Source: a virus. From it: 64,000 nt of DNA. The notes beneath the pieces were generated by a model. That model saw only the letters and a program-made list of their open reading frames with translations. It ran no database searches and was not told the origin of the DNA. Within the stretch, counting starts at the first letter, position 1, and each line of letters opens with the position of its first letter. Of the stretch, positions 1 through 64,000 are shown piece by piece. The stretch spans positions 32,001-96,000 of the IMG/VR virus record IMGVR_UViG_3300032053_000011; one strand, written 5' to 3'. Position numbers and translations under genes: made by a program.

Positions 1-552
1 GGTCGTGATCACGTCCATGCATTGCATCGCGATGCGCGCGAGATATCCCAGGTGCGAGGCAGGGATCTCTGGCTGGCTCTTGAACGCCGTGCCGCCGAAG
101 TAGATGCCATCCCACATCGTGTCGTTGATCGCCTGCTCCATGAGTTCGGCCGCGCTCCTGGCGAGCGGTTCGTGAATCGCATCCAGGCCATATGCGTCGA
201 CGCGCGCGTCGTCGGACCAGATCCCATCCACGTCGTTGCCGAACTTCCGCACGACCGCAGAGGGATCCATGCCGAGGGCATTGATCCCGATCCACAGGAA
301 TTCGCATGCTCGTTCTCGGTCGCCAACGCCATAGGTGCCTGACTGCGACCGGATCCTGTCGATCAATTCGGGGAACTCCTCGATCTCCATTCCCTGGTTG
401 ATCAGGAATACGCCATCGGCACCCGCGTCCATCGCGATCTTCACGTTCGCGATGGCGCCCGAGATGCCGTGCGGAAGATGGATCACCGGCAGCAGGACGC
501 GCGGCCTGCCAAAGTAGCCCTGGATGCGGTTCGTGGTGGGTTGCTCATTCAC
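1..552 (-). CDS. BtpA/SgcQ-family TIM-barrel protein (runs off the left edge)
   Basis: Not in the ORF track because it is truncated. Hand translation from GTG 552 (GTGA overlap with the upstream stop): MNEQPTTNRIQGYFGRPRVLLPVIHLP...AGADGVFLINQG...LWIGINALG...DGIWSDDA...WDGIYFGGTAFKSQ...MDVITT, which matches the BtpA/SgcQ pattern. Confidence 0.7.
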   Translation of the reverse strand, partial: MNEQPTTNRIQGYFGRPRVLLPVIHLPHGISGAIANVKIAMDAGADGVFLINQGMEIEEFPELIDRIRSQSGTYGVGDRERACEFLWIGINALGMDPSAVVRKFGNDVDGIWSDDARVDAYGLDAIHEPLARSAAELMEQAINDTMWDGIYFGGTAFKSQPEIPASHLGYLARIAMQCMDVITT

Positions 553-806
553 GGCGGCCTCATCAGATCATTGCGTTCGCAGTCGCGGATACGATGCACC
601 AGGGAATCAATTCGAGACTCGAGCCCCGTGAGCAGTCTCTCGGTAGCTTGCTGATCGACGACAGCGTGCCTCTCCATACGAGTAACGCGTGTCTGGAGTT
701 CACGGTACCTCTCGTAAAGGTCGGACAGTCGGTACTCGAGCAGCGCGATCGTCCCGCCAAACGTCAGCACGGCAGCAAGCGCAATGGGCGCGATCCAGCG
801 CCTCAC
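549..806 (-). CDS. Small protein with N-terminal TM helix and coiled coil
   Basis: GTG 806 overlaps the stop of 803..1027; MRRWIAPIALAAVLTFGGTIALL is followed by a heptad-like region. Confidence 0.55.
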   Translation of the reverse strand: MRRWIAPIALAAVLTFGGTIALLEYRLSDLYERYRELQTRVTRMERHAVVDQQATERLLTGLESRIDSLVHRIRDCERNDLMRPP

Positions 807-1027
807 GGCAGGACCATCAGATCGTGGTCCATGGCGGGCATCCCGCACCGCGAACACGAGGCCGACTCGCCGTTCTCGCCGATCAGCACTGTGGGGCCGT
901 CCCATACGTGCTCGCACGTGCCGGGGCAGTTGCAACGGCAGCCGCCCGGGCAGATGAACACGGTGATGGCTGGTGCGTCGTCGTTCACGTACAGAACAAT
1001 CTTTTGCCGTCCGGTCCCGTGACCCAC
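803..1027 (-). CDS. Small Cys-rich hypothetical protein
   Basis: CPGGCRCNCPGTCEH...CSRCG; overlap-coupled to its neighbours. Confidence 0.55.
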   Translation of the reverse strand: MGHGTGRQKIVLYVNDDAPAITVFICPGGCRCNCPGTCEHVWDGPTVLIGENGESASCSRCGMPAMDHDLMVLP

Positions 1028-1626
1028 ATCTCCGGCGTGAAGAAGTACGGCGTTCCGTCTTCCAGGAAGCCGAACTCCTCATGGACGGGGCAGGCATAGG
1101 CCTCGCGGAACTCGAGCCCGCCGACCAGGATCGGATAGGGCCCGAAGATGGCCTCGGGAGAATCCGGCTGCACGTCGGTCATGTCCTTCATCCATTCGAC
1201 GCACCGAGAAAGCGTCGCGCACTTCGGGCAAGGCTTGTCGGAAGGTCGGTACCAGCGTCGTCGAATCGCCCGGAGTGCCTTGTGCGTCAGCTCGATGGAT
1301 GCGGACGCATCCTTTTCAGGATCGCCATCGAATCTGGCGAAGCCTTCCTTCACGAGATCCCGGAAGTCTGGGCGGGGGCAGAATGAAGACCTGTTGAGAG
1401 CGGCCAATGGTTGGCGTCCCGCCGCGATATCGGCATCGATGGTCTCGCCGATCTCTTTGATGCCCACGCTGCCCCATTGATCGCCCTTCAATTGGCAGGC
1501 TCGTACGATCAAGGCCGCTGCCATTTCGCGCTCCGACCGGCCCAGCGTGCCTACGAGGCACGGAACCAGCAAGACGACGTCCGATGGCCGCATATCCGGC
1601 GCCGACTTCATCCTTCCAGAACTCAT
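985..1626 (-). CDS. Hypothetical protein with C-terminal CxxC motif
   Basis: Start ATG 1626 chosen by ATGA overlap with the small ORF 1623..1793; contains CPKC and CPVH. Confidence 0.5.
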   Translation of the reverse strand: MSSGRMKSAPDMRPSDVVLLVPCLVGTLGRSEREMAAALIVRACQLKGDQWGSVGIKEIGETIDADIAAGRQPLAALNRSSFCPRPDFRDLVKEGFARFDGDPEKDASASIELTHKALRAIRRRWYRPSDKPCPKCATLSRCVEWMKDMTDVQPDSPEAIFGPYPILVGGLEFREAYACPVHEEFGFLEDGTPYFFTPEMWVTGPDGKRLFCT

Positions 1627-1908
1627 TGGCCCGGTCTCCATCCGAGGTCCACTTCGAGCAGGATGGCAGTCCAGCGCTCGCGAATCTCCTCCTGGAGGTC
1701 TTCCTCGAGATTCTCGATCACATCGCACCCACTGCGGCTGGAAAGGTCCGCCAGCAGTCGTCGTACCGCCTCTCGCGCCTGCGCCTCGGTCATAGCGCAG
1801 CTTTACTGGAGCCGATATGTGGCGTCAAGCGTGCGCTTGCGATTGGCTTGCATTGCGCTTGCATCGCACCTACATGGTGGGGCGCCTGACGGACGCACCG
1901 ATCGAAAC

Positions 1909-1937
1909 TTGCGATCGGTCACGCGCGTGGCTATATT
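1909..1937 (+). promoter_or_regulatory. sigma70-like promoter
   Basis: TTGCGA-17 nt-TATATT upstream of ATG 1955. Confidence 0.55.
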
Positions 1938-1954
1938 CGACACGTGGTGCCACC

Positions 1955-2152
1955 ATGTCATTCGCAGCCGAAGTACAGGAGCGTTCGCTCGACCTAGAAC
2001 TGGAGTTCGCCTTCCACCGCGCGTCGGGCGACGCGACGTGTGCCGCGTGCAAACGCGCATACCGTCGACACCCTCTCGACAACAGCAAGCTCGGTCACAA
2101 CGGACAGCCGTTCCTGCGCGTGCTCTGCGACGGTCGGAGAGTGCAGATCTGA
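1955..2152 (+). CDS. Small putative Zn-binding hypothetical protein
   Basis: MSFAAEV...RASGDATCAACKRAYRRHP...LRVLCDG; promoter directly upstream. Confidence 0.55.
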   Translation: MSFAAEVQERSLDLELEFAFHRASGDATCAACKRAYRRHPLDNSKLGHNGQPFLRVLCDGRRVQI

Positions 2153-2215
2153 GCGGCGATTCGCCACAGCGACGCGCTTCTTGGTGCCGCGGCTGACCCC
2201 GCGTAGACTCGGCCC

Positions 2216-3073
2216 ATGGCGTATCCCGACCAGAGCACGTTCAACGACGCAGCCCCGCTTTCTGCGTGGTGGCGGGAATCGATCCCAGGCCACACCTGGA
2301 TCCATGCTGGAAGTGGGCGCGGCCTGATCATGGCCATCCAGGGGGCCCTGGTCGATCACATGCCGACCGGGCAACTGTTCGGGTTCCCGGATCCGCATCT
2401 CTTCGACCAAGGCAACGTCTGGGGCGGATTTTCGCCTGTTCGGCCCGTCCTCATCAGCAAGCCGGGTGGCTCCGAAGGCATTGTCACGTCGATTCCGTAC
2501 ATCGGTGGGATCGTCCGGCACCTCTTCCACCCGTTCCAGATCGATGGTGCGTTCGGGCCCGACACGATGGCGCTGCTTTGGAACTTTGCGAGCGGCATGG
2601 GTCCCCGGCACCTGGATGAACGCGGGATCTTGCTGCCCGCGGACTACGAGGCGGAGGGCCTGTGGAGGACGGCGCAATTGCCCGGGGCTGCTGGCGCGCG
2701 CGCCATGCCCTTCTTCCCTGACCTCGCCACGAGCATCGCTCAGGACCTCGTCGCAGGCCGCGTGGGACCGGACACGATGCGCTATGCCCTGTTCCTGGCC
2801 TACGGACCCTACAGTCGTCATCCCACGCCGAACCTCGTTCACCCGGGCCAGATCGACATCCCGCCGGATGCCATCATGCCTGCATGGGAACGCGCAGCAC
2901 CCTACGAGACGCGACCTGGGTACGTCGCTCGGTGGGAGCTGGGCAATGAACCGATCCCCGCCGGGCCTCCCACCAATGCTGGGACGACGCCAGCACCGAA
3001 CACTGCGCGCTTCGTGATCGGCACGGCGGCCCTGGCAGCGGCGGTATTCTGGCTGGTGCGGCGCGCGCTGTGA
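2216..3073 (+). CDS. Hypothetical protein with C-terminal membrane anchor (possible virion/membrane protein)
   Basis: 285 aa; Pro/Thr linker then FVIGTAALAAAVFWLVRRAL. Confidence 0.65.
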   Translation: MAYPDQSTFNDAAPLSAWWRESIPGHTWIHAGSGRGLIMAIQGALVDHMPTGQLFGFPDPHLFDQGNVWGGFSPVRPVLISKPGGSEGIVTSIPYIGGIVRHLFHPFQIDGAFGPDTMALLWNFASGMGPRHLDERGILLPADYEAEGLWRTAQLPGAAGARAMPFFPDLATSIAQDLVAGRVGPDTMRYALFLAYGPYSRHPTPNLVHPGQIDIPPDAIMPAWERAAPYETRPGYVARWELGNEPIPAGPPTNAGTTPAPNTARFVIGTAALAAAVFWLVRRAL

Positions 3074-3495
3074 GTTGGAGCGCGATCGCAAGCGCCGTGC
3101 GAGTAGGGCATCTGCCGCTGGATCTGGCCATCTGGGCAGAGGGTCCCGACGCCGCGCGCGCGTGGGCTGACCTCCTATTTGCCGCGCGCCTTGATGTATT
3201 GGTCCTTCTGCCGGGAACTCCAGCCAAGTTCTACGAGCAGGTCTGCGCCGCCATCCGTCTGGCCTCGAATCCTGACCCGGCTGTTCGGCGCGGCTACAGG
3301 GCTAGCGACTTTGACTTCCTCCTGAACGAAGACGGAACACATCTCTCGCTCCAATTCCTACACGAAATGTTGCACGCCCGATTTATCAGGGGCTCATGCA
3401 GGGGCTCATGGGCATTGGTGAATGCGGCAGTTCCTCACGTCTATCCGGCGCCTACGATCGGTGAGCTTGTCGAAGCCGCTGAATGGCGACAATGA
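3070..3495 (+). CDS. Variable-core paralog family member (divergent subgroup)
   Basis: LPLDLAIWA near the N-terminus and PAPTIGELV at the C-terminus; tandem paralog of the next gene. Confidence 0.6.
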   Translation: MSWSAIASAVRVGHLPLDLAIWAEGPDAARAWADLLFAARLDVLVLLPGTPAKFYEQVCAAIRLASNPDPAVRRGYRASDFDFLLNEDGTHLSLQFLHEMLHARFIRGSCRGSWALVNAAVPHVYPAPTIGELVEAAEWRQ

Positions 3496-4118
3496 GTCTG
3501 AGCGATGCCGACGGCGCGCGGTTGTGGAACGAGATCGCCCAAGCCATAGAGGCTGGCGCTTTGCCGTTGCATCTCGCGATCTGGGCGGACTCCGCCGAGG
3601 CAGTCCGCGCGTGGGATCGACTTCCGAGCGGCTACCGCGCGGACGTGATCGTCCTGCTGCCCAATGCCTTCGAAGTCGTTCGCGCCCACCTCCGGGCCCT
3701 GTTGCCGAGCATGCGCTGTCGCGGCCATCAAAAGCGGACGCTCGATGACCTGCTCGACGAAGCCGATACCATCCTCGAGACGCCGAGGATCTCATCCGAG
3801 CAAGTCGCACGCATGCTCCAGCTCGAAGGCCGGGCCATCAGTCTAATGGCCGCCGCGCGAGACGCCCAGATCGTTCGCGAGAACCGCCGAGGCTATCGCG
3901 AGACCGCTGAGAGCGTCACCATCCTCAGCGATCTGGAGATCCTGCGCACAGTCTGGATCGCACTCGAGGACTACGCGATCGCATCAGAAAGTCCATCGAA
4001 GTATCAAACGGCGAGGAACTTGCGCACCGTCCTCGCGACGCTGGTGGTGCATCTGGCCATCGACCCAGCTCCTTCGACGGCTGATCTAGTAGCGGCTGCC
4101 GACTTCTGGCGCCGGTGA
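3492..4118 (+). CDS. Variable-core paralog family member (divergent subgroup)
   Basis: LPLHLAIWA...AW...R.DV.VLLP and C-terminal PAPSTADLV; ATGA overlap with the previous gene. Confidence 0.6.
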   Translation: MSLSDADGARLWNEIAQAIEAGALPLHLAIWADSAEAVRAWDRLPSGYRADVIVLLPNAFEVVRAHLRALLPSMRCRGHQKRTLDDLLDEADTILETPRISSEQVARMLQLEGRAISLMAAARDAQIVRENRRGYRETAESVTILSDLEILRTVWIALEDYAIASESPSKYQTARNLRTVLATLVVHLAIDPAPSTADLVAAADFWRR

Positions 4119-4493
4119 TTCCATCAGCACTGCCGCCACCGTGAATCTGATCAGCGCATTCAGGCCGTCGTGACCGCCAACCCGCTCGGCATCGGTCCAC
4201 CAGGACTCCCGATGGGCCTGTTCGGCGCAGACGTCGAGCACCACCGTCGCAGTGCGTGCCAGCGCTGTATCGACGAGGTGATGAAGCGTGTCCATGGTCA
4301 GTCCGAGCATCTGCGCGATCTTCCGAGCGAGGAAAGCATCGAGCGGCGCCGTTCCCCGTTCAATGCGTGAGATCAGGCTCTGGCTGGCGCCCACGTTGCT
4401 CGCAAGTTCCAACTGAGACAACGCGCTCGTCGCGCGGCGTTGCGCCAGGATTGCGCCCAGGACACGCACTCGAACGTCCTCGAGATCAGTCAC
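4086..4493 (-). CDS. XRE-family helix-turn-helix regulator
   Basis: LSQLELASNVGASQSLISRIERG; GTG 4493 overlaps the stop of the GHKL gene. Confidence 0.8.
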   Translation of the reverse strand: MTDLEDVRVRVLGAILAQRRATSALSQLELASNVGASQSLISRIERGTAPLDAFLARKIAQMLGLTMDTLHHLVDTALARTATVVLDVCAEQAHRESWWTDAERVGGHDGLNALIRFTVAAVLMESPAPEVGSRY

Positions 4494-6619
4494 GGCAGCG
4501 GCGCCCAGAGCCGCTGGTACGTTGCGCGATCCACCTCGGTCCGCCACCGATGACCATTCCAACAGACGATCGCCGGATGCATCGGCAAGGCGTTGATCTC
4601 TTGATCCCCGTTGTACAGATCCAACCAGCGCTGCTCGCCAACCTGCGGCATGCCCGGATCCAGCGCGAAGTATTCGCAGCTCATGTGACGCGCCCAAGCG
4701 ATTGCGGTGCCAATGCTCCTCGGCGGTGGCAGTGCCGGGATCTCGTCCTCTTCGGGCTCTTCCTCCCGCATTCGAATTGAAGCGGCGATGGCTCGGATCT
4801 TCCGGTATCCGTCGGCGCAACGCGCCACATTCCGAGTCATCGCGTCCGCGAACGATTGTTCGTGCGAAGAGAGCCGGTCGACCAGATGCGTGGCTTCGTG
4901 GATCGCCGCCGCGTACAGCCAGCGCAGATCCTCGTCGCGACTCGGCGCGAGCATCTCCCGCCGGGTCTTCGGATCACGGAACGGATTGAGCACCAGCCAG
5001 TCCGCTTGGCCTTCACGGACCGCCGCGGCGCCGTTCTCTTCGGAGAAGAGCCATCCGACGCCGTACTGCACCCTGGATCCGAGTTGGATCAGTACGTATC
5101 GGCACATCTCCGTCCAGGTCTTCAGGAGCTTCAGGACACGCGGCTTCATCGTCGCGGGCTCGAACCGGCGCGGCACTTTGAATCCGGCGATCTCCTGCAC
5201 GACGATCATATCCGGCTGCCACACGAGCTGCGCCATGGCAGCCTCGAGATGATCCTGGCCAAGGAACCTCCCTGACATCAGATGGGCTGCGGACTCGGGG
5301 GAGGCTTCGAATGTCCGCTCATCGCTCTCGCCACGCTGGCCGCGAGCGCGCTGAATACTGTCGAGCGTTTCCGCGATACGCGCCAAGCCATCCGGCGCGA
5401 TCACCATCGTCGCTGGCCCGGCAACGTGCGCTGGTCCCGTGGCGAGCAGGATTTCGGCCTCATCCCTGCCGGAGACCGCCGGGCCGGTGCCCTTGTAGAC
5501 CTTGCGGAAGACGTTCTGTTTCGTCTGGAGGGCAGACCGGGTCTCGACTGCCAGCTCGTTCTCGAACTTCCACATCGCGCTCAGAAGCTCGGCATCACGG
5601 AAGGCGTCGCGGTTCGAGGTGAGCAGTTCGATCGATGGGCGCAGCATCTCGCCGATCACGTTGCCTTTGATCACGCTGGGAATGTCTCGCGAGAACATGT
5701 ACAGGCCGCCGGTGCGAACGATCAGCAGCGGCCAGTCCGTTTCCACGTCGGAGAAAAACAGCTCGAGCTTGTCCGCGAGGGTCCGCAGGCGCTTCTTGGC
5801 CTTGAGCGCGGCCGATACCGGCTGGCCTTGCACCCAGAACCGTACGGCTGGGAGATAGCTTCGGCTCAGGAGGGTCGTGGCCGACACCCCATCGATTGCA
5901 TCCTGGGCGGCCATCAGCACTTCGACCCGGGTCCCTTCGCGATAGAATGGCGCTGGTTCGAAGTCCCACGAGTTGGCGACGCCTGCGGCAACCATGTCCC
6001 GGGAGTGAACGCGCCAGGAGAGCCAGGGCAGCAAAAGCAGTTCCTTCGCCTTGCCGAACCCGCCCATCGCGCCACGCGCGCCGACCTTGCTCGTCCCGTA
6101 GAACACCATGAACTTGTGTTCGAAGGCCTCGCGGTCCATCCCCGAGCCGTTGTCTTCGCAGATGATGCGAACGGTGCCATCAGGCTGCGGCTCGGTGGAC
6201 AGGCGGATCTCTGTTGCTCCTGCGTCGACGGAGTTCTGCACTGCCTCGCGCCACCACTTCGTGGGCCAGTCCGTGTACTCCTGCTTCACCCGCTTGAACG
6301 CCTCGGGATCGATCGCCATCATCTTCGGATTCGCGCGGGTCTTCGCGCGGACCGCGATCGCTTTCTGTCCATCTGGCAGGCTGCGCTCGCCGACCAGCGC
6401 GGCGTCACTGCGCAGCATCGCGGCGCGCAACAGATGGTAGGCGTACGTCCAGCTCTCGGCGATATAGATCCCGGGCTCACTCAGCGCGGATGCGACGGCG
6501 GCCGGGTCCTCCACGATCTGCACAAGCTCCGGCTCCAGCTCGCTCAGGGCGAGGTTCGGGCGCAGGCCGCGCGGGTCTTTCTCGCGACCCCTGATGCGGA
6601 CGTCTTGGAGTTTCGACAT
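4490..6619 (-). CDS. GHKL (HATPase_c, Hsp90/MORC-like) ATPase with C-terminal HExxH zincin-like domain
   Basis: Bergerat motifs REAVQNSVDA, EDNGSGM, GGFGKA and GTRV; C-terminal IHEATHLVDRLSSHEQSF. Start at ATG 6619 or GTG 6637. Confidence 0.8.
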   Translation of the reverse strand: MSKLQDVRIRGREKDPRGLRPNLALSELEPELVQIVEDPAAVASALSEPGIYIAESWTYAYHLLRAAMLRSDAALVGERSLPDGQKAIAVRAKTRANPKMMAIDPEAFKRVKQEYTDWPTKWWREAVQNSVDAGATEIRLSTEPQPDGTVRIICEDNGSGMDREAFEHKFMVFYGTSKVGARGAMGGFGKAKELLLLPWLSWRVHSRDMVAAGVANSWDFEPAPFYREGTRVEVLMAAQDAIDGVSATTLLSRSYLPAVRFWVQGQPVSAALKAKKRLRTLADKLELFFSDVETDWPLLIVRTGGLYMFSRDIPSVIKGNVIGEMLRPSIELLTSNRDAFRDAELLSAMWKFENELAVETRSALQTKQNVFRKVYKGTGPAVSGRDEAEILLATGPAHVAGPATMVIAPDGLARIAETLDSIQRARGQRGESDERTFEASPESAAHLMSGRFLGQDHLEAAMAQLVWQPDMIVVQEIAGFKVPRRFEPATMKPRVLKLLKTWTEMCRYVLIQLGSRVQYGVGWLFSEENGAAAVREGQADWLVLNPFRDPKTRREMLAPSRDEDLRWLYAAAIHEATHLVDRLSSHEQSFADAMTRNVARCADGYRKIRAIAASIRMREEEPEEDEIPALPPPRSIGTAIAWARHMSCEYFALDPGMPQVGEQRWLDLYNGDQEINALPMHPAIVCWNGHRWRTEVDRATYQRLWAPLP

Positions 6620-6663
6620 GGTCGGAAGTTCTACCACGATCGGCCCTGTGGCATCATGGGCCG

Positions 6664-7758
6664 ATGAACCTCACGTTGCTGAACAAATCCAACCAGCCGC
6701 ACCACATCTATTGGATGATCCTGGGGACCGACCCGCTCACCAACGCCTGCTCGTACGTGCGCGCGAACGGCGCCATCGAGAAGTGCGAGATCGGTGACGA
6801 CTGCAAGCTCTATCAGCACGTGCTTGGCAAGAAGGCGACGTTGCCGTTCCCGCCGTTGATCTCGGCGCGCATCATCTTCACGATCGGCGCGCCCTTGCAG
6901 ATCAAGATCGTGAAGGACGGCAACGGCAATCCGGCCGTCCAGGACGCGGTCTTCTTCCTGCCGAGCGATCCGAACTACCTGCGCGTGTACGACAAGGTCG
7001 AGTACTCGCTGCCGACGTCGCCGCTCAATCAGATCTGGGCGAACAACACCAACGTGGACTTCTTCGGGATCCCGACCGAAGTGGCGATCGCTGACAAGAA
7101 CGGCCACACGCAGAGCACATCCCCGCTGTCCGGCACGCGGGACGCGCTCTTCGCAGCCTTCGCGGCCACGCCCGGCTTCGAATGCTTGGCGGTCACCCAC
7201 GGGACATCGAACGTCCGCGTGATCGCGCCGGGGTACTCGCCCGACTTCGACGCCAACTACTTCGACTCGTACGTGGCGTTGTGCTGGAAGAAGTACGCGA
7301 GCGAGTCGCTCGACCTCGCGCTGACGGGAGCACCGGCTGGATTCACGACCGCCATCGGCATGGTGGATGGCTCGGATGTCTTCCAGTTCGTCGACAACAA
7401 GGGCAACGCGTACGCGATCAACATGCCGAGCTCCTCGGACGTGTTCCTGTGCAACGGCGCGTTCAACATCAATGGATCACTGCCGCCGCTCGAGCAGCAG
7501 GTCGACGGCATCATCAAGCGGCAGATCGGCGCCGCGCTGAATCGCTCGGTGCTGACGGATGATGTTGGTGCGTTCTGCACGCTCGGCGGATTCTATCAAC
7601 AGCCGATCACGAACAAGTACTCAGCTCTGCTGCACGAGAGTTTCAAGGGCGGTCTCTGTTACGGGTTCCCCTACGACGACGTCTGCAACAAGTTCAGCTC
7701 CACGCTGAGCCTGACGCACTTCGCCTCGATGATCGTCACCGTCGGTGCGATGGCCTAG
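6664..7758 (+). CDS. GH64-family beta-1,3-glucanase (thaumatin-like fold)
   Basis: Motifs SARI.F, DPNY...YDKVEYS, NNTNVDFFGIP, AALNRS, FY...TNKYSALLH and YGFPYDDV. Confidence 0.85.
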   Translation: MNLTLLNKSNQPHHIYWMILGTDPLTNACSYVRANGAIEKCEIGDDCKLYQHVLGKKATLPFPPLISARIIFTIGAPLQIKIVKDGNGNPAVQDAVFFLPSDPNYLRVYDKVEYSLPTSPLNQIWANNTNVDFFGIPTEVAIADKNGHTQSTSPLSGTRDALFAAFAATPGFECLAVTHGTSNVRVIAPGYSPDFDANYFDSYVALCWKKYASESLDLALTGAPAGFTTAIGMVDGSDVFQFVDNKGNAYAINMPSSSDVFLCNGAFNINGSLPPLEQQVDGIIKRQIGAALNRSVLTDDVGAFCTLGGFYQQPITNKYSALLHESFKGGLCYGFPYDDVCNKFSSTLSLTHFASMIVTVGAMA

Positions 7759-8257
7759 TCCAGTCCTTCTTTCGGACCTCATCGCGGTAGTTCTCGCCCA
7801 CGTACACCCAGAGCGATCGTTCGCCGAGTGCCATCGCGGCGGCGGCGCGATGATTGCCATCCACAAGCTGTGCCTCGTACTGGCCGATATCGGCTCGAGT
7901 CCATGGGCGCGTCATGCCCAACTGGTACGAAAGCTCGCCGCGTTTGGCCCAGTCTTGTGTCATGTGGACATCTGCTGCGGTGATGCGGTGAATCCGCGCG
8001 GCCGGGATCTCGAAGCAATAGCCCTTCGCCATCGCTTCCATCACGCCAGCGGCGTGACCGAAGTTCCAGATGTTGTCCTGCATGAAGAGGACGCGGTCGG
8101 TCTCGACCTCGACGATGTATCCATTGCCGACCCACCCAACTCTCCTGCCTTGGAAATGCAGCTCGTCGCACTCCTCGGGTGAAACATTCCTCGGGTCGGG
8201 CGGCGTATCGCGCACCATCTGGACGATGTCGCCGGTGCTTTCGAAGAAACTGTCCAT
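7736..8257 (-). CDS. ParB/Srx-like domain protein
   Basis: QLVDGNHRAAAAMALGERSLWVYV. Confidence 0.6.
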   Translation of the reverse strand: MDSFFESTGDIVQMVRDTPPDPRNVSPEECDELHFQGRRVGWVGNGYIVEVETDRVLFMQDNIWNFGHAAGVMEAMAKGYCFEIPAARIHRITAADVHMTQDWAKRGELSYQLGMTRPWTRADIGQYEAQLVDGNHRAAAAMALGERSLWVYVGENYRDEVRKKDWTRPSHRR

Positions 8258-8272
8258 GGCTGGCCTATCCGC

Positions 8273-8881
8273 CTATCCGCGGTTCGCATTGACGACGTCA
8301 GCTAGAATATCCCGGTGCGCGAGTTGTGCGCGTACGATGTCCGCAAGCGCTGGCAAGCTCAAGGTCTCATGCGTACGTCCTGCCGCCGCGATGCTGGTAT
8401 CGATCGCTTCGTCGAGTTCCTCGCCGACCGTGGTGGAAACCACGAGAGCTGCCTCAGAGGCCGTACGAGTCGCATGTCGCGAAATGAGATCCTCGAAAGA
8501 CCCGTCGGCCGCAACGGAAGCGTCTTCAGCAGCGACGCGCACGTCCCAGATGCCAACAGAAGTGTCGCCAGCCGCATAGCGGCTGGCGATATCGATCGCT
8601 ATCCAGGCTTTCTCGTGTGCATGTGCATTCGCTGCATAAGGCAGGGCAGCTTTAGCGATGGCGAGAGCGGCGCGCGCATACTCGGCATGCGGCGTAGCTC
8701 GCGAGGCGATTCTCAACAGATCATTTGGATTGCGGCTTGTGGCCCATGCTCTCGCGAATTCCTCGGCGTGCGCGACGGCCCAATGCAGTGGGATAGGCTC
8801 CATATCGCATAGGTATTTGAGTACTTCTTCCAGGCGCAGTCGGAGCTGCAATCCTACAGAGAACTCGCGCGGGTGGCTCAC
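8273..8881 (-). CDS. Variable-core paralog family member, Imm5-like Ala-rich helical protein
   Basis: PIPLHWAVAHA...AW; C-terminus ADIVRAQLAHRDILADVVNANR nearly identical to the next gene; GTG 8881 overlap. Confidence 0.65.
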   Translation of the reverse strand: MSHPREFSVGLQLRLRLEEVLKYLCDMEPIPLHWAVAHAEEFARAWATSRNPNDLLRIASRATPHAEYARAALAIAKAALPYAANAHAHEKAWIAIDIASRYAAGDTSVGIWDVRVAAEDASVAADGSFEDLISRHATRTASEAALVVSTTVGEELDEAIDTSIAAAGRTHETLSLPALADIVRAQLAHRDILADVVNANRG

Positions 8882-9501
8882 AGCGCCGACCGGTTCGCAT
8901 TCACGACATCGGCCAGAATGTCGCGGTGCGCGAGTTGCGCGCGTACGATGTTCGCCATGCCATCCCAGATCGCGACGCGGTCCGCCCGAGTGCGAGCTGT
9001 CGTGGAACTGAGCCAAACGGCCTCGACAGCGGCCTCCGCAGAACTCACGGCGGAATCCGCAGCATCGTATGAATCCACCGCCAGCGCGAGGAAGGCAGCA
9101 TCCCCCGCCGCCCTGGCAACTTCACGTGAGATGCCTCCGCGGTCGGTCACGGCATCCGCCGTGTCGTTGCATGCCTCCCGTACGTCATCGGCTGATGCTT
9201 CCCCACGTGCCCATGCTTCAGCGATGTCGATCGCTTTCTCGGGTCGATCGTCGTAGGCGCTGGGCAGAGCCTTCTTCGCGATGGCGGATGCCGCGAGCAC
9301 CAGTGCTGGCCGGGGCACTGCGAATGCTGCGATCTTCAAGAGCAGACTCGCATGGCCACTGCGAGCCCAGGCATGTGAGAATTCTGTCGCGTGCTCGACA
9401 GCCCAGGACAGCGGAATTGGATCGCCAGTGCTGAGATGGCTGATGGTAGCCTCGAGAATCAGTTCGTCTTGCTCGTCTCGCTCGAGCTTCTGTCGGCTCA
9501 T
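8878..9501 (-). CDS. Variable-core paralog family member, Imm5-like
   Basis: PIPLSWAVEHA...AW; DDRPEKAIDIAEAWARGEAS resembles the Imm5-like signature D.RP..AI..A.AW.RGE. Confidence 0.7.
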   Translation of the reverse strand: MSRQKLERDEQDELILEATISHLSTGDPIPLSWAVEHATEFSHAWARSGHASLLLKIAAFAVPRPALVLAASAIAKKALPSAYDDRPEKAIDIAEAWARGEASADDVREACNDTADAVTDRGGISREVARAAGDAAFLALAVDSYDAADSAVSSAEAAVEAVWLSSTTARTRADRVAIWDGMANIVRAQLAHRDILADVVNANRSAL

Positions 9502-9689
9502 CGCGGCGGCGGCGGCGCTGGTGGGAACGCGCGCGCCAGGGCAGCCCCCATCGCCAGCCCGACACCGCCGAATGCCAACGCGATCAACGTGCGTCGCATC
9601 GCGATGTTCCCGTTGTCGAGTGGCGTCGGCGGGGCACCCACCTGAGCGGATGCACCAACAGCCATGGGCATGGGCACGCTGATATTCAT
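9498..9689 (-). CDS. Small single-TM membrane protein
   Basis: RRTLIALAFGGVGLAMGAALARAF; overlap-coupled. Confidence 0.6.
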   Translation of the reverse strand: MNISVPMPMAVGASAQVGAPPTPLDNGNIAMRRTLIALAFGGVGLAMGAALARAFPPAPPPPR

Positions 9690-9937
9690 CGTGGCACCTG
9701 CCAGTGCGCGTGCGCACGTGCCATCGCACGGTGCTCAGCGCGCCGTTCGATGCCGAACCCAATGAGCAGTCCGAGGGCGGCGGCGCCAAGGGCTACTCCG
9801 AGATCGAGCCGCACGTCGCGCGCGGCCCGCACCGCCGGGTCCTCTGCGACCGCAGGCGCGGCCTCCACGAGCCCGGCAGACCGCGGCGGCGGAGCCAGCA
9901 CCGTCATGATCGGCGCGATGAGGACCGTCGTGATCAC
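9686..9937 (-). CDS. Small single-TM membrane protein
   Basis: LGVALGAAALGLLIGFGI followed by a basic tail; overlap-coupled. Confidence 0.6.
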   Translation of the reverse strand: MITTVLIAPIMTVLAPPPRSAGLVEAAPAVAEDPAVRAARDVRLDLGVALGAAALGLLIGFGIERRAEHRAMARAHAHWQVPR

Positions 9938-10905
9938 CCGATCAGCCCGAGGTCTTTCCCATGGGCCGTGCCCACCGAGCCATCTTCCCAGCGCACGGTC
10001 GCCGTCATCATCGGGCCGTGTCCCTCGAGCGCGAGAATCGTCCCATGACGTCCGGCCGATGCCCCATGGCCGAGTCGTGTGACGTGACTGCCGATGAACG
10101 AGTGCGACGGATTCGACCGCGGGCCGCTCTCATCCTTCGGCCAGAGCCACCACGCGACGCCGACCACCGCGGCGGCGCCGAGAAGCCAGGGCACGATCGA
10201 GACCTTTGCCGTCGCCGTGATCGTTCCTGGTGGGGCCGCCGCGGGCGGCGCGGGCGGCGGAGTCACTGCTGGAGGCGCTGGTGGCGCCGTTTGCGTAGCG
10301 GCCGGAGGCGGAACGACCGGCGGCGCGATCGCTGGCGCCGGAGTCTCGGTCCACGCCGAGGCGCTGAACCGTCCCGGCGTGTAGCTGGTAGCGTCGTAGA
10401 CCCGAACTCCGTATTGCGGCAACGCGGCGCCAACCGGCAGAGAGACGTCTTCGAAAACGACCTGATCATCACGACCATCGCTGGCCGCGATTGCCATCGC
10501 AAGGGCCAGGGTCTCGGCACTGATCTGTGGCCGCGAAGCCTGCCCCGAGTAGCTGCGGTCTCGCTGAAGCGCGGTCCCGACACTCGCGGGGATCGGGCGC
10601 ACCGCGCGAATCCGATCGTACGCCGCTTGGAGCCGATCGACGACGTCGTCGCCCCAGGTCTGCCACAGCGGACGGTTCGGGTCAGCGTTCGGATCGAGGG
10701 CCGCCTGCGCCCAACGCAGAAAGTCAGCACTCCTCTCGGCGCTCACCACCACGCGAAACGACGGATCCGCCAGCATGACCGCCGACGGGGCCTGGGCGGG
10801 CGGAAACTTCGTCACTGCCCAGCGCTGCGCGGTCGGTCCGGTGAGGTAGATCTCGGCGGGCAGCGTGCCGTCGCCGAAGTTGGTGCGGATCGAGGAGATG
10901 TACAT
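9934..10905 (-). CDS. Membrane-anchored protein (ectodomain, Pro/Ala linker, TM, RSNP, small SH3-like beta domain)
   Basis: PAP-rich linker, PWLLGAAAVVGVAWWLW, then RSNP and GRHGTILAL...ATVRWEDGS. Confidence 0.7.
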   Translation of the reverse strand: MYISSIRTNFGDGTLPAEIYLTGPTAQRWAVTKFPPAQAPSAVMLADPSFRVVVSAERSADFLRWAQAALDPNADPNRPLWQTWGDDVVDRLQAAYDRIRAVRPIPASVGTALQRDRSYSGQASRPQISAETLALAMAIAASDGRDDQVVFEDVSLPVGAALPQYGVRVYDATSYTPGRFSASAWTETPAPAIAPPVVPPPAATQTAPPAPPAVTPPPAPPAAAPPGTITATAKVSIVPWLLGAAAVVGVAWWLWPKDESGPRSNPSHSFIGSHVTRLGHGASAGRHGTILALEGHGPMMTATVRWEDGSVGTAHGKDLGLIG

Positions 10906-11202
10906 CGTCCGGCCAGTCTATCTGAGGTCGTGGCACAGCGCCTCTTTCAGCCATGGCGGGCTCGATCTACGACAGACCCTCGCGCCGCTCACGAGCAATT
11001 CGTAGGAAGTCGACGGGATTTTCCGTCTTGTCCCAGAGCTCGCACGTCGGACTCTGATGAAGAATTCCAGGCCGATCGTTCTCGTCGCGTACGACTTTCA
11101 CATCGGCGTTGCACTCGGGGCACTTCAACTCCGCATCGACAGTCATACACATCTTGTCCATCGAACGAATCTCCGATGCTACTGGGTCAGTGAGGGCTCA
11201 CC

Positions 11203-11526
11203 TCAGATGCCGGTCTCGCTGGTGTAGCAGCGGGCATCCACCACTTCGACGGCCTCCTCGAGAGGCCGACTCTGAGGAAAGGTGCTTGCGCGTGCGGCGA
11301 AGAACCGTGCGAGCAGGTCACGCTTGGTAGACTCTGGGAGTCCGAGCCAATATCGGCAGGCGCCTCGGCGCGGCCTCCGATCAGAGAGTTGGCGCAGGAA
11401 CTCGTCACAGTCCTCGTCCAGCTCTTGGCGCGTCTGCCGGTAGCCTGACCAAACGACATTCGCCACCGCAAGGGCGGCGACGCCGCCGATGATCCAGGGC
11501 CAGCGCGTTGGCGTGTCGGCTGCCAT
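11203..11526 (-). CDS. Small protein with N-terminal TM helix
   Basis: WPWIIGGVAALAVANVVW. Confidence 0.55.
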   Translation of the reverse strand: MAADTPTRWPWIIGGVAALAVANVVWSGYRQTRQELDEDCDEFLRQLSDRRPRRGACRYWLGLPESTKRDLLARFFAARASTFPQSRPLEEAVEVVDARCYTSETGI

Positions 11527-11664
11527 CAGATCGTCCCTTGTACTCGTCCGTTGTACGACATCCCGGCGAGGGTACCATCGGGCATTCCGTCGCGCGAGCC
11601 GCGAGCGGTGGCCATCCGGTGGACTGCGGCAGTGGCTCTGCGTTCGAGCGATATGGCGTGTCGC

Positions 11665-12306
11665 TCATGGGCTGGCCTCGTTGCGACATTGCTCGAGTTG
11701 GTGATGCATGCGGTTGCTGGCGCCATTCACGCGCCCGGCATAGCGGAAGAACTCTCGCAGGAGACGACGCTGCCTGCGAAGCGGCACGCTCCCATGCCAG
11801 TAGCTCCCTACCCAATTCGCATAGACGCGTGCGGAATGCCGTGCGGCCTGGGTCTGGGTGTACCGACGTAGCAATAGACTCGACCCGCGTCGAATGTTCT
11901 CACCCGGGTCGAACATGACCGCGCGCGCGGCGGTCTGCGTTTCGGTGCATGCTGCGGGATCATCGTGGCGTATGAACCGGACATGGTGCACGCGACGCCG
12001 ATGATGCCGTCTCCAGGTCCACCATTCCGTGCGTTGCGGACGTCCCCAGCAGCGTAACTGGGGCGCGAGGAGCTGCATTACACCGAATACCCCGTTGTCG
12101 CGATCTCGCTGGCTGCCGGTGGGATTGAAACGGCTCTCGACGTACCCAACTCCGAGGAGCAGGTCAAGCGAGAGGTGAGGCTGCACCGCAGCCATGAATG
12201 CGACAGCTTCGGCGTGCGCGATCTCATCGCGATTCGCCATCGGTACATTGTGGTCACCGCGCAGCAGCGAACAGGCGACGATGGCCGCGGTGATCCACGT
12301 CGGCAT
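11665..12306 (-). CDS. Lytic transglycosylase (SLT/lysozyme-like) with N-terminal hydrophobic segment
   Basis: LLLGVGYVESRFNP (catalytic Glu motif), GVMQL, DPGENIRRG. Confidence 0.75.
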   Translation of the reverse strand: MPTWITAAIVACSLLRGDHNVPMANRDEIAHAEAVAFMAAVQPHLSLDLLLGVGYVESRFNPTGSQRDRDNGVFGVMQLLAPQLRCWGRPQRTEWWTWRRHHRRRVHHVRFIRHDDPAACTETQTAARAVMFDPGENIRRGSSLLLRRYTQTQAARHSARVYANWVGSYWHGSVPLRRQRRLLREFFRYAGRVNGASNRMHHQLEQCRNEASP

Positions 12307-12530
12307 CAGTCGCCGTCGCGCAGAGCGGTGATGGCATCTCCGAACTCCGCGATGATCGTCGCGCTCTCCGAGGGAGAGACGATCTCCGTGACTGACGAAA
12401 CGACCGATGCATCCTCGTTCTGTTCGGCGCCTGCGAAATCGCGTAGATCCCAGTCGTTCTTGACCGGGTCGACTCGCGACCAGATTTCGATCCGCGTGCG
12501 GTAGAGCGTGCGTTCCTTGTTTCCCATGGT

Positions 12531-12668
12531 CTACTCCTTTGTCTTCGTCTTCGGCATCCTCAAGGCGGTCCAGAGCATCGCGCCGACCGCACCGATGCCA
12601 ATGAGCATCGCCATGGGGATTCCGGCGATGAGGGCCCCCGGGTTGGGCCGGGTCTGCAACCGCTTCAC
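12531..12668 (-). CDS. 45-aa membrane peptide (basic-RPNP-TM-basic)
   Basis: GTG 12668 overlaps the stop of 12665..13033: MKRLQTRPNPGALIAGIPMAMLIGIGAVGAMLWTALRMPKTKTKE. Confidence 0.55.
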   Translation of the reverse strand: MKRLQTRPNPGALIAGIPMAMLIGIGAVGAMLWTALRMPKTKTKE

Positions 12669-13033
12669 GACCGTTGCGAGACTGCGTTCGATCGCGGCGA
12701 GCGCCTTTGTGAAGTGCAGAGCGCTCTCCGCCGGATCCGTCGCAAAGCGCGCGTGAATGACTGCGTTGTGACTTTCTGCCAGTGACGCCGCGAGCAGGTC
12801 CTCGTATGCCCGACTGCCGGGTCGAGCACGCCGCCGATCATCGCCAGCACGCCGGGGTATGTCTTGCAGACGGTGCGCGCGCATTGCTCCGAACAGACTC
12901 GAATCCTTGATCCGAGGAGTCGCTCGTCATCGTCAGTCGGCGGACGGAGCCAGCCCTTCGGCAAGTCACGTTCGGCATCGACCGGCGGCATCCGTTCGCG
13001 CTTCTCGCACACGTCGCACACGAGCTCGATCAT
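12665..13033 (-). CDS. Zn-ribbon hypothetical protein
   Basis: CDVC...LPKGW...CSEQC. Confidence 0.55.
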   Translation of the reverse strand: MIELVCDVCEKRERMPPVDAERDLPKGWLRPPTDDDERLLGSRIRVCSEQCARTVCKTYPGVLAMIGGVLDPAVGHTRTCSRRHWQKVTTQSFTRALRRIRRRALCTSQRRSPRSNAVSQRS

Positions 13034-13074
13034 CCGAGTCCCCCGAAAATGATGTCACGTGGCGCCATCGCCGA

Positions 13075-13103
13075 TGTCTAGCACGGTGATAGCACTACTG
13101 CAA
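13075..13103 (-). promoter_or_regulatory. sigma70-like promoter containing a GCTAGC-N5-GCTAGC-type box
   Basis: Minus strand TTGCAG-17-TAGACA; box GCTATC ACCGT GCTAGA (13077-13093). Confidence 0.6.
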
Positions 13104-13403
13104 GCTGCAAGCAGCGGTGACCGGTGACCCGTGACCCGCCAGTCGTGCTATGAAGGTTCCGATGAACGAGCACGCAGCGCGCGAGATACGAAGACAGGCC
13201 GACGTTCAGTTCCTCATCGGGCTCGAACAGCTCGCCAGCGATGCATCGAAACCGCGGGAGCTGCGGGACCGCGCGACCGCGCTTGCGATGAAGTTTCGGA
13301 TGTACTGGATCAACATGGGCAGGTCGGGCGACCGGATGACCACCGAAGAGCGGCGGTTCTTCCACACGGCGTAACGCCACTTGTTCCATCGTGACTCTGT
13401 GGC

Positions 13404-13886
13404 TCAGCCGAAGTGCAGGCGCGGGCGCCGCTTATTTTCGGCCCATTCAAGCCAAGCGCCCCACGAAATGACCGTGAACGTACCGTTGGCAACATCGTAG
13501 AGCACGGTTGGATCGTACGTCTCACCGGTGTTCACATAGAGCGCTGCCGGTCGGCTGCTGGAATTGTCGAGGCTGACAACGCCATGGAATCCCATCAGAG
13601 CGTTCACCTCCTCGAGATATCTCTCCGCTACATCATCGTCCATGACTGGCTGCTCTGGCGGCATGGCCACCAGCAGGACCAATCGCGGCAACATCGCAGG
13701 GTCGGTGAACCGTGCCGATCTGGATCGCACAAGCCGGAGTGCGCCGTCGAGCATCGAGAAATCGATGCGCGGACCTGCATCGGACTCGATGGCGCTCATC
13801 AATGCCACCACGGTCGCCAGATCGAACTTGTCAGCGTGGGCTCTCACGAACTCGTCGAGTCGACGCCGCTCTCTTGCTCGATTCAT
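13404..13886 (-). CDS. Phage hypothetical protein
   Basis: C-terminal YVNTGETYDPTVLYD...SWGAWLE motif; overlap-coupled. Confidence 0.6.
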   Translation of the reverse strand: MNRARERRRLDEFVRAHADKFDLATVVALMSAIESDAGPRIDFSMLDGALRLVRSRSARFTDPAMLPRLVLLVAMPPEQPVMDDDVAERYLEEVNALMGFHGVVSLDNSSSRPAALYVNTGETYDPTVLYDVANGTFTVISWGAWLEWAENKRRPRLHFG

Positions 13887-14476
13887 CGACGCCCCTCGAT
13901 CACTGTGAGCATTTCAGAGAGGCTCGGCTCTGGGCGGATGGCGCTGCGCATCGCATCGCAAACCTCCGGCATGACGTCGCTCTCGTTTCGGCGAGTGAGC
14001 ACCGCGATTGCTCGCGCGACTCTGATGGCCATCCCGGCGCAGACATCCTGCGAATCGCTCATCGCATGCCGAGGACCGAGCATGTTCATGGTCGCACTCT
14101 CGACCGCGTCCATGTACTGCTGAATGGCACCGCGCTCGACGACAAGCACATTCTCCTCCGACTCACTCAGGCGCGTCGCGCGACGAAGGAGGTCGGCTAC
14201 CCGCATGCGCCATTGCGACTCTCGCTGATGGATCCAGGCGCCCCGGGCCAAGACTGCCTGCGCGATCGCACTGAACTGCTCGAGGGAAACCGGACGTCCC
14301 AAGCCAGCGTGGACAACAGCGAGGATGGCATACGGATCGGTGGACGCTCGCCAAGCTGCGGTCACCGGGTCGATCCGGCCGCCGTCCGAATATTCGACTG
14401 CCCAGGCAAGCGGCGGGGCAGTGCCTTCCCGGAAGAAGTCCAGAATGTCGTCGAGACTGCGGGATGGACGGTTCAC
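13883..14476 (-). CDS. Variable-core paralog family member (tandem array, last of four)
   Basis: APPLAWAVEYSDGGRIDPVTAAW ... DAMRSAIRPEPSLSEML. Confidence 0.7.
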   Translation of the reverse strand: MNRPSRSLDDILDFFREGTAPPLAWAVEYSDGGRIDPVTAAWRASTDPYAILAVVHAGLGRPVSLEQFSAIAQAVLARGAWIHQRESQWRMRVADLLRRATRLSESEENVLVVERGAIQQYMDAVESATMNMLGPRHAMSDSQDVCAGMAIRVARAIAVLTRRNESDVMPEVCDAMRSAIRPEPSLSEMLTVIEGRR

Positions 14477-14991
14477 GCTGGACCGCGCTCGATCCGCGCA
14501 AGAAGCTCTGACATCATGAGCGGAGGTATCTGAGCACGGATTTCATCGGCGACTCTCTGACGTGATTGCAGAGACTTACCATCGCCATCGAACAACCACC
14601 CGATCGTTTCTGTCATCAGTTGGACCAGCCAGTATACGCGTATCTCGCCGCGAGTAACGTCAGGAAGTTGATCAAGAGCGGCTCGATAGCGACCAATGGC
14701 TTTGGTCAGGGTGGCTCCTTTCCGGCCCTCCCGGATAGCTCTCATGAGAGTCGCATGGCCGAGTTCGATGAGTGCCAGCATCACTCCATGCAGTGCAGAT
14801 GGGCGGAGGTGTTCCAAGAGATCAGCCATGTGCGCTGGCTCGACAGAGTCGATCCAGGCCGCGCTTACGGGATCGATCTGTCCGCCTCTGGACCGCGTGA
14901 CTACCCATGCCAGCGGCGGAGCCGTTCCGTCCTGCGCAAAGGTCAAGACCTCCCGGATTGGGTCCTGACTCGTCGATACAGCTTTGCTCAT
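14473..14991 (-). CDS. Variable-core paralog family member (tandem array, third of four)
   Basis: APPLAWVVTRSRGGQIDPVSAAW ... ADEIRAQIPPLMMSELLARIERG. Confidence 0.7.
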   Translation of the reverse strand: MSKAVSTSQDPIREVLTFAQDGTAPPLAWVVTRSRGGQIDPVSAAWIDSVEPAHMADLLEHLRPSALHGVMLALIELGHATLMRAIREGRKGATLTKAIGRYRAALDQLPDVTRGEIRVYWLVQLMTETIGWLFDGDGKSLQSRQRVADEIRAQIPPLMMSELLARIERGPA

Positions 14992-15542
14992 GCCGAACCA
15001 CGCTCGATCCGCGCGATCAGCTCCGGGAACGTCGGCGGCACGACCTGAGAGCGGATGGCGTTGGCAACAGCGTGGTGCGCCGCCGGGGCATGGGCGATTC
15101 CTTCAGTCGCCATTCCGATGGCGTTCGCCACTTCACTGACTGACCAGTGAATAGCGTCGCGCCTGCCTTCTGGCTTGAAGACTGGGTCCACCATCACTTG
15201 TGCGCGCTCGATGGCAGATAGATATTCCTTCGAGGCTCTCGCCAATGATTTTGGCAGTCGTATCGGATCACCCAAACGAAGCACATCGGTCACCTCTTTT
15301 ATGTGCTTTATCCACACGAAACTACCGAGCTCGAGAACTGCCTGCATCGCACGACGTAATTCGACTTCGTCCTGACGAAGAACATCAAGAAGTCTTGTCA
15401 TGACGAAAACGTGTGCTGACGCATTCCAGACCGCTGTAACCGGATCTTGGCCGTCTGCCGAATGTTCGATTGCCCATCGCAACGGCGGAGCGACGCCTTC
15501 GTTCAGCCACTCGTATAGCTCGCCGATAGGGTCGGGTGTCAT
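14988..15542 (-). CDS. Variable-core paralog family member (tandem array, second of four)
   Basis: APPLRWAIEHSADGQDPVTAVW ... ANAIRSQVVPPTFPELIARIERG; ATG 15542 overlap. Confidence 0.7.
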   Translation of the reverse strand: MTPDPIGELYEWLNEGVAPPLRWAIEHSADGQDPVTAVWNASAHVFVMTRLLDVLRQDEVELRRAMQAVLELGSFVWIKHIKEVTDVLRLGDPIRLPKSLARASKEYLSAIERAQVMVDPVFKPEGRRDAIHWSVSEVANAIGMATEGIAHAPAAHHAVANAIRSQVVPPTFPELIARIERGSA

Positions 15543-16195
15543 CGATGCGGCCGTTCGATCCACGCCAGGAATTCAGCATATGTCGGTGCTGGGACATGCG
15601 CGCGAATGACATCGGAGACGATGCGATGCGCTTCGAGATCCTCGGCATGTCCAGCAGGACCTGCCAAGCCGATCGCCTGAGCAACGTGATCAACTGCCCA
15701 CATCGCTGCACCAATAGGATGCTTCTCGCCGCCGATCAATGGCTCGCGAATCGACAGTGCCGCACCGGCACGTAACGAGTCGCTATACAGACGAATGGCC
15801 GCTTCCAGCGCTGATTCTCGATCTCGAAGTTTCGGAGACTCCCCGATGAGCATGGCTCGAATGACTTGGTCTGGAAAGGTGCCCTCGTCATTCCAAACGA
15901 ATCTGCCAACTTCGAATACTGATGCGACGAGATGGATGAGATCGGCACGACCGTCCGGCGTGTCGTTCTGTTCTCGTAACCAGTAAAAGACAAGGTTGAT
16001 CATCATTCCAGGCTTGAGCGATGCCGCCCAAATCGCATTCACAGGATCAACCTGTCCACCTCGTGACCATTCAATTGCCCATGCCAATGGCGGGATAGTA
16101 TGCGTAGTCCAGAAAACATAGAGCTGATCGATCGGATCTTTTCGCAGGGACAGCCGTTCATCGGTCTTGCCCTGGCTCAGACGCTTCTTGCTCAC
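15539..16195 (-). CDS. Variable-core paralog family member (tandem array, first of four)
   Basis: IPPLAWAIEWSRGGQVDPVNAIW ... SDVIRAHVPAPTYAEFLAWIER; GTG 16195 overlap. Confidence 0.7.
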   Translation of the reverse strand: MSKKRLSQGKTDERLSLRKDPIDQLYVFWTTHTIPPLAWAIEWSRGGQVDPVNAIWAASLKPGMMINLVFYWLREQNDTPDGRADLIHLVASVFEVGRFVWNDEGTFPDQVIRAMLIGESPKLRDRESALEAAIRLYSDSLRAGAALSIREPLIGGEKHPIGAAMWAVDHVAQAIGLAGPAGHAEDLEAHRIVSDVIRAHVPAPTYAEFLAWIERPHR

Positions 16196-16926
16196 GTGCG
16201 CCCCATCGCCCACAGGCCGATGCGTCCGGTCCCGAGGGCAAGTGCATGCCCGCCGCTGATCCTGCCCCGAGTACTCGCGATGGCGGGGCCGGTCGAATGC
16301 GACGTCGACCCGCGTACCGTGATCCACTCCGCGACGGCGCGATTCTCGGGATGTCCGATGCGGCTGCCGCCCCGACTCACCAGCGACGTCGAGCCACCAC
16401 CGTCGAGATAGACCGCGAACTTCGCGCGCCGCTGCCGTAGGGCCTCTGCGAACTCGTGCATGGTGCCATGGCCCACCGCCACGAACAGCCGCCCATCATC
16501 GAGAATGCCGAGTGCGGCGCGCCAGACGCTGCTCGTGTTCACCGCGGTACTGGCATCGTTGCGGCCATTCCAGACCAGCGTCGGGTATCCCTGCACCGCG
16601 ATGCTGGCTGTCTCCGGGAAATGATTCCCGAGCATGGCGACTGCGGGTTGTCCTGGAACGACCGAGATGGTGGCGCCACGGGTGGGGTACCGTCCGGTGA
16701 TGGCGATGTCGCGCGCGCGGTCCAGCAGGAAGTAGTCTGGCGATCCGCATGGCTCTGGTGAGCACGCCGAATACATCGGTCCGTCGATGGCGATCTGGAT
16801 GTCGCCGCCGATCTGTAGCGCTTCGGCCGCACGAATCCGTCGAGCGTCGGTGCTCGAGATGGGGACCGAGGCCGTACCGAGCTGTGACGGTGCGAATGGA
16901 ATGAGGGTGACTTCGGTAGCGGCCAT
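16192..16926 (-). CDS. Phosphodiester glycosidase (NAGPA/DUF2233-like) family protein
   Basis: QGYPTLV, WRAALGILDDGRL, AVYLDGGGSTSL, NRAV. Confidence 0.75.
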   Translation of the reverse strand: MAATEVTLIPFAPSQLGTASVPISSTDARRIRAAEALQIGGDIQIAIDGPMYSACSPEPCGSPDYFLLDRARDIAITGRYPTRGATISVVPGQPAVAMLGNHFPETASIAVQGYPTLVWNGRNDASTAVNTSSVWRAALGILDDGRLFVAVGHGTMHEFAEALRQRRAKFAVYLDGGGSTSLVSRGGSRIGHPENRAVAEWITVRGSTSHSTGPAIASTRGRISGGHALALGTGRIGLWAMGRT

Positions 16927-17037
16927 CGTGAATCGATCTTACACGCCTCGTCCCGTTCACACACGTGGCGCGCAATGTCGTATGGTTGGCGCGGGAGCAA
17001 ACTTGCAGTTGAACCCGCAGTAGCCGATTCTTCGAGG

Positions 17038-17346
17038 ATGGACGCAGCCTCGGCGGAACTCCTAAAGAACGGAATTCTTGGAGCTCTTCTCTTGATCGCT
17101 CTGTTCGCGATCTATACGATGGACAAGAGGCGTGACGAAACTGCCCGCCGCAACGAGGACGCTGCGGCGGTAGTGGCGAAACGGCATGAGGAGCAGCTCA
17201 AAGCCATCCATGATCAGCGCGTCGCCGATCATCAGGCGATGGCCGCTGCGCTTTTGCGGCTGACGACGGAATGTGTTGCAATGTTGACGACGGTCAGCAA
17301 TGGGCTCGAAGCTACCAAAGAGGCGATGGATCGGTGGAGCAAGTAA
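17038..17346 (+). CDS. Holin-like single-TM coiled-coil protein
   Basis: LLKNGILGALLLIALFAIYTMDKRR then a coiled coil; architecture like BhlA/UviB-type holins. Confidence 0.5.
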   Translation: MDAASAELLKNGILGALLLIALFAIYTMDKRRDETARRNEDAAAVVAKRHEEQLKAIHDQRVADHQAMAAALLRLTTECVAMLTTVSNGLEATKEAMDRWSK

Positions 17347-17374
17347 CAACCAGCGTTTCAAGAAAGGGTATCCA

Positions 17375-17653
17375 ATGAACTCCGAGGCCAAGGCCGATCC
17401 GAGTGTTCTCGAGGCATGCGAAACGATGGAATCGAAGCTCAGTCCGGTGCTGGCGCGAGTACGTCGCTCAGCCGCGGAGCTGATCGACAACGCCGAGACG
17501 ATGGCGCGCACTGGCCGCAGCTCGAGCGACAAGTTGCACGCCGTTCGACCATCGCCTGCGGGAACTCCAGCAGTGGCCCCGGCTCCAGGCGGACTGGCGG
17601 CCGATGAAGTCGATGAACTCACCGCTCGCTTCGCGGCTCTGCGTCAGCCCTAG
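17375..17653 (+). CDS. Hypothetical protein
   Basis: AAGGG SD-like site before ATG; follows the holin-like gene. Confidence 0.5.
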   Translation: MNSEAKADPSVLEACETMESKLSPVLARVRRSAAELIDNAETMARTGRSSSDKLHAVRPSPAGTPAVAPAPGGLAADEVDELTARFAALRQP

Positions 17654-18045
17654 TCGTCGGGCAGGTCGGCCAGCAGCTCGAGATAGATCGGTGTGCGCTC
17701 GCCCACGTAGGCACCGGCGACGTTGAAGTCGAAGTACTCGACGGCTTCCTCGTAATCCATTCCGTCGCGCTGCATGAGAATCTCGATGCACTTGGCCCGG
17801 TCGTAGACGATCACCGGCTCCATCGCGCATCGCGATGCCACGCCGACGATTGCTCCCTCGAAGCCATCGGCCATCAGCATCTCTGGGTCGATCTCGGCCA
17901 GTCTCTCGCGCAGGCGCTCGTGGGCCAAGAGCTGCTCTGGAGTTTCCTCGCGGGGGACGCGTGGTGTCTCGACGTCGCCATCGTCGATGATCTCGCCGTC
18001 GCTGGCGCTCACGGAATTCCTGGGTTCCTCGCTCTTGTCGATCAT
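17650..18045 (-). CDS. Conserved phage hypothetical protein
   Basis: ADGFEGAIVG...VYDRAKCIEILM.RDGMDYEEAVEYFDFNVAGAYVGERTPIY, a motif set I recognise from phage proteins. Confidence 0.75.
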   Translation of the reverse strand: MIDKSEEPRNSVSASDGEIIDDGDVETPRVPREETPEQLLAHERLRERLAEIDPEMLMADGFEGAIVGVASRCAMEPVIVYDRAKCIEILMQRDGMDYEEAVEYFDFNVAGAYVGERTPIYLELLADLPDD

Positions 18046-18055
18046 CGTCGGCCTC

Positions 18056-18919
18056 CTACACGGGGTACTTCGCCGGATGCACCGGGCCCTCATCGGAGAC
18101 CAGGACGCTCAGGCGCGGATCTGCGAGTACGGCTAGCAGGTCGGCGGGCTGCCCGTCCACCAGCATGTTTCGCGAGATCAGCCTTACGCCGTGCGAGTAA
18201 TCGACGTATTGGTCGCTGTGACTGCTGGCGTTCAGGTCCTGGATCGGATGCGCGGCATTGCTGTACCACGCGCCATAGATCGCGACGTGATGAGGATGGT
18301 TCGTCAACGCCGGAGTGATGACGATGTCCTTCTTGTGGCCCGCGAGAAGACCGGTGCGCCCTTGTCGCGCGCGCTCGATCGCCTGATGGTGTTTCACGTA
18401 CGTCGCGGTCGCTGCGCGGCTATCGGTCTCACCGATGAATCCGATCTTCTGTGCCGCCGCGAAGATCGCGTTGACGATCTTGCGGGTGGGGAGCACTGAG
18501 TTGCGTGCATCGGCAACCGCCTGAGCCGTCTGTGGATACATCGGCGTGCGCAGCCAGTCCGCATCGGTGCCGATTCCGAAGTAGTCCGGCGCCACGTAGA
18601 TCGTGGCCGTGTGACCCGGCGCGCTGAGCTGCACTGGAACAAGCTGCGAGAGAAACGCGGGGACCTCGTCGGCTCTCGCGGCGCGCAGGATCGCTTGCTC
18701 GCGCGCGGTGTCAGACAGCGGTGCGATGACGGCGGCGAATCCGGTTCCCATGGGTACGCTCTCCGTGAAGGTGGTCTCGCGCGAGTTCGACGGGCTCGGT
18801 ATGGGGGTCGGCAAGCGGCTCGGTGTGCTCGGCGTCGTTGCTGCACGCGCCTTGGGCGCCAGGACGAACATCAGCACGCCGCCGATCGCGGCGCCCGCGA
18901 TCAGCCAGTTGCGATTCAC
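18056..18919 (-). CDS. N-terminally anchored protein with conserved uncharacterised domain (possible cell-wall enzyme)
   Basis: TM WLIAGAAIGGVLMFVL, Pro/Thr/Ser linker, then PDYFGIG.D, LPTRKIV, GHKKDIV, VAIYG, PIQ, H...YVDYSHGVRL. Confidence 0.7.
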   Translation of the reverse strand: MNRNWLIAGAAIGGVLMFVLAPKARAATTPSTPSRLPTPIPSPSNSRETTFTESVPMGTGFAAVIAPLSDTAREQAILRAARADEVPAFLSQLVPVQLSAPGHTATIYVAPDYFGIGTDADWLRTPMYPQTAQAVADARNSVLPTRKIVNAIFAAAQKIGFIGETDSRAATATYVKHHQAIERARQGRTGLLAGHKKDIVITPALTNHPHHVAIYGAWYSNAAHPIQDLNASSHSDQYVDYSHGVRLISRNMLVDGQPADLLAVLADPRLSVLVSDEGPVHPAKYPV

Positions 18920-19830
18920 ACCGCGGCTCGGACTTCGACGGGCGCGAGCCCGGGTCGAATGTCAGCGGTGATGCGGACGAGCGCTTCCGACTCTTGCATC
19001 CATCCGGCGATATGCATCGCTTCCGCGAGCGCGAGACAGCAGGCGATCGTGCTCTGGAGCACCGAATTCAGATGATGCGGACGGACGCTCGAGGTGTAAT
19101 CGAGCGCCATCAAGCTGAGACGCTCGGCCTTGCAGGCGTGGGCCCGCGAGACTGCGAGCGAGGCATCGCACTCTTTGCGGGTCCCGGTTGGATTCTCGCG
19201 TACGCCCTTGCCGGTGAACGCCCTATCCGCCTCGCCTACGAGACGGGTCATCCGCACACGAAGCTGGCGCAGCACGTCGCTATGAGGCGCGCCATCGAAG
19301 GCGCTGGCGATCACCTGGAGTGCCGCAGCGCGGCGAATCAGGCTCTCACAGAGGTGGTGAAGGCGGCCTACGAGGATCTCGTTCCACGGGTCGATGAATC
19401 CCACCGCGGCTTCGATCGACTTGCAGGCCTCTCGTACGATGCCGATGTGCTGGAGGTTGAGAGCGCGAGAGACCTCCCCCGGCAGGGGAACAACCTCGGG
19501 CGTTATCAACAGGCCCTCGGCGCGCTTTCTCTTGGATTTTGGCTCCACCGGCGAGGATCCTACGGCTTTCCCACACCACGAGCCAGCACCTTGTGTGTTT
19601 TCTGTGGGCAAGCTGTGGACAGCCGTTGCTCGTCCCGTGGAAACCGTGCAAACTCAGGGTCGGATTCGCAAATGGGCGCTGCATCACGCTCCCTGTGAAT
19701 CAAGCCAACGACGCCGCTCACTCCTGCGTCGTGAAGCGGGATGTCCCAACGCCGCGAAGAGTCCGTCCCCCCGGACGACGCGGCGCAGGGCTCCTTGGTC
19801 ATCAACTTGGCGAGACCACACTGGTTTGTC

Positions 19831-21471
19831 TTATTCGGTACCGTCTGGGTCGCTGGGGTCTGGCTTGTCTGGCGCCGGTGCCGGAGGCGGCACGACCCGC
19901 AGACGTCTGCCCTGCTCGCTGCGCTCGAAGTTCTCTCTGATCACGCGGTCGAGGTCTCCCATCTCGGGATCGTGCTCTGATTCGGACTCGGCCACGACAG
20001 GTGGCGCGCTCTTCTGAGCGTCAATCTTCCCCTGGAAGAACCTGCGCTCCGCCTCTGTTCGACGCGCGTGTTCTTCGCGCTTCTTGAGGTTGCGCGCGAT
20101 TGGATCGTCCTCGACCTCGGCATCGACAGACTCGACGGCTTCTGCGGGATCGCCCTCTTCGTCGCCCTCTTCGGCGTCGTCTTCCTCGGCATCATCCTCG
20201 GTGCCCTCGCCATCCTCGTCTTCACTCTCTTCCTCGCCCTCTTCGCCCTCTTCGCCCTCGTCCTGACTATCGGGCAGGACCTCGGGCTCTGGCGCTACGG
20301 GCTCGGATTCTGGCTCGGACACAACGACCGGAGTCTGTGGCGCAACGATGACGGGCGCGGCCACGGGCTGCTCCGCAGGCGGCTCTGCGGCCCGCTCTTC
20401 CGGCGGATCCGGCACGATCATCAGCATCGGTGGTGCTGGTGGCTTGCGGACGATGGTCGGCGTGAACGGGCGCGCCGGGATGCGTGGGGGCGGCGGAATG
20501 TCGTCTGTGCTTGGCGCAGGCGTGCGAGGCATCGGCGGCGGCGGCCGTGACGAGGGCGACTGGCTCTTCCCCTTCTTCCCCTTGGACTTCTTGGCGGCGC
20601 GACGATCATCTTCATCGCGCTCGCGGTCCTTCCTGGCGGTGGCCTTGGACTCGGCGGTAATGATTTCACCGGTGTCGACCAGTCCAGCGGCGGTCATCGC
20701 GAGGATGTAGCGATCGCCTTCCTTCCCGAAGCGATTCTTGTCGGCCATGATCTCGCGGAGTTCAGCGGACCGTGCCACGCGCTTGTAGCGGATGACCGCA
20801 TCGACCCAGAATTCCAGCTTCTTCGGGCCAGCGACGCTGCCGTCGTCGTTGGTCTGGCCGACCAGGAAGACCGTGATGTTGGCCTGCTTCGCAAGCCGCA
20901 CGAGATCTCGCGTCAGACGGCGAATCTGCGCAGTGCCGCCGCGCTGCCCCTTCTCGGACGGCGAGGCAAAGGCCTGGGCCGAGTCGACCACCATCGCCTG
21001 CGGGCGGTGCACATCCGCAGCCCACAGCAGCTCTTCGATCCATTCGCTCTGGAGGAAGCTCACGCGGCTCGAGTCGCCATATCCGAGCCGCGCCACCAGC
21101 CGCGAGAATTGCGACTCAGCCTCTTCGCCGGACACGTAGAGCACGCGCGGGAGAGTCATGCTCAGTCCGACGCACGCTTGCAGCAGCAGCGTCGACTTGC
21201 CGACGCCGCGGTCGCCAACCACCAGCACTACGGACCCAGGGACGGCGCCGCCGCCGAGGACAAGGTCCATGCTGGTCATCGCCGTGGAGACCCGCGGTGG
21301 ATGTTCGCGGGTCATCATGTTCAGCGGACGAATACGCGCCCGAAGCGCCGCATGACCGGCCATCCGCGCACGCAGTTTCCCCTCGCGGTGACAGCCTGGA
21401 CAGTTCAGCCGCCAGTAGCGAGCCGCGATGCCGCAAACCCTGCACTCATACTGGAACTCAGCGTCATTCAC
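19831..21471 (-). CDS. radA: RadA/Sms-like ATPase lacking the Lon-like C-terminal domain, with a Pro-rich and acidic tail
   Basis: Zn finger CRVC...CPGC, Walker A GDRGVGKST, YVSGEE, VVDSAQ, AGPKKLE, KNRFG. Confidence 0.85.
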   Translation of the reverse strand: MNDAEFQYECRVCGIAARYWRLNCPGCHREGKLRARMAGHAALRARIRPLNMMTREHPPRVSTAMTSMDLVLGGGAVPGSVVLVVGDRGVGKSTLLLQACVGLSMTLPRVLYVSGEEAESQFSRLVARLGYGDSSRVSFLQSEWIEELLWAADVHRPQAMVVDSAQAFASPSEKGQRGGTAQIRRLTRDLVRLAKQANITVFLVGQTNDDGSVAGPKKLEFWVDAVIRYKRVARSAELREIMADKNRFGKEGDRYILAMTAAGLVDTGEIITAESKATARKDRERDEDDRRAAKKSKGKKGKSQSPSSRPPPPMPRTPAPSTDDIPPPPRIPARPFTPTIVRKPPAPPMLMIVPDPPEERAAEPPAEQPVAAPVIVAPQTPVVVSEPESEPVAPEPEVLPDSQDEGEEGEEGEEESEDEDGEGTEDDAEEDDAEEGDEEGDPAEAVESVDAEVEDDPIARNLKKREEHARRTEAERRFFQGKIDAQKSAPPVVAESESEHDPEMGDLDRVIRENFERSEQGRRLRVVPPPAPAPDKPDPSDPDGTE

Positions 21472-21962
21472 GATGGCCCGCGCGTCTTTCCGCGTTTCTT
21501 CTGGCGTTCGAGCGCGAGCTTCACGACGACGCTGATCAGATCGTGGGTTCTGGTCCAGCGATCAATCAGCGCAATGGTGAGCGAGAGCGCTACGAGCGCG
21601 AGCGCAGCCACACCGATCCAGGCACACAGCACGAGAGCGATCCAGCCAGCCAGCGTGAGTGCGCTACCCATGAACTCCAAGTGCCTCGGGCGGCAGTCTA
21701 CCGCTTCGAGGAGATACTCCATACCACCTTGAGCCGTCGGCGGCCTGATGGGGCGATTGTCCGGGCGGCGGCGTGTAGTGGCCGCGCGGCAAGACGCAGC
21801 GACAGTTCTCGTTGGTGCCAGCCCAGCACCGCGCAGGCGGCACTGCCATGACCATCGCACGTTTCTTCTTGCTGACCTTGGCCGCCCGGGTCCCGCGTCG
21901 AGCGATACCTGCGCGGATCCGCTCGCCATGCGATTCCGCGGTGCCATCTCCAATGCCCAGTT

Positions 21963-22436
21963 TCACAGTATTTGCTCCGTTGGTGGCTGCACGTTGACCG
22001 CGATCCATGTCTTCGAGGGCTTGCCACGCACCGTAAGTCGCGTGTGGCCGGTCGACACGAGTTCCCCGGACTTTTCGAGCGCGAGGCGCCCATGCCGGAT
22101 GCGGTCCAACGAGGTCGTGTATCCCTGCGTCGCGCAGGCGAGAAGGATCTCCTCGTCGTTCCGGTCAACACCATCGGCCATCGCGACCCTCACCGCCGCG
22201 GCCACCTTGCGCGCCGCCTTGGCAGCCTCCTCCGCAGCAGCGGCGCTGGTCTCGGGGTCGGTGGAGCGAGTCATCCGAAAGCTCGTCATGCTCAGGCCGA
22301 TGATCCTGCTGCGTGCAGCTTCAAGCTCGGTACGCGTACTCTCGAGCGTGGCCTCGAGATCCGCGATCTTCGCTTGAAGCAGCGGGCACTCTGGACACTT
22401 CCCATAGCGGAACAACGGCAGTGAGTCATCCGACAT
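21963..22436 (-). CDS. Coiled-coil plus putative winged-helix protein
   Basis: RSTDPETS..AA followed by R..LEKSGELVSTG.TR. Confidence 0.5.
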   Translation of the reverse strand: MSDDSLPLFRYGKCPECPLLQAKIADLEATLESTRTELEAARSRIIGLSMTSFRMTRSTDPETSAAAAEEAAKAARKVAAAVRVAMADGVDRNDEEILLACATQGYTTSLDRIRHGRLALEKSGELVSTGHTRLTVRGKPSKTWIAVNVQPPTEQIL

Positions 22437-22447
22437 GCGAGCACCTC

Positions 22448-23401
22448 TCAGCGCGATGGCGCAATGGGTCGAAACATACCGGCGTGATTGTATTGCACGT
22501 GCCAGTGCGCGCCCCGTTGGTAGCGGTCATATTCTGACAATACGCTCGGCGCGATGGACCAATGCCCTGTCTCGCGGGCATCAAACTGCACCATGTACTC
22601 GAGCGTATCCCAGGTGCACTCGTCGAACCCACGATCGTGGAGCGCCTCGTCGTCGGTGATGCAGGTCTGGCCGCCGACGGCGATCAGGTCCGGCGGTCGA
22701 ATCGGCATGTGGTCGTTCCCGACGAGCGTGCGCTCCTGGGTCTGCGGCCAGCTCGGGTACTCGTATTCACAGTGGCTGTCGTAGTCGGTGCAAGAATCCC
22801 AGCACGTGTCGTACACGGTGCGGGAACAGGTCGAGCAGGACGTACGTGACGATCGATTACGGCCCGAGCCGGATGTGGTGGTGCGGCAACGACAGTCGTA
22901 GTTTTCCTGGTGCCGATTGCATTGATGCGGATTGCACAGATGATGGCCGCGGACCTGGGTGGTGCAGCTCACATCGAATGCATGGGCATGCATCCGGTCA
23001 TGCCAGTCACTCCCGTGATTGATTCGTCGGGCACGCATGCCGACATGAAAGGTCCAGCGCGTTTCGCTGACGACTGCGTTCGCATCCCGCGTCGCGAACA
23101 CGTAGTACGCGCCTGCGACGAGTCCGCTCAGCATCAGACCAAAGACAAGGCTCATGCCGCCGATGCGACCGGCGCGAGCCCAGGGGAGCGCATCGAGATA
23201 GCGTCCCACCTGCTCGATTCGTGCGAGGTAGGCCGGGCGCTCTCCCGGAACATCGATCTCGGTGGCGCGATAGCCATCGCCGACGCGAATGGTCTTCGCG
23301 CGGCGAGCGCTGTGAAAGCGCTCGAGCCGCGCGACGAGTCGCTCCCACCAACGATCCCCTTCTGGAACGGGATCAGGCCATGAGCTTGCTGCGCCCATCA
23401 A
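22448..23401 (-). CDS. TM protein with Cys-rich domain
   Basis: TM LVFGLMLSGLVAGAYYVF; CNPHQC...CRC...CSTC...CWDSC...C.Y...W. Confidence 0.65.
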   Translation of the reverse strand: MMGAASSWPDPVPEGDRWWERLVARLERFHSARRAKTIRVGDGYRATEIDVPGERPAYLARIEQVGRYLDALPWARAGRIGGMSLVFGLMLSGLVAGAYYVFATRDANAVVSETRWTFHVGMRARRINHGSDWHDRMHAHAFDVSCTTQVRGHHLCNPHQCNRHQENYDCRCRTTTSGSGRNRSSRTSCSTCSRTVYDTCWDSCTDYDSHCEYEYPSWPQTQERTLVGNDHMPIRPPDLIAVGGQTCITDDEALHDRGFDECTWDTLEYMVQFDARETGHWSIAPSVLSEYDRYQRGAHWHVQYNHAGMFRPIAPSR

Positions 23402-24219
23402 TCGTCCAACGCGTCAATGGCGCCGAGGAGAGTGCTCTCGGTCACGGGATCGATGTGCATCTGGATGACCTCTTTCGCGTCGCCGCAGTTCATGATCCGC
23501 TGCCCGAGTTCAATGCGCTCTTCGCGCCACTGCCGCGCAGCGCGGAGCAGGGCCTGGACTCGCGCGCGGTATTCCCTGGGCTTCATGGCCTCGCCGACTC
23601 CGGCATGATGCGGCCATTCTCGTCGATGAGTCGAATGACGTGACCATCGCCGTTGTGCGTGACGAACCACTCGCTGGAGATCGCCATGTACTTGCCGCAG
23701 ACCTCGATCGAAAAGGCGATGCCAGCGGAGCACAGCGCAAGGATCTGCGGGCGCGCGTCCAGAATCGCGAGCAGGTCGCCGTCGGCGTGGTTCATCCCGA
23801 ACTCGTCCGGCTGCGCCGAACCGCAGGAGCACTCCAATCGCCAGTTGCAGCTCATCGTGATGGCGTTCCCGGGAGCTGGAAGCCCTTCTCGAGAAGGCCC
23901 ATCGGCAGCATCCCAATATCCATCGGACGAGCCCTCCACGCCGCCTCCATCATCTCGTTAGAGATCCGGCCTTCGAGCATGTCATTGCCGAAGACCACCC
24001 ATGCAGCGATGAAAGTCTCGCTGTCTCGCGTGAGCTTCGCTGCGTTGATCTTGAACTCTCGACACTGCGTGCGAAGGATCACCGCGCAGACCTCGAATCC
24101 GAGCACCGCCTCCTGGTAGGTCGTGATGAAGATGTCGTTCGCATCGAATCCGATGCGACGCAGCGCCTCCCAATAGGCCCAGCAGGCGAGAACGTCGGGC
24201 GCATATCGATCCGTCGCGC

Positions 24220-24663
24220 TCATCCCACCCTCAGTTCGGTCTCGACGAACCCCGGACAACCGCAGGCGTTGTCCGCGCCGTAGAAGACGATGCACTTGTT
24301 CTCGTCGGTCGCCGCGCGCTCGATCCCGTTGGCGGAGTCGATCAGCTTGCTGCAATGCAGGTCGCGGGCGTGCTGGCATAGACCGCATGCGTCGCCGCGC
24401 TCCTTCCGACGCACGTCGCCCAGCAGTTCACAGCTCTGGACCCGGACATTGAACGTCCAGATCTCGGTGAGGAAGGTTGTGCTGAGATCGCGCTCGAACT
24501 CGGCGACGATCGACTCGCCGACCTCTTCGTCGTGAGTAGCCAGCAGATTACGCAGAAACGTCGCGCCATGGACCAGCGCGTGCGACTCGCTGGTGAATGC
24601 CAACGGAGCAACCTTCACCGATTTGCTGTCGTTCTCGACCATGAGCAAGAAGACGCGGCTCAT
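24220..24663 (-). CDS. Hypothetical protein, tandem paralog of the next gene, with Cys/His tail
   Basis: F..ES.A...G...LR.L.......S.VAEFER.L...VQSCEL shared with 24660..24959. Confidence 0.6.
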   Translation of the reverse strand: MSRVFLLMVENDSKSVKVAPLAFTSESHALVHGATFLRNLLATHDEEVGESIVAEFERDLSTTFLTEIWTFNVRVQSCELLGDVRRKERGDACGLCQHARDLHCSKLIDSANGIERAATDENKCIVFYGADNACGCPGFVETELRVG

Positions 24664-24959
24664 GGAGTGTCCCGCTCGCCTCGTAGCTCGCAGGTCTGCA
24701 CGGACAGGATGTATTGGCCATCCTTGTGTGAGAACTCGATCATGAGTTCTCGCTCGAACTCCGCGACTACGCTGTCCACCAACTCAGCGCTGGCGCCGGA
24801 ATAGAGTTCGCGTAGCCGAGCGACGCCGAGGTTCACCGCATCCGATTCTTTCAAGAAGACCACCGGGATGTCTCCCCCACCGTCATCGCGTTCGGCCGCG
24901 AACAGATACACGGAACTGATCTTGACGAGCGTGTGTGGCATCGATGGGTTCAGGTTCAT
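24660..24959 (-). CDS. Hypothetical protein, tandem paralog of the previous gene
   Basis: SVVAEFERELM...VQTCELRG; start ATG 24959 follows the boxed promoter. Confidence 0.6.
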   Translation of the reverse strand: MNLNPSMPHTLVKISSVYLFAAERDDGGGDIPVVFLKESDAVNLGVARLRELYSGASAELVDSVVAEFERELMIEFSHKDGQYILSVQTCELRGERDTP

Positions 24960-24967
24960 CGAACGAA

Positions 24968-24997
24968 TGGATAGCACATCGATAGCGACCCGGGCAA
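24968..24997 (-). promoter_or_regulatory. sigma70-like promoter with box variant
   Basis: Minus strand TTGCCC-18-TATCCA; box GCTATC GATGT GCTATC (24970-24986). Confidence 0.55.
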
Positions 24998-25000
24998 CCG

Positions 25001-25780
25001 CTACTTTGGGGCCCGATCGACGACTTCGATGATCCCTACGGCGACGGTGCGAATGTGGGCGAGGCGCTCGCGTAGGACCGAGCTGTCATTCTCACGGACC
25101 CAGCGCACGGCCTCACCGATCTTCTCGGCATCCCAGGACTGGATGGCCACACCAGATGCCGCTTCGAACTTCGCGATCGTCTCTCTCAGGTGGGCCGCTT
25201 CGCGTTTCGCGTTTTCAGCGACACCGCGTTCGTATCGCAGCGAGCTTGCATGCCTCATCTCGAGCTCCTCCTTGTTCGTCTCGACACGCTTGGCAGCCAG
25301 AGCGGCGATCTCTTCACCGCTGATCCTGGTGGAGATGTCGACCACATTGCGGAAGATCGAGGCGAGGAACGCACGGGAGATCGGCTCTGGCGTCAACGGC
25401 GGCGCGTCGACCTTCACAGCGAAGCCCTTGCCCTTCGGCACGAGCAGCCCCCAGGTCGGCGGCAGCTCGCCGGGCTGCACGATCGCCGGATCGCTCACAG
25501 CCAGCCACCATCGGTTGCAGAAGCGAAGGATCTCCGCGGCCTTCTCGGGGTCCTTCAACTCCCGCAAGAAGTCCGAGCGCTCGACCTTGATCTCGATCCC
25601 GTGCAGCTCGAGACCGCGGGACGGATACAGGGACATCGCCATGCCATCGGCCGTACGCGTCGTCCGGCCATATCCGGTCTGATTTCGCACGTGCGACAGG
25701 AAGGCCCAGGCCGGTGGCTGATACCGCTCGCGCAGCGCGGCCAGCATCCGAGGCTCCCCCCAACTGTTACGTTCAGCCAT
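25001..25780 (-). CDS. MmcB-like PD-(D/E)XK nuclease-family protein
   Basis: RTADGMAM...HGIEIKVERSDFLREL.DPEK...CNRWWL...ELPPTWGL. Confidence 0.75.
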   Translation of the reverse strand: MAERNSWGEPRMLAALRERYQPPAWAFLSHVRNQTGYGRTTRTADGMAMSLYPSRGLELHGIEIKVERSDFLRELKDPEKAAEILRFCNRWWLAVSDPAIVQPGELPPTWGLLVPKGKGFAVKVDAPPLTPEPISRAFLASIFRNVVDISTRISGEEIAALAAKRVETNKEELEMRHASSLRYERGVAENAKREAAHLRETIAKFEAASGVAIQSWDAEKIGEAVRWVRENDSSVLRERLAHIRTVAVGIIEVVDRAPK

Positions 25781-25792
25781 CGGCGTGCTCGA

Positions 25793-26164
25793 CTACAGGA
25801 CCGCGAAGACCCCGCGACCATCCAAGCGCACCAGGGCGGCACGGTGAACAGGCTCGCCGGTGCTCGCGACGACGAAGGTCTCGAAGAGACGTGGATCGTA
25901 CCGGAGTTGCACTGCATGACTGAAGGTCGCAGCAAACATCCGCACGCCGGTGATCCAGGCGTGGACGTTCTTGGGCCCACCGGCGGCGACCGCGCGACGC
26001 CCGGCGGGCTGCACGGTCATGGTGCAGTCGCGCAGGATCACGATGGGCTGATGATCGAGCACACGGCCGCCATGTTCCCGGATCGAGTAGACCGTCTTGC
26101 CGTCCTGCGACCAATGCAGGTTCTTGTAGACGTCGACTCGTTCCGTCACGAGTTGCAGATCCAT
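25793..26164 (-). CDS. Conserved phage hypothetical protein
   Basis: VYKNLH...YSIR...V..AGRR.V....KNVHAWI.G...YDP. Confidence 0.7.
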   Translation of the reverse strand: MDLQLVTERVDVYKNLHWSQDGKTVYSIREHGGRVLDHQPIVILRDCTMTVQPAGRRAVAAGGPKNVHAWITGVRMFAATFSHAVQLRYDPRLFETFVVASTGEPVHRAALVRLDGRGVFAVL

Positions 26165-26732
26165 GGTTGACGATCCTATCAGGGTTCATGGTCGTGATCA
26201 TCCGTCCTCTGCGATGCTGCAAGCATCGCGTCTCGGCGCGGCAGTCTTGCGAGATGCTCCACAATCGCGAGGCCGCTCTTCGGGTGCGCGTAGACCTCCG
26301 CCTCGACATAGATCGCGAGCAGGGCATCGGTCACCCCATCAGTTCCGCCTGTCTCTCGCGTGAGCTGATGGAGCACGCGGAGGAGGACTCGCTGGAGCGC
26401 ATCGATCTGCGCCGGGCGGAGCTTCTCAACTGAATTGCCCTCGTAGAAGTATTCGAACTCGTAGTTGATCAGCGTGCGAGGCCCGGTTGGGACACACCCG
26501 ATCAGGAGCAGTGCTGCGGTCCGTCTTGGATTCATCATGCTGCCGAAGAGCATGGCCCGCTTGTCACCGAACCAACTGCACCGAATCCAGTCAGTGCCGA
26601 AGAGTTCGTCCGGGAAGTCGATGGGCGAGAGATCGCTGAACGCGCCCATCAGCGCGACGGCCTGTTGCAGCGTGCCGCCGCCCATGGCGACCCTTGTCAT
26701 CAGTTCCTGTTGGAACTCTGCGCGGTAGTCCG

Positions 26733-27179
26733 TCATCGGTGGCGTCCCAGATGCGCGCGGCCCTCTGCCGTGATCCGATAGGCTGATCCCCTCTTCGGGT
26801 CGACCCGTATGATCAGTCCCCTTCCTCTGAAGCGATAGAGCGCAAGGTGGATCGCACTCGTCGTGATGCGTTTGTTCGCCTGCGCGAACTCGCTGATCAT
26901 CGCCGCTGCCGTAATCTGTCCAGCCACCTGCACAACTGCGAGCAGTGCGAGTCCAAGCGTGAGATCGCCCTTCTCGAGGCTCGCGAAAATCTCCGAAACG
27001 GTCTCTTGCGCGGGGAGATGGCCGCACGCACGAAGAGCCATGCGGATGTCGTCTTCCTCGCGCTGAAGAGCCTCGAGCGACTGTTCGATCTCAGCGAGGC
27101 GTGCGAGGAACGCGGCGGCAAGCTCGTCGCTTTCGCGCTTCGCCTCTTTCAACCGCACGATGAGATCGTCCGTCTCCAT
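26733..27179 (-). CDS. Coiled-coil plus winged-helix DNA-binding protein
   Basis: SAIHLALYRFRGRGLI...YRITAEGRAHL. Confidence 0.55.
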   Translation of the reverse strand: METDDLIVRLKEAKRESDELAAAFLARLAEIEQSLEALQREEDDIRMALRACGHLPAQETVSEIFASLEKGDLTLGLALLAVVQVAGQITAAAMISEFAQANKRITTSAIHLALYRFRGRGLIIRVDPKRGSAYRITAEGRAHLGRHR

Positions 27180-27953
27180 CAGTCCATCTCCACGACGCGG
27201 TCGCCGCATGCCCGACACGTCTTGATCATCGCGTGGTAGCCAGCGTACTCGTTCACGTCCTGATGGAATCCCAGCCAACACCGCAACCGTGACCACCATC
27301 GTCGTGGAGCCGGTGCCGTTGACGTCATTGACTCTCGGTACGGATGGCTCACGAATCCTCGAAGACCTTCTGGAACGCCTTGCGCTCGAGACCTGGACGC
27401 GCCTTGAGCCACGCCTCGTCCATTGCGATGATATTCGCGTAGATCCCGTCGTCGCACGTGCTCATCCAGTTCGCCATATCTCGGCATCCCGGAATATACG
27501 ACGTGTAGACCTCATCACGATCGACGGTCTGCGCCTCTCGCAGCAGCTTCCGTGCGGAGACCACATACGCCCGCATGCGAATGAACCCGGCGATCTGTCG
27601 CTCGAGTTGGTGATGGTTGCCACACAGCGTCGCGTCGACCGACGAGCGCTTGTTCGGGCAGCGCTTTGATCTCCATATCCACGGGCAGCGATCTTTCATC
27701 GACAGCTTCACTTGCCGACCGCACCACCGGCCCGTCTTGGATCATCGGTGAGTTTTCCGGTCTCTCGGTGCCGCGTCATGACCTCGCGTACGTCACCATG
27801 CCGTGGGCACACGTCGTTGTCGCCGACATGAAACCAACACCGGCCAACCGAGACGCCGTCGCCAGTGAACTCCCGAATCGCACACGACTTCGGAAAGATG
27901 CACTCTGGATGGATAGGACTTGGTTCGACGGGTTTGCTGTTTGCCATGGCGCG

Positions 27954-27981
27954 AGTATAGCGGATGGCTAGCGCAGCGCAA
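27954..27981 (-). promoter_or_regulatory. Leaderless sigma70-like promoter with box
   Basis: TTGCGC-16-TATACT-6 nt-ATG 27947; box GCTAGC CATCC GCTATA. Confidence 0.65.
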
Positions 27982-27984
27982 GCC

Positions 27985-28680
27985 CTACTTCGTCCAAGAC
28001 GGCAGACATGGTGCCAAGTGCTGCCACAGAGCCGTGGTTGCCCAGAGATCCCGCAGGCAGTACGCCGCGATCTCGGCAATGCGCCCGGCGCGGTACCACT
28101 CGCCGACCTTCGATCCATCGAGCTCACCCTTCGGACTCGGGATCCCGAGCAACTCACACGTGAAGTCGAGGTTGTATGCCTTCGCCTTGCCCCAGATGCT
28201 CAGCTCCTCGCGCAGGTCCATGTGCACATCGCGGTCGTACCACCTCGATGCACACCGATGGAGGGGCTTGATCCCATGGATATACGAGCGGCCTGTCAGG
28301 AATGGCCCATCGAACGAGAACCCGTTGAAGGTCACGATCTGACGCCCCTGGATCGTGCGCCAGAGGTAACTCAGCATCTCGGCTTCGCTGCACTGGATCC
28401 AATCGATGCCATCCTCGCGCCGGGTCGGTCCGCTGCCCTCGTAGAGCACCGCACCGCGTTTCACCACCGGGTTCAGGATTCCGATCACGATCGCCTTGCC
28501 AGTGGCAGGCTCGAGCGCACAGCGGTCCGCGGCGGTCTCGGTGAGCGCGGGGTTCTTGGCCTGCGCCGCCGCATGTAGCTTCTCGAGGTGCGCACGCTGG
28601 CGTTCGCTGAGCTTGTCCCAGAGAGACACGCACTCGGAATCCACCACCAAGGGTTCGCGCCGAGGCGCGCTGGTGCTCAT
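27985..28680 (-). CDS. Stand-alone PolB-type 3'-5' exonuclease (DEDDy)
   Basis: VVDSE, VTFNGFSFDGPFL, LDFTCELLGIPSPK, YCLRDLWAT. Confidence 0.8.
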   Translation of the reverse strand: MSTSAPRREPLVVDSECVSLWDKLSERQRAHLEKLHAAAQAKNPALTETAADRCALEPATGKAIVIGILNPVVKRGAVLYEGSGPTRREDGIDWIQCSEAEMLSYLWRTIQGRQIVTFNGFSFDGPFLTGRSYIHGIKPLHRCASRWYDRDVHMDLREELSIWGKAKAYNLDFTCELLGIPSPKGELDGSKVGEWYRAGRIAEIAAYCLRDLWATTALWQHLAPCLPSWTK

Positions 28681-29215
28681 GGCTTCGGTTTCCGCCAGGA
28701 CGACGGCTCACAACCGTTATGACTCCGTTTGAAGTCTGCGGCCTCACGCTCGACGTCATCGCCGTATTCGCGATCGAGCCGTTCGGCGTCCGCGAACACG
28801 TCCGCGTACCGAGGATCATTCGCGGTCTCGATCAATCCAGCGACGAAGGGAAGGGCGGACGGATCAGCGGGCGCCGGTCTGATCAGATGCTTTCGCGCGA
28901 ACGCAACGATGCTTGGCACATCAGCGATGGGCAGGGACTCCTCGATCTTCGCAGCGCCACCGCCATGCGCGCACCCATAGACGCGCTCGACCAGTCCATC
29001 GTCTGCCTCGCCGTGGATCCACGACACGGACACGAACCGCCCATCCTCGCGCCACAGAATGTGTGCGCTCGAGCAAGTCAGCGGCTCGATGTCTACCGTC
29101 GCATCCAGCACGTCGGCAATGATGCTGCTGTATCGCGCGAGGCGTCGGAGTTCATTGGACTGGCTTCTGACGATGCTCGCCGGTGTCATGTCGGTATCGT
29201 TGGGTTCGGCGGATC

Positions 29216-29602
29216 TCATGATGATGTTCCCTCGGCCGCAGCAGCGGCGGCGATGGCGCGGTCGAACGCGGCGAGCATGACCGGGTGCGCGACCGTGTCC
29301 TGCCAGTAGCAGAACGCCTTGGTCGGACACGCTGCGTCGAGCATCCGAATGGCCAGGAGATACTCTCCGCTTTCGACGCGCTCGGTCGGCAGAACCGCGA
29401 ATACGGCGCCGTAGCCACACCATGAAACCGCGGTGGGTGAATCTGGTTCGCACTTCTCGCCGTTCGCGTCGCGTGCGGACATACCTCTGCCAACGAACCA
29501 CGCCTCGGGCCTATCGATGAGCGCTCTCGCTGCGATGAGGGCTTCGCGCACGTTCATGCTGCCGGTCGCGGGGTCTGGTGTGGGCGCGTCCGGCTGGGTC
29601 AC
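29216..29602 (-). CDS. DUF6197-like phage protein
   Basis: AARALI..P.AW...ARD..G....A.SWC..GAV...H..MLAAFDRAI; paralog of 62776..63246. Confidence 0.6.
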   Translation of the reverse strand: MTQPDAPTPDPATGSMNVREALIAARALIDRPEAWFVGRGMSARDANGEKCEPDSPTAVSWCGYGAVFAVLPTERVESGEYLLAIRMLDAACPTKAFCYWQDTVAHPVMLAAFDRAIAAAAAAEGTSS

Positions 29603-29972
29603 GATGGAGTCCTCTCAGCGCTGCGGCGGTAGTGGCGCGCCTCATCGATCATTCGCAGCACCGCACTTCGCACGTTGTCGGCGATCTCTTCGGAAGATGT
29701 CGCTTCGATGGCTGGGTGCGCAGCCACCACGCCGATGGACATCGTGAGCGCAAGAATGATGTCTTCGAGCGATAGCTCCGCGGCCAGCACCACGTCGTCG
29801 ATCGTGTTGCTCAACTCGATGATCGGATCGTTCACCGCCGTGTCGTCGTCGCTCATGGCCGTCCGTCAGTATCCAGCGCCGCGTCGGAGTCGCGCCACAC
29901 CCGCGAGCAACGCCTCGGCAGCAGCATCTCGCGGAGTCGTCTTGCCGTCGCTGTGGATCGTCACAATCTGCG

Positions 29973-30788
29973 TCAAGATGGCTTCTCGTAGTGTTTGCAA
30001 CCTGGGGAATGAGGTGGATGAAGGAAGTCAGCCAGTGACGTTGTGAACCGACTCACGCCCGTTCCATCTGCGATCAGCACACGGATGTTTCCCGGGCACG
30101 GCGCAATCATGGAAGCGATTCGATCGGTGAACCCAATCTCCCAGAGCAGGTCATGGAGCTCGTCCTCGGGACAGAACTCGATATGCAGGGTGGCGCCTGA
30201 CGCGATCTCTTCAGACGTCGGCGGCTCGAACTCTGCGAGCACCATGGCGCTCACGAGGTCCGGGTAACTGCAATCAATGACCAGACCGATATGCGTATCG
30301 GCCAAGTCGGGATTCTGCGGGACGGCCTGCAAGTAGAGATCCCACAGAGTCTCTGTCGCGTCTGAGAGTAGCTCGAGTCCTTCTTCGCTCGGCTGCTCAC
30401 TGTCGGACTCGCCATCGTCTTCGTCGGGTGAGGCGTGGAGGAACTCGACCGTCGATCGTCGGAGCGTGCGCAAGCCATGGTCGTCCGCGACCACGCAGAC
30501 GAAGAAACCGGGCTCCGGCGCCGTCACCCCCGCCAGTTTGCCGGTCCCGACAGAGCTTATGACGGCCAGAGCTTGGGCCTCGCTCACCAGTCCCACGAAG
30601 CACAGCGCCTCCGCAGCGGGGTCATGGCGTGGAAGTATCCCCACCTCCGCCATGGCGGCACCGAGTGCGTCGGCCAACGGCGGCTGCGAGACATCGACGA
30701 CCAGCCCCAGGTACTGCTCTGCGGTGGCGGGCTCTCTCTCGTGCGCCTGGATGCAGAGCTGTTGGAGCGTGCGTTGCGCTGGCGTCAT
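29973..30788 (-). CDS. Acidic protein made of two tandem copies of an unknown domain
   Basis: TL..L..QA...GLV.D.S.P.L and P.PG....AD..G.....S...FLH each occur twice. Confidence 0.65.
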   Translation of the reverse strand: MTPAQRTLQQLCIQAHEREPATAEQYLGLVVDVSQPPLADALGAAMAEVGILPRHDPAAEALCFVGLVSEAQALAVISSVGTGKLAGVTAPEPGFFVCVVADDHGLRTLRRSTVEFLHASPDEDDGESDSEQPSEEGLELLSDATETLWDLYLQAVPQNPDLADTHIGLVIDCSYPDLVSAMVLAEFEPPTSEEIASGATLHIEFCPEDELHDLLWEIGFTDRIASMIAPCPGNIRVLIADGTGVSRFTTSLADFLHPPHSPGCKHYEKPS

Positions 30789-31624
30789 TGGCCCACCAGC
30801 AAGGGCAAGTGCGTCTTCTTCAGATGCCGTTCGTGAAGACCGAGCGCGCGGCCGTCGGGCAGGCGCGGGAATTCATCGTGCGTCCGGCCGTCGAGAACAC
30901 GACCCGCGCTCTCGGGCCGGACGCCGCCCCACTGCTTCCAATGGAAGGCCACGTGGGCACTCGCGCAGTCGTCCCGCAAGTGACGCGCCCAGTCCACGCG
31001 GTCCTCTCGCGGGGTCCAGTGCCCATGGTGATCCCGCACAGACATCCCGCGCTGCGCTCGGATCTCCGCGTCCATCAGGTGGAGACCAGACTCTCCACCT
31101 CCGATGATCCAGTTCAGTCCCGTGAGATCGAACCGCATGTCCGAGAGCATCGGCTCGCACGAGACGAAGCGGATCTCGGCTTCGATCTGGCGAAGAGTCT
31201 CGAGGAGCTTGTGCGACGAGACATGACCGGCGCTCACCCCGATCCATGCGTTGCCGGGCAGCTTGCGCCGCTCGCGCGTGTAGCGCAGGACGTTCTCGGG
31301 TCGCTTCGTCAGGATCTGGTACTGGTGCTGAGGCGTCTTCTCGATCACGTCCACGATCTTGTCGCGGTAGTCATCGGGCACGTCGACATGGCCGAAGTCG
31401 CTCATCGAGTTCACGAACACGAGGCTCGGCTGCTTCAACGCGAATGGTTCGCGCAGCTTGTGCGGCCGGAACGTCATGTCGAACCCGTTCGGGAACGCTG
31501 GCGTGCCGCGCTTCTTCTCCGCGAGCGTCATCGCGTAGCAGTGCTTGCACTCGGGTCCGGCGATGGTGCATCCGCTCATCGGATTCCACGTCGCGTCGGT
31601 CCACTTGATCGCCGTCTCGTTCAT
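30785..31624 (-). CDS. Phage Gp37/Gp68 (DUF5131) radical-SAM-like protein
   Basis: WTDATWNP.SGC......CKHCYA, FVNSMSD, QILTKRP, RFVSCEP, WIIGGGESG, KQWGG. Confidence 0.9.
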   Translation of the reverse strand: MNETAIKWTDATWNPMSGCTIAGPECKHCYAMTLAEKKRGTPAFPNGFDMTFRPHKLREPFALKQPSLVFVNSMSDFGHVDVPDDYRDKIVDVIEKTPQHQYQILTKRPENVLRYTRERRKLPGNAWIGVSAGHVSSHKLLETLRQIEAEIRFVSCEPMLSDMRFDLTGLNWIIGGGESGLHLMDAEIRAQRGMSVRDHHGHWTPREDRVDWARHLRDDCASAHVAFHWKQWGGVRPESAGRVLDGRTHDEFPRLPDGRALGLHERHLKKTHLPLLVGQ

Positions 31625-31731
31625 TAGAAGCCTCGGTTCTGACGGTAGATCGGCAATGCAGTCGACTGCAACCGCACGCGTGACATTCTCTGGCCGTGGA
31701 CATCACCGACGGATCGGCTCGGCCCACAGCA

Positions 31732-31760
31732 GCGCTATCACGATGCTAGCGCACGGTCAA
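31732..31760 (-). promoter_or_regulatory. sigma70-like promoter with box
   Basis: TTGACC-17-TAGCGC; box GCTAGC ATCGT GATAGC. Confidence 0.65.
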
Positions 31761-31955
31761 GTGCTCAGTTCGGCAGGCTGGTCTTCATGCGCGTCACGAA
31801 TGGATCGGGCAGTGCCACGAACACAGGAACTGGCTGGAGCTGAGATGCGAGCAACGACAGGCGTGATGCGCGCAGCGCGCGCCAACACGAGTCGCAATGG
31901 CGTGAACCCTCGATCGACGTTGTCGACGGGTTGGCACAACGACAGCAGCGCGCGT

Positions 31956-32996
31956 TCATCGCGCGGCCTGCTTCTCGGACTTGTCGTCGAATACGACCGA
32001 CAGAAAGCCAACCCACAACACACCCAGGCCGACGAGGACCAACGGATGCGGAAAGAGGCTGCTCCGGCCGCGCCCGGGGATGTCCGTGTTGTGGCTGCAA
32101 GGTCTCAGTTCGTACGAACCGATCGGATAGACATCCGAGTCTGCCGTACGCCCCCAGGCGATCGCTGACGGCGTGCCGAACGACGTAACTTGGAGCGCGA
32201 ACTGCTTCTGCGCTTGGCCCTGCGGTCGCAGCGCCTCCCGACTGCCGACACCCTCCAACTCCCAGTCCCCTCTCCCGGATGACTGTCGGATACGCAGGTG
32301 CGTGATGTGCGGATGCCGAGCCCAGTATGCCGCCGCCGATGAGGCGTATCCCCAACGCAGATGCGGCCGAAGAATGCTTGAGAACGTCGTGTCGTCGATC
32401 GGCGCCACGATCGTTCGTGTGCCGAAGGTTTGACCGCCTTCGCGGTTGCGCATCCACTGGTAGTATTCGGCCCCGGTCAGATGCACGGGCACGGTTTCTG
32501 TTGCCATGGACGCGAAGCTATCCACCGGCCACGGGAGCGTCAACCGTGTGGGTCTCGCCAACAGTTCACGCAGTGTTTCGAGGATTTCGACGCGCGCGTT
32601 GAGCCTTTCGGCGAGCCGCATCGCAGCGTCCGGCGTGTATCCGATCGGTGGGCTTCCACTACACCGGCCCGTTCGGAAGTGACTCAGTGCATCGAGCCAT
32701 GACGCGCAGCGTTCGTATCCGAGCGCGAGCGCTGACGCCGTGTGATCGCTGTTGCCTGCGACCAGACGGCGAGTCCTGCTGATCGGCGCGCCCCAGGATC
32801 CGCCGGATCGAGGGTCGCATCCGAGTGCGCTCTCGAGCATGCCTGTCGCGAGAAGGATCTCCGCTGGCACGCCGTATCGCGCGGCGCTGTCGTCTGCATG
32901 CGCAGTGATCTCGACGGCGCGGCTTGCGATGCACCGGGTGCGATCGGTTTCCGGGTACAGCGTTAGCAACGCTGCAAGCAGCGCTGCTGCGCTCAT
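31956..32996 (-). CDS. Protein with N-terminal lysozyme/SLT-like domain and unknown C-terminal half
   Basis: Hydrophobic N-terminus; AARYGVPAEILLATGMLESALG...W.DALSHF..G. Confidence 0.5.
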   Translation of the reverse strand: MSAAALLAALLTLYPETDRTRCIASRAVEITAHADDSAARYGVPAEILLATGMLESALGCDPRSGGSWGAPISRTRRLVAGNSDHTASALALGYERCASWLDALSHFRTGRCSGSPPIGYTPDAAMRLAERLNARVEILETLRELLARPTRLTLPWPVDSFASMATETVPVHLTGAEYYQWMRNREGGQTFGTRTIVAPIDDTTFSSILRPHLRWGYASSAAAYWARHPHITHLRIRQSSGRGDWELEGVGSREALRPQGQAQKQFALQVTSFGTPSAIAWGRTADSDVYPIGSYELRPCSHNTDIPGRGRSSLFPHPLVLVGLGVLWVGFLSVVFDDKSEKQAAR

Positions 32997-33222
32997 CGCT
33001 TTTCATCTCGACCACGGTCTTCTGCACGGTCGATCGCATAGGCAAGCATCTCGCGGATGTTTGCACAGCACCGTTCGGCATCCTCTTTGCCGCCCGGCGC
33101 GATCAGCCACACGTCTCCGAACATCACACCGTAGACCGTGACGACACTACCCAGAAATGGGGCGGCGTCCGTTGATGCCGTTGCGACGTTCACGATCACC
33201 TCGGCCCTGCTCTTCGGTGTCA

Positions 33223-33786
33223 TCATGGTTGATCCAGGCGGTACTTGAGCATGTTGCAGAAGAGCGCGCCCTGCTCGATCGCGTCCTCGACGGCCACGTG
33301 CGTGTGCGGCGCCTCGTCGAACCACTCAGGCGGCATCGTGCGTTTCGATGTCCCGCGCAGCGTCTGCCGGAGCGTCGCCATCGCGTACGTCTTGATGTCG
33401 ACGGCGTTCGAAAAGCCGAACGGGCTACGACCGGCGAAGTTGATCAGGTACCAGTACGTCCATGTCCAGTCGAACACCGCCGGGTAGCCGACGAACACGG
33501 GCTTGCCATCGAATGATTCGACCCAGCGACAGAACCGATTCATCGCGACGTCCGGCGCTTCCATGCCGATGCGCGTCGCGTCATATGCGGCTTGGTTCTT
33601 CGACCAGAACTCCATCGTGTCCTTTTCGGGACGAGCGAGCGGCAGGAGTTGCAGATTGGCCGAGAACGTCCCGAGGAGACGCTTCTCCCAGTCGTACATC
33701 GCGGCACCGAGGCTCAGCATCGAGCTCGGGCCAGGGATGCGGCCATCCGCTTCGATGTCGACGCTGCAATAGAGTTCGGTGATCAT
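33223..33786 (-). CDS. DEDDh 3'-5' exo(ribo)nuclease, Rv2179c-like
   Basis: SVDIEADG..PG..SMLSLGA, FDW, SPFG, HVAVEDAIEQG. Confidence 0.85.
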   Translation of the reverse strand: MITELYCSVDIEADGRIPGPSSMLSLGAAMYDWEKRLLGTFSANLQLLPLARPEKDTMEFWSKNQAAYDATRIGMEAPDVAMNRFCRWVESFDGKPVFVGYPAVFDWTWTYWYLINFAGRSPFGFSNAVDIKTYAMATLRQTLRGTSKRTMPPEWFDEAPHTHVAVEDAIEQGALFCNMLKYRLDQP

Positions 33787-34089
33787 CGCCTCATCCTCGT
33801 TTTCAGTGCTGACTGTACGTCTGTTGTACCGGTTTCATGGTGTACTTGGTTTCTGGACACGGGCACCGCAGGCACTTGGCGTGGCCATGAGTATGCTCGC
33901 CGAATGGATGGCCGCAGCCGTCGCGCTCGCAGATCAGGTCAGATGAGTTGATCATCCTGGCGCGGATCTGTTTCCATGCTCGTCGATGGCGCAAGATGTT
34001 TCGGATGGCGATGCCACAGCGCAGGAAGAGCCATGACAGGCACACGGCGCAGAAGGCGATCGATAGGTGGACGGACGCGTTGTGATGCG

Positions 34090-35616
34090 TCATTCGCTGG
34101 ACTCCGGCTGAAGCGACTCGAAGATCACCTCGTTCGCTGACACGCGAGTCGCCAGGAGCTGCCACGAGTCGCGGGTACATTCGGCGACGAATTCCTCGAG
34201 CTGTGTGTCGTCGATTCGCTCGAGCCCGTCGACGATCAGGATCTTCGCCTTGGCGTTGGCGCGCTTGGCGATGTTGATCGCGAAGCGCAGGCGATCGCGT
34301 CCACCGAGGCCGCTCAGGCGGATCTTGTCGAGAAAGACCTCGTCGCCCTCGAAGGCGAGACCCTCGATGCCATCCGATTGCGTGAACAGATACCCGGGCG
34401 CGTCCTGGGTGAGCGCATGCACGATGCCATCGAGCGTCGCGGCAACTGCCGAGGTGCTCGCGACGTTGCTGGCGCATGTGTTCACGTGCTGCTCAGCACG
34501 GATGAATTTCGCCCATGCGAGTGCGCGATCTCGGATGCCGGTCCACTGGCGCACGACCGCCTCTGCGTTGGCAAGGCTGGCCGGGTCAACCGGCGGCGCC
34601 GCAGCCTGGGCAAGCGCGCCCTCGAGTTCATCCGCCTGTGTGCCGAAAGCTGTGGCGCGCTCCAGGATCGCGAGCTGCGAGAGTTCAAGCGCCTCGGCCG
34701 CTTGCAGCTCGAGAAGCGCGGTTCGCTGCGCGCTCTCTGCCTGCGCGAGTTCCTCCCGCAGACGTTTGACCGTTGCATCGGCCTTGCCCACGCGTTCCTG
34801 GTGCCATGGGACAGCAGGTAGCTCCCGCTGAACAAGAAGATTGCGTTCGAGTTCTGCCTGTTGCCGAAGGCTGGCAATTCGCGTGCGGGTCTGGGTCGTA
34901 CGCTGGTTGGCGCGAACCGCCTCCGCCGCCTGCGCTTCCAATGTCGTGCGCTGCGCTTGAAACTCGCTGAGCGCTCGCTCTGCCTCTTCCACGGGCATCG
35001 CGTCGCCGGGATCACTGGCCTCTCGTGCGGTGAGCGCGTCATCCATGGCCCGGGAGGATTCCTCGACCGCTGCCTTGGCGGCAGCGTTGGCGACAGTGCG
35101 CTTGTCGTAGTACACGCCCCGCACCCGTTCCAGCACTTCCACGGCGTGGCCCTCCACGTCGGTGTCATCGGGCAGATCCGGCGCGAACCGACGGAGGGTC
35201 TCAACGGTCACCGTCATCGGCACCGCCTCGAGGATCATCTTGCGACGCTCTTTCGGAGCGGCCTCGAGCAGGGCGATCGGATCGATGGATGCACCGAACA
35301 GATCCGAAAGCCACGTCTGTGGCTTGCTCACCGTCTGACCCTCGGAGTCGGTGACCTTGAGGGTGGTCCCGCGCTTCGAGATCGCACGCCGCACACTGGC
35401 GTTGTCCATATCGATCAGGATCTCGGCACGATCCCAACCAATCCGAATAGCATCGGCGCCGACGTCACGGCCTTGCAGTCCAGCATGCAGCGCGTTCAGG
35501 ACCGACGTCTTGCCACCGCCACTTTTCCCAGTGACCAGCACGCCTGCATCGGGGATATCCTGGTCGACCTCTTCGATTCCGCGGAAGGTCCTGATACGCA
35601 GTCGTTTGATCTTCAT
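34090..35616 (-). CDS. SMC/Rad50(SbcC)-like ABC ATPase with long coiled coil
   Basis: MKIKRLRIRTFRGI, Walker A GKSGGGKTS, coiled coil, signature-like LSGLGG, Walker B LIVDGLE; start ATG 35616 with GGAGAGG upstream. Confidence 0.85.
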   Translation of the reverse strand: MKIKRLRIRTFRGIEEVDQDIPDAGVLVTGKSGGGKTSVLNALHAGLQGRDVGADAIRIGWDRAEILIDMDNASVRRAISKRGTTLKVTDSEGQTVSKPQTWLSDLFGASIDPIALLEAAPKERRKMILEAVPMTVTVETLRRFAPDLPDDTDVEGHAVEVLERVRGVYYDKRTVANAAAKAAVEESSRAMDDALTAREASDPGDAMPVEEAERALSEFQAQRTTLEAQAAEAVRANQRTTQTRTRIASLRQQAELERNLLVQRELPAVPWHQERVGKADATVKRLREELAQAESAQRTALLELQAAEALELSQLAILERATAFGTQADELEGALAQAAAPPVDPASLANAEAVVRQWTGIRDRALAWAKFIRAEQHVNTCASNVASTSAVAATLDGIVHALTQDAPGYLFTQSDGIEGLAFEGDEVFLDKIRLSGLGGRDRLRFAINIAKRANAKAKILIVDGLERIDDTQLEEFVAECTRDSWQLLATRVSANEVIFESLQPESSE

Positions 35617-37594
35617 CGAGTCCTCTCCAGTACGCGTTCCCAGGCTGCCGTATCCGATCTCAGGCGCGCCATTCGGCTTCCAGTCTTGCGACCGTCTCCT
35701 CTGCCTCGCGCAACCACTGGGCAAACCGTGGGGCAAAGGTATCGTCATCATCGCGCGGTGCGTTCGTCTCGGCGAGCTGACGTTTGTAGATCGCGATGCG
35801 CTCCTGGTAGTTCGCCAGGACTGCGGGCCGCCAAGTCTTGACGATTGCCTGCGCCGCAGCGCGGTGGTGTTCGGGCGCGCTGTCGACCGTGCGTTGACAA
35901 CGTCCGAGGTCCCCCTCATCGGAGGGTCGGTGCCCGAGATCGATGTTCTCGAGCACGAGCACGAGCAGCGTCTCCGCCGACATGCCGAGATCACCATCGA
36001 CGAGGACACGTACGATCCAGTCCAAGTCTGCACTATGCCGATCGCGTTGCTCGGTGAGATGGTCGACGATGCTCGCGAGGTCTTCGTTGAGTTTCACTTC
36101 GCCGCCTTGGTCCGCGCCGAGAAGTAGCGCGTGCGAGCGCGGGATTGCGCGAGCAATGCCGCATCGCGCCTCGCTACGAGCCGATTCCATAATGGCGACC
36201 GATCGACCCCGGGGACTTCGAGCGCACGTTGAGCGGCTTCGGCCGAGACCATCGCGTCGAGCAAACGCTGCCCGAAGATTACGACGCTGCCGCGCTTCGC
36301 AGTAGTCATGGTGTCGGCACCGCGACATCAAGCCGGAGAGCCCGCCATCCACGGACATATCGGCAGTCTGACTCATGCACGAGTGCGCCGATGTTGTGGT
36401 CCCCGCGACCGCGCGGGATACCGCCGTCGCATCCGAGGCAGCGCCACGTCTCGGGATTCACCCACGCGGGCGGGCCGTCTGGCGTGCCGACGAACTCGGC
36501 GAGCAGCGTCTCCGCCTCCTCGGCACGGGCGAGGAGAGAAGCCCGCGAGGGCTCCGAGGCGCGGCGGATCTCGACGATGTCGCGAACCGTTGCCATCTTC
36601 TTGTAAGCGTAAGTCCCGGCGATCCAGACTTTGCCCGCGCTCACGTCGGCACCATCTCAAGCGCGAGATGGGTGCGCGCGAACCAGTTCTGACATACGCC
36701 CGCCGGTTCACGAGTATTCACTCGGCGCCTCCAGTCTCGATCCGCCGGGTCAGTCGTTGTCGCGCTTCGAGCAATGCGTCGAATCGTTCGAGCGTTTCCT
36801 GCCAGTCGACGGGATCATTCGGGATCGCGACCGCGCGGCACACATGGTCCTCAGCGGTACCGCATCCACATTGAACGACTCGCAGATAGGCTAGCGCATC
36901 AGAGAACGCCACCTGCCGCTGGATTATCGCAGTGTGCTGGTCATCGGATCCGGGACACTGTGCGACGACCAATGGAACCGGGCGCTGGGTCGATCGGATC
37001 GCTACATCAGCCGGGATCACGCCGGTCAGGCCGAGATGGGCGCCGATCGGGATGCCCAGCGCAATGCCGCCTGCCGTGAGCAGCATGGCCTCGAGTGTTC
37101 GGATGACCTTGTATGTAGGATCCGTCACGTTGCACTCAACTCGAACTTGCGATCGCCGTCACTCATCGTCCGTTCAACCTTTTCGTCGTCTGTTCAGACC
37201 GGCGATGCTGCGTGCTGGTCCGGCAGCGTCCGACGCTGTGCGTCATCAATGTGATACGGCGATTCAAGTGGCTGATCCGATGGCCCAATCCACTTGTCAT
37301 CCAGCCCGAAGAACGTGTGACTTGATGCCTTGAATCCGAATTCCTTGAGCAGACTGGCGCCATCGTGGGCATCCTTCACCGCGATCCTCTTCGCGCGCGG
37401 ATGCAGGAAGAACCGTGCTCTGAACTTGCTCGCACGCAGTACGTTCGTGAGCACGATCATGAACCACAGCGGTACGCCTGCGTCGCAGATCGCCGCCAGG
37501 ACTGGCGCATTCTCGGTCTCACTCAGGACCTCGCTGAGAACGCGATGCAGGATCGTATTGAATCGCTCGTCGTTCTCATTCTTCCATGCGGTCA

Positions 37595-38767
37595 TCAGTA
37601 GTCTCCCTTGATGCGAACGCCGTCTCCGTCGTTCTGCTCACCTGGAGCTGGACCGGCCGGAGGTCCATCAGCCTGCGGGATGAGACCGGCATGGACCCCG
37701 CCGATGACAATGACGTCGCCGTGGCCAGTGGCTCCGGTCGGCGCATCCGGCGCATTTCCCGTGAGCTTGGAGAGCAGATCAGCACCGCGGTTGCCTGTCC
37801 TACGCAGACCGGGCGCCGAGGACGCCGCAGTGCGCGGCGTCGGCGTCGCCGCTGCGACGACGTGACCAGCGCGCGTCACGGAGAGACCCGGGCGCTGCTG
37901 GGCCGCCTTCGCGGGCGGAGCCGCTGGCGATCCGATCGTTGGCGCGGGGGGAAGCGGCGCTCGTACCGGCGGCGGAGGCGTGACGGTCTCGGGCCCTGGC
38001 GTCTGCATCTCGAGCAAGCTGACGAGATCAACGTCGCCATCATCGTATTGGGCGCTGATGGTGAGCGCCGTCGCCAGTTCGGCTGAGAGCGGCAGTGATT
38101 GGATCAGCCGCCGCACGACGAGACTTCGTCCCAGGCCGATCCGACGACCGGTTTCATCGGTGGGGTCGCCCTTCCATGCCGCGTCGAACTCATCCCCGGC
38201 GCGCGCCGCCAATCGCGTACGAATGCGCTCGATCTGCGCTAGCGACATCACCTCGAAGGGCGCGCCACCGTCGCGCAGTCGCGCCACTGCGTACACGCAG
38301 ACGAGGTTGCCAGGGTTTTCTTCGAACGTTGGAACATGCTCGAGCACTGGCTTCAGTCCCTGCGAGAAACGGAACTGATCACGCTGGAACACCGGGCGCG
38401 CCTCGATCGAGAGCACCTCGCCAGAACTACGTGCAAGCGCGATGAGACCGCGGTAGCCGGGCCGCATCTGGCAATCGAATTGGCCACTGACGCGATTCGG
38501 CACCGCGATCAGGTAGGCATGTCCGAGCGGGCTGCCCGGCTCGAGCCCGAGCTCGGCCGCTTGCAGCACAGCCTGGAGGAACGAGCCTTGGCTGCTGAGC
38601 AGGATGCGCGGTGACCGGGCGGCGGTCGCCAGGGCCACCTTGATGATTCGATCGGTGGTGAGCGTCGGCGGCAGCACGGCTGCGATGTGATCGCGCGATC
38701 GCTCGAGCAGCTCGCGAAACGCTTGCAGTGGATCCGATCCGGCTGGTGCTGGGGGCGAGTCAATCAT
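37595..38767 (-). CDS. recT: RecT-family single-strand annealing recombinase
   Basis: SFLQAVLQAAELGLEP..LGHAYLI, GYRGLIALARSSG, VYAVA.L, VRRL...LPLS. Confidence 0.85.
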   Translation of the reverse strand: MIDSPPAPAGSDPLQAFRELLERSRDHIAAVLPPTLTTDRIIKVALATAARSPRILLSSQGSFLQAVLQAAELGLEPGSPLGHAYLIAVPNRVSGQFDCQMRPGYRGLIALARSSGEVLSIEARPVFQRDQFRFSQGLKPVLEHVPTFEENPGNLVCVYAVARLRDGGAPFEVMSLAQIERIRTRLAARAGDEFDAAWKGDPTDETGRRIGLGRSLVVRRLIQSLPLSAELATALTISAQYDDGDVDLVSLLEMQTPGPETVTPPPPVRAPLPPAPTIGSPAAPPAKAAQQRPGLSVTRAGHVVAAATPTPRTAASSAPGLRRTGNRGADLLSKLTGNAPDAPTGATGHGDVIVIGGVHAGLIPQADGPPAGPAPGEQNDGDGVRIKGDY

Positions 38768-38782
38768 GGTGCGCCTTTCAGA

Positions 38783-39757
38783 CTACAGATCATCGGCTAC
38801 CCCGAATCCCGCCATCCGCACGACGCGGTTCGGCATCCCGGCGTACTGCTCGATCAGTTCCGGCGTCGCGCCAAGCTCCATGGCGAGCTCTTTCCACATG
38901 GGCTTGCCGCGGGAGTCCAGCTTCCATGTGACCCGCCGAGCATCGCCCTCACCGAACCCGGCAGTGTCGCCGATCAGCGCCTTGATCTGGTTGATGAGCA
39001 GCGCTTCTTCCTGCTCGGCTTGCTTGCGGATGCGTTTCGCGGAGGCCAGAAGTTCGCTCAGTGCCAACGCCTCTTCGGTCCAGACGCGCAAAGGCAGCCG
39101 GTCGGCCGGGTGCGTCTCGCGGAGGTACTCGCCCGTATCGCGCGAGGCAGTGATGGGCGGCGCGACATTCGCGACGATGTAGTCGCGCCAGAACCGCGCG
39201 CCGATCTCGAGCAGCGCATCGCCGACGCGCGGGTCGCGCTCGATTGGATACGTGCGGAAGTCCTCGTTGCCGATCAGCACCGCCACATCGCAACGCTCGA
39301 AGCCTGCAACGGCCATCTCCTGCTCGATCTGTGCGCGGTAGTAATCCGGGACCGCGTCCGTGCCATCTTCGCCCCAGTGATGCTCGACCCGGATGCTGGC
39401 GGTCTTGCACTGGACGAGTTTTTCGCGATCGCCGCTATCACGCAGCACCACCCCGTCTGGCGTGCACAGCGCACTCGGCACCGTTGCATGACGGAGCGTG
39501 CCGTTCACGCTGTTGGGCCAGTACGTCGCCGCTGGGATCACCGTGTACCCAGTCTTCTCGGCATAGAGCTCGAGGACGAACGGCTCGTTGAAGGTCCCGA
39601 ACCGCATCGGCAGCGTCGGCTTCCGGTTGACGAGTCCCTTCTTGACGCACCAGATGTCGAATGGACTCTGGTACGGACTGATTCCCGCGACGGCCGCCAC
39701 CTCTGATGCCCCAATCCCTGACTTCCTGAAGAGGAGCTGAGCATCAGTGAGGCTCAT
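38783..39757 (-). CDS. YqaJ/lambda-exonuclease-family 5'-3' exonuclease
   Basis: RKSGIGASEVAAVAG.SPY.SP...W..K, G...EP, TPDG, QCKT, VPDYY.AQ; adjacent to recT. Confidence 0.85.
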   Translation of the reverse strand: MSLTDAQLLFRKSGIGASEVAAVAGISPYQSPFDIWCVKKGLVNRKPTLPMRFGTFNEPFVLELYAEKTGYTVIPAATYWPNSVNGTLRHATVPSALCTPDGVVLRDSGDREKLVQCKTASIRVEHHWGEDGTDAVPDYYRAQIEQEMAVAGFERCDVAVLIGNEDFRTYPIERDPRVGDALLEIGARFWRDYIVANVAPPITASRDTGEYLRETHPADRLPLRVWTEEALALSELLASAKRIRKQAEQEEALLINQIKALIGDTAGFGEGDARRVTWKLDSRGKPMWKELAMELGATPELIEQYAGMPNRVVRMAGFGVADDL

Positions 39758-41020
39758 GGCCGGTCCTTCTTCACGCGGGCGTCATGCCGTTGTAGATCCG
39801 AGGTCACGTTGACGAGATGGCCGCTCATCAATGGCGCCTCACGAAGGAGGGTCACGGCACACCGCGTGGCATGGCCCATGGCAGCACACGCGCTGAGGAT
39901 CGCGCTGTCCGGGTCCGTCCCTCGTGCCACCAGAATCGCATCGGCGAGGATCTGCGCTGTTCGCGATGTACGCTCGGCGAGGTGATGCTCGCAGGCATCG
40001 AGCACGCGCGGTACGAGCTGTTCCTCTTCCGATGTCGTCGGGCAGCGCGCACCGATCGCGGCAATCGCGGCACGGATCTGCACTTCGATGAGATCGTTGC
40101 TCACCGCGTCCTCCACGTGCGCTTCACCAGCGCGACGTATCCGTCGGCGACCACGCCGGTAAACTCGTCGGCGAATCTGGTCGTCACCGTGATCGACCCG
40201 GGCAGGTCGAGAAAGACCTCAATGAGGCGTTCCGGGGTCTCTGTCTGCGCACGCTGCCGGTTCTTCGCACTGGAAGACCTCAAGACCCGGTGCAGCGGAA
40301 ACGTGTTGGTGCCCTGGAGGGTCACGACCCAGCACCTGCTCCCGAAGTCGACGGTTCCCGCGCCGCCGAGAAAGTCCTGGAGCGCGAGCTGCAATAGACG
40401 CGGCGATGGCGGCGTCTTCAGCCAGACATCTTTCCGCGTGGCCCGGCCAGCCGAACGACGGAATCTCACGATACGATCGTGCCCCATCAGCCGCTCTTGC
40501 CGAGTGCTGCGCGCACCAACGCAAGGATGCCAGTGTTCTTGATCGCCGCGTCTTCGGCACTCTCAGCGCGCGAGCCATCAACGAGTCGAGCGCTGACAGC
40601 AGCACACCATCCGACCAGCGGTTCTGCTGCCTCCAACGCAGCTCGCATCTGCGCACGGTCCCGAATGGCAATGGCCCATCTCTTCGCCATGATGAAAAGC
40701 GAGGCACGCCAGTCGGGCGCCTCGCCGCTGTTCGCGAACACCAGCAATGCCTCGGGCCCGCGCAGCTCATACTCGAGCGTGGTGCACTCGTTCACATCGA
40801 TCGGCGACGTGAGCGACTCTTCCAGCGCATCGCGCTGGCCCTCTTCGTAGAATCCTTGTAGCGCGTTCGCGAGGATCTCGTGCTCGGTCAGCCCGCCGGA
40901 GTGATCGCTGAGCGATCCGGTCAGCAGCTCGTTCGCCTTGAGGCGCATCGCCGCGTGCGGCCCACCGGCCGTGATCCACGCCGCGATCTGATCATCGTGA
41001 ATCGTCATTGTGGCCCCTCG

Positions 41021-41368
41021 TCATTCCATGACGCAGGAATCGCAGCCAGTGCGACAGCCCGGGGCGCCGCATCCATTCTCGTCGTCGTCGATGCTGAACA
41101 CCGCGATGCCAGGAATCGTCATCGGCACTGCCTGCTCGAGCGCATAGCGATCGTTCGCGTGTCTGGCCTGCTCCACGGTGCATACCGTCAGGCAATAGAC
41201 CGACTGCGGATGCACGAACTGGACGATCGGCGGATCGACCTGGATCTCCGCTCGCATCATCTTGATCCCGAAGCGCTCGACTTCGCTGACCTTCGCGCCG
41301 AATCGGCGATGTCCCATCAACTCCACGATCGCAAACTGGTCGTTCTCGTCCGCTGCCATGACGCTCAC
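41021..41368 (-). CDS. Conserved phage hypothetical protein
   Basis: AIVELMGHRR..AKVSEVERFG..M.R...SVYCLT. Confidence 0.65.
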   Translation of the reverse strand: MSVMAADENDQFAIVELMGHRRFGAKVSEVERFGIKMMRAEIQVDPPIVQFVHPQSVYCLTVCTVEQARHANDRYALEQAVPMTIPGIAVFSIDDDENGCGAPGCRTGCDSCVME

Positions 41369-42258
41369 TTCTTCCCCTGGAAGAAATGGAGCGACGACTC
41401 CGTCGCGTACATGTGACTGCGCCGCACCTTCTCACCGCGAAGATGGGCCTGGACCGCGCGTAGAATCTTCAAGGCTAACGGTCGGCGCTGACCCTTCACG
41501 TTGCCGATGGATCCGATGATGGTCTCCCGCGCGACCCAGATCGGCGAATCCTTGTCGAGCCCGGTGCCATCGACCAGTCCGCGCACGAATGCCTCGACCG
41601 CCGCCGGGTGTTTCTTGTGCGCGAAGACCAGAGCCGCGCCGACCATGGCGGGCTTGAACGGCGCCTTGTCGGGCAGCACTTCGAGGATCAGGTCGATCGC
41701 CTTGTGATTCCGCTGGTAGTACGCCTCGGTGTCCTCGACGCCGCCCTTGCCGCACATGTTGGTGAGGAGCTGGCGCTCGCCGTTGCACCATGCAGTCACG
41801 CGCTTCGGTCCGGGGATCACTCCATCCCGGCGCAGAACTTCGGCGATCGACCGGGTCGCACCGCGGTCGATCGTCTTGATCGCGTCCTTGGCGACGTTGT
41901 ACGCGACGGAGATCCGCACCGTGATGCCCGACTCGACGATGGCCCAGAGCCGATGCTGGCCGTCGATCAGGTTGCCATCGACATCGAATCCGATCGCCTG
42001 ATTGTTGACCTTCCAACCACCGTTCTTCATGACACGCGCGAAAGCCTCGACGCGGTTCTGGCCGATGGGTCGGTTGTCGGTGTTCTTGTCGAGGAACGCG
42101 GCAGCCGTTGTGGGATCGATGTCCATCACGTCGAAGTAGGTCTCGTCGTCCGCGCGCACGGTTGGCTTGGGCGCCTTGACGCTCCGAAGATCGGCTACTG
42201 CTTTGCGGGTCGTGGACTTCATAACGGCTCCGTGTTCGATCATTGTGTGCTGCCTCAC
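41365..42258 (-). CDS. ParB-like (DGQHR) domain protein
   Basis: NTDNRPI...V...AR.M..G.W......I.FD.DG.LIDGQHRLWAIVESG...TID.G..RS; exact start uncertain. Confidence 0.8.
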   Translation of the reverse strand: MRQHTMIEHGAVMKSTTRKAVADLRSVKAPKPTVRADDETYFDVMDIDPTTAAAFLDKNTDNRPIGQNRVEAFARVMKNGGWKVNNQAIGFDVDGNLIDGQHRLWAIVESGITVRISVAYNVAKDAIKTIDRGATRSIAEVLRRDGVIPGPKRVTAWCNGERQLLTNMCGKGGVEDTEAYYQRNHKAIDLILEVLPDKAPFKPAMVGAALVFAHKKHPAAVEAFVRGLVDGTGLDKDSPIWVARETIIGSIGNVKGQRRPLALKILRAVQAHLRGEKVRRSHMYATESSLHFFQGKK

Positions 42259-42297
42259 CTGGGGATAATCCCGAAGCCTGATCGGGTCAACATCAAA

Positions 42298-42317
42298 ACG
42301 CTAGCCACTGGCTAGCG
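42298..42317. promoter_or_regulatory. Perfect palindromic box at the divergence point of the two transcription arms
   Basis: CGCTAGCCA C TGGCTAGCG (9-1-9 inverted repeat, 42299-42317); the minus strand shows -10-like TAGCGT. Confidence 0.7.
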
Positions 42318-42699
42318 CGGTACGATTCCGCGTGTCACCGACACGTACCGGCAACGACAGAGGTCCGCAACTCCGCGCCGGACATTGTCTGGCAGGACCT
42401 CTTGCACGCGCTACGAACGCGGCGTACAGACCGCGCATGGAACCACTCTCGTACGAACAGCTTGTCGCCCTCGGTTGGACCGACGCCGAGATCGACGCCC
42501 GCCAGTCGGCCGAGTCAGACGAACTGCACGATGGTTCGATCGAGCCTCTGCCTCGGAAGCCCGATCCGGTCACTCCAGATGTGGCAACTCGGCGTCGGCA
42601 GGAGCGCCGCTGACGTCGTCGTACTCGCTGCGCCAGCGCCCGGCTGAACACAGGCGCGCCGTTGTGGACGCCGCCCCCGACCTACGCCAGAATGCCTGG

Positions 42700-43026
42700 A
42701 TGCAGAACCTGTTGCGCCTATCCATCTCTCGCGGGTTGGGGATCGCGTTCGAGTCCCTGGGCGTGCTCGGCTCTGGCTTCGCGGTTCTGCGCGCCATCAC
42801 TCCGCTCTACTCACTGCCGGATGCTCAAGCGAGCACCAGTGCCCCGCGAATGATGCCGATCGGAACCCGTCTCAAGATCGACAGCGTGAGCACGGTCTCT
42901 GGCAGGCAGTTGTATCGAGTTCGAATGCTGCGTGGCAAAGGTCCATCTCCCGCGACGTGGGCCTACGACACCGGGAGTCTGACGCGCGGGTACGCGTACC
43001 TGACCGCGGCCGATCTTCGTCACTGA
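42700..43026 (+). CDS. Hypothetical protein, possible SH3b-like domain
   Basis: LYSLP...PIGTRLKI...YRVR...GY.Y; CAGAAT 6 nt before ATG. Confidence 0.45.
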   Translation: MQNLLRLSISRGLGIAFESLGVLGSGFAVLRAITPLYSLPDAQASTSAPRMMPIGTRLKIDSVSTVSGRQLYRVRMLRGKGPSPATWAYDTGSLTRGYAYLTAADLRH

Positions 43027-43109
43027 GTCAGCGCCGCGCGTACGGTCACGATCGAGCCGACGTTCTCGGCGAGGCACGACCATAGTCTGCCACTCACCGC
43101 TGGAGTTCC

Positions 43110-44455
43110 ATGAGCAGCCCACAGAACAATCCACGCATCAAGGTCGGTCCCTACGCGCTGCGACCGGTGCCAGATCAGATCCCGATCGGAATGATCTATG
43201 TCGCCACGGATCAACCGATCATCTCGGTGGCGATTGGACCGGGCACGCCGCACATCTGGGAAGAGTTCGTTTCCATCCCCGCTCCTCAACCGTTGCGCAA
43301 CACAGTGTTCGTTGCCAAGAATGGCGATGACTCCACTGCGGATGGTTCGATCGGCAAGCCATTTCTGACCGTACAGGCCGGGATGGAATACGCCTGGAGA
43401 CGTACGTGGCGCCGCTCGGGCCGCAGCCCTATCCAGGCCCATACACCCGCCCGTGTGTCTTCATCAGCGCGGGGACGTACGACGGTCCGTTCGTGCTGCC
43501 GCCGCAGATCTGCCTGATGGGGGAGGGGTACAATCACTCTCGCCTCTCTGGCAACTGGTCGATCGATGATCGCTGGAGCAACTATGCTACGGCTACGGCT
43601 GCCGTCGCACCCAACGCGGTTTCCATTCCGGTCGCGCCTCTCCTGATCGCCTTCCCGGCAGGGCAAGTGATGACCTGGATCGTGGGCGGTGCGGTGACGG
43701 TCCTGACCGCGCCAGCTCTGGTTGGTGCGACGACGCTCAGCATCGCGCCACTCGTGGGGGCTATTGCCCCAGGAGAGGGTGGCGAATACGCGAACGACAT
43801 GCGGTCGTCGTGGATCAACGTTGGAGTGTTCGGTGACATCACCGTCGACTTCGCAACCGTGATCAGCAACGAGGGCAAGCTCTACGCATTCGGCGTTCGG
43901 TTTGGCGGGAACATCACGATCGACGAGAAGAGGGTCTTCCCTGTTTCCAACTCGCTCACAGTGATCGCCTCTGAACTTTTCGGCGACACGACCCTGGGCG
44001 GGATCCCCACGCTCCTGGAGGGCTGTGTGATGGGCGGCGGAACGCTGACGCTCAACCAGCTCGTGGGATCTGGCGTCGACAATCTCTTCGAGAGTTCTGG
44101 CGGATCGCTCGGAAACATTGTCGTAAACAACCTCTCGGGCCCCGTACAGGCATACAAATGCAAGTTTGGTCACTCGGTGCAGCCCGGAACCACCCTGACC
44201 ATGAACGGGCCGGATTCCCTGGTCAGTGGTGACATCTCGAGCATCCCGCTGCAAACGTCTGTGACGTTGAGCGGCCTCGCAACCCTCGATCAGATCGTTC
44301 GCACAAACCAGCCGAATTGGAGCGGCCCGACAGCTACACGGCCAACCAACGTGTACATCGGACTTCAGTTCTTCGACACGAGTCTGGGACTGGCTGGTCT
44401 CCCGATCTGGTATGACGGCACGAATTGGATCACCGCTGCTGGCGTGGTTGTCTAG
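43110..44455 (+). CDS. Fibre/spike-like structural protein split by a -1 frameshift at about 43397
   Basis: Frame 1 VFVAKNGDDSTADGSIGKPFLTVQAGMEYAW continues naturally into the -1 frame ETYVAPLG...CVFISAGTY; C-terminal GPTATRPT...GLQFFDTSLG..PIWYDGTNW resembles phage fibre ends. Confidence 0.7.
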
Positions 44456-44486
44456 CGCGTTTTTACGCGCGGGGCAGAAGCGCTTC

Positions 44487-44515
44487 TTGACGATACGCTA
44501 GCCAGACGCTAGCGT
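44487..44515 (+). promoter_or_regulatory. Leaderless sigma70-like promoter with perfect box
   Basis: TTGACG-17-TAGCGT-7 nt-ATG 44523; box GCTAGC CAGAC GCTAGC. Confidence 0.75.
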
Positions 44516-44522
44516 GCGCTCG

Positions 44523-45113
44523 ATGGTGCACCCGAAAGAGGCTGCTGCGAGACAGGCGATCCGCTTCACGGACGAGCCGTTGATGGAGCTCGCGCTGAAG
44601 CTTGCGGGCGGTCTTTCACTACTGCCGTGGTTCGTGAACCACGCTGCAAGTGGCCCCGAGGCGATCGCGGTCTATTGGAGCTGTTCGCGGGATCCTGTGA
44701 GCATGACGTTGGTGCTGGCGATCGTTGATCGGAGTGCCCTGTCCGACGCTCTCAGGTCGCTCAAGACACGGATCGTGCCCGGCCCTCCAGGCGCCGACTA
44801 CATAGCATTCGGCATGACGTGGCAAGACGGGCCGGATTACACCAAGCCTATCCAGGGTGGTGGCTGGTTCCACGACATTCTGGTGCACCTCGACTGCGCC
44901 ATCCTGGGCCTCGCGTTCTGGACGTTCCGCAAAAATTACGAGCACCTCATTGATCTCGCACTCAACGCGGCGATCATGACCGGTGCGATTGAGGGCACCT
45001 GCCCGGGGCCGCAGCACGAATGCGTGGCGGCTGCCCTGTGCGAAGAGCTGCGCCGGGCGATGCCGGTGCTCAGTCCTGAGCGTATCCTCGCAATCGGTGG
45101 AGAAGATCAATGA
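44523..45113 (+). CDS. Variable-core paralog family member (divergent)
   Basis: LLPWFVNHAASGPEAIAVYWSCSRDPVSM ... CEELRRAMP. Confidence 0.6.
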   Translation: MVHPKEAAARQAIRFTDEPLMELALKLAGGLSLLPWFVNHAASGPEAIAVYWSCSRDPVSMTLVLAIVDRSALSDALRSLKTRIVPGPPGADYIAFGMTWQDGPDYTKPIQGGGWFHDILVHLDCAILGLAFWTFRKNYEHLIDLALNAAIMTGAIEGTCPGPQHECVAAALCEELRRAMPVLSPERILAIGGEDQ

Positions 45114-45541
45114 CGGCGTACTTCGACAATCTTGGTTCCGCACTGCTTCAAGCGCGAGAGCTCGAGGGCGACCTGAAGCTCGACAATCGGCTACGCGAGA
45201 TTGAAGAGGGTCTCGTCTACGACGTGACGTTGTGTTTCGAGTCGCCCGGCTTTCCGGCCGACCTGCGCGAGCGTGGGCATCGCATCATCCTGAAACACGG
45301 TGTACATACTCGGCCACTCAACGATGCGACCCATCCCACGGTGGATTCGCTGTACGACGCATTCAGGGCTGTCGCGCAGATGGGTTCCGATCTGCACGAC
45401 CTGTTTCACGCCGTGTGCCGCCGCGAGACCGATGAAGGTCTGGTCGGGTTCAGCGATGACCCGCGCTCGCCGATGCGTGTTCTTGCGTGCCGTGGCGAGG
45501 AGTTCCGCGAAAACCTCGCGGCCGAAGCGAAGCCCGCATGA
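45110..45541 (+). CDS. Hypothetical protein
   Basis: Overlap-coupled on both sides. Confidence 0.55.
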   Translation: MTAYFDNLGSALLQARELEGDLKLDNRLREIEEGLVYDVTLCFESPGFPADLRERGHRIILKHGVHTRPLNDATHPTVDSLYDAFRAVAQMGSDLHDLFHAVCRRETDEGLVGFSDDPRSPMRVLACRGEEFRENLAAEAKPA

Positions 45542-46194
45542 TCGACACCGATCCGTTCGTCGACTCGTTGACCGATCTGCTCGTCGGGATCGACGAGGAC
45601 GGATATCCACCACTCGCATGGGTGGTCCGCTGGAGCGACGGCGGGCGCGATCCGGTGCATGCAGCATGGGAGGCGGCAGAGTCGCCGCATGCAATGGTGA
45701 AGGTCGTCCGCCTTGGATGGGGTGATCGCGCGATCCCCTTGAAGGCGACTATGGTCGCCACATTCCAAGCGGTCTCCGACGGCGTAACGGAAGTTCTGCC
45801 ACCGGGTGGATGGCCCGCGAAGTCACCGCCACAACCGCCGCGCAAGGTGCGGCAGCGTCGACAGATGACCGGCGCCGAGTTCGTACGCGGCGCGCAGCGG
45901 TACCTATCATCGACGGCATCGACGGCGGCGCTGTTCCCTCCACCTCTTCCCGGTGCTGCTGCGGATATCACATGGAGCCTGCCGGGGATCGCAGGCCGCT
46001 CAAGTCATGGTCCCACGCGTCTCCGGTACATGGATTCCGCTGGTGAGAAGTGGTTCGAGCGCGTCCACCGTGACTACCAAGACGCGCGCGAGCGGCTCCA
46101 GTATCGCGTGGCAGTCGCCAAGATCCGCCGCGAGTGCCCTGTGCCGCCGACGCTGGAAGAGCTATTGCGCAGAGCTAGCACAGTGCTAACGTAA
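45538..46194 (+). CDS. Variable-core paralog family member
   Basis: YPPLAWVVRWSDGGRDPVHAAWEAAESPHAM ... AKIRRECPVPPTLEELL. Confidence 0.7.
   Translation: MIDTDPFVDSLTDLLVGIDEDGYPPLAWVVRWSDGGRDPVHAAWEAAESPHAMVKVVRLGWGDRAIPLKATMVATFQAVSDGVTEVLPPGGWPAKSPPQPPRKVRQRRQMTGAEFVRGAQRYLSSTASTAALFPPPLPGAAADITWSLPGIAGRSSHGPTRLRYMDSAGEKWFERVHRDYQDARERLQYRVAVAKIRRECPVPPTLEELLRRASTVLT
46165..46192 (+). promoter_or_regulatory. sigma70-like promoter with box, inside the 3' end of the preceding gene
   Basis: TTGCGC-16-TAACGT; box GCTAGC ACAGT GCTAAC. Confidence 0.6.
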
Positions 46195-46420
46195 TCAACG
46201 CTGTCCAGGAATTGGGCAACACCCGCATGATCCTCTACTTCAAAGTCGGCTCGCTGCCCGGGATGCACATGCGCGTGGTTCGCAAGCGCAAGCCGCCAGT
46301 CATTGGCGAGTGCTTCAAGATCGTCGACCCGAAGGAGAAGTACGCACGTCATGAGCCCGTGCGTCTTCTCGAGATTCGCGATGTGAGCAGCGGGACGCTC
46401 TACGTTGTGGAGCGTTTCTG

Positions 46421-47212
46421 ATGCCTCGTTACGTCGTGACGGCACGCAAGGACAGGCTCTATCTCGAACATGTCCGATTGCTGGCGGAGCTCGAGGAGCC
46501 TGCCTACGGCGGCTTTGACGCCGCCCTCGTGGCCGATCGGACAATGCTTTGCGGCGCGCCTCTGTTCCACGGGTGGGACACGCGGCTGCCGCTGCCACGT
46601 CCGAAGGGACGTCGCTCCGACACGTGGTGCACCGTCTGTCGAGATGCCTACCTCGCGGCGGTCCATCCGGCGGCGCCGGTGAAGCCTCCGCGCGTGAAGC
46701 GCTACCGTGGCGAGTACACGCATCCCGATACCGCAGCGGGACTCGAGGGCCTCGTCGCATGGACGGACGGCAGCGGTACGTTCCAGCATTCACCGGCGGC
46801 GATCGGTGTAGTCGTCAGCGCTGATGGCGAGGTGATCTGCGAAGCATCGCAGTACGTCGGTCGCGGCACCAACAACGTCGCTGAACTCTGGGCCATCGGT
46901 CGGACACTCGCGATCGTGTACGCGATCGCACGAACACGCGACGTGCCGTTGCAGATTCGCTCGGACAGCTCCTTCGCCATTGGTGCGGTCAGGCACGGTT
47001 CTGCATGGGAGCTCGACCCGGCGTCAACGGTCGGCGCCCTTGGCCTCAAGGTGCGTGCCGAAGTCGCCCGCTGGCCGCAGATCGACCTCACCCTGGTGGC
47101 GGGCCACAGCGGAGTGCTCGGGAACGAACGTGCGGATTGGCTTGCCGGACGTGCTCGCAAGGCATTCATCGCTGCCACGCAAACCGAGTCTCATGACGAT
47201 GGAGTGTTTTGA
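46421..47212 (+). CDS. rnhA: Ribonuclease HI with N-terminal Cys-containing extension
   Basis: WTDGS, GTNNVAELWAI, IRSDS, VAGHSG..GNERADWLA. Confidence 0.85.
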   Translation: MPRYVVTARKDRLYLEHVRLLAELEEPAYGGFDAALVADRTMLCGAPLFHGWDTRLPLPRPKGRRSDTWCTVCRDAYLAAVHPAAPVKPPRVKRYRGEYTHPDTAAGLEGLVAWTDGSGTFQHSPAAIGVVVSADGEVICEASQYVGRGTNNVAELWAIGRTLAIVYAIARTRDVPLQIRSDSSFAIGAVRHGSAWELDPASTVGALGLKVRAEVARWPQIDLTLVAGHSGVLGNERADWLAGRARKAFIAATQTESHDDGVF

Positions 47213-48186
47213 TGGTCACCAACTATCGCACCCTGGCGTCCGTTCATCCTGGACCGCATCCACCGGGTTGCCAGTGCGGCACGAGTCTCGAGGTCCGCCA
47301 AGCCTATGCTGCCATCGGCGGCTGGTGGCACACCGAGGAGTGCAAACAGTGGAAGATCGCCGTCGAAATTTGGAAGCGCACCAATGAGCTGTCACCAGAG
47401 ATGGTCCGCGACTTCCAAAGTGCGAGCCTCTGATCTCGGCGATCGTCGCGGCGCTCTGGGTTAGATGGTAGGAGACGCATGACCAACTACAAACAGAACA
47501 CGAACCTGAAGTCCAACCTCACGCTGCTCCCATTGGTGCCCCAATGACTGCGCCAGAGGCAACGCACTGGATGTGCCGCTGCGTCGCGGCGCCGCGCAAC
47601 CGGGTCCACATCACGCACCCCGGGTGCCACGAGTGCGGCGCGAAGCAGACGGACCCGCCGCCGCAGGATCCAGTCGTCGCCGCCGAGCGCCGCGGTCGCG
47701 TCGTGGGCATGGAGGAAGCGGCTGCAATCCTCGAGTCCATGCGTGTCCCGAACAGCGACATGCCTTCGGTTCACGAGAAGAACAGGGCGCTGTACTACGC
47801 CATCGAACGTATCCGCGCCGCCATCAATGCACCGAGGACGCCGTGAGCAAGAGGCGTCGCAAGACTCGCGGCTGGACGCTGGCCGGTGCACTCGTCGATG
47901 GCGACCCGCGCATGCCTGCCGCTGCCCTCGCGCATGACATCGCGGAGATCAAACAGGCGGCACAGTACTTCGCCGACATTCGGAAGATCGGCGGCGCGGT
48001 TGGCTCCGGTATCGCCAACGACAACGCCGGGCCAAGAGCGCCATGAGCGTATCGCTCGATTTCTACATATTGCGCCAGCGGGCACGTTTGTATGGCCGCT
48101 GAACGGGATAAAGGGGGTATGGGGACAGCGACAAGATAGACCATGGTTCCAGATCGAGAACTTGATTGATTGAAGGAGTGAAGACG

Positions 48187-48687
48187 ATGGCTACGAAACC
48201 GAAGGCAGCGCTGAATGGTTCGGAGTGGGTTGGTGCAGCCGATGCGGCCCGGTTCGGGCAGGTGCATCAGAAGCAACTCACGCAGCACGCCAAGATGGAC
48301 CACTTTCGGAGGGCCAAGGACCCGACGACGGGTCGGTGGAAGTACAATGTTGCGGACCTGGAGGCCTATGCGGCCCGCGATCGCACCAAGGGTCGCAAGC
48401 GCAAGTACGTGCGGCCATCCAGCGTCGAGAGCGCGGCCAGCGAGAAGGCACCTGCGCCCAGGAACACCAGGAACGGCCATGCCAATGGCGACGTGGCTCC
48501 TGGTGTTGTGGCGAGAGTTGCAGGGCGGCACGCCGTATCAATCGCGCCGGTTCCACCCGTGACCAGCTCGCGCGCAGAATTCTTCGCGTGGATCGATGCC
48601 GGGATTCAGGCGAACTGGCTCGGTGGAGATGAGGCTCTCGAGGTCATCAAGCGCCAGCTTCCGATCGCTCCATCCGCCTCGCACTAG
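48187..48687 (+). CDS. Putative DNA-binding protein (excisionase/MerR-like HTH N-terminus)
   Basis: WVGAADAARF...GRWKYNVADLEAY followed by a basic region. Confidence 0.5.
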   Translation: MATKPKAALNGSEWVGAADAARFGQVHQKQLTQHAKMDHFRRAKDPTTGRWKYNVADLEAYAARDRTKGRKRKYVRPSSVESAASEKAPAPRNTRNGHANGDVAPGVVARVAGRHAVSIAPVPPVTSSRAEFFAWIDAGIQANWLGGDEALEVIKRQLPIAPSASH

Positions 48688-49195
48688 CTGCCACCATCCG
48701 AGCGCATGCGGTAGCATCGCTCGATGAGCAATCCGCCAAACCCGCCACCTCCCCCATCGGTTTTCAAGCACACTGATACGAACGGGCCGATCCTGATAGG
48801 CGCGCTGCCCAGCCGGTCCGAGATCATGCACGCGCTTGCGCGCCTTCCACACGCCGAGCGCGTTACGATTCTCGACGAAGCCGCACGCTACGGATCGACC
48901 ACGATCAGCGGCGATACAAGTACGAGGCCGATGAACGATTTCGAGCGCGTGCTACTCGATCGCGCGCTCGAGTCGCCGGTGCTCGCATCCAACCGCGCTG
49001 CCCGGCGCGCGGCACGTGGACGCCGCTGACGGCGTTGTGGTGTCCGAGCGATCGGCCCACGACCCATGGTGTGCCGTCCTGCGACCGCGTAATGCAACGC
49101 GTTGCGATGCGTGTTCATGAGCGGGTGCACGGGGCGTCTGTCACGACCTCTTCGATTCTTCTGGACACGACTTAACCGCTGGGAATTCCGTTTGA

Positions 49196-49247
49196 ATGCG
49201 ATAATCGCATCAAAGTCTTGCCAATTCTTCTGGACCGCTGATAAGTC
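49196..49247 (+). promoter_or_regulatory. Palindromic operator and promoter ahead of the replication operon
   Basis: ATGCGAT A ATCGCAT (49196-49210), TTGCCA (49218-49223), -10-like TAAGTC, ATG 49254. Confidence 0.5.
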
Positions 49248-49253
49248 TCGTTC

Positions 49254-49487
49254 ATGACGCAGAACGCAGCGGCTCGATCTACCAAGCGGGGACGTCGGCC
49301 GCTCCACGGCGAGAGCATGATATCGGTCACGTGCGATGTTCCGAGAGCGGTCCATGACCGCGCCCGTGAGCTCGCGAAACGGACCGATCGAACCATGGCG
49401 TTCGTGATCCGCGAAGCACTATCGGGTTATCTGGATATCGCTGAGAGCAACGACGTGCAGCCGATGATTGAGCCGACCGGCATCTGA
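49254..49487 (+). CDS. Ribbon-helix-helix (CopG-like) regulator
   Basis: ISVTCDVPRAVHDRARELAKRTDRTMAFVIREALSGYL. Confidence 0.75.
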   Translation: MTQNAAARSTKRGRRPLHGESMISVTCDVPRAVHDRARELAKRTDRTMAFVIREALSGYLDIAESNDVQPMIEPTGI

Positions 49488-50039
49488 CAGAGCGGTTGTT
49501 TGTGTCGGCGTGTTTGACGTGTCCGAGATCGGAAGCACTGGGCTGTCGATGCCTGTCATGGGGGTCATTGTGTCGCCATCCGACGCCGCGCGCGATGTCC
49601 GAGGTCCGCTGAAACTGGCGAAGCCAGTGGACCCATTGGGCCATCTGTCACGGACGGTGCACCTCGTACACCAGTTTCTGTTCGTTCGCGCAGCGGGCAG
49701 AGATCTTCCGGCCGCCGACGTACTGCCGTTGATCCGCCATGCCAATTCGGAACCGCTGCCGTTCGCCGAGGCGATGGCTCGGCAGGGCGCGACGGAGATC
49801 TTGGCCATCCTGGTGGCGGAGAGACTGGCGCTCGAACTGCCAAGCGGCGACTGGCAGATCATCAGGCTTGCGCAACGCGAGAACGCCGCGATCTTCGCGG
49901 GCAGCGCGAACCTCGCGCAGTGGGATGCCGACTTCGTGACCGTGCTGGCGCTGGTGGACGAGAACAACGCGCTCGATGAGATGCTGCCTGAGACATGGGG
50001 CGCAGCACTCGACTCGATTGCCAATGAGAGGATCACTCG

Positions 50040-51056
50040 ATGAATGAGCCAATCCGTGAGCTGATCCCCGATGTCCGATACTACTGGCACGGTGACCAGC
50101 ACGAATCCGAGTCACGCCTCCTTTATGATCGACCGTCGGACGCCTTTGTCGCGTGGAATACATTCCCGCTCACAGAGGATAGCGAGTACGCATACCGCGT
50201 TCAGGATGCCCTCAACTTCGTGCCGCGTGGCTATACACGCCCAGCCGACGCGCCAAACATCTTCGGGCATGAGCCTCCGATGGTGAGTACCGAGCTGACG
50301 GCATTGCCCGTGATCGAGTCTAGGAATTCGAGGGAGCATTGGCGCTACCCACCAGAGTTCTGGTGTTGCGGTAACTGGGACAAGGCTATCGAGGAGGGTT
50401 TTGAACGCAGCCTTCTGTACTTCGGCGACAGCGAGCCGATCGGTGTCGTTCTTCGCGCGGCATCGCGTGGAGCATTCGATCGGTTCGCGGATGCATGCGA
50501 CGTCGATGACTCACGCCTTCGATGCAAGCAGTGGCGCAAGACATCGATGCAAGCGGCACTATCGCTCAGGTCGCAATTGCATGCGGATGATGCCCGTCTT
50601 TCGAACGAACACCGCCCCATTGGTGGCGTCACGTTGGCATTCCATGATGGACAGCCGTGCTTCTTGTGGCGCCTCCGTTCTCAGCACTTCGCCGGGATCG
50701 TGGTGATCGTCGAGGCCGACCGCTGGACTGCTGAGCGGTGCAGACGAGAGTCATGCGCAGCCTGTTCGAGCGCGCACACTGTCAGGCTTCCCCCCACGGG
50801 ATGGGTCTACTTCTTCCGTGACACGTCGGGACGCATCAAGATCGGGACCACGATCACCATTCCAAAGCGGTTCGGGAACATCCAGACGGCGAGCGCTGAG
50901 AACATCATCATGATCGCCAAGATTCCTGGCGGCAAACAGGTGGAGACGATGCTTCACGAGCGTTTCAAAGCCGATCGTACTCGTGGGGACGGAGAGTGGT
51001 TCATGCCATCAAAGGACCTGCTCACGATGATCAAACAGTTGAAAGGCGGCGATTGA
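50040..51056 (+). CDS. Protein with C-terminal T5orf172/MUG113 GIY-YIG-like domain
   Basis: WVYFFRD..GRIKIGTT...R...Q...E..LHERF...R..GEWF. Confidence 0.75.
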   Translation: MNEPIRELIPDVRYYWHGDQHESESRLLYDRPSDAFVAWNTFPLTEDSEYAYRVQDALNFVPRGYTRPADAPNIFGHEPPMVSTELTALPVIESRNSREHWRYPPEFWCCGNWDKAIEEGFERSLLYFGDSEPIGVVLRAASRGAFDRFADACDVDDSRLRCKQWRKTSMQAALSLRSQLHADDARLSNEHRPIGGVTLAFHDGQPCFLWRLRSQHFAGIVVIVEADRWTAERCRRESCAACSSAHTVRLPPTGWVYFFRDTSGRIKIGTTITIPKRFGNIQTASAENIIMIAKIPGGKQVETMLHERFKADRTRGDGEWFMPSKDLLTMIKQLKGGD

Positions 51057-52663
51057 TGTCGGGGCGCATCCGTACCATCAAGCCGGAATTGATCGACGAT
51101 GAGAAGACCGCCTCACTGTCACACCTCGAGTTCCGGCTGTTCATCGCGTTCATTGTCACGGCGGACGACTATGGGAATCTTCGTGGCGAGCCTTCGATGT
51201 TGCGTGGACAACTGCTCTGGGCACTGGGTACGCCGGTCGCCGAGGTGGTGGCAGCGATGGACGTTCTCGAAGAGGTCGGATTGATCGACGCGTACATTGT
51301 CCGTGGTCAGCGTTACCTCCATATCGCGGGCTGGTCGAAGCATCAGAAGGTCGATAAACCGGGCAAGCCGCGCGTTCCGAGTCCAACCGATCCAGAGCGG
51401 ATTGAGGAGCGGCGCTGGAAGACGTACTTCATCCGGCTTGGCGACGATGGCCCGATTCGCATCGGCAAGACGATTCACATGGCGACCTGCATCACCAAGC
51501 TCCAGGCGACTGCCAGGGCTCCGTTGCAAGTACTGCGGGTCGTTGATGCAAACGTCGAGGCCGTTTGTCAGAAGCGGTTCAAGGGCTCGCGCACCGAAGG
51601 CGAATGGTTCGCGCCCACGCGCGAGCTGCTGGAGTACATCGCGACTGAACCGTTCGCCGACGACGTGCCGCCCGCTCCCATCGTGACGCCGGGTCAGGGC
51701 GAGCTGGTGCTTCGCCATCCGCCAGTCGCGCCGCCAGCTCTCGCAAAACCACCCGGACCCACAGCACCCCCCATCGGTGCGACGGCGCCCATGATGGCGC
51801 ATACCGGCACGCCGACTGACACACAAGTTCTGCCTGTGGAAACTACAGCGGAACCTGTTGCTGCGAGCGATTCGCGAATCATTCGCGAGACTCTCGCGAC
51901 TGACCTCCGACCTCCGACCCCGAATCCGACCACGACCACGACCGACCAGTCGAGCGGTCTGGTCGCCCCGGTTCCAGCGATCCCGATCAAGTCGCAGACC
52001 GAGACCCAGGCCGAGACGGACTCGCAACGCGAGGCGCGGCTCGAGCGCATCACTCGGAGCCTGACCGATCGCCAGCACGGCGATGGTGTCGACTGGACGG
52101 CCGAAGGGAATCGGCTTCGGAAGGAATCCAAGGGGCGGTTGCGGACGTCATGCAGTCCGGTGCAGGCCGAGGAATTCGGACGTGCGATGCGATCGCTCGC
52201 GGACCAGCATGAACGGCCAGCATCCGAGCTCGTGACCCTGCTCGCCGATCACGCTCGCGAAACGGACACGTGGGCATGGATGACCACATCGAATCCCGGC
52301 ATGGGGTACCTGCTGAGAAATGGTGCAGAGGCGCTCGTCGAGGCGATCGAGAAAGCGCTGGCCTGGGAAGCTGCTGGGAAGCCGGAGTCATCTGGCTCAG
52401 CGCCATCCAGCGGACCGTCCAACGCGCCTTCTGGGCCGACCAATGAGGAATATCTGACATCCTTGCGTGCCCGTCGGGCCGACGTCGCCGAGATGCGCGC
52501 GCCACGGCCGATGTCCGCGGAGGATACACGCGCCGCCGCAGAAGTAAGTCGTACGGCTCTTCAAAAGCTCCGCGCTGACCGAGCCGAGACAGATCGCATC
52601 GCGAACTATGCGCGCTTTGGTGAGGTGGCGCCTACGCTCAACCAGCCAACGGAGCCCAATTGA
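51056..52663 (+). CDS. Phage replication initiator (replisome-organiser type) with embedded T5orf172-like domain
   Basis: RIRTIKPE, ADDYG, L...GLI..Y, WSKHQKVDKP; then YFIR....IRIGKT...GEWF; directly upstream of dnaB. Confidence 0.75.
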   Translation: MSGRIRTIKPELIDDEKTASLSHLEFRLFIAFIVTADDYGNLRGEPSMLRGQLLWALGTPVAEVVAAMDVLEEVGLIDAYIVRGQRYLHIAGWSKHQKVDKPGKPRVPSPTDPERIEERRWKTYFIRLGDDGPIRIGKTIHMATCITKLQATARAPLQVLRVVDANVEAVCQKRFKGSRTEGEWFAPTRELLEYIATEPFADDVPPAPIVTPGQGELVLRHPPVAPPALAKPPGPTAPPIGATAPMMAHTGTPTDTQVLPVETTAEPVAASDSRIIRETLATDLRPPTPNPTTTTTDQSSGLVAPVPAIPIKSQTETQAETDSQREARLERITRSLTDRQHGDGVDWTAEGNRLRKESKGRLRTSCSPVQAEEFGRAMRSLADQHERPASELVTLLADHARETDTWAWMTTSNPGMGYLLRNGAEALVEAIEKALAWEAAGKPESSGSAPSSGPSNAPSGPTNEEYLTSLRARRADVAEMRAPRPMSAEDTRAAAEVSRTALQKLRADRAETDRIANYARFGEVAPTLNQPTEPN

Positions 52664-54069
52664 CTCTGCAATCGATCCGCACCAACAAACCGGCTGAATT
52701 GGCTGTTCTCGGTGATGCGATGGCGCACAAGGGTGCCATCGCGATCCTGAAAGGAATCCTCGGCATAGAGGACTTCTACTGGCCCGAGAACAGTACCATC
52801 TGGGCAGCAATGGTCGCGCTCGAAGAGCGCGGAGTAAGCATTGACCCGGTCACTATTGCCGACGAACTACGAACGATTCGTCGGCTGAATACGGTCAGTG
52901 GTCTCGTCGACATCGAGACACTGAAGTACCACGCCGGACGGGACATCGATGCTGTGGAATCCCATGCCCGCATCGTGGCTGGCCTCGCGATGGCGCGCCG
53001 CATCGAGTCCACTGCGCAGTCCATCGCAGCGCTCGCCCTCGATCCGTCCATCGCCGTGCCGGACTTCGCCGACCGCGCGATCACAGCATTATCTGAGGCC
53101 ACCAAACAGCGGGATGTACGGGCGCCCGCAGCGATGATCGACATGGCTGAAGATCTTACGAAGCGCATCGAGCAACAAGCAGATGCTCCAGAAGGCATCA
53201 CCGGTGTTCCTTCCGGGCTTACTCAACTCGATGCCATCACGTCTGGTCTTCAGCCCGGGACGCTCGTGATCGTCGCGGCGAGACCAGCGATGGGAAAATC
53301 CAGCCTCGCGACGAAGTTGGTGAAGGCCTGCGCGGAACGCAACAACTCAGGCAACAAGGCCTCGCTGCTGTTCTCTCTCGAGATGCCCAACAAAGAGCAG
53401 TTCGAACGCATCGCTTGTGAGCAGGCCTCGATCGATGCGAAGAAGATCAAACGGCGGCAGTTGACTTCGGACGATATGACAGGGCTCACCAGCGCTTTGA
53501 ACTACGTCGCAACGTTGCCGATTTTCATCGACGATGACTCGTCCGTGACCCCGCAGGACCTGCGCGCCCGCGCTCTACGGCAGCATTCACGCACGCCGCT
53601 CGGCCTGATCGCCATCGACTATCTCCAGCTCATCATGCCTCCGCGCACGATGGGGCGCGACACACGTGAACGACAGGTTACCGTCATCGCCGAAGCGCTC
53701 AAGGCGCTGGCCAAAGAATTGAATATTCCGGTCGTTGCCCTCGCACAACTGAATCGATCACTTGAGGAACGGCCAGACAAGCGACCGCGGCTTTCAGATC
53801 TCCGCGAGAGCGGAGGACTGGAGCAATCCGCCGACCTCGTGCTCTTCATCTATCGGGACGACTACTACAATAAGGACTCGGCCGACAAAGGCATCGCCGA
53901 ACTCATTGTTGCGAAGCAGCGCGGCGGCGATACGAGCACAGCCTATGCGCGATGGATCGCAACGCTGACGCGCTTTCAGGATCTATCAGACGAGGAACTC
54001 GAAGAACTCGATAATCGCAAGGCGGCGCCAAATAACGTCGTGCCAATGCGGCCAAGGAACAGAGCATGA
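52660..54069 (+). CDS. dnaB: Replicative DNA helicase DnaB
   Basis: N-terminal domain (EDFY, IDPVT), AARPAMGKS, FSLEM, IDYLQL, LAQLNR, RP.LSDLRESGGLEQSAD, AKQRGG. Confidence 0.95.
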   Translation: MTLQSIRTNKPAELAVLGDAMAHKGAIAILKGILGIEDFYWPENSTIWAAMVALEERGVSIDPVTIADELRTIRRLNTVSGLVDIETLKYHAGRDIDAVESHARIVAGLAMARRIESTAQSIAALALDPSIAVPDFADRAITALSEATKQRDVRAPAAMIDMAEDLTKRIEQQADAPEGITGVPSGLTQLDAITSGLQPGTLVIVAARPAMGKSSLATKLVKACAERNNSGNKASLLFSLEMPNKEQFERIACEQASIDAKKIKRRQLTSDDMTGLTSALNYVATLPIFIDDDSSVTPQDLRARALRQHSRTPLGLIAIDYLQLIMPPRTMGRDTRERQVTVIAEALKALAKELNIPVVALAQLNRSLEERPDKRPRLSDLRESGGLEQSADLVLFIYRDDYYNKDSADKGIAELIVAKQRGGDTSTAYARWIATLTRFQDLSDEELEELDNRKAAPNNVVPMRPRNRA

Positions 54070-54079
54070 GGGCAAGATC

Positions 54080-54940
54080 GTGAACGACAAATCGCAGTAT
54101 GGTGCATCAGACACGCCGGATGGCATCACCGGGATTCCATCCGGCCTCCGCCAGCTCGACAACATCACCGGTGGCTTCCAGCCAGGAACGCTCATCCTCG
54201 TCGCGGCGAAGTCAGCGATGGGCAAGAGCAGCTTTGGAACAAAGCTCGTGAGAAAGTGCGCGGAACGCACCAACGATGGCAAGAGCGCGTCGCTGCTATT
54301 CTCCATCGAGATGACAGGGGAAGAGCAGCACCTGCGCATTGTTTGCGAGGCAGCGTCGGTCGACGCGATGAGTATCAGGCGTGGCGACACAAGCGCACGG
54401 GCGTCGATGTTGGGCGCGGCGCGCTACGTCGCCACGTTGCCGATCTTCATCGACGACAATTCGTCCGTGACGCCGCAAGATCTCCGCGCACGTGCTCTTC
54501 TCCAGGACGCGCGCACGCCGCTCGGTCTGATCGTGATCGACAACCTCCATCTGATCCGTCCGCCGCGCACGATGAGCCAGAATACGATTGCCGAATCGCT
54601 CAAGGCGCTCGGCAAAGAACTCAACATCCCGATCGTCGCGCTCACACATTTGAATCGGTTCCAGGAGGACAGGCCGAACAGGCGTCCGGGGCTCTCGGAT
54701 CTGCCCGGTGACCTCGAGCAGTCCGCCGACGTCGTCATCTTCATCCACCGCGATGACTATGATGACAAGCATTCGTCAAACAAAGGCATCACCGAACTGA
54801 TCGTTGCGAAGCATCGCGGTGGCGAGACGAGCACCGCCTATGCGCGCTGGATCCCGACGCTGACGCGTTTTCAGGACCTCACCGACGAGGAGCTTGAGGA
54901 CATCGATACGAGCAGGTCAGCACGGAGGGGTTCGACATGA
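54080..54940 (+). CDS. Degenerate second copy of the DnaB C-terminal ATPase domain
   Basis: Closely parallels the preceding gene, with AAKSAMGKS, IDNLHL, LTHLNR and LSDLPGDLEQ; no N-terminal domain. Confidence 0.8.
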   Translation: MNDKSQYGASDTPDGITGIPSGLRQLDNITGGFQPGTLILVAAKSAMGKSSFGTKLVRKCAERTNDGKSASLLFSIEMTGEEQHLRIVCEAASVDAMSIRRGDTSARASMLGAARYVATLPIFIDDNSSVTPQDLRARALLQDARTPLGLIVIDNLHLIRPPRTMSQNTIAESLKALGKELNIPIVALTHLNRFQEDRPNRRPGLSDLPGDLEQSADVVIFIHRDDYDDKHSSNKGITELIVAKHRGGETSTAYARWIPTLTRFQDLTDEELEDIDTSRSARRGST

Positions 54941-55725
54941 ACGAGCCGTCGCCGTCCGGTACCTCTGGGTACGCTGGTTCTCCTCCATACATCGGCGTCA
55001 CTGGGTTCATGTCCTCCGCCGAGGTCGCTGTGGTGTTGCGGGGGGTCCCGCTCACTGGCGCGCGCAAGCTGATGGTCGGCGTGCTTGCGAGCTCGAAGAC
55101 GCTGGCCGGATATCGGAACCGCCACCCACGCCGGTATCCGGTCATGAACGCGATCGCCGGGATCTTCCCGACCGACCCCCGCGCGCTGAACCTGATCCAC
55201 TACTTCACGGAGCAGCCGGACAGCCTCGCGGACCAACTCGAACAACTCACCGTGATTGGCGGCCCGAACCTGCATGGGTTCCAACTGAACGTCCGCTGGC
55301 CGAGCAAGAGCCAGATCCAGAAGCACCTCGAGAGGTACCCACAGCACCGGATCGTGCTCCAGCTCGGGCCGAGCGTGCTGGCGGCGTCGGAGCCCGAGTT
55401 GCTCCTACGTCAACTTGTGGACGTCAGCTATCCGGCCACGGACCTGTTGATCGACCCGTCCGGGGGTGTGGGGCGCCCGTTCGATCCAGCGGTCGCCCGG
55501 GAGTACGTCACAACGCTGTGGGGACGTCTGGGCACCGGCCTGGGGCTCGCCGGTGGCCTTGGGCCGGACAGCCTCGGCGCCCTCGCCCCACTCGCCACCG
55601 ACTTCCCTGGGCTGTCGATCGATGCCGAGGGACGGCTGCGCGATGAACAGGACTACCTTGATTGCGCGCGCGTTCTCGCATATCTAACCGCGGCGAGCAC
55701 GATGTTCGGCACCGGCACCGGCTAG
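54937..55725 (+). CDS. TrpF(PRAI)-like TIM-barrel protein
   Basis: YIGVTG, FQLN, LLIDPSGGVG, GLAGGLGPD, IDAEGRLRD. Confidence 0.7.
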   Translation: MNEPSPSGTSGYAGSPPYIGVTGFMSSAEVAVVLRGVPLTGARKLMVGVLASSKTLAGYRNRHPRRYPVMNAIAGIFPTDPRALNLIHYFTEQPDSLADQLEQLTVIGGPNLHGFQLNVRWPSKSQIQKHLERYPQHRIVLQLGPSVLAASEPELLLRQLVDVSYPATDLLIDPSGGVGRPFDPAVAREYVTTLWGRLGTGLGLAGGLGPDSLGALAPLATDFPGLSIDAEGRLRDEQDYLDCARVLAYLTAASTMFGTGTG

Positions 55726-56113
55726 GGGATCCATGGGCGGCAGCACGTACGTTTCGAGTTATGACGAGTGGCTCCAGCGCCAGAAGACCTCCAAGACCAC
55801 GCTGTCGTTCCTCTGGGCGGCTCGCATCTCGGCGACGGTCAGCGATGTTGCGGCGCCGCTCGTGCTGGCCGAGACGCTGTACCTCGCATTCGCCGACGTG
55901 GCTGTGGTGCGGCCCGAAGACAAGGAGCTCTTCAGTTTCTTCTGCGCGGCATCTTCGGAGTTCGCGCTCGAGGGCCGCGAGGCCGATTGCGCACGGATGC
56001 TGGTGCAGGCCCAGAAGCTCTCGGGACATGCCATGAGTTGGCTGCGCGCTGGCTGCGCGGCGATCCGCACCGAGATGGCTCGGCGCGGCGTGGCGCATCC
56101 GCGGGACTGACTG

Positions 56114-56635
56114 GTGGTGGCGCAACCCGTCGCACGACAGGTTCTACTCATCACCGGCTCGCGCGCGCTCTGCGACAGTCCGGCAGCCGAGTCCTGGGCG
56201 CGGGAGATCTTGTACGAAACGATCCGCGTGCTGCCGCCGGATGCGGTCGTCGTGGCCGGTGATGCCGGGGGCCCAGATCACTGGGGCCTGCATGAAGCCG
56301 AGATCCGCGATCTCTACTGGACCCGATTCCAACTCGATGGGACCCGGCATGACTGGCGTGGGCTGCGGAAGCTACGCTGCGTGGAATGGTGCTCCATCGA
56401 CGCTGTCCCGGAACGTGGATCTCCGAGGTGGCGCCGGTGGCCACTCGAGCGCAACCGGGTGATGGTCGCGCAGATCGCGGCGGTGCGAGCGCCCATCGAA
56501 CGCAGCGCACTTGCCCTCCTGGCGCCATGGGCCAGCACGCATGGGACCGCACACACGGCCATGCTTCTCGATCAGCGCGGCATCGTGGTACGGCGCGAGA
56601 CCTGCCCGGTGGGACACGCGCCGTTCAGCCACTGA
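56114..56635 (+). CDS. SLOG-superfamily (YspA/DUF2493-like) protein
   Basis: LLITGSR, VVAGDAGGPD, PLERNRVMV, STHGTAHT. Confidence 0.7.
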   Translation: MVAQPVARQVLLITGSRALCDSPAAESWAREILYETIRVLPPDAVVVAGDAGGPDHWGLHEAEIRDLYWTRFQLDGTRHDWRGLRKLRCVEWCSIDAVPERGSPRWRRWPLERNRVMVAQIAAVRAPIERSALALLAPWASTHGTAHTAMLLDQRGIVVRRETCPVGHAPFSH

Positions 56636-56643
56636 ACCGACTC

Positions 56644-56672
56644 TTCCTGTGTGGCTAGCAGCATGCAATACT
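56644..56672 (+). promoter_or_regulatory. Leaderless promoter with box variant
   Basis: TTCCTG-17-AATACT-7 nt-ATG 56680; box GCTAGC AGCAT GCAATA. Confidence 0.55.
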
Positions 56673-56679
56673 CCGAACC

Positions 56680-57138
56680 ATGGCTCTGACGAAAAAACAG
56701 GCACACGACAAGATCTGCACTGATGGACTGCTGATGGGCGGGCAGATGCGGGCGTATAATGGCCTGTGGTCCCATGGTCCCATCACCGCGACCGGGCTCA
56801 GTAGAGCTATGCAGACGGAGCACGACAAGATCGAAGGACACCCCTGCTACCACAAGCGCCTCGCAGATCTGGAGAAGCGTGGATTGGTGTCGCGATCGGA
56901 GAATTCTGATCCAGCGCAACGTCGCCACGGAAAGGTGTGGAGCATCATCCCGGGCCAGTTGCCAGGGCCGATGCCGCCAGCCACAAAGGGTCCGCCGAAG
57001 CCGACCAGCGACGAGCTGAGGCTTTACAACGCGATCGTCGATGACCTCGCACGGAAGGGGAGGAAGGGCGGCTCCCACGGCGGTGCGTTCGAGAAGACTC
57101 GAGCGTGGTTGAAGTCTGGCGCTCGCCCGTCGAAGTGA
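56680..57138 (+). CDS. Winged-helix DNA-binding protein
   Basis: HGPITATGL...HKRLADLEKRGLV.R....VW. Confidence 0.6.
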   Translation: MALTKKQAHDKICTDGLLMGGQMRAYNGLWSHGPITATGLSRAMQTEHDKIEGHPCYHKRLADLEKRGLVSRSENSDPAQRRHGKVWSIIPGQLPGPMPPATKGPPKPTSDELRLYNAIVDDLARKGRKGGSHGGAFEKTRAWLKSGARPSK

Positions 57139-57743
57139 TAGTGGAAATGGACGAGGACGAGGACGACATGGCCCGATGCGGAGTCTTTCACCGGATCATC
57201 GCTGAGGAGTCGAGAGGTCCGCGCGGTGGTGCCATCACGCACTATCAGGCGGAGTGCATCGGCTGCGGTCGCAAGACGGATCCAATCCGAATCACATCGG
57301 ATTCAATGGGCCGCGAGCGGAGCCTTGCCGCGCTTCACGAACACCAGTGCCCGACGCCACCAGTGGTCTCCGCGCAAGGTCTTCTGCTGAACGGCCTCGC
57401 GAAGTACATCGAGGATGAAGAGCCGATCCCTCTGACCTTCGCCATCGAACACTTCGGCGACCGCACGCCGGAAGATGCGCTGCGGCTGGCATGGAGCAAG
57501 TGTGTTGAGGGACACGCGCTCGGCGCGTTGATGTATGCGCTCCGCCAGAAAGTCTCGTGCGAATCGGCACCGCGCTACAGCCAGGATCGCGCAACGACGT
57601 TCGTCTCGTTCAACTGCGGCAACGTGTCGTATCAGTTGCGTGGGACCGACGCCAACGTCGCCGATGCGGTCCGTGGAATCGTCGATGCGGAAAAACTGAT
57701 CGCTGGGACCCTGCGCCGGTGCTTCAAACCGGCCGTGGGATAG
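57135..57743 (+). CDS. Zn-ribbon fused to a divergent variable-core family domain
   Basis: CIGC...HQC then PIPLTFAIEHF....AW..C ... ADAVRGIV. Confidence 0.5.
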   Translation: MIVEMDEDEDDMARCGVFHRIIAEESRGPRGGAITHYQAECIGCGRKTDPIRITSDSMGRERSLAALHEHQCPTPPVVSAQGLLLNGLAKYIEDEEPIPLTFAIEHFGDRTPEDALRLAWSKCVEGHALGALMYALRQKVSCESAPRYSQDRATTFVSFNCGNVSYQLRGTDANVADAVRGIVDAEKLIAGTLRRCFKPAVG

Positions 57744-57764
57744 GCGCTTTCGGTTTCTGCCGGG

Positions 57765-57975
57765 TTGAGGTTGCGCCTGAACATTGAGGTCGCGCCTGAA
57801 TACGCCGCGAACATCGCCAGAGCGGTTTGAGCGTCTCGGTTGCACCCTCTGGACAGTTGAATCGCCATTTCGACCCTTGACGACCAGTCATGCATCGGTG
57901 GACCCGCTACCTGCGGAAGATCATGAAATCTTCCGCACAGAGCGGTTTGAGCGATTGTAACGCCGTGTAACGCCG
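57765..57975. repeat. Intergenic cluster of direct repeats and a hairpin
   Basis: TTGAGGT(T/C)GCGCCTGAA x2 (57765, 57784); CAGAGCGGTTTGAGCG x2 (57818, 57938); inverted repeat TGCGGAAGAT/ATCTTCCGCA (57912-57937); TGTAACGCCG x2 (57956-57975). Confidence 0.75.
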
Positions 57976-58045
57976 TTCTCCGATCACCGGGCGAGATGAT
58001 CGGATTGACATCGGCACGTTACGCCAAGCGTTGCCGCGTGAAGGC

Positions 58046-58261
58046 TTATTGGTCGAACTCGCACGCGTGCTGTTGCGAATCGATGTTCATCCGCCCGCAG
58101 TCTGGACACTGCGGCGCGAACTCGTGCGAGCGTGACTTTGCATGCTCGTCACGAGCGTCCACGGGCCCGTGGAACGCATGCGTTTGTTCGTTGCCACAGA
58201 TGCCGCACTTGATGTGTCCGCATGCGGGACAGAACGGGCACGCATCTTTCGTCTTAGCCAT
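58046..58261 (-). CDS. Small Cys-rich Zn-finger protein
   Basis: CPFCPACGHIKCGICG...CPDCG...HAC. Confidence 0.55.
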   Translation of the reverse strand: MAKTKDACPFCPACGHIKCGICGNEQTHAFHGPVDARDEHAKSRSHEFAPQCPDCGRMNIDSQQHACEFDQ

Positions 58262-58266
58262 GCCGA

Positions 58267-58641
58267 CTACGACTGGATTCGCGGCGTGAGGAACGGGGCC
58301 GGTGCACAACCGGTGGTGCGATCGCCGCTGAATGTCCCGGGTCCTACCCAGAACGGGCCAGGATTCGGCTGCCACGGTCCGATCGTCGGGGTCGCTGGCG
58401 GAAACGGCAACGGAAATGGCATCGGCATGATCGGCACGATCGGAAGCGGATAGACGTCGGGGTACATCCGTTGCGGCGCTATCGACACCGCGCGCAGCAA
58501 CTCGGCAAGTGCGGCGCCCGGGGTCGGCAGCCACAGGAGGCCCGTCGCGCCGCATCCCTTGCACTTCACGCGCATGCGTGGTGCTGAGCCAGGATGTGAA
58601 CCGCGTCCATCGCAGGCCGGGCACTTGATTGGATTGGTCAT
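58267..58641 (-). CDS. DnaJ-type CxxCxGxG Zn-finger protein with Pro-rich tail
   Basis: CPACDGRG...CKGCGATG. Confidence 0.6.
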   Translation of the reverse strand: MTNPIKCPACDGRGSHPGSAPRMRVKCKGCGATGLLWLPTPGAALAELLRAVSIAPQRMYPDVYPLPIVPIMPMPFPLPFPPATPTIGPWQPNPGPFWVGPGTFSGDRTTGCAPAPFLTPRIQS

Positions 58642-58822
58642 CGATCGTCTCTCTTTCCGATCTCGAGACTACCATGCTACTGTCGACACAACGCAGTAGC
58701 TCAGCGAGCTGTAAGTGGCGGCGAAGTACAAGCCACCCAAGCGACAGAAGAGCACCCGGTTCCTAACCGGTTGGTCGCCCGTGCAACTCGGGCCTGCGTC
58801 CTATTGTGGTACCGTGGCGCCC

Positions 58823-59197
58823 ATGAAGATCGTCCTCGTGCGCGGCGCCCAAGCTGATGACGCCAGACGGCATCTCGGGCTGTTGAAGGTGACGCGCGCG
58901 ACTGCCGAAGCGCTGTGGAACGTCGGCTTCCCCGTGATCCTGACCGGCAACAACGTCAACTCCCACCACTTCTTCACCGGCTGGAATCTGGCATACCCGA
59001 TGCGGCCGAAGAGCGAGGACGGCAACTTCTCGGTTGCGGCCAACGCCTTCGTGGCGAACCTCGAGCCCGAGCTCGGAACCGGACCCGCGTTCTTCCTCAG
59101 ACCCGAGCTGAGCGAGGACGAACTTCGGACGGTCGGACTGGCGACATATCTTCTGTTCGAGGCGGCTGTCGCCGCAGCGCTCTCGCCGAAACGATGA
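58823..59197 (+). CDS. Phage hypothetical protein
   Basis: Coherent ORF (A..LW..G..V...NV.......W.L...F....N.F...ELG..PAFF); start may be upstream at 58715. Confidence 0.55.
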   Translation: MKIVLVRGAQADDARRHLGLLKVTRATAEALWNVGFPVILTGNNVNSHHFFTGWNLAYPMRPKSEDGNFSVAANAFVANLEPELGTGPAFFLRPELSEDELRTVGLATYLLFEAAVAAALSPKR

Positions 59198-59215
59198 TGC
59201 GATGATCCGTGTGTT

Positions 59216-59539
59216 TCACGGCGGTCCCACAACCTCGGTTTTCCCGTAACGGTTGACCTCGAGATCCCGGATTACGATGCGGAGACCGTTGATCACATGC
59301 TCGCGCGACTCAGCACAGTCCGCCATCGCCGCTCCGCCGCTTGGCGTCGCCACGAGGATGAAGATGACAGCGTCGGCGTGAAACCGCTGGCGCAGCACAT
59401 CAAGACTTTGATGCGTGGCCACCTGCAACTGCTCACTGTTCATCGGCACGAGCGCACGGAGACGCTGCACCGGTCTCAGGATCGGTCCGAACACTGCACC
59501 GAGGATGCACCCGAGCACCAGCATGATCGCGAGGTTCAT
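59216..59539 (-). CDS. Small protein with N-terminal TM helix
   Basis: MNLAIMLVLGCILGAVFG; TACAAC 6 nt before ATG. Confidence 0.55.
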   Translation of the reverse strand: MNLAIMLVLGCILGAVFGPILRPVQRLRALVPMNSEQLQVATHQSLDVLRQRFHADAVIFILVATPSGGAAMADCAESREHVINGLRIVIRDLEVNRYGKTEVVGPP

Positions 59540-59562
59540 CGTTTCGTTGTACCATTGCTGCG

Positions 59563-59943
59563 ATGTCCAGGGAGCTCCAGATCGGCGAGAGACGGCCGCC
59601 GCAGATTCACGTAGCCGGGCCCGCGCGCCTGAAGCTCTACATGAGCCAGCGTGGCGTCAGCCAGACGAAGTTCGCGAAGATCCTGCGCGTCGGCCGAGTG
59701 ACGCTCTGCCGATGGCTGAACGAAGAACAGCGGCCGGACGGCGAGGGGCGCGAACGAATCGCACTCGCCACCGACGGCTTCGTTCGGCCGCCTGACTGGG
59801 AGACACCGGCGGAGTTCACCGCGCGCAGGGACAAGGAGCGTTACGTCGCCGAGCACCCGCGCAAACGGCAACGCAAGCCTCGACCGAAGCACTTCAGTTT
59901 CGCGCAGGCCATCTTCGATCCGCGTACAGGACAACTCCGGTGA
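59563..59943 (+). CDS. XRE/Cro-like HTH regulator
   Basis: LKLYMSQRGVSQTKFAKILRVGRVTLCRWLN...P....RIALATDGFV.P.DW; TACCAT 7 nt before ATG. Confidence 0.8.
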   Translation: MSRELQIGERRPPQIHVAGPARLKLYMSQRGVSQTKFAKILRVGRVTLCRWLNEEQRPDGEGRERIALATDGFVRPPDWETPAEFTARRDKERYVAEHPRKRQRKPRPKHFSFAQAIFDPRTGQLR

Positions 59944-60338
59944 GCAAGCTCCTGCGGCTCTACGGGACCTTCAAGATCGAACGCGACCGGTTCGCGCGCG
60001 TCTTCCCGAATGTCGCCCATGCCACGCTGATGGTCTCGCCGCGCGCCTGCTCGCCCGCAAGCCGATGTGTGTGGCGCGACTTCGCCTGGGCGTTTCCAGA
60101 TCATGGTGAAGTGCATCTGTCCCATCGCGTCCTGTCGCTGCCGGTCGAGAATCAGATCGGCCTCATCCGTCACGAACTCGGACACCTCGCTGATGGGCAT
60201 ATTGCGGAGCCATGGGCAGAGCAGCGCGCCGACGATCTCGCCGAGAGAGCTACCGGCGAACGCATCTTCTACGACGCACGCGATCTTCAGACGATTGCGC
60301 GGGGCCAGTACCCGCGGCCCATGCACTTGCACCGGTGA
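59940..60338 (+). CDS. HExxH metallopeptidase-like protein (ImmA/IrrE-like spacing)
   Basis: IRHELGHLAD.......EQRADDLA; GTGA-coupled to the HTH gene. Confidence 0.6.
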   Translation: MSKLLRLYGTFKIERDRFARVFPNVAHATLMVSPRACSPASRCVWRDFAWAFPDHGEVHLSHRVLSLPVENQIGLIRHELGHLADGHIAEPWAEQRADDLAERATGERIFYDARDLQTIARGQYPRPMHLHR

Positions 60339-60406
60339 TTGCGTCGTGAGAGGAACGCGAATGCGCGGGAAGTGTCCGCACTACTCGTGCCGTGTAGACT
60401 GCCGAC

Positions 60407-61444
60407 ATGCACGAGAACCCACCACGGCGGCTCCCAGTGTTCGGCCAGAGCCGTGTCGCGCCCGAAGAGCACGCGCGCGAAGCGGAAGTGTTCGCCCGGC
60501 GAATGGAGCGACGTGAAAAATTCCTGGCCTTCGTTGCCGCACGCGACCTCGCACTGGTAGTGCGCCCGGTCGACCCGTATACCGGCCATGTCCATGAGCC
60601 GTGCATAGTCCCTGTCGGCGGGCCGCTTGTGATGCAGTACGACGACGGCGAAGGCGGCATCAGGACGAGCAGCCCGATCTGGTCCGCCGGTCTCTTCTCG
60701 GACACCACGAAGATGAAGGCGCCGAGCTTCTCTCTTCCGGCCGGACTCCCCTCGGCCGGAGGGACCTGTCCCGCATCCAAGCTGGATGGTGAGCCTGACA
60801 AAGTCTTCATCTGCCACGACTGTTACGCCACCAAGGGCGGATACCAGTGGCCCAGAAATGTCGCGCTGAGCCTCATCCGGCGTGACTGGACCATCTCCGC
60901 GGTGCGCGACAGCAGCTTCGCGCCGGGGATGATTGCTTCCATCGAGACCATCCTCGAGCGACCGCATGACCCACGCTGGGACTCACGCTACTTCCGAGTC
61001 CATGACTCTGGCGACTTCATGGGCAGCGCGGCGTACGTGCGTGCCTGGAACACCGTGGCGGCTCACTTCGTGAAACGCATCATCTTCTGGGCGCCCACCC
61101 GCGACTGGGTGTTCTTCCCCGATCAGGCCCAGACGGCACGGAAGTACGGCAACGTCCGACCGAACCCCGATCTCGCCGCGGCGATGCGAGAGCGCCCAGC
61201 GAACTTCGTGATCCGGCCGAGCGCGCTCCAGGTCGGCGATGCACCGCCGGTCGTGCATGGACTGGACGGCGGAACCAGCGTGGATACCCCGTCCATCCAC
61301 GCCGCGTTCACCACGTGCGGTCCTGCCGCCAAGGGCCACCAGTGCAGTTGCCCGGCGTACGAACGTAGCGTCAACTGCCAGAGCGCAGGATGCCGGACCT
61401 GCTGGATCTTCCCCAAACGCCAAGTCGGTTACAAACAGCACTGA
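60407..61444 (+). CDS. Phage GP88-like Cys-rich protein
   Basis: KM..PSFSLPAG...TCP...CHDCYA.KG.Y, YFRVHDSGDF, FWAPTR, NFVIR.S, CPA....C...CRTCW, V.Y..H. Confidence 0.75.
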   Translation: MHENPPRRLPVFGQSRVAPEEHAREAEVFARRMERREKFLAFVAARDLALVVRPVDPYTGHVHEPCIVPVGGPLVMQYDDGEGGIRTSSPIWSAGLFSDTTKMKAPSFSLPAGLPSAGGTCPASKLDGEPDKVFICHDCYATKGGYQWPRNVALSLIRRDWTISAVRDSSFAPGMIASIETILERPHDPRWDSRYFRVHDSGDFMGSAAYVRAWNTVAAHFVKRIIFWAPTRDWVFFPDQAQTARKYGNVRPNPDLAAAMRERPANFVIRPSALQVGDAPPVVHGLDGGTSVDTPSIHAAFTTCGPAAKGHQCSCPAYERSVNCQSAGCRTCWIFPKRQVGYKQH

Positions 61445-61450
61445 GGTCCC

Positions 61451-62167
61451 ATGACCGGCGCCGATCGACTTCAACAGTTCTACGCACATTTTCTCGCCGA
61501 CGCGCCTGCTGGGCCACCGTTCCCAATGTCATCGGCGGACACGCTCTTCGAGGCATGGCTCGAAGGACACGAGATCGCCCCCGACGACTTCCGCGAGGAG
61601 GACTGGATCGAATTCCTGACGCGCATCGGGATCACCGACTCGCGCGATCAGGATGCCTACCTCACGCGCCTTTCAGAATGGGGAGGCGTCGTTCACGTGG
61701 ATCGGGAGACTGCCGCAGCCGCCGGACAGGTGTACTACGGCATGGTCGCCAATCCGAGTGCTGGATACCCAGCGCCGTACCAAGCCAACATCAGCAAGGT
61801 TGGCTCGCAGAACAGGAACTTCAGACGCGTGCTGCATACCGGGCAGCGCATGCAACTGGTCGTGATGAGTCTTCCGCCTGGGGGCGAGATCGGTGCCGAA
61901 ACGCACGCGCACGTCGAGCAGATGATCTTCGTTCAGAACGGCAAGGGTCGCGCGTGGATCGGCGATTCAGTCCGAACGATCACGACCGGCGATGTCGTCG
62001 TAGTGCCAGCAGGCGCACGGCACAATGTGCAGAACGACGGCAAGGATCCATTGCAGCTCTACACCGTCTACGGTCCGCCCAATCACATCGATGGTCGCGT
62101 GCATGCGACGCGTGCTGATGCCGATGCCGACAACGCTGACGAGGAGTTCGGACGGCAGGTTCGGTAA
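61451..62167 (+). CDS. Cupin-domain protein with acidic N-terminal extension
   Basis: NFRRVLHTG...QLVVMSL.PGGEIG.E.H...EQ...G.G...VPAG..HNV.N...LYTVYGPPNH; the extension ends in VANP. Confidence 0.85.
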   Translation: MTGADRLQQFYAHFLADAPAGPPFPMSSADTLFEAWLEGHEIAPDDFREEDWIEFLTRIGITDSRDQDAYLTRLSEWGGVVHVDRETAAAAGQVYYGMVANPSAGYPAPYQANISKVGSQNRNFRRVLHTGQRMQLVVMSLPPGGEIGAETHAHVEQMIFVQNGKGRAWIGDSVRTITTGDVVVVPAGARHNVQNDGKDPLQLYTVYGPPNHIDGRVHATRADADADNADEEFGRQVR

Positions 62168-62179
62168 CTGGTATGCAGC

Positions 62180-62779
62180 TCAGCGCTCGCGGAGCGCCTC
62201 TTCGATTCGCTCGCGCTGTGCATGCACCGCTGAAACGAGCTTACGCATCTCCGCCTCGGTCGCCTCGATTCGTTGCTGATCGGTTCGCGCCTGACTCTCC
62301 GCCTGTGCTCGGACGCGATCCAGTTCGCGCCTGAGCATGGCGTTGTCGTTCTTGGCCCACTTGGCCATCGCTTGAATGATCGTCTTCGTGCGGACGTCGG
62401 GCCGCTCGATCTTGTCGAGATCGATCCGTAGCTCGCGCGCGCAGTCCTCGATGTTGGCCGTTGGATCACCATCAAGAGACGACGAAATCGGTGGTCGTTC
62501 ATACTTGCAGTTCCCGCAATCGATCCAGTCGGCAGGTCTGGGAACGTGCGGCTCACAGCCGCACTTCCATGTTCCGCTCTCGCACCACGTTCCGACCTTC
62601 GCTGCTTCCCTGGTCGCGACACGCTCTGGATACGCGTCGTCCAATCGCTGCCGTGCCGCAGGATCCCCCGGCATGAAGTGCCGATCGCAGGCATAGGATC
62701 CGCCGCAGTCGGTGCACGACGCGTTGAATCCGGCGTCTACTTCCCGCTGTTGAGTACCGTCACCGCGGTTCCCCATCAT
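62180..62779 (-). CDS. Cys-rich plus coiled-coil hypothetical protein
   Basis: CTDC...CDRH, WKCGC...CGNC, C-terminal coiled coil. Confidence 0.55.
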   Translation of the reverse strand: MMGNRGDGTQQREVDAGFNASCTDCGGSYACDRHFMPGDPAARQRLDDAYPERVATREAAKVGTWCESGTWKCGCEPHVPRPADWIDCGNCKYERPPISSSLDGDPTANIEDCARELRIDLDKIERPDVRTKTIIQAMAKWAKNDNAMLRRELDRVRAQAESQARTDQQRIEATEAEMRKLVSAVHAQRERIEEALRER

Positions 62780-63246
62780 GGCCTCACGACTCGGCGAGCG
62801 GCATGATGAACGGCACAACACGACTGGCCGTGAACCGCGTCATTCTCGCAGTCCAGAACGGCGCACGGAGGAGCATCGGAGATCGCGCGACTCAGCACAG
62901 CGATCACCTCGAGATGCGAATGCGTGTCATTGTAGAGTCCGATTTGAGCATCGCTCTTCTTGCGCGACACAAACTCGATGTGGGTCAACAATATGACCAA
63001 CGCATGGATCTCGGCGCGGCGCGTTGGCGCCACGCGCTGGACCGCGCCACGAAGGCACCAGCATGCGGCGCGGGGATCGCTCACGCCGACTGATACACCG
63101 TCGCTGCTCCGAGCATATGCAACCTGGGACCAGCATCCAGGCGGCGAGATCAGATCACGTGCATCGCGCAGAACTCCGATGGCCAACGTGCGTTCCTCGG
63201 CGTTCATCGGCTTCCGGTCCTCAACATTGTAGAGAAACTCGGTCAT
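62776..63246 (-). CDS. DUF6197-like phage protein
   Basis: ARDLI.P..W.Q.AYAR..DG....A.CWCL.GAV...YND..SH.EV. Confidence 0.65.
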   Translation of the reverse strand: MTEFLYNVEDRKPMNAEERTLAIGVLRDARDLISPPGCWSQVAYARSSDGVSVGVSDPRAACWCLRGAVQRVAPTRRAEIHALVILLTHIEFVSRKKSDAQIGLYNDTHSHLEVIAVLSRAISDAPPCAVLDCENDAVHGQSCCAVHHAARRVVRP

Positions 63247-63666
63247 CGCGAAGCCTCAAGCGGTCCGATGGGTCGAATGGCACCGCAACGCGGACACCGG
63301 TCGACGGCAGCCCCCACGACGCGCGCAAGATCACCATCGCAATGGCAGCACCAGAACTCTCCCTCCGCACCTACGATCCATATCCCGGCCACTGTTGCTT
63401 CTGCGGCCGAGTCATCGCCGCAGTGCGGACATGACCCGACTGAAGATCCGAAGCCGTCCGGGTGCGAGCACAGCGCGATGCGCAGAACGCCGGTGATCTG
63501 GGCGAGCGTCGATCGCACGGATAACAGATCCATCCAGTCGGGATCCTCTGCTGACGCCGCGAACGCCGCCACATCGCGGTCGCATTCGGCCAGCATGGCG
63601 AGGGCCTTCTCGCATGCCTTACGCACCGACGTTTCGAGAACAGCCGCGGGAGATGCCGATGGCGCG

Positions 63667-63999
63667 TCAGCGTCCATTGCTACCCACCGCGATCCGCGGC
63701 CGTGCCGCTCGTGGCGCCTTCGCCGGTGTGCGCGCCGGATCACGCGCAGCCTTCGCACTCTTCACAGCGTCCTTCACCGCCGCCGCGGGCGCGGCTTTGT
63801 TTCGTGGTCGTCCACGAACGCGTGGATACTCGCGAGCGAGATCGTCCAAGCCGAGCCCCCGTGGATCGCTCAAGGGCAGCAGCCAGTAATGCAGCACGCG
63901 CTGTGAGACCTTCAACATGCGCGCGCTCTGATCCCTGTTGCCAGCATGCGTCTCGAGCGCCGCGCGAACGGCCGCACGAACGAGTTCCAGCGACGGAGC
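63667..63999 (-). CDS. Fis-type HTH protein with AT-hook-like motif and Lys/Ala-rich tail (5' end probably outside the window)
   Basis: The frame stays open upstream of ATG 63918: ALETHAGNRDQSARMLKVSQRVLHYWL, then RVRGRPRNK and AVKSAKAA...PAKAP. Confidence 0.65.
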   Translation of the reverse strand, partial: APSLELVRAAVRAALETHAGNRDQSARMLKVSQRVLHYWLLPLSDPRGLGLDDLAREYPRVRGRPRNKAAPAAAVKDAVKSAKAARDPARTPAKAPRAARPRIAVGSNGR

Positions 64000-64000
64000 A

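Follow-up and report, generated by a model that had tools for sequence, protein, structure and literature searches.

Family members in the window

The window, a stretch of 64,000 nt from a 137.5-kb virus record, contains 11 ORFs whose products share two conserved ends around a middle part that differs between the copies in both length and sequence. In the constant N-terminal unit, four short helices are grouped about the motif G-x-x-P-L-x-[WL]-A-[VI] and a conserved A-W; in the constant C-terminal unit, a helix that has [IV]-R at its end is followed by a P-P-T loop and the last helix. Three subgroups were distinguished, with N- and C-terminal boxes of IPLHLAV...AW and GPPTLEEIVAAA in subgroup A, IPLxWAVEHA and IVRAQLAHRDILADVV in subgroup B, and PPLAWVVRWS-GG-DPVxAAW and IRxxVPxPPTLxELL in subgroup C. 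All 11 ORFs were confirmed at their positions, and re-searching the window revealed zero overlooked members.

Subgroup A is represented by two plus-strand genes with a 13-nt overlap, 3070..3495 (141 aa; N-box HLPLDLAI...ARAW, C-box PAPTIGELVEAAE) and 3483..4118 (211 aa; N-box ALPLHLAI...VRAW, C-box PAPSTADLVAAAD). The subgroup B pair lies on the minus strand at 8273..8824 (~183 aa, start uncertain; N-box PIPLHWAVAHAEEFARAW, an Ala-rich core and C-box ADIVRAQLAHRDILADVVNANRG) and 8878..9501 (207 aa, with an Imm5_like signature, ALPSAYDDRPEKAIDIAEAWARGE, in its core). Four subgroup C genes form an overlap-coupled quartet, also on the minus strand, which begins with 15539..16213 (224 aa in the gene call of the protein collection, where it is P0001) and continues with 14988..15563 (184–191 aa; an ATG at 15542 would make an ATGA overlap with the upstream stop), 14473..14991 (172 aa, 4-nt overlap on each side; orthologues P0019 and P0022) and, as the last gene, 13883..14476 (197 aa). 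The remaining genes are on the plus strand: a divergent subgroup C member at 44514..45113 (199 aa; N-box LLPWFVNHAASGPEAIAVYWSCSRDP, C-box LRRAMPVLSPERIL), the subgroup C member with the most canonical boxes at 45538..46194 (218 aa; PPLAWVVRWSDGGRDPVHAAW and IRRECPVPPTLEELL), and the weakest member at 57105..57743 (212 aa), in which a Cys-rich N-terminal part of ~90 aa is fused to the boxes (N-box EPIPLTFAIEH...LRLAW and a C-box-like end, ADAVRGIV). The single box consensus proposed in the earlier note fits literally for the quartet and 45538. Its description of the genes as overlap-coupled held for the quartet and for 3070/3483, and failed for the B pair, where ~54 nt separate the genes if the nearer start is taken.

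The members belong to one superfamily

BLASTP comparison among the 11 proteins gave three solid groups, with E values of 3e-14 for 3070–3483, 7e-29 for 8273–8878 and 1e-12 to 7e-20 within the quartet, the last being connected to 45538 at 4e-6 to 8e-14. Weak links joined 44514 to 14988 (2e-4), 57105 to 8273 (8e-5) and 8878 (5e-4), and 13883 to 8878 (0.006). Each of the 11 then served as a jackhmmer seed in a search of all 1716 ORFs from the six-frame translation of the record. The two A seeds collected 18 ORFs each and the C seeds 5 to 7; seed 44514 collected 6, recovering five C members, the quartet included, at E 1e-14 to 1e-21. The B seeds found only each other, and 57105 retrieved nothing but itself.

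A6, a profile made from C-type and external sequences alone, ranked seven C ORFs first (45538 at E 7e-31, 13883 at 3e-22 and 44514 at 2.5e-8), followed by nine A, B and 57105 ORFs at E 3.6e-4 to 0.15, among them 8273 (rank 8, E 3.6e-4), 57105 (rank 11, E 1.6e-3) and 3070 (rank 15 of 1716, E 0.095). The first non-family ORF appeared at E 0.22 (hypergeometric P 9e-19), the matches spanned both boxes, and with reversed decoys added the first decoy stood at rank 24 with E 0.72. On iteration 8273 was recruited at E 4e-14 with 0 decoys, and hhalign placed 57105 with subgroup B at E 1.4e-4 (probability 52%). Furthermore, the external protein P0016, which has A-type boxes, matched the A profile at E 5e-9 in 5.8e9 proteins and the C profile over its full length at 35.3 bits, thereby bridging the two, and a C-type copy is located inside an A array (genome 12824–13447).

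These results have to be weighed against the proposal that A, B and C are separate families whose short helical motifs are alike by convergence or composition. Profile–profile comparison between the subgroups was indeed weak (hhalign probability 3–50%; A against C covered the N-box only, E 0.0015, 17%), B and 57105 stood alone in jackhmmer, and an iterative search from C with decoys stopped short of A. However, the rank enrichment over both boxes, the bridging by P0016 and the C-type copy within an A array speak against separate origins, and the order and spacing of the helices at both ends match in two structural models (see below), so that we consider separate families quite improbable. Thus the 11 ORFs are one superfamily and part of a 28-copy expansion.

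Size and distribution of the family

The family claimed in the earlier note was confirmed by BLASTP, jackhmmer and the rank test and proved larger than reported: searching the whole record added 17 members outside the window, at 1.5–14.8, 23.5 and 115.4 kb of the genome, including a 13-gene overlap-coupled array. The resulting 28 copies account for 12% of the record's DNA, which places the expansion among the larger single-family ones in a phage-like genome.

Elsewhere, an exhaustive profile search returned 331 cluster representatives at E≤1e-3, 125 of them at E≤1e-10, mostly of 100–200 aa; those of ~100 aa contain little besides the two boxes. Matches in genomes were few and fell in Myxococcota, where single copies occupy ordinary chromosomal places, showing that the family is not restricted to phages. 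In small cellular relatives the middle shrinks to ~30–40 residues, which in some cases include four cysteines. The metagenome contig L019 (136.7 kb), with a single member, has almost nothing else in common with the record. The host of this large phage-like genome is probably myxobacterial. Scanning IMG/VR with the C alignment produced 32 pattern matches and 0 confirmed members, and GenBank phages gave no match to P0020 or 45538 by tblastn, or to the DNA of the quartet region. Nothing relevant was found in a preprint on myxobacterial viruses.

No described family was recognized by the earlier note, and A and C are indeed unnamed in Pfam, NCBIfam, PHROGs and PADLOC. No family was returned by PHROGs for the 11 members and 45110, or by PADLOC (E≤0.01) for the same 11 together with P0020, P0016 and P0162; a search of NCBIfam with 17 proteins brought up nothing of relevance at E≤10, and none of 141 external matches reached a Pfam cut-off. 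Two look-alikes were rejected. The PPLAWVVRWS-GG-DP box presumably resembles the TIGR02996 repeat-companion domain of NCBIfam, which had no match at E≤10 among the 17 proteins, and G-x-IPLHLAV recalls by eye what we take to be the ankyrin TPLHLA motif; Pfam Ank was unmatched at E≤1 in 12 proteins. An uncatalogued protein family with 331 cluster representatives and a clear, testable architecture is thus defined.

The repertoire is old and maintained

Alignment of the paralogues bore out the description of conserved ends around a core that cannot be aligned between copies, with 37–48% identity in the N-box versus 15–31% in the core. Between orthologues from other metagenomes, the cores were 37–58% identical; for 45538 and its orthologue P0004, identity was 66% at the N end, 52% in the core and 77% at the C end. 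Conserved residues are encoded by different synonymous codons, and DNA repeats were not found, the quartet included, except for one 65-nt stretch in the B pair, so the constraint is on the protein level. No reverse transcriptase (RVT_1) was matched in the record at E≤0.01. Since the cores are kept in orthologues and not in paralogues, and a reverse transcriptase was not found, the family is an old, maintained repertoire and not a fast diversifier. The idea of a rapidly diversified library is contradicted by the same results and by the chromosomal copies in Myxococcota. A diversity-generating retroelement target was likewise rejected, given the lack of RVT_1 in the record and of DNA repeats in the quartet, and the conserved orthologue cores.

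Subgroup B and Imm5_like

Protein 8878 matched Imm5_like (PF21805) at E 7.5e-5 and 23.1 bits, close below the Pfam cut-off of 25, and at 23.8 bits in a six-frame search of the record; the subgroup B core aligned to model positions 31–86. Four homologues of subgroup B, P0162 (E 2e-19), P0163, P0164 and P0165, carry PF21805, one of them also PF14423, supporting the earlier Imm5-like call for 8878. The B profile matched these four at about 1e-6, while an Ala-rich decoy reached 2.9e-5. The other ten window members had no PF21805 match at E≤1. An Imm5_like core, under threshold, was found in two of the 28 copies only, and A and C together, 25 of the 28, gave no PF21805 match. When the Imm5_like proteins P0163–P0165 (A7, an alignment of three sequences) were compared using hhalign, the C profile (A6) scored E 0.094 and the A profile (A2) E 0.37, with a probability below 1%, neither being significant. 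Of 401 Myxococcota genomes, five had a PF21805 match; in these it stands without the boxes, indicating that it is a separate module. Thus, judged by sequence similarity, the middle of subgroup B is a predicted Imm5_like (PF21805) module that is also free-standing in bacteria. No mention of PF21805 or Imm5-like proteins was found in the literature searched.

Predicted structure

The AlphaFold model of the subgroup C protein 14988 was all alpha, with nine helices, a pLDDT of 89 and a pTM of 0.81. That of the subgroup A protein 3483, from a shallow alignment, had a pLDDT of 70, with the ends at 81–97 and the core at 34–57. The two models have the same helix arrangement N-terminally and, C-terminally, a loop followed by a terminal helix, which fits the earlier suggestion that the ends form a constant structural unit. 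Foldseek against the PDB and BFVD gave no match at E≤1e-3, and sequence searches of the PDB reached a best E of only 0.03–0.07. In a wide VIA-align search, Z scores did not exceed 7.6 with the C model or 6.9 with the A model, the hits being generic helical-bundle or HEAT-like folds covering only the middle; such matches are within the noise for helical models, and the end units are barely tested by them. In the ESM Atlas, 14988 had only feature matches below 0.9, with TM<0.6 to its own low-confidence model, and P0020 returned nothing usable.

Genomic context

No constant neighbour of the cellular copies was found. The Minicystis copy adjoins a T6SS sheath gene, regulators such as histidine kinases lie beside cellular copies in two loci, and a CdiI match of the external protein P0098 stays below threshold (E 3.9e-4). 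Toxin domains were absent, according to Pfam, from 119 other predicted proteins of the record (23 searched at E≤1e-3, 96 at E≤1e-6) and from 34 neighbours of cellular and metagenomic copies (E≤1e-4), a search that distant toxins could escape. Immunity proteins of toxin systems are recognized by an adjacent toxin or by a polyimmunity locus with known Imm genes (Zhang et al. 2012); neither was seen in the loci scanned.

Possible function

Since the members show no hydrophobic or membrane span, signal peptide or catalytic motif and are mildly acidic (pI mostly 4.8–6.9), we take them to be stoichiometric, non-enzymatic binders. Their translational coupling in long operons with accessory genes, and the conservation of each copy in related elements, argue for the same role. 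The two ends would form one small constant sub-domain from which the middle is displayed as an insert, and each copy would have its own target to block or hold, a protein of the host or of a competitor that is either a defence protein or an interbacterial toxin. Taken as a whole, the account of a 28-copy, all-helical expansion with constant ends and a variable middle, acting as non-enzymatic binders or inhibitors in an immunity-like or counter-defence role, rests partly on analogy, and we put its probability at about 40%. Should they act as specific inhibitors, the copies would indicate 28 host targets in Myxococcota, a phylum in which phage biology and defence systems have hardly been studied.

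In a more specific and doubtful version, the termini would clasp into a graft scaffold holding unrelated middles (a four-Cys knuckle, the Imm5_like module, a four-helix bundle or HEAT-like hairpins), and a myxobacterial phage would have amplified a 28-member inhibitor repertoire against the toxin and defence arsenal of hosts that are social, predatory and unusually rich in both. The family would then be the phage-borne counterpart of a polyimmunity locus on one split scaffold, and such a split constant scaffold would be of interest to protein engineers.

The same architecture could also serve an adaptor. Its constant two-ended unit would attach to a single common partner, either a phage enzyme or a host hub such as a protease, RNA polymerase, or a machine for secretion or packaging, leaving the variable middle to recruit different substrates. 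Conservation is far higher in the ends than in the middle across the 28 copies and the 331 clusters found elsewhere. Copy number and tandem layout are like those of host-range families, and the minimal cellular forms are almost only ends, so that on this reading the ends must have a function in themselves. Nevertheless, conserved ends may reflect folding needs only, no candidate common partner was found and the cellular copies lack a constant neighbour, making an adaptor rather unlikely. Myxobacteria lean heavily on toxin–immunity kin discrimination, which would suit polyimmunity cargo, that is, orphan immunity genes that shield the myxobacterial cell, infected or lysogenic, against its neighbours' polymorphic toxins and not against anti-phage defence. 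The Imm5_like core of subgroup B, the weak CdiI fusion in P0098 and the T6SS adjacency in one genome are consistent with this, and tandem 'polyimmunity loci' without toxin genes have been described (PMC3482391). This cargo is nevertheless unlikely, as that core is confined to two copies and is under threshold, no toxin gene lies near any copy in the examined loci, and a lytic large phage would gain little. Similarly unlikely is a regulatory or structural family without a binder repertoire, for example small helical transcription or virion factors that were duplicated and are drifting. It would agree with generic helical bundles as the best fold matches, with the histidine kinase-type regulators and with the four-Cys cores of some short forms; however, no DNA-binding, sigma or anti-sigma family was matched, and the orthologues keep their individual cores, as expected of roles that are distinct and maintained and not of drift. 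If the copies were merely structural or drifting paralogues, the value of the family would be that of annotation only.

Comparison with known systems

The binder reading is preferred, and the blocking or holding role it proposes would resemble that of immunity proteins and phage counter-defence proteins. F-box proteins and poxvirus ankyrin/PRANC proteins form multi-copy host-range families in which a constant docking element is joined to a target-binding part that varies. The likeness to them concerns design logic only: there is no relation in sequence or fold, the constant element here is split between the termini, and Pfam ankyrin is unmatched. Closer are Imm5_like (PF21805) and Imm5 (PF14423), which are likewise small, all-alpha, Ala-rich and often phage-borne. 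By eye, the N end (GAC..A..W...AW..C.RGDWLLW) and C end (IVR..IP) of P0163–P0165 resemble the two boxes, whereas no window protein attains the curated 25-bit cut-off of PF21805 and its canonical members in Myxococcota lack the boxes. Imm5 is described as an immunity protein, mostly alpha in structure, that counters DYW deaminase and CdiA-CT toxins (PMC3482391). Unlike in such toxin systems, no toxin partner was found here, yet the tandem layout of the family recalls the polyimmunity loci.

Family members and gene content of the record

All 11 ORFs listed in the earlier note, named here by start position in the window, were present with translations carrying the conserved N-terminal and C-terminal boxes (N-box and C-box) described there, and a search of all 1716 six-frame ORFs (at least 50 aa) in the record showed the list to be complete for the window. 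BLASTP among the 11 revealed a subgroup A pair (3070 and 3483, E 3e-14), a subgroup B pair (8273 and 8878, E 7e-29) and subgroup C, comprising the quartet 13883/14473/14988/15539 (E 1e-12 to 7e-20 among these four) plus 45538; 44514 and 57105, said to fit loosely, indeed attached weakly (E 2e-4 and 8e-5). When jackhmmer was run against the 1716 ORFs, either A seed converged on 18 ORFs, the C seeds recovered five to seven (including 44514 and the ORF at genome 12824-13447), the B seeds recovered each other only and 57105 recovered itself only. The family totals 28 ORFs (16,530 nt, 12.0% of the record), which confirms the original observation and enlarges it from 11 to 28 copies. Seventeen lie outside the window: a 13-gene head-to-tail run on the minus strand (genome 7380-14770), mostly with 4-nt overlaps and with a single C-type copy among its A-type copies, two more members at genome 1522-3008, and one each at genome 23462-24061 and 115446-116096. 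Two A members, L001:1522-2385 (-) and L002:3462-4061 (-), run on beyond the C-box (L001 to L004 are stretches of the record), the extensions being a hydrophobic tail of ~45 aa and a Pro/Ser-rich stretch of ~60 aa.

The record is linear (GC ~63%) and was 93% complete by CheckV; the window covers its bases 32001-96000. Its proteins are placed in the protein collection on a 247,125-bp contig, compared with 137,514 bp for the virus record, and P0016, another family member, is missing from the record but listed on a contig of equal length. The element may therefore be considerably larger than the record. The arrays lie within long same-strand operons together with accessory and replication genes (GH64 glucanase, GHKL ATPase, SLT, NAGPA, RNase H, RecT, RecE, three helicases and a GmrSD_N/NsnA-like protein). 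At the thresholds applied, none of the record's proteins was assigned to a capsid or terminase family. The GmrSD_N/NsnA-like protein, of 189 aa (GmrSD_N or DUF262 domain, E 9e-11; L001:14819-15388, minus strand), is encoded immediately upstream of the 13-gene array and matches NsnA (1e-9) and PD-T4-2_A (4e-5) in PADLOC; it is a fragment or relative of a defence-type nuclease and heads the operon of the array. The full-length GH64 beta-1,3-glucanase gene (window 6664-7758, plus strand; Pfam E 8e-62) is oriented against the neighbouring genes and is unusual cargo for a phage-like genome; one may speculate that it is linked to predatory or fungus-associated myxobacterial hosts. A 715-aa protein (window 4490-6637, minus strand) has a GHKL ATPase match (HATPase_c_3, near residues 131-184) as its sole match and none in PADLOC. 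Two DnaB-like helicase genes are adjacent (window 52660-54069 and 54080-54940, plus strand), the second without the N-terminal part, and the third helicase-like gene is of the KaiC/AAA_25 type (window 19831-21471, minus strand). Translation- and signalling-related cargo consists of a peptide deformylase, a PTH2 peptidyl-tRNA hydrolase, a YggL 50S-binding protein and a Ser/Thr protein kinase (L001:1001-1495 (-), L001:16619-16990 (-), L003:6737-7183 (+) and L004:869-2443 (+)).

Conserved ends and predicted structure

The N-boxes read G-x-[IVL]-P-L-H-L-A-[VI] ... L-A-x-A-W in A, P-I-P-L-x-W-A-V-E-H-A ... A-W-A in B and P-P-L-A-W-[AV]-[VI] ... G-G-x-D-P-V-x-A-x-W in C, and the corresponding C-boxes G-P-P-T-L-E-[EQ]-I-V-A-A-A, I-V-R-A-Q-L-A-H-R-D-I-L-A-D-V-V and [IV]-R-x-x-[VI]-P-x-P-[TS]-x-x-E-[LF]-[LI]. 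In a 17-member alignment of A (mean column identity 19%), the only invariant columns besides the initiator Met were four in the N-box (P, L, A and W), and the C-box held one nearly invariant P; the middle could not be aligned. Paralogues share 37-48% identity in the N-box compared with 15-31% in the core. Synonymous codons differ among copies at conserved residues, and the sole DNA-level repeat is a 65-nt stretch (88% identity) in the C-box coding of the B pair (window 8280-8344 and 8891-8955), indicating that the constraint acts on the protein. The identity of this stretch far exceeds that of the remainder of both genes, and could reflect gene conversion or a nucleic-acid-level constraint.

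The C model (14988, 149-row alignment; pLDDT 89, pTM 0.81) comprises nine helices. Four of them, all short, fall within the N-box (12-22, 28-33, 41-48 and 52-63); four long helices follow (66-96, 105-125, 131-154 and 160-173), and the terminal one (179-188) comes after the P-P-T loop. The A model (3483, 20-row alignment) had an overall pLDDT of 70, with confident ends (81-97 in the N blocks, 81-94 in the C blocks) and an uncertain core (34-57); its end helices span 8-23, 29-35, 38-46 and 49-56 at the N end, and 171-190 and 199-210, separated by a loop, at the C end. The same end helix pattern is thus predicted in both models. Because the 100-aa forms must fold from little else, the N and C ends probably contact each other. 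Foldseek gave no match at E<=1e-3 in PDB or BFVD, and PDB sequence searches were negative; VIA-align matches were restricted to the middle of the models, with talin, catenin and vinculin-type bundles for C (Z<=7.6) and HEAT/ARM-like pieces for A (Z<=6.9), neither score rising above the noise expected of helical models.

Relationship of the subgroups

A, B and C could be regarded as separate families, as subgroup-against-subgroup hhalign aligned the N-box alone, in constant register, with modest probabilities (A-C, E 0.0015, 17%; B-C, E 1.8e-4, 49%; 57105-B, E 1.4e-4, 52%), and an iterative search started from C, with decoys included, gained 8273 and failed to reach A. However, a 149-row profile restricted to C-type and external sequences ranked the seven C ORFs first, followed by nine ORFs from A, B and 57105 (E 3.6e-4 to 0.15), whose matches extended across both boxes, before the first unrelated ORF at E 0.22. 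The probability of this ordering by chance is 9e-19, and in the reversed-decoy control the first decoy came at rank 24 (E 0.72). Furthermore, P0016 bridges the two profiles, combining A-type boxes with the C-type S-D-G-G-W-D loop and matching the A profile with E 5e-9 in 5.8 billion proteins and the C profile with 35.3 bits over its full length. Taken together, these sequence comparisons support well a single superfamily of A, B and C, of which 57105 is the least certain member.

Distribution outside the record

A word-indexed search found seven external relatives for C and three for A (counting P0016), and an exhaustive HMMER search with an alignment of C and short external forms found 331 representatives at E<=1e-3 among 1.84 billion (125 at <=1e-10, six at <=1e-30). 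Among the 148 external hits listed, the median size is 136 aa; a simple pattern found both boxes in 66 of them, where 11-159 residues (median 52) separate the conserved W from the C-box. At least four cysteines lie in this interval in 13 of the 66. Many members of 100-120 aa carry C-x2-4-C ... C-x2-C directly ahead of the C-box (P0006, P0008, P0026, P0108, P0137 and others), a pattern that suggests a zinc site as a minimal core. Some proteins or open frames contain two tandem units. None of 141 external hits scanned reached a Pfam cut-off, and NCBIfam, PHROGs and PADLOC gave no family match.

The two loci yielded by a genome scan belong to an uncultured Myxococcales MAG (five matches) and Minicystis rosea DSM 24000 (two matches), and only three of 301 sampled Myxococcota genomes matched at E<=1e-4. 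The neighbourhoods of these cellular copies are unrelated (histidine kinases, a T6SS sheath gene, Stig1-like proteins and metabolic genes). The M. rosea copy (4395-5330 of its locus, plus strand) has an extra N-terminal domain of ~100 aa and is flanked by the sheath gene (VipB, E 3e-119) and a Stig1-repeat protein; a Stig1 protein is also near a copy in the MAG. A 136.7-kb metagenomic contig, otherwise unrelated to the record, has one copy amid small ORFs lacking annotation, and no detectable member was found in other IMG/VR records or GenBank phages. On the basis of the cellular hits and the GC content, the host probably belongs to Myxococcota.

Evolution and possible function

Orthologues from other metagenomes retain their own cores, with identities in the N-box, core and C-box of 66, 52 and 77% (45538 and P0004), 63, 45 and 81% (14473 and P0019), 60, 54 and 54% (genome 11716 and P0013) and 58, 58 and 58% (genome 10246 and P0015), and no reverse transcriptase was found in the record. 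The earlier note had proposed a scaffold with exchangeable cores forming a diversified binder library. This interpretation is supported in part. The family is real, unnamed and structurally coherent. Rather than hypermutating, the repertoire is old, with every copy maintained.

All members are small soluble helical proteins, mildly acidic and devoid of a catalytic signature, and there are many maintained, highly different copies; in one subgroup (B) the protein is organised about a module of immunity type. The best reading of the function, which is inferred, is a repertoire of stoichiometric binders or inhibitors, whose targets would be either anti-phage defence proteins or interbacterial toxins. 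Its chief competitor is an adaptor model, with the constant ends docking on a single shared partner.

The Imm5-like signature claimed for 8878 was matched at positions 31-86 of the PF21805 model, yet at 23.1 bits, below the cut-off of 25; it is the record's sole match to PF21805. Its homologue P0162 (E 2e-19) has a PF21805 core between a B-type N-box and a B-type C-box, and canonical PF21805 proteins, found in five of 401 Myxococcota genomes, are without boxes, so the Imm5_like core is an independent module, which in subgroup B lies between the two boxes. P0163-P0165 also carry PF21805 (P0163 additionally PF14423); their ends resemble the boxes by eye, which hhalign did not support (E 0.094 and 0.37). 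Neither PF21805 nor 'Imm5-like' is mentioned in the literature searched. Zhang et al. (2012, PMC3482391) list Imm5, a mostly alpha protein, as conferring immunity to DYW deaminase and CdiA-CT toxins, and describe tandem polyimmunity loci without toxin genes.
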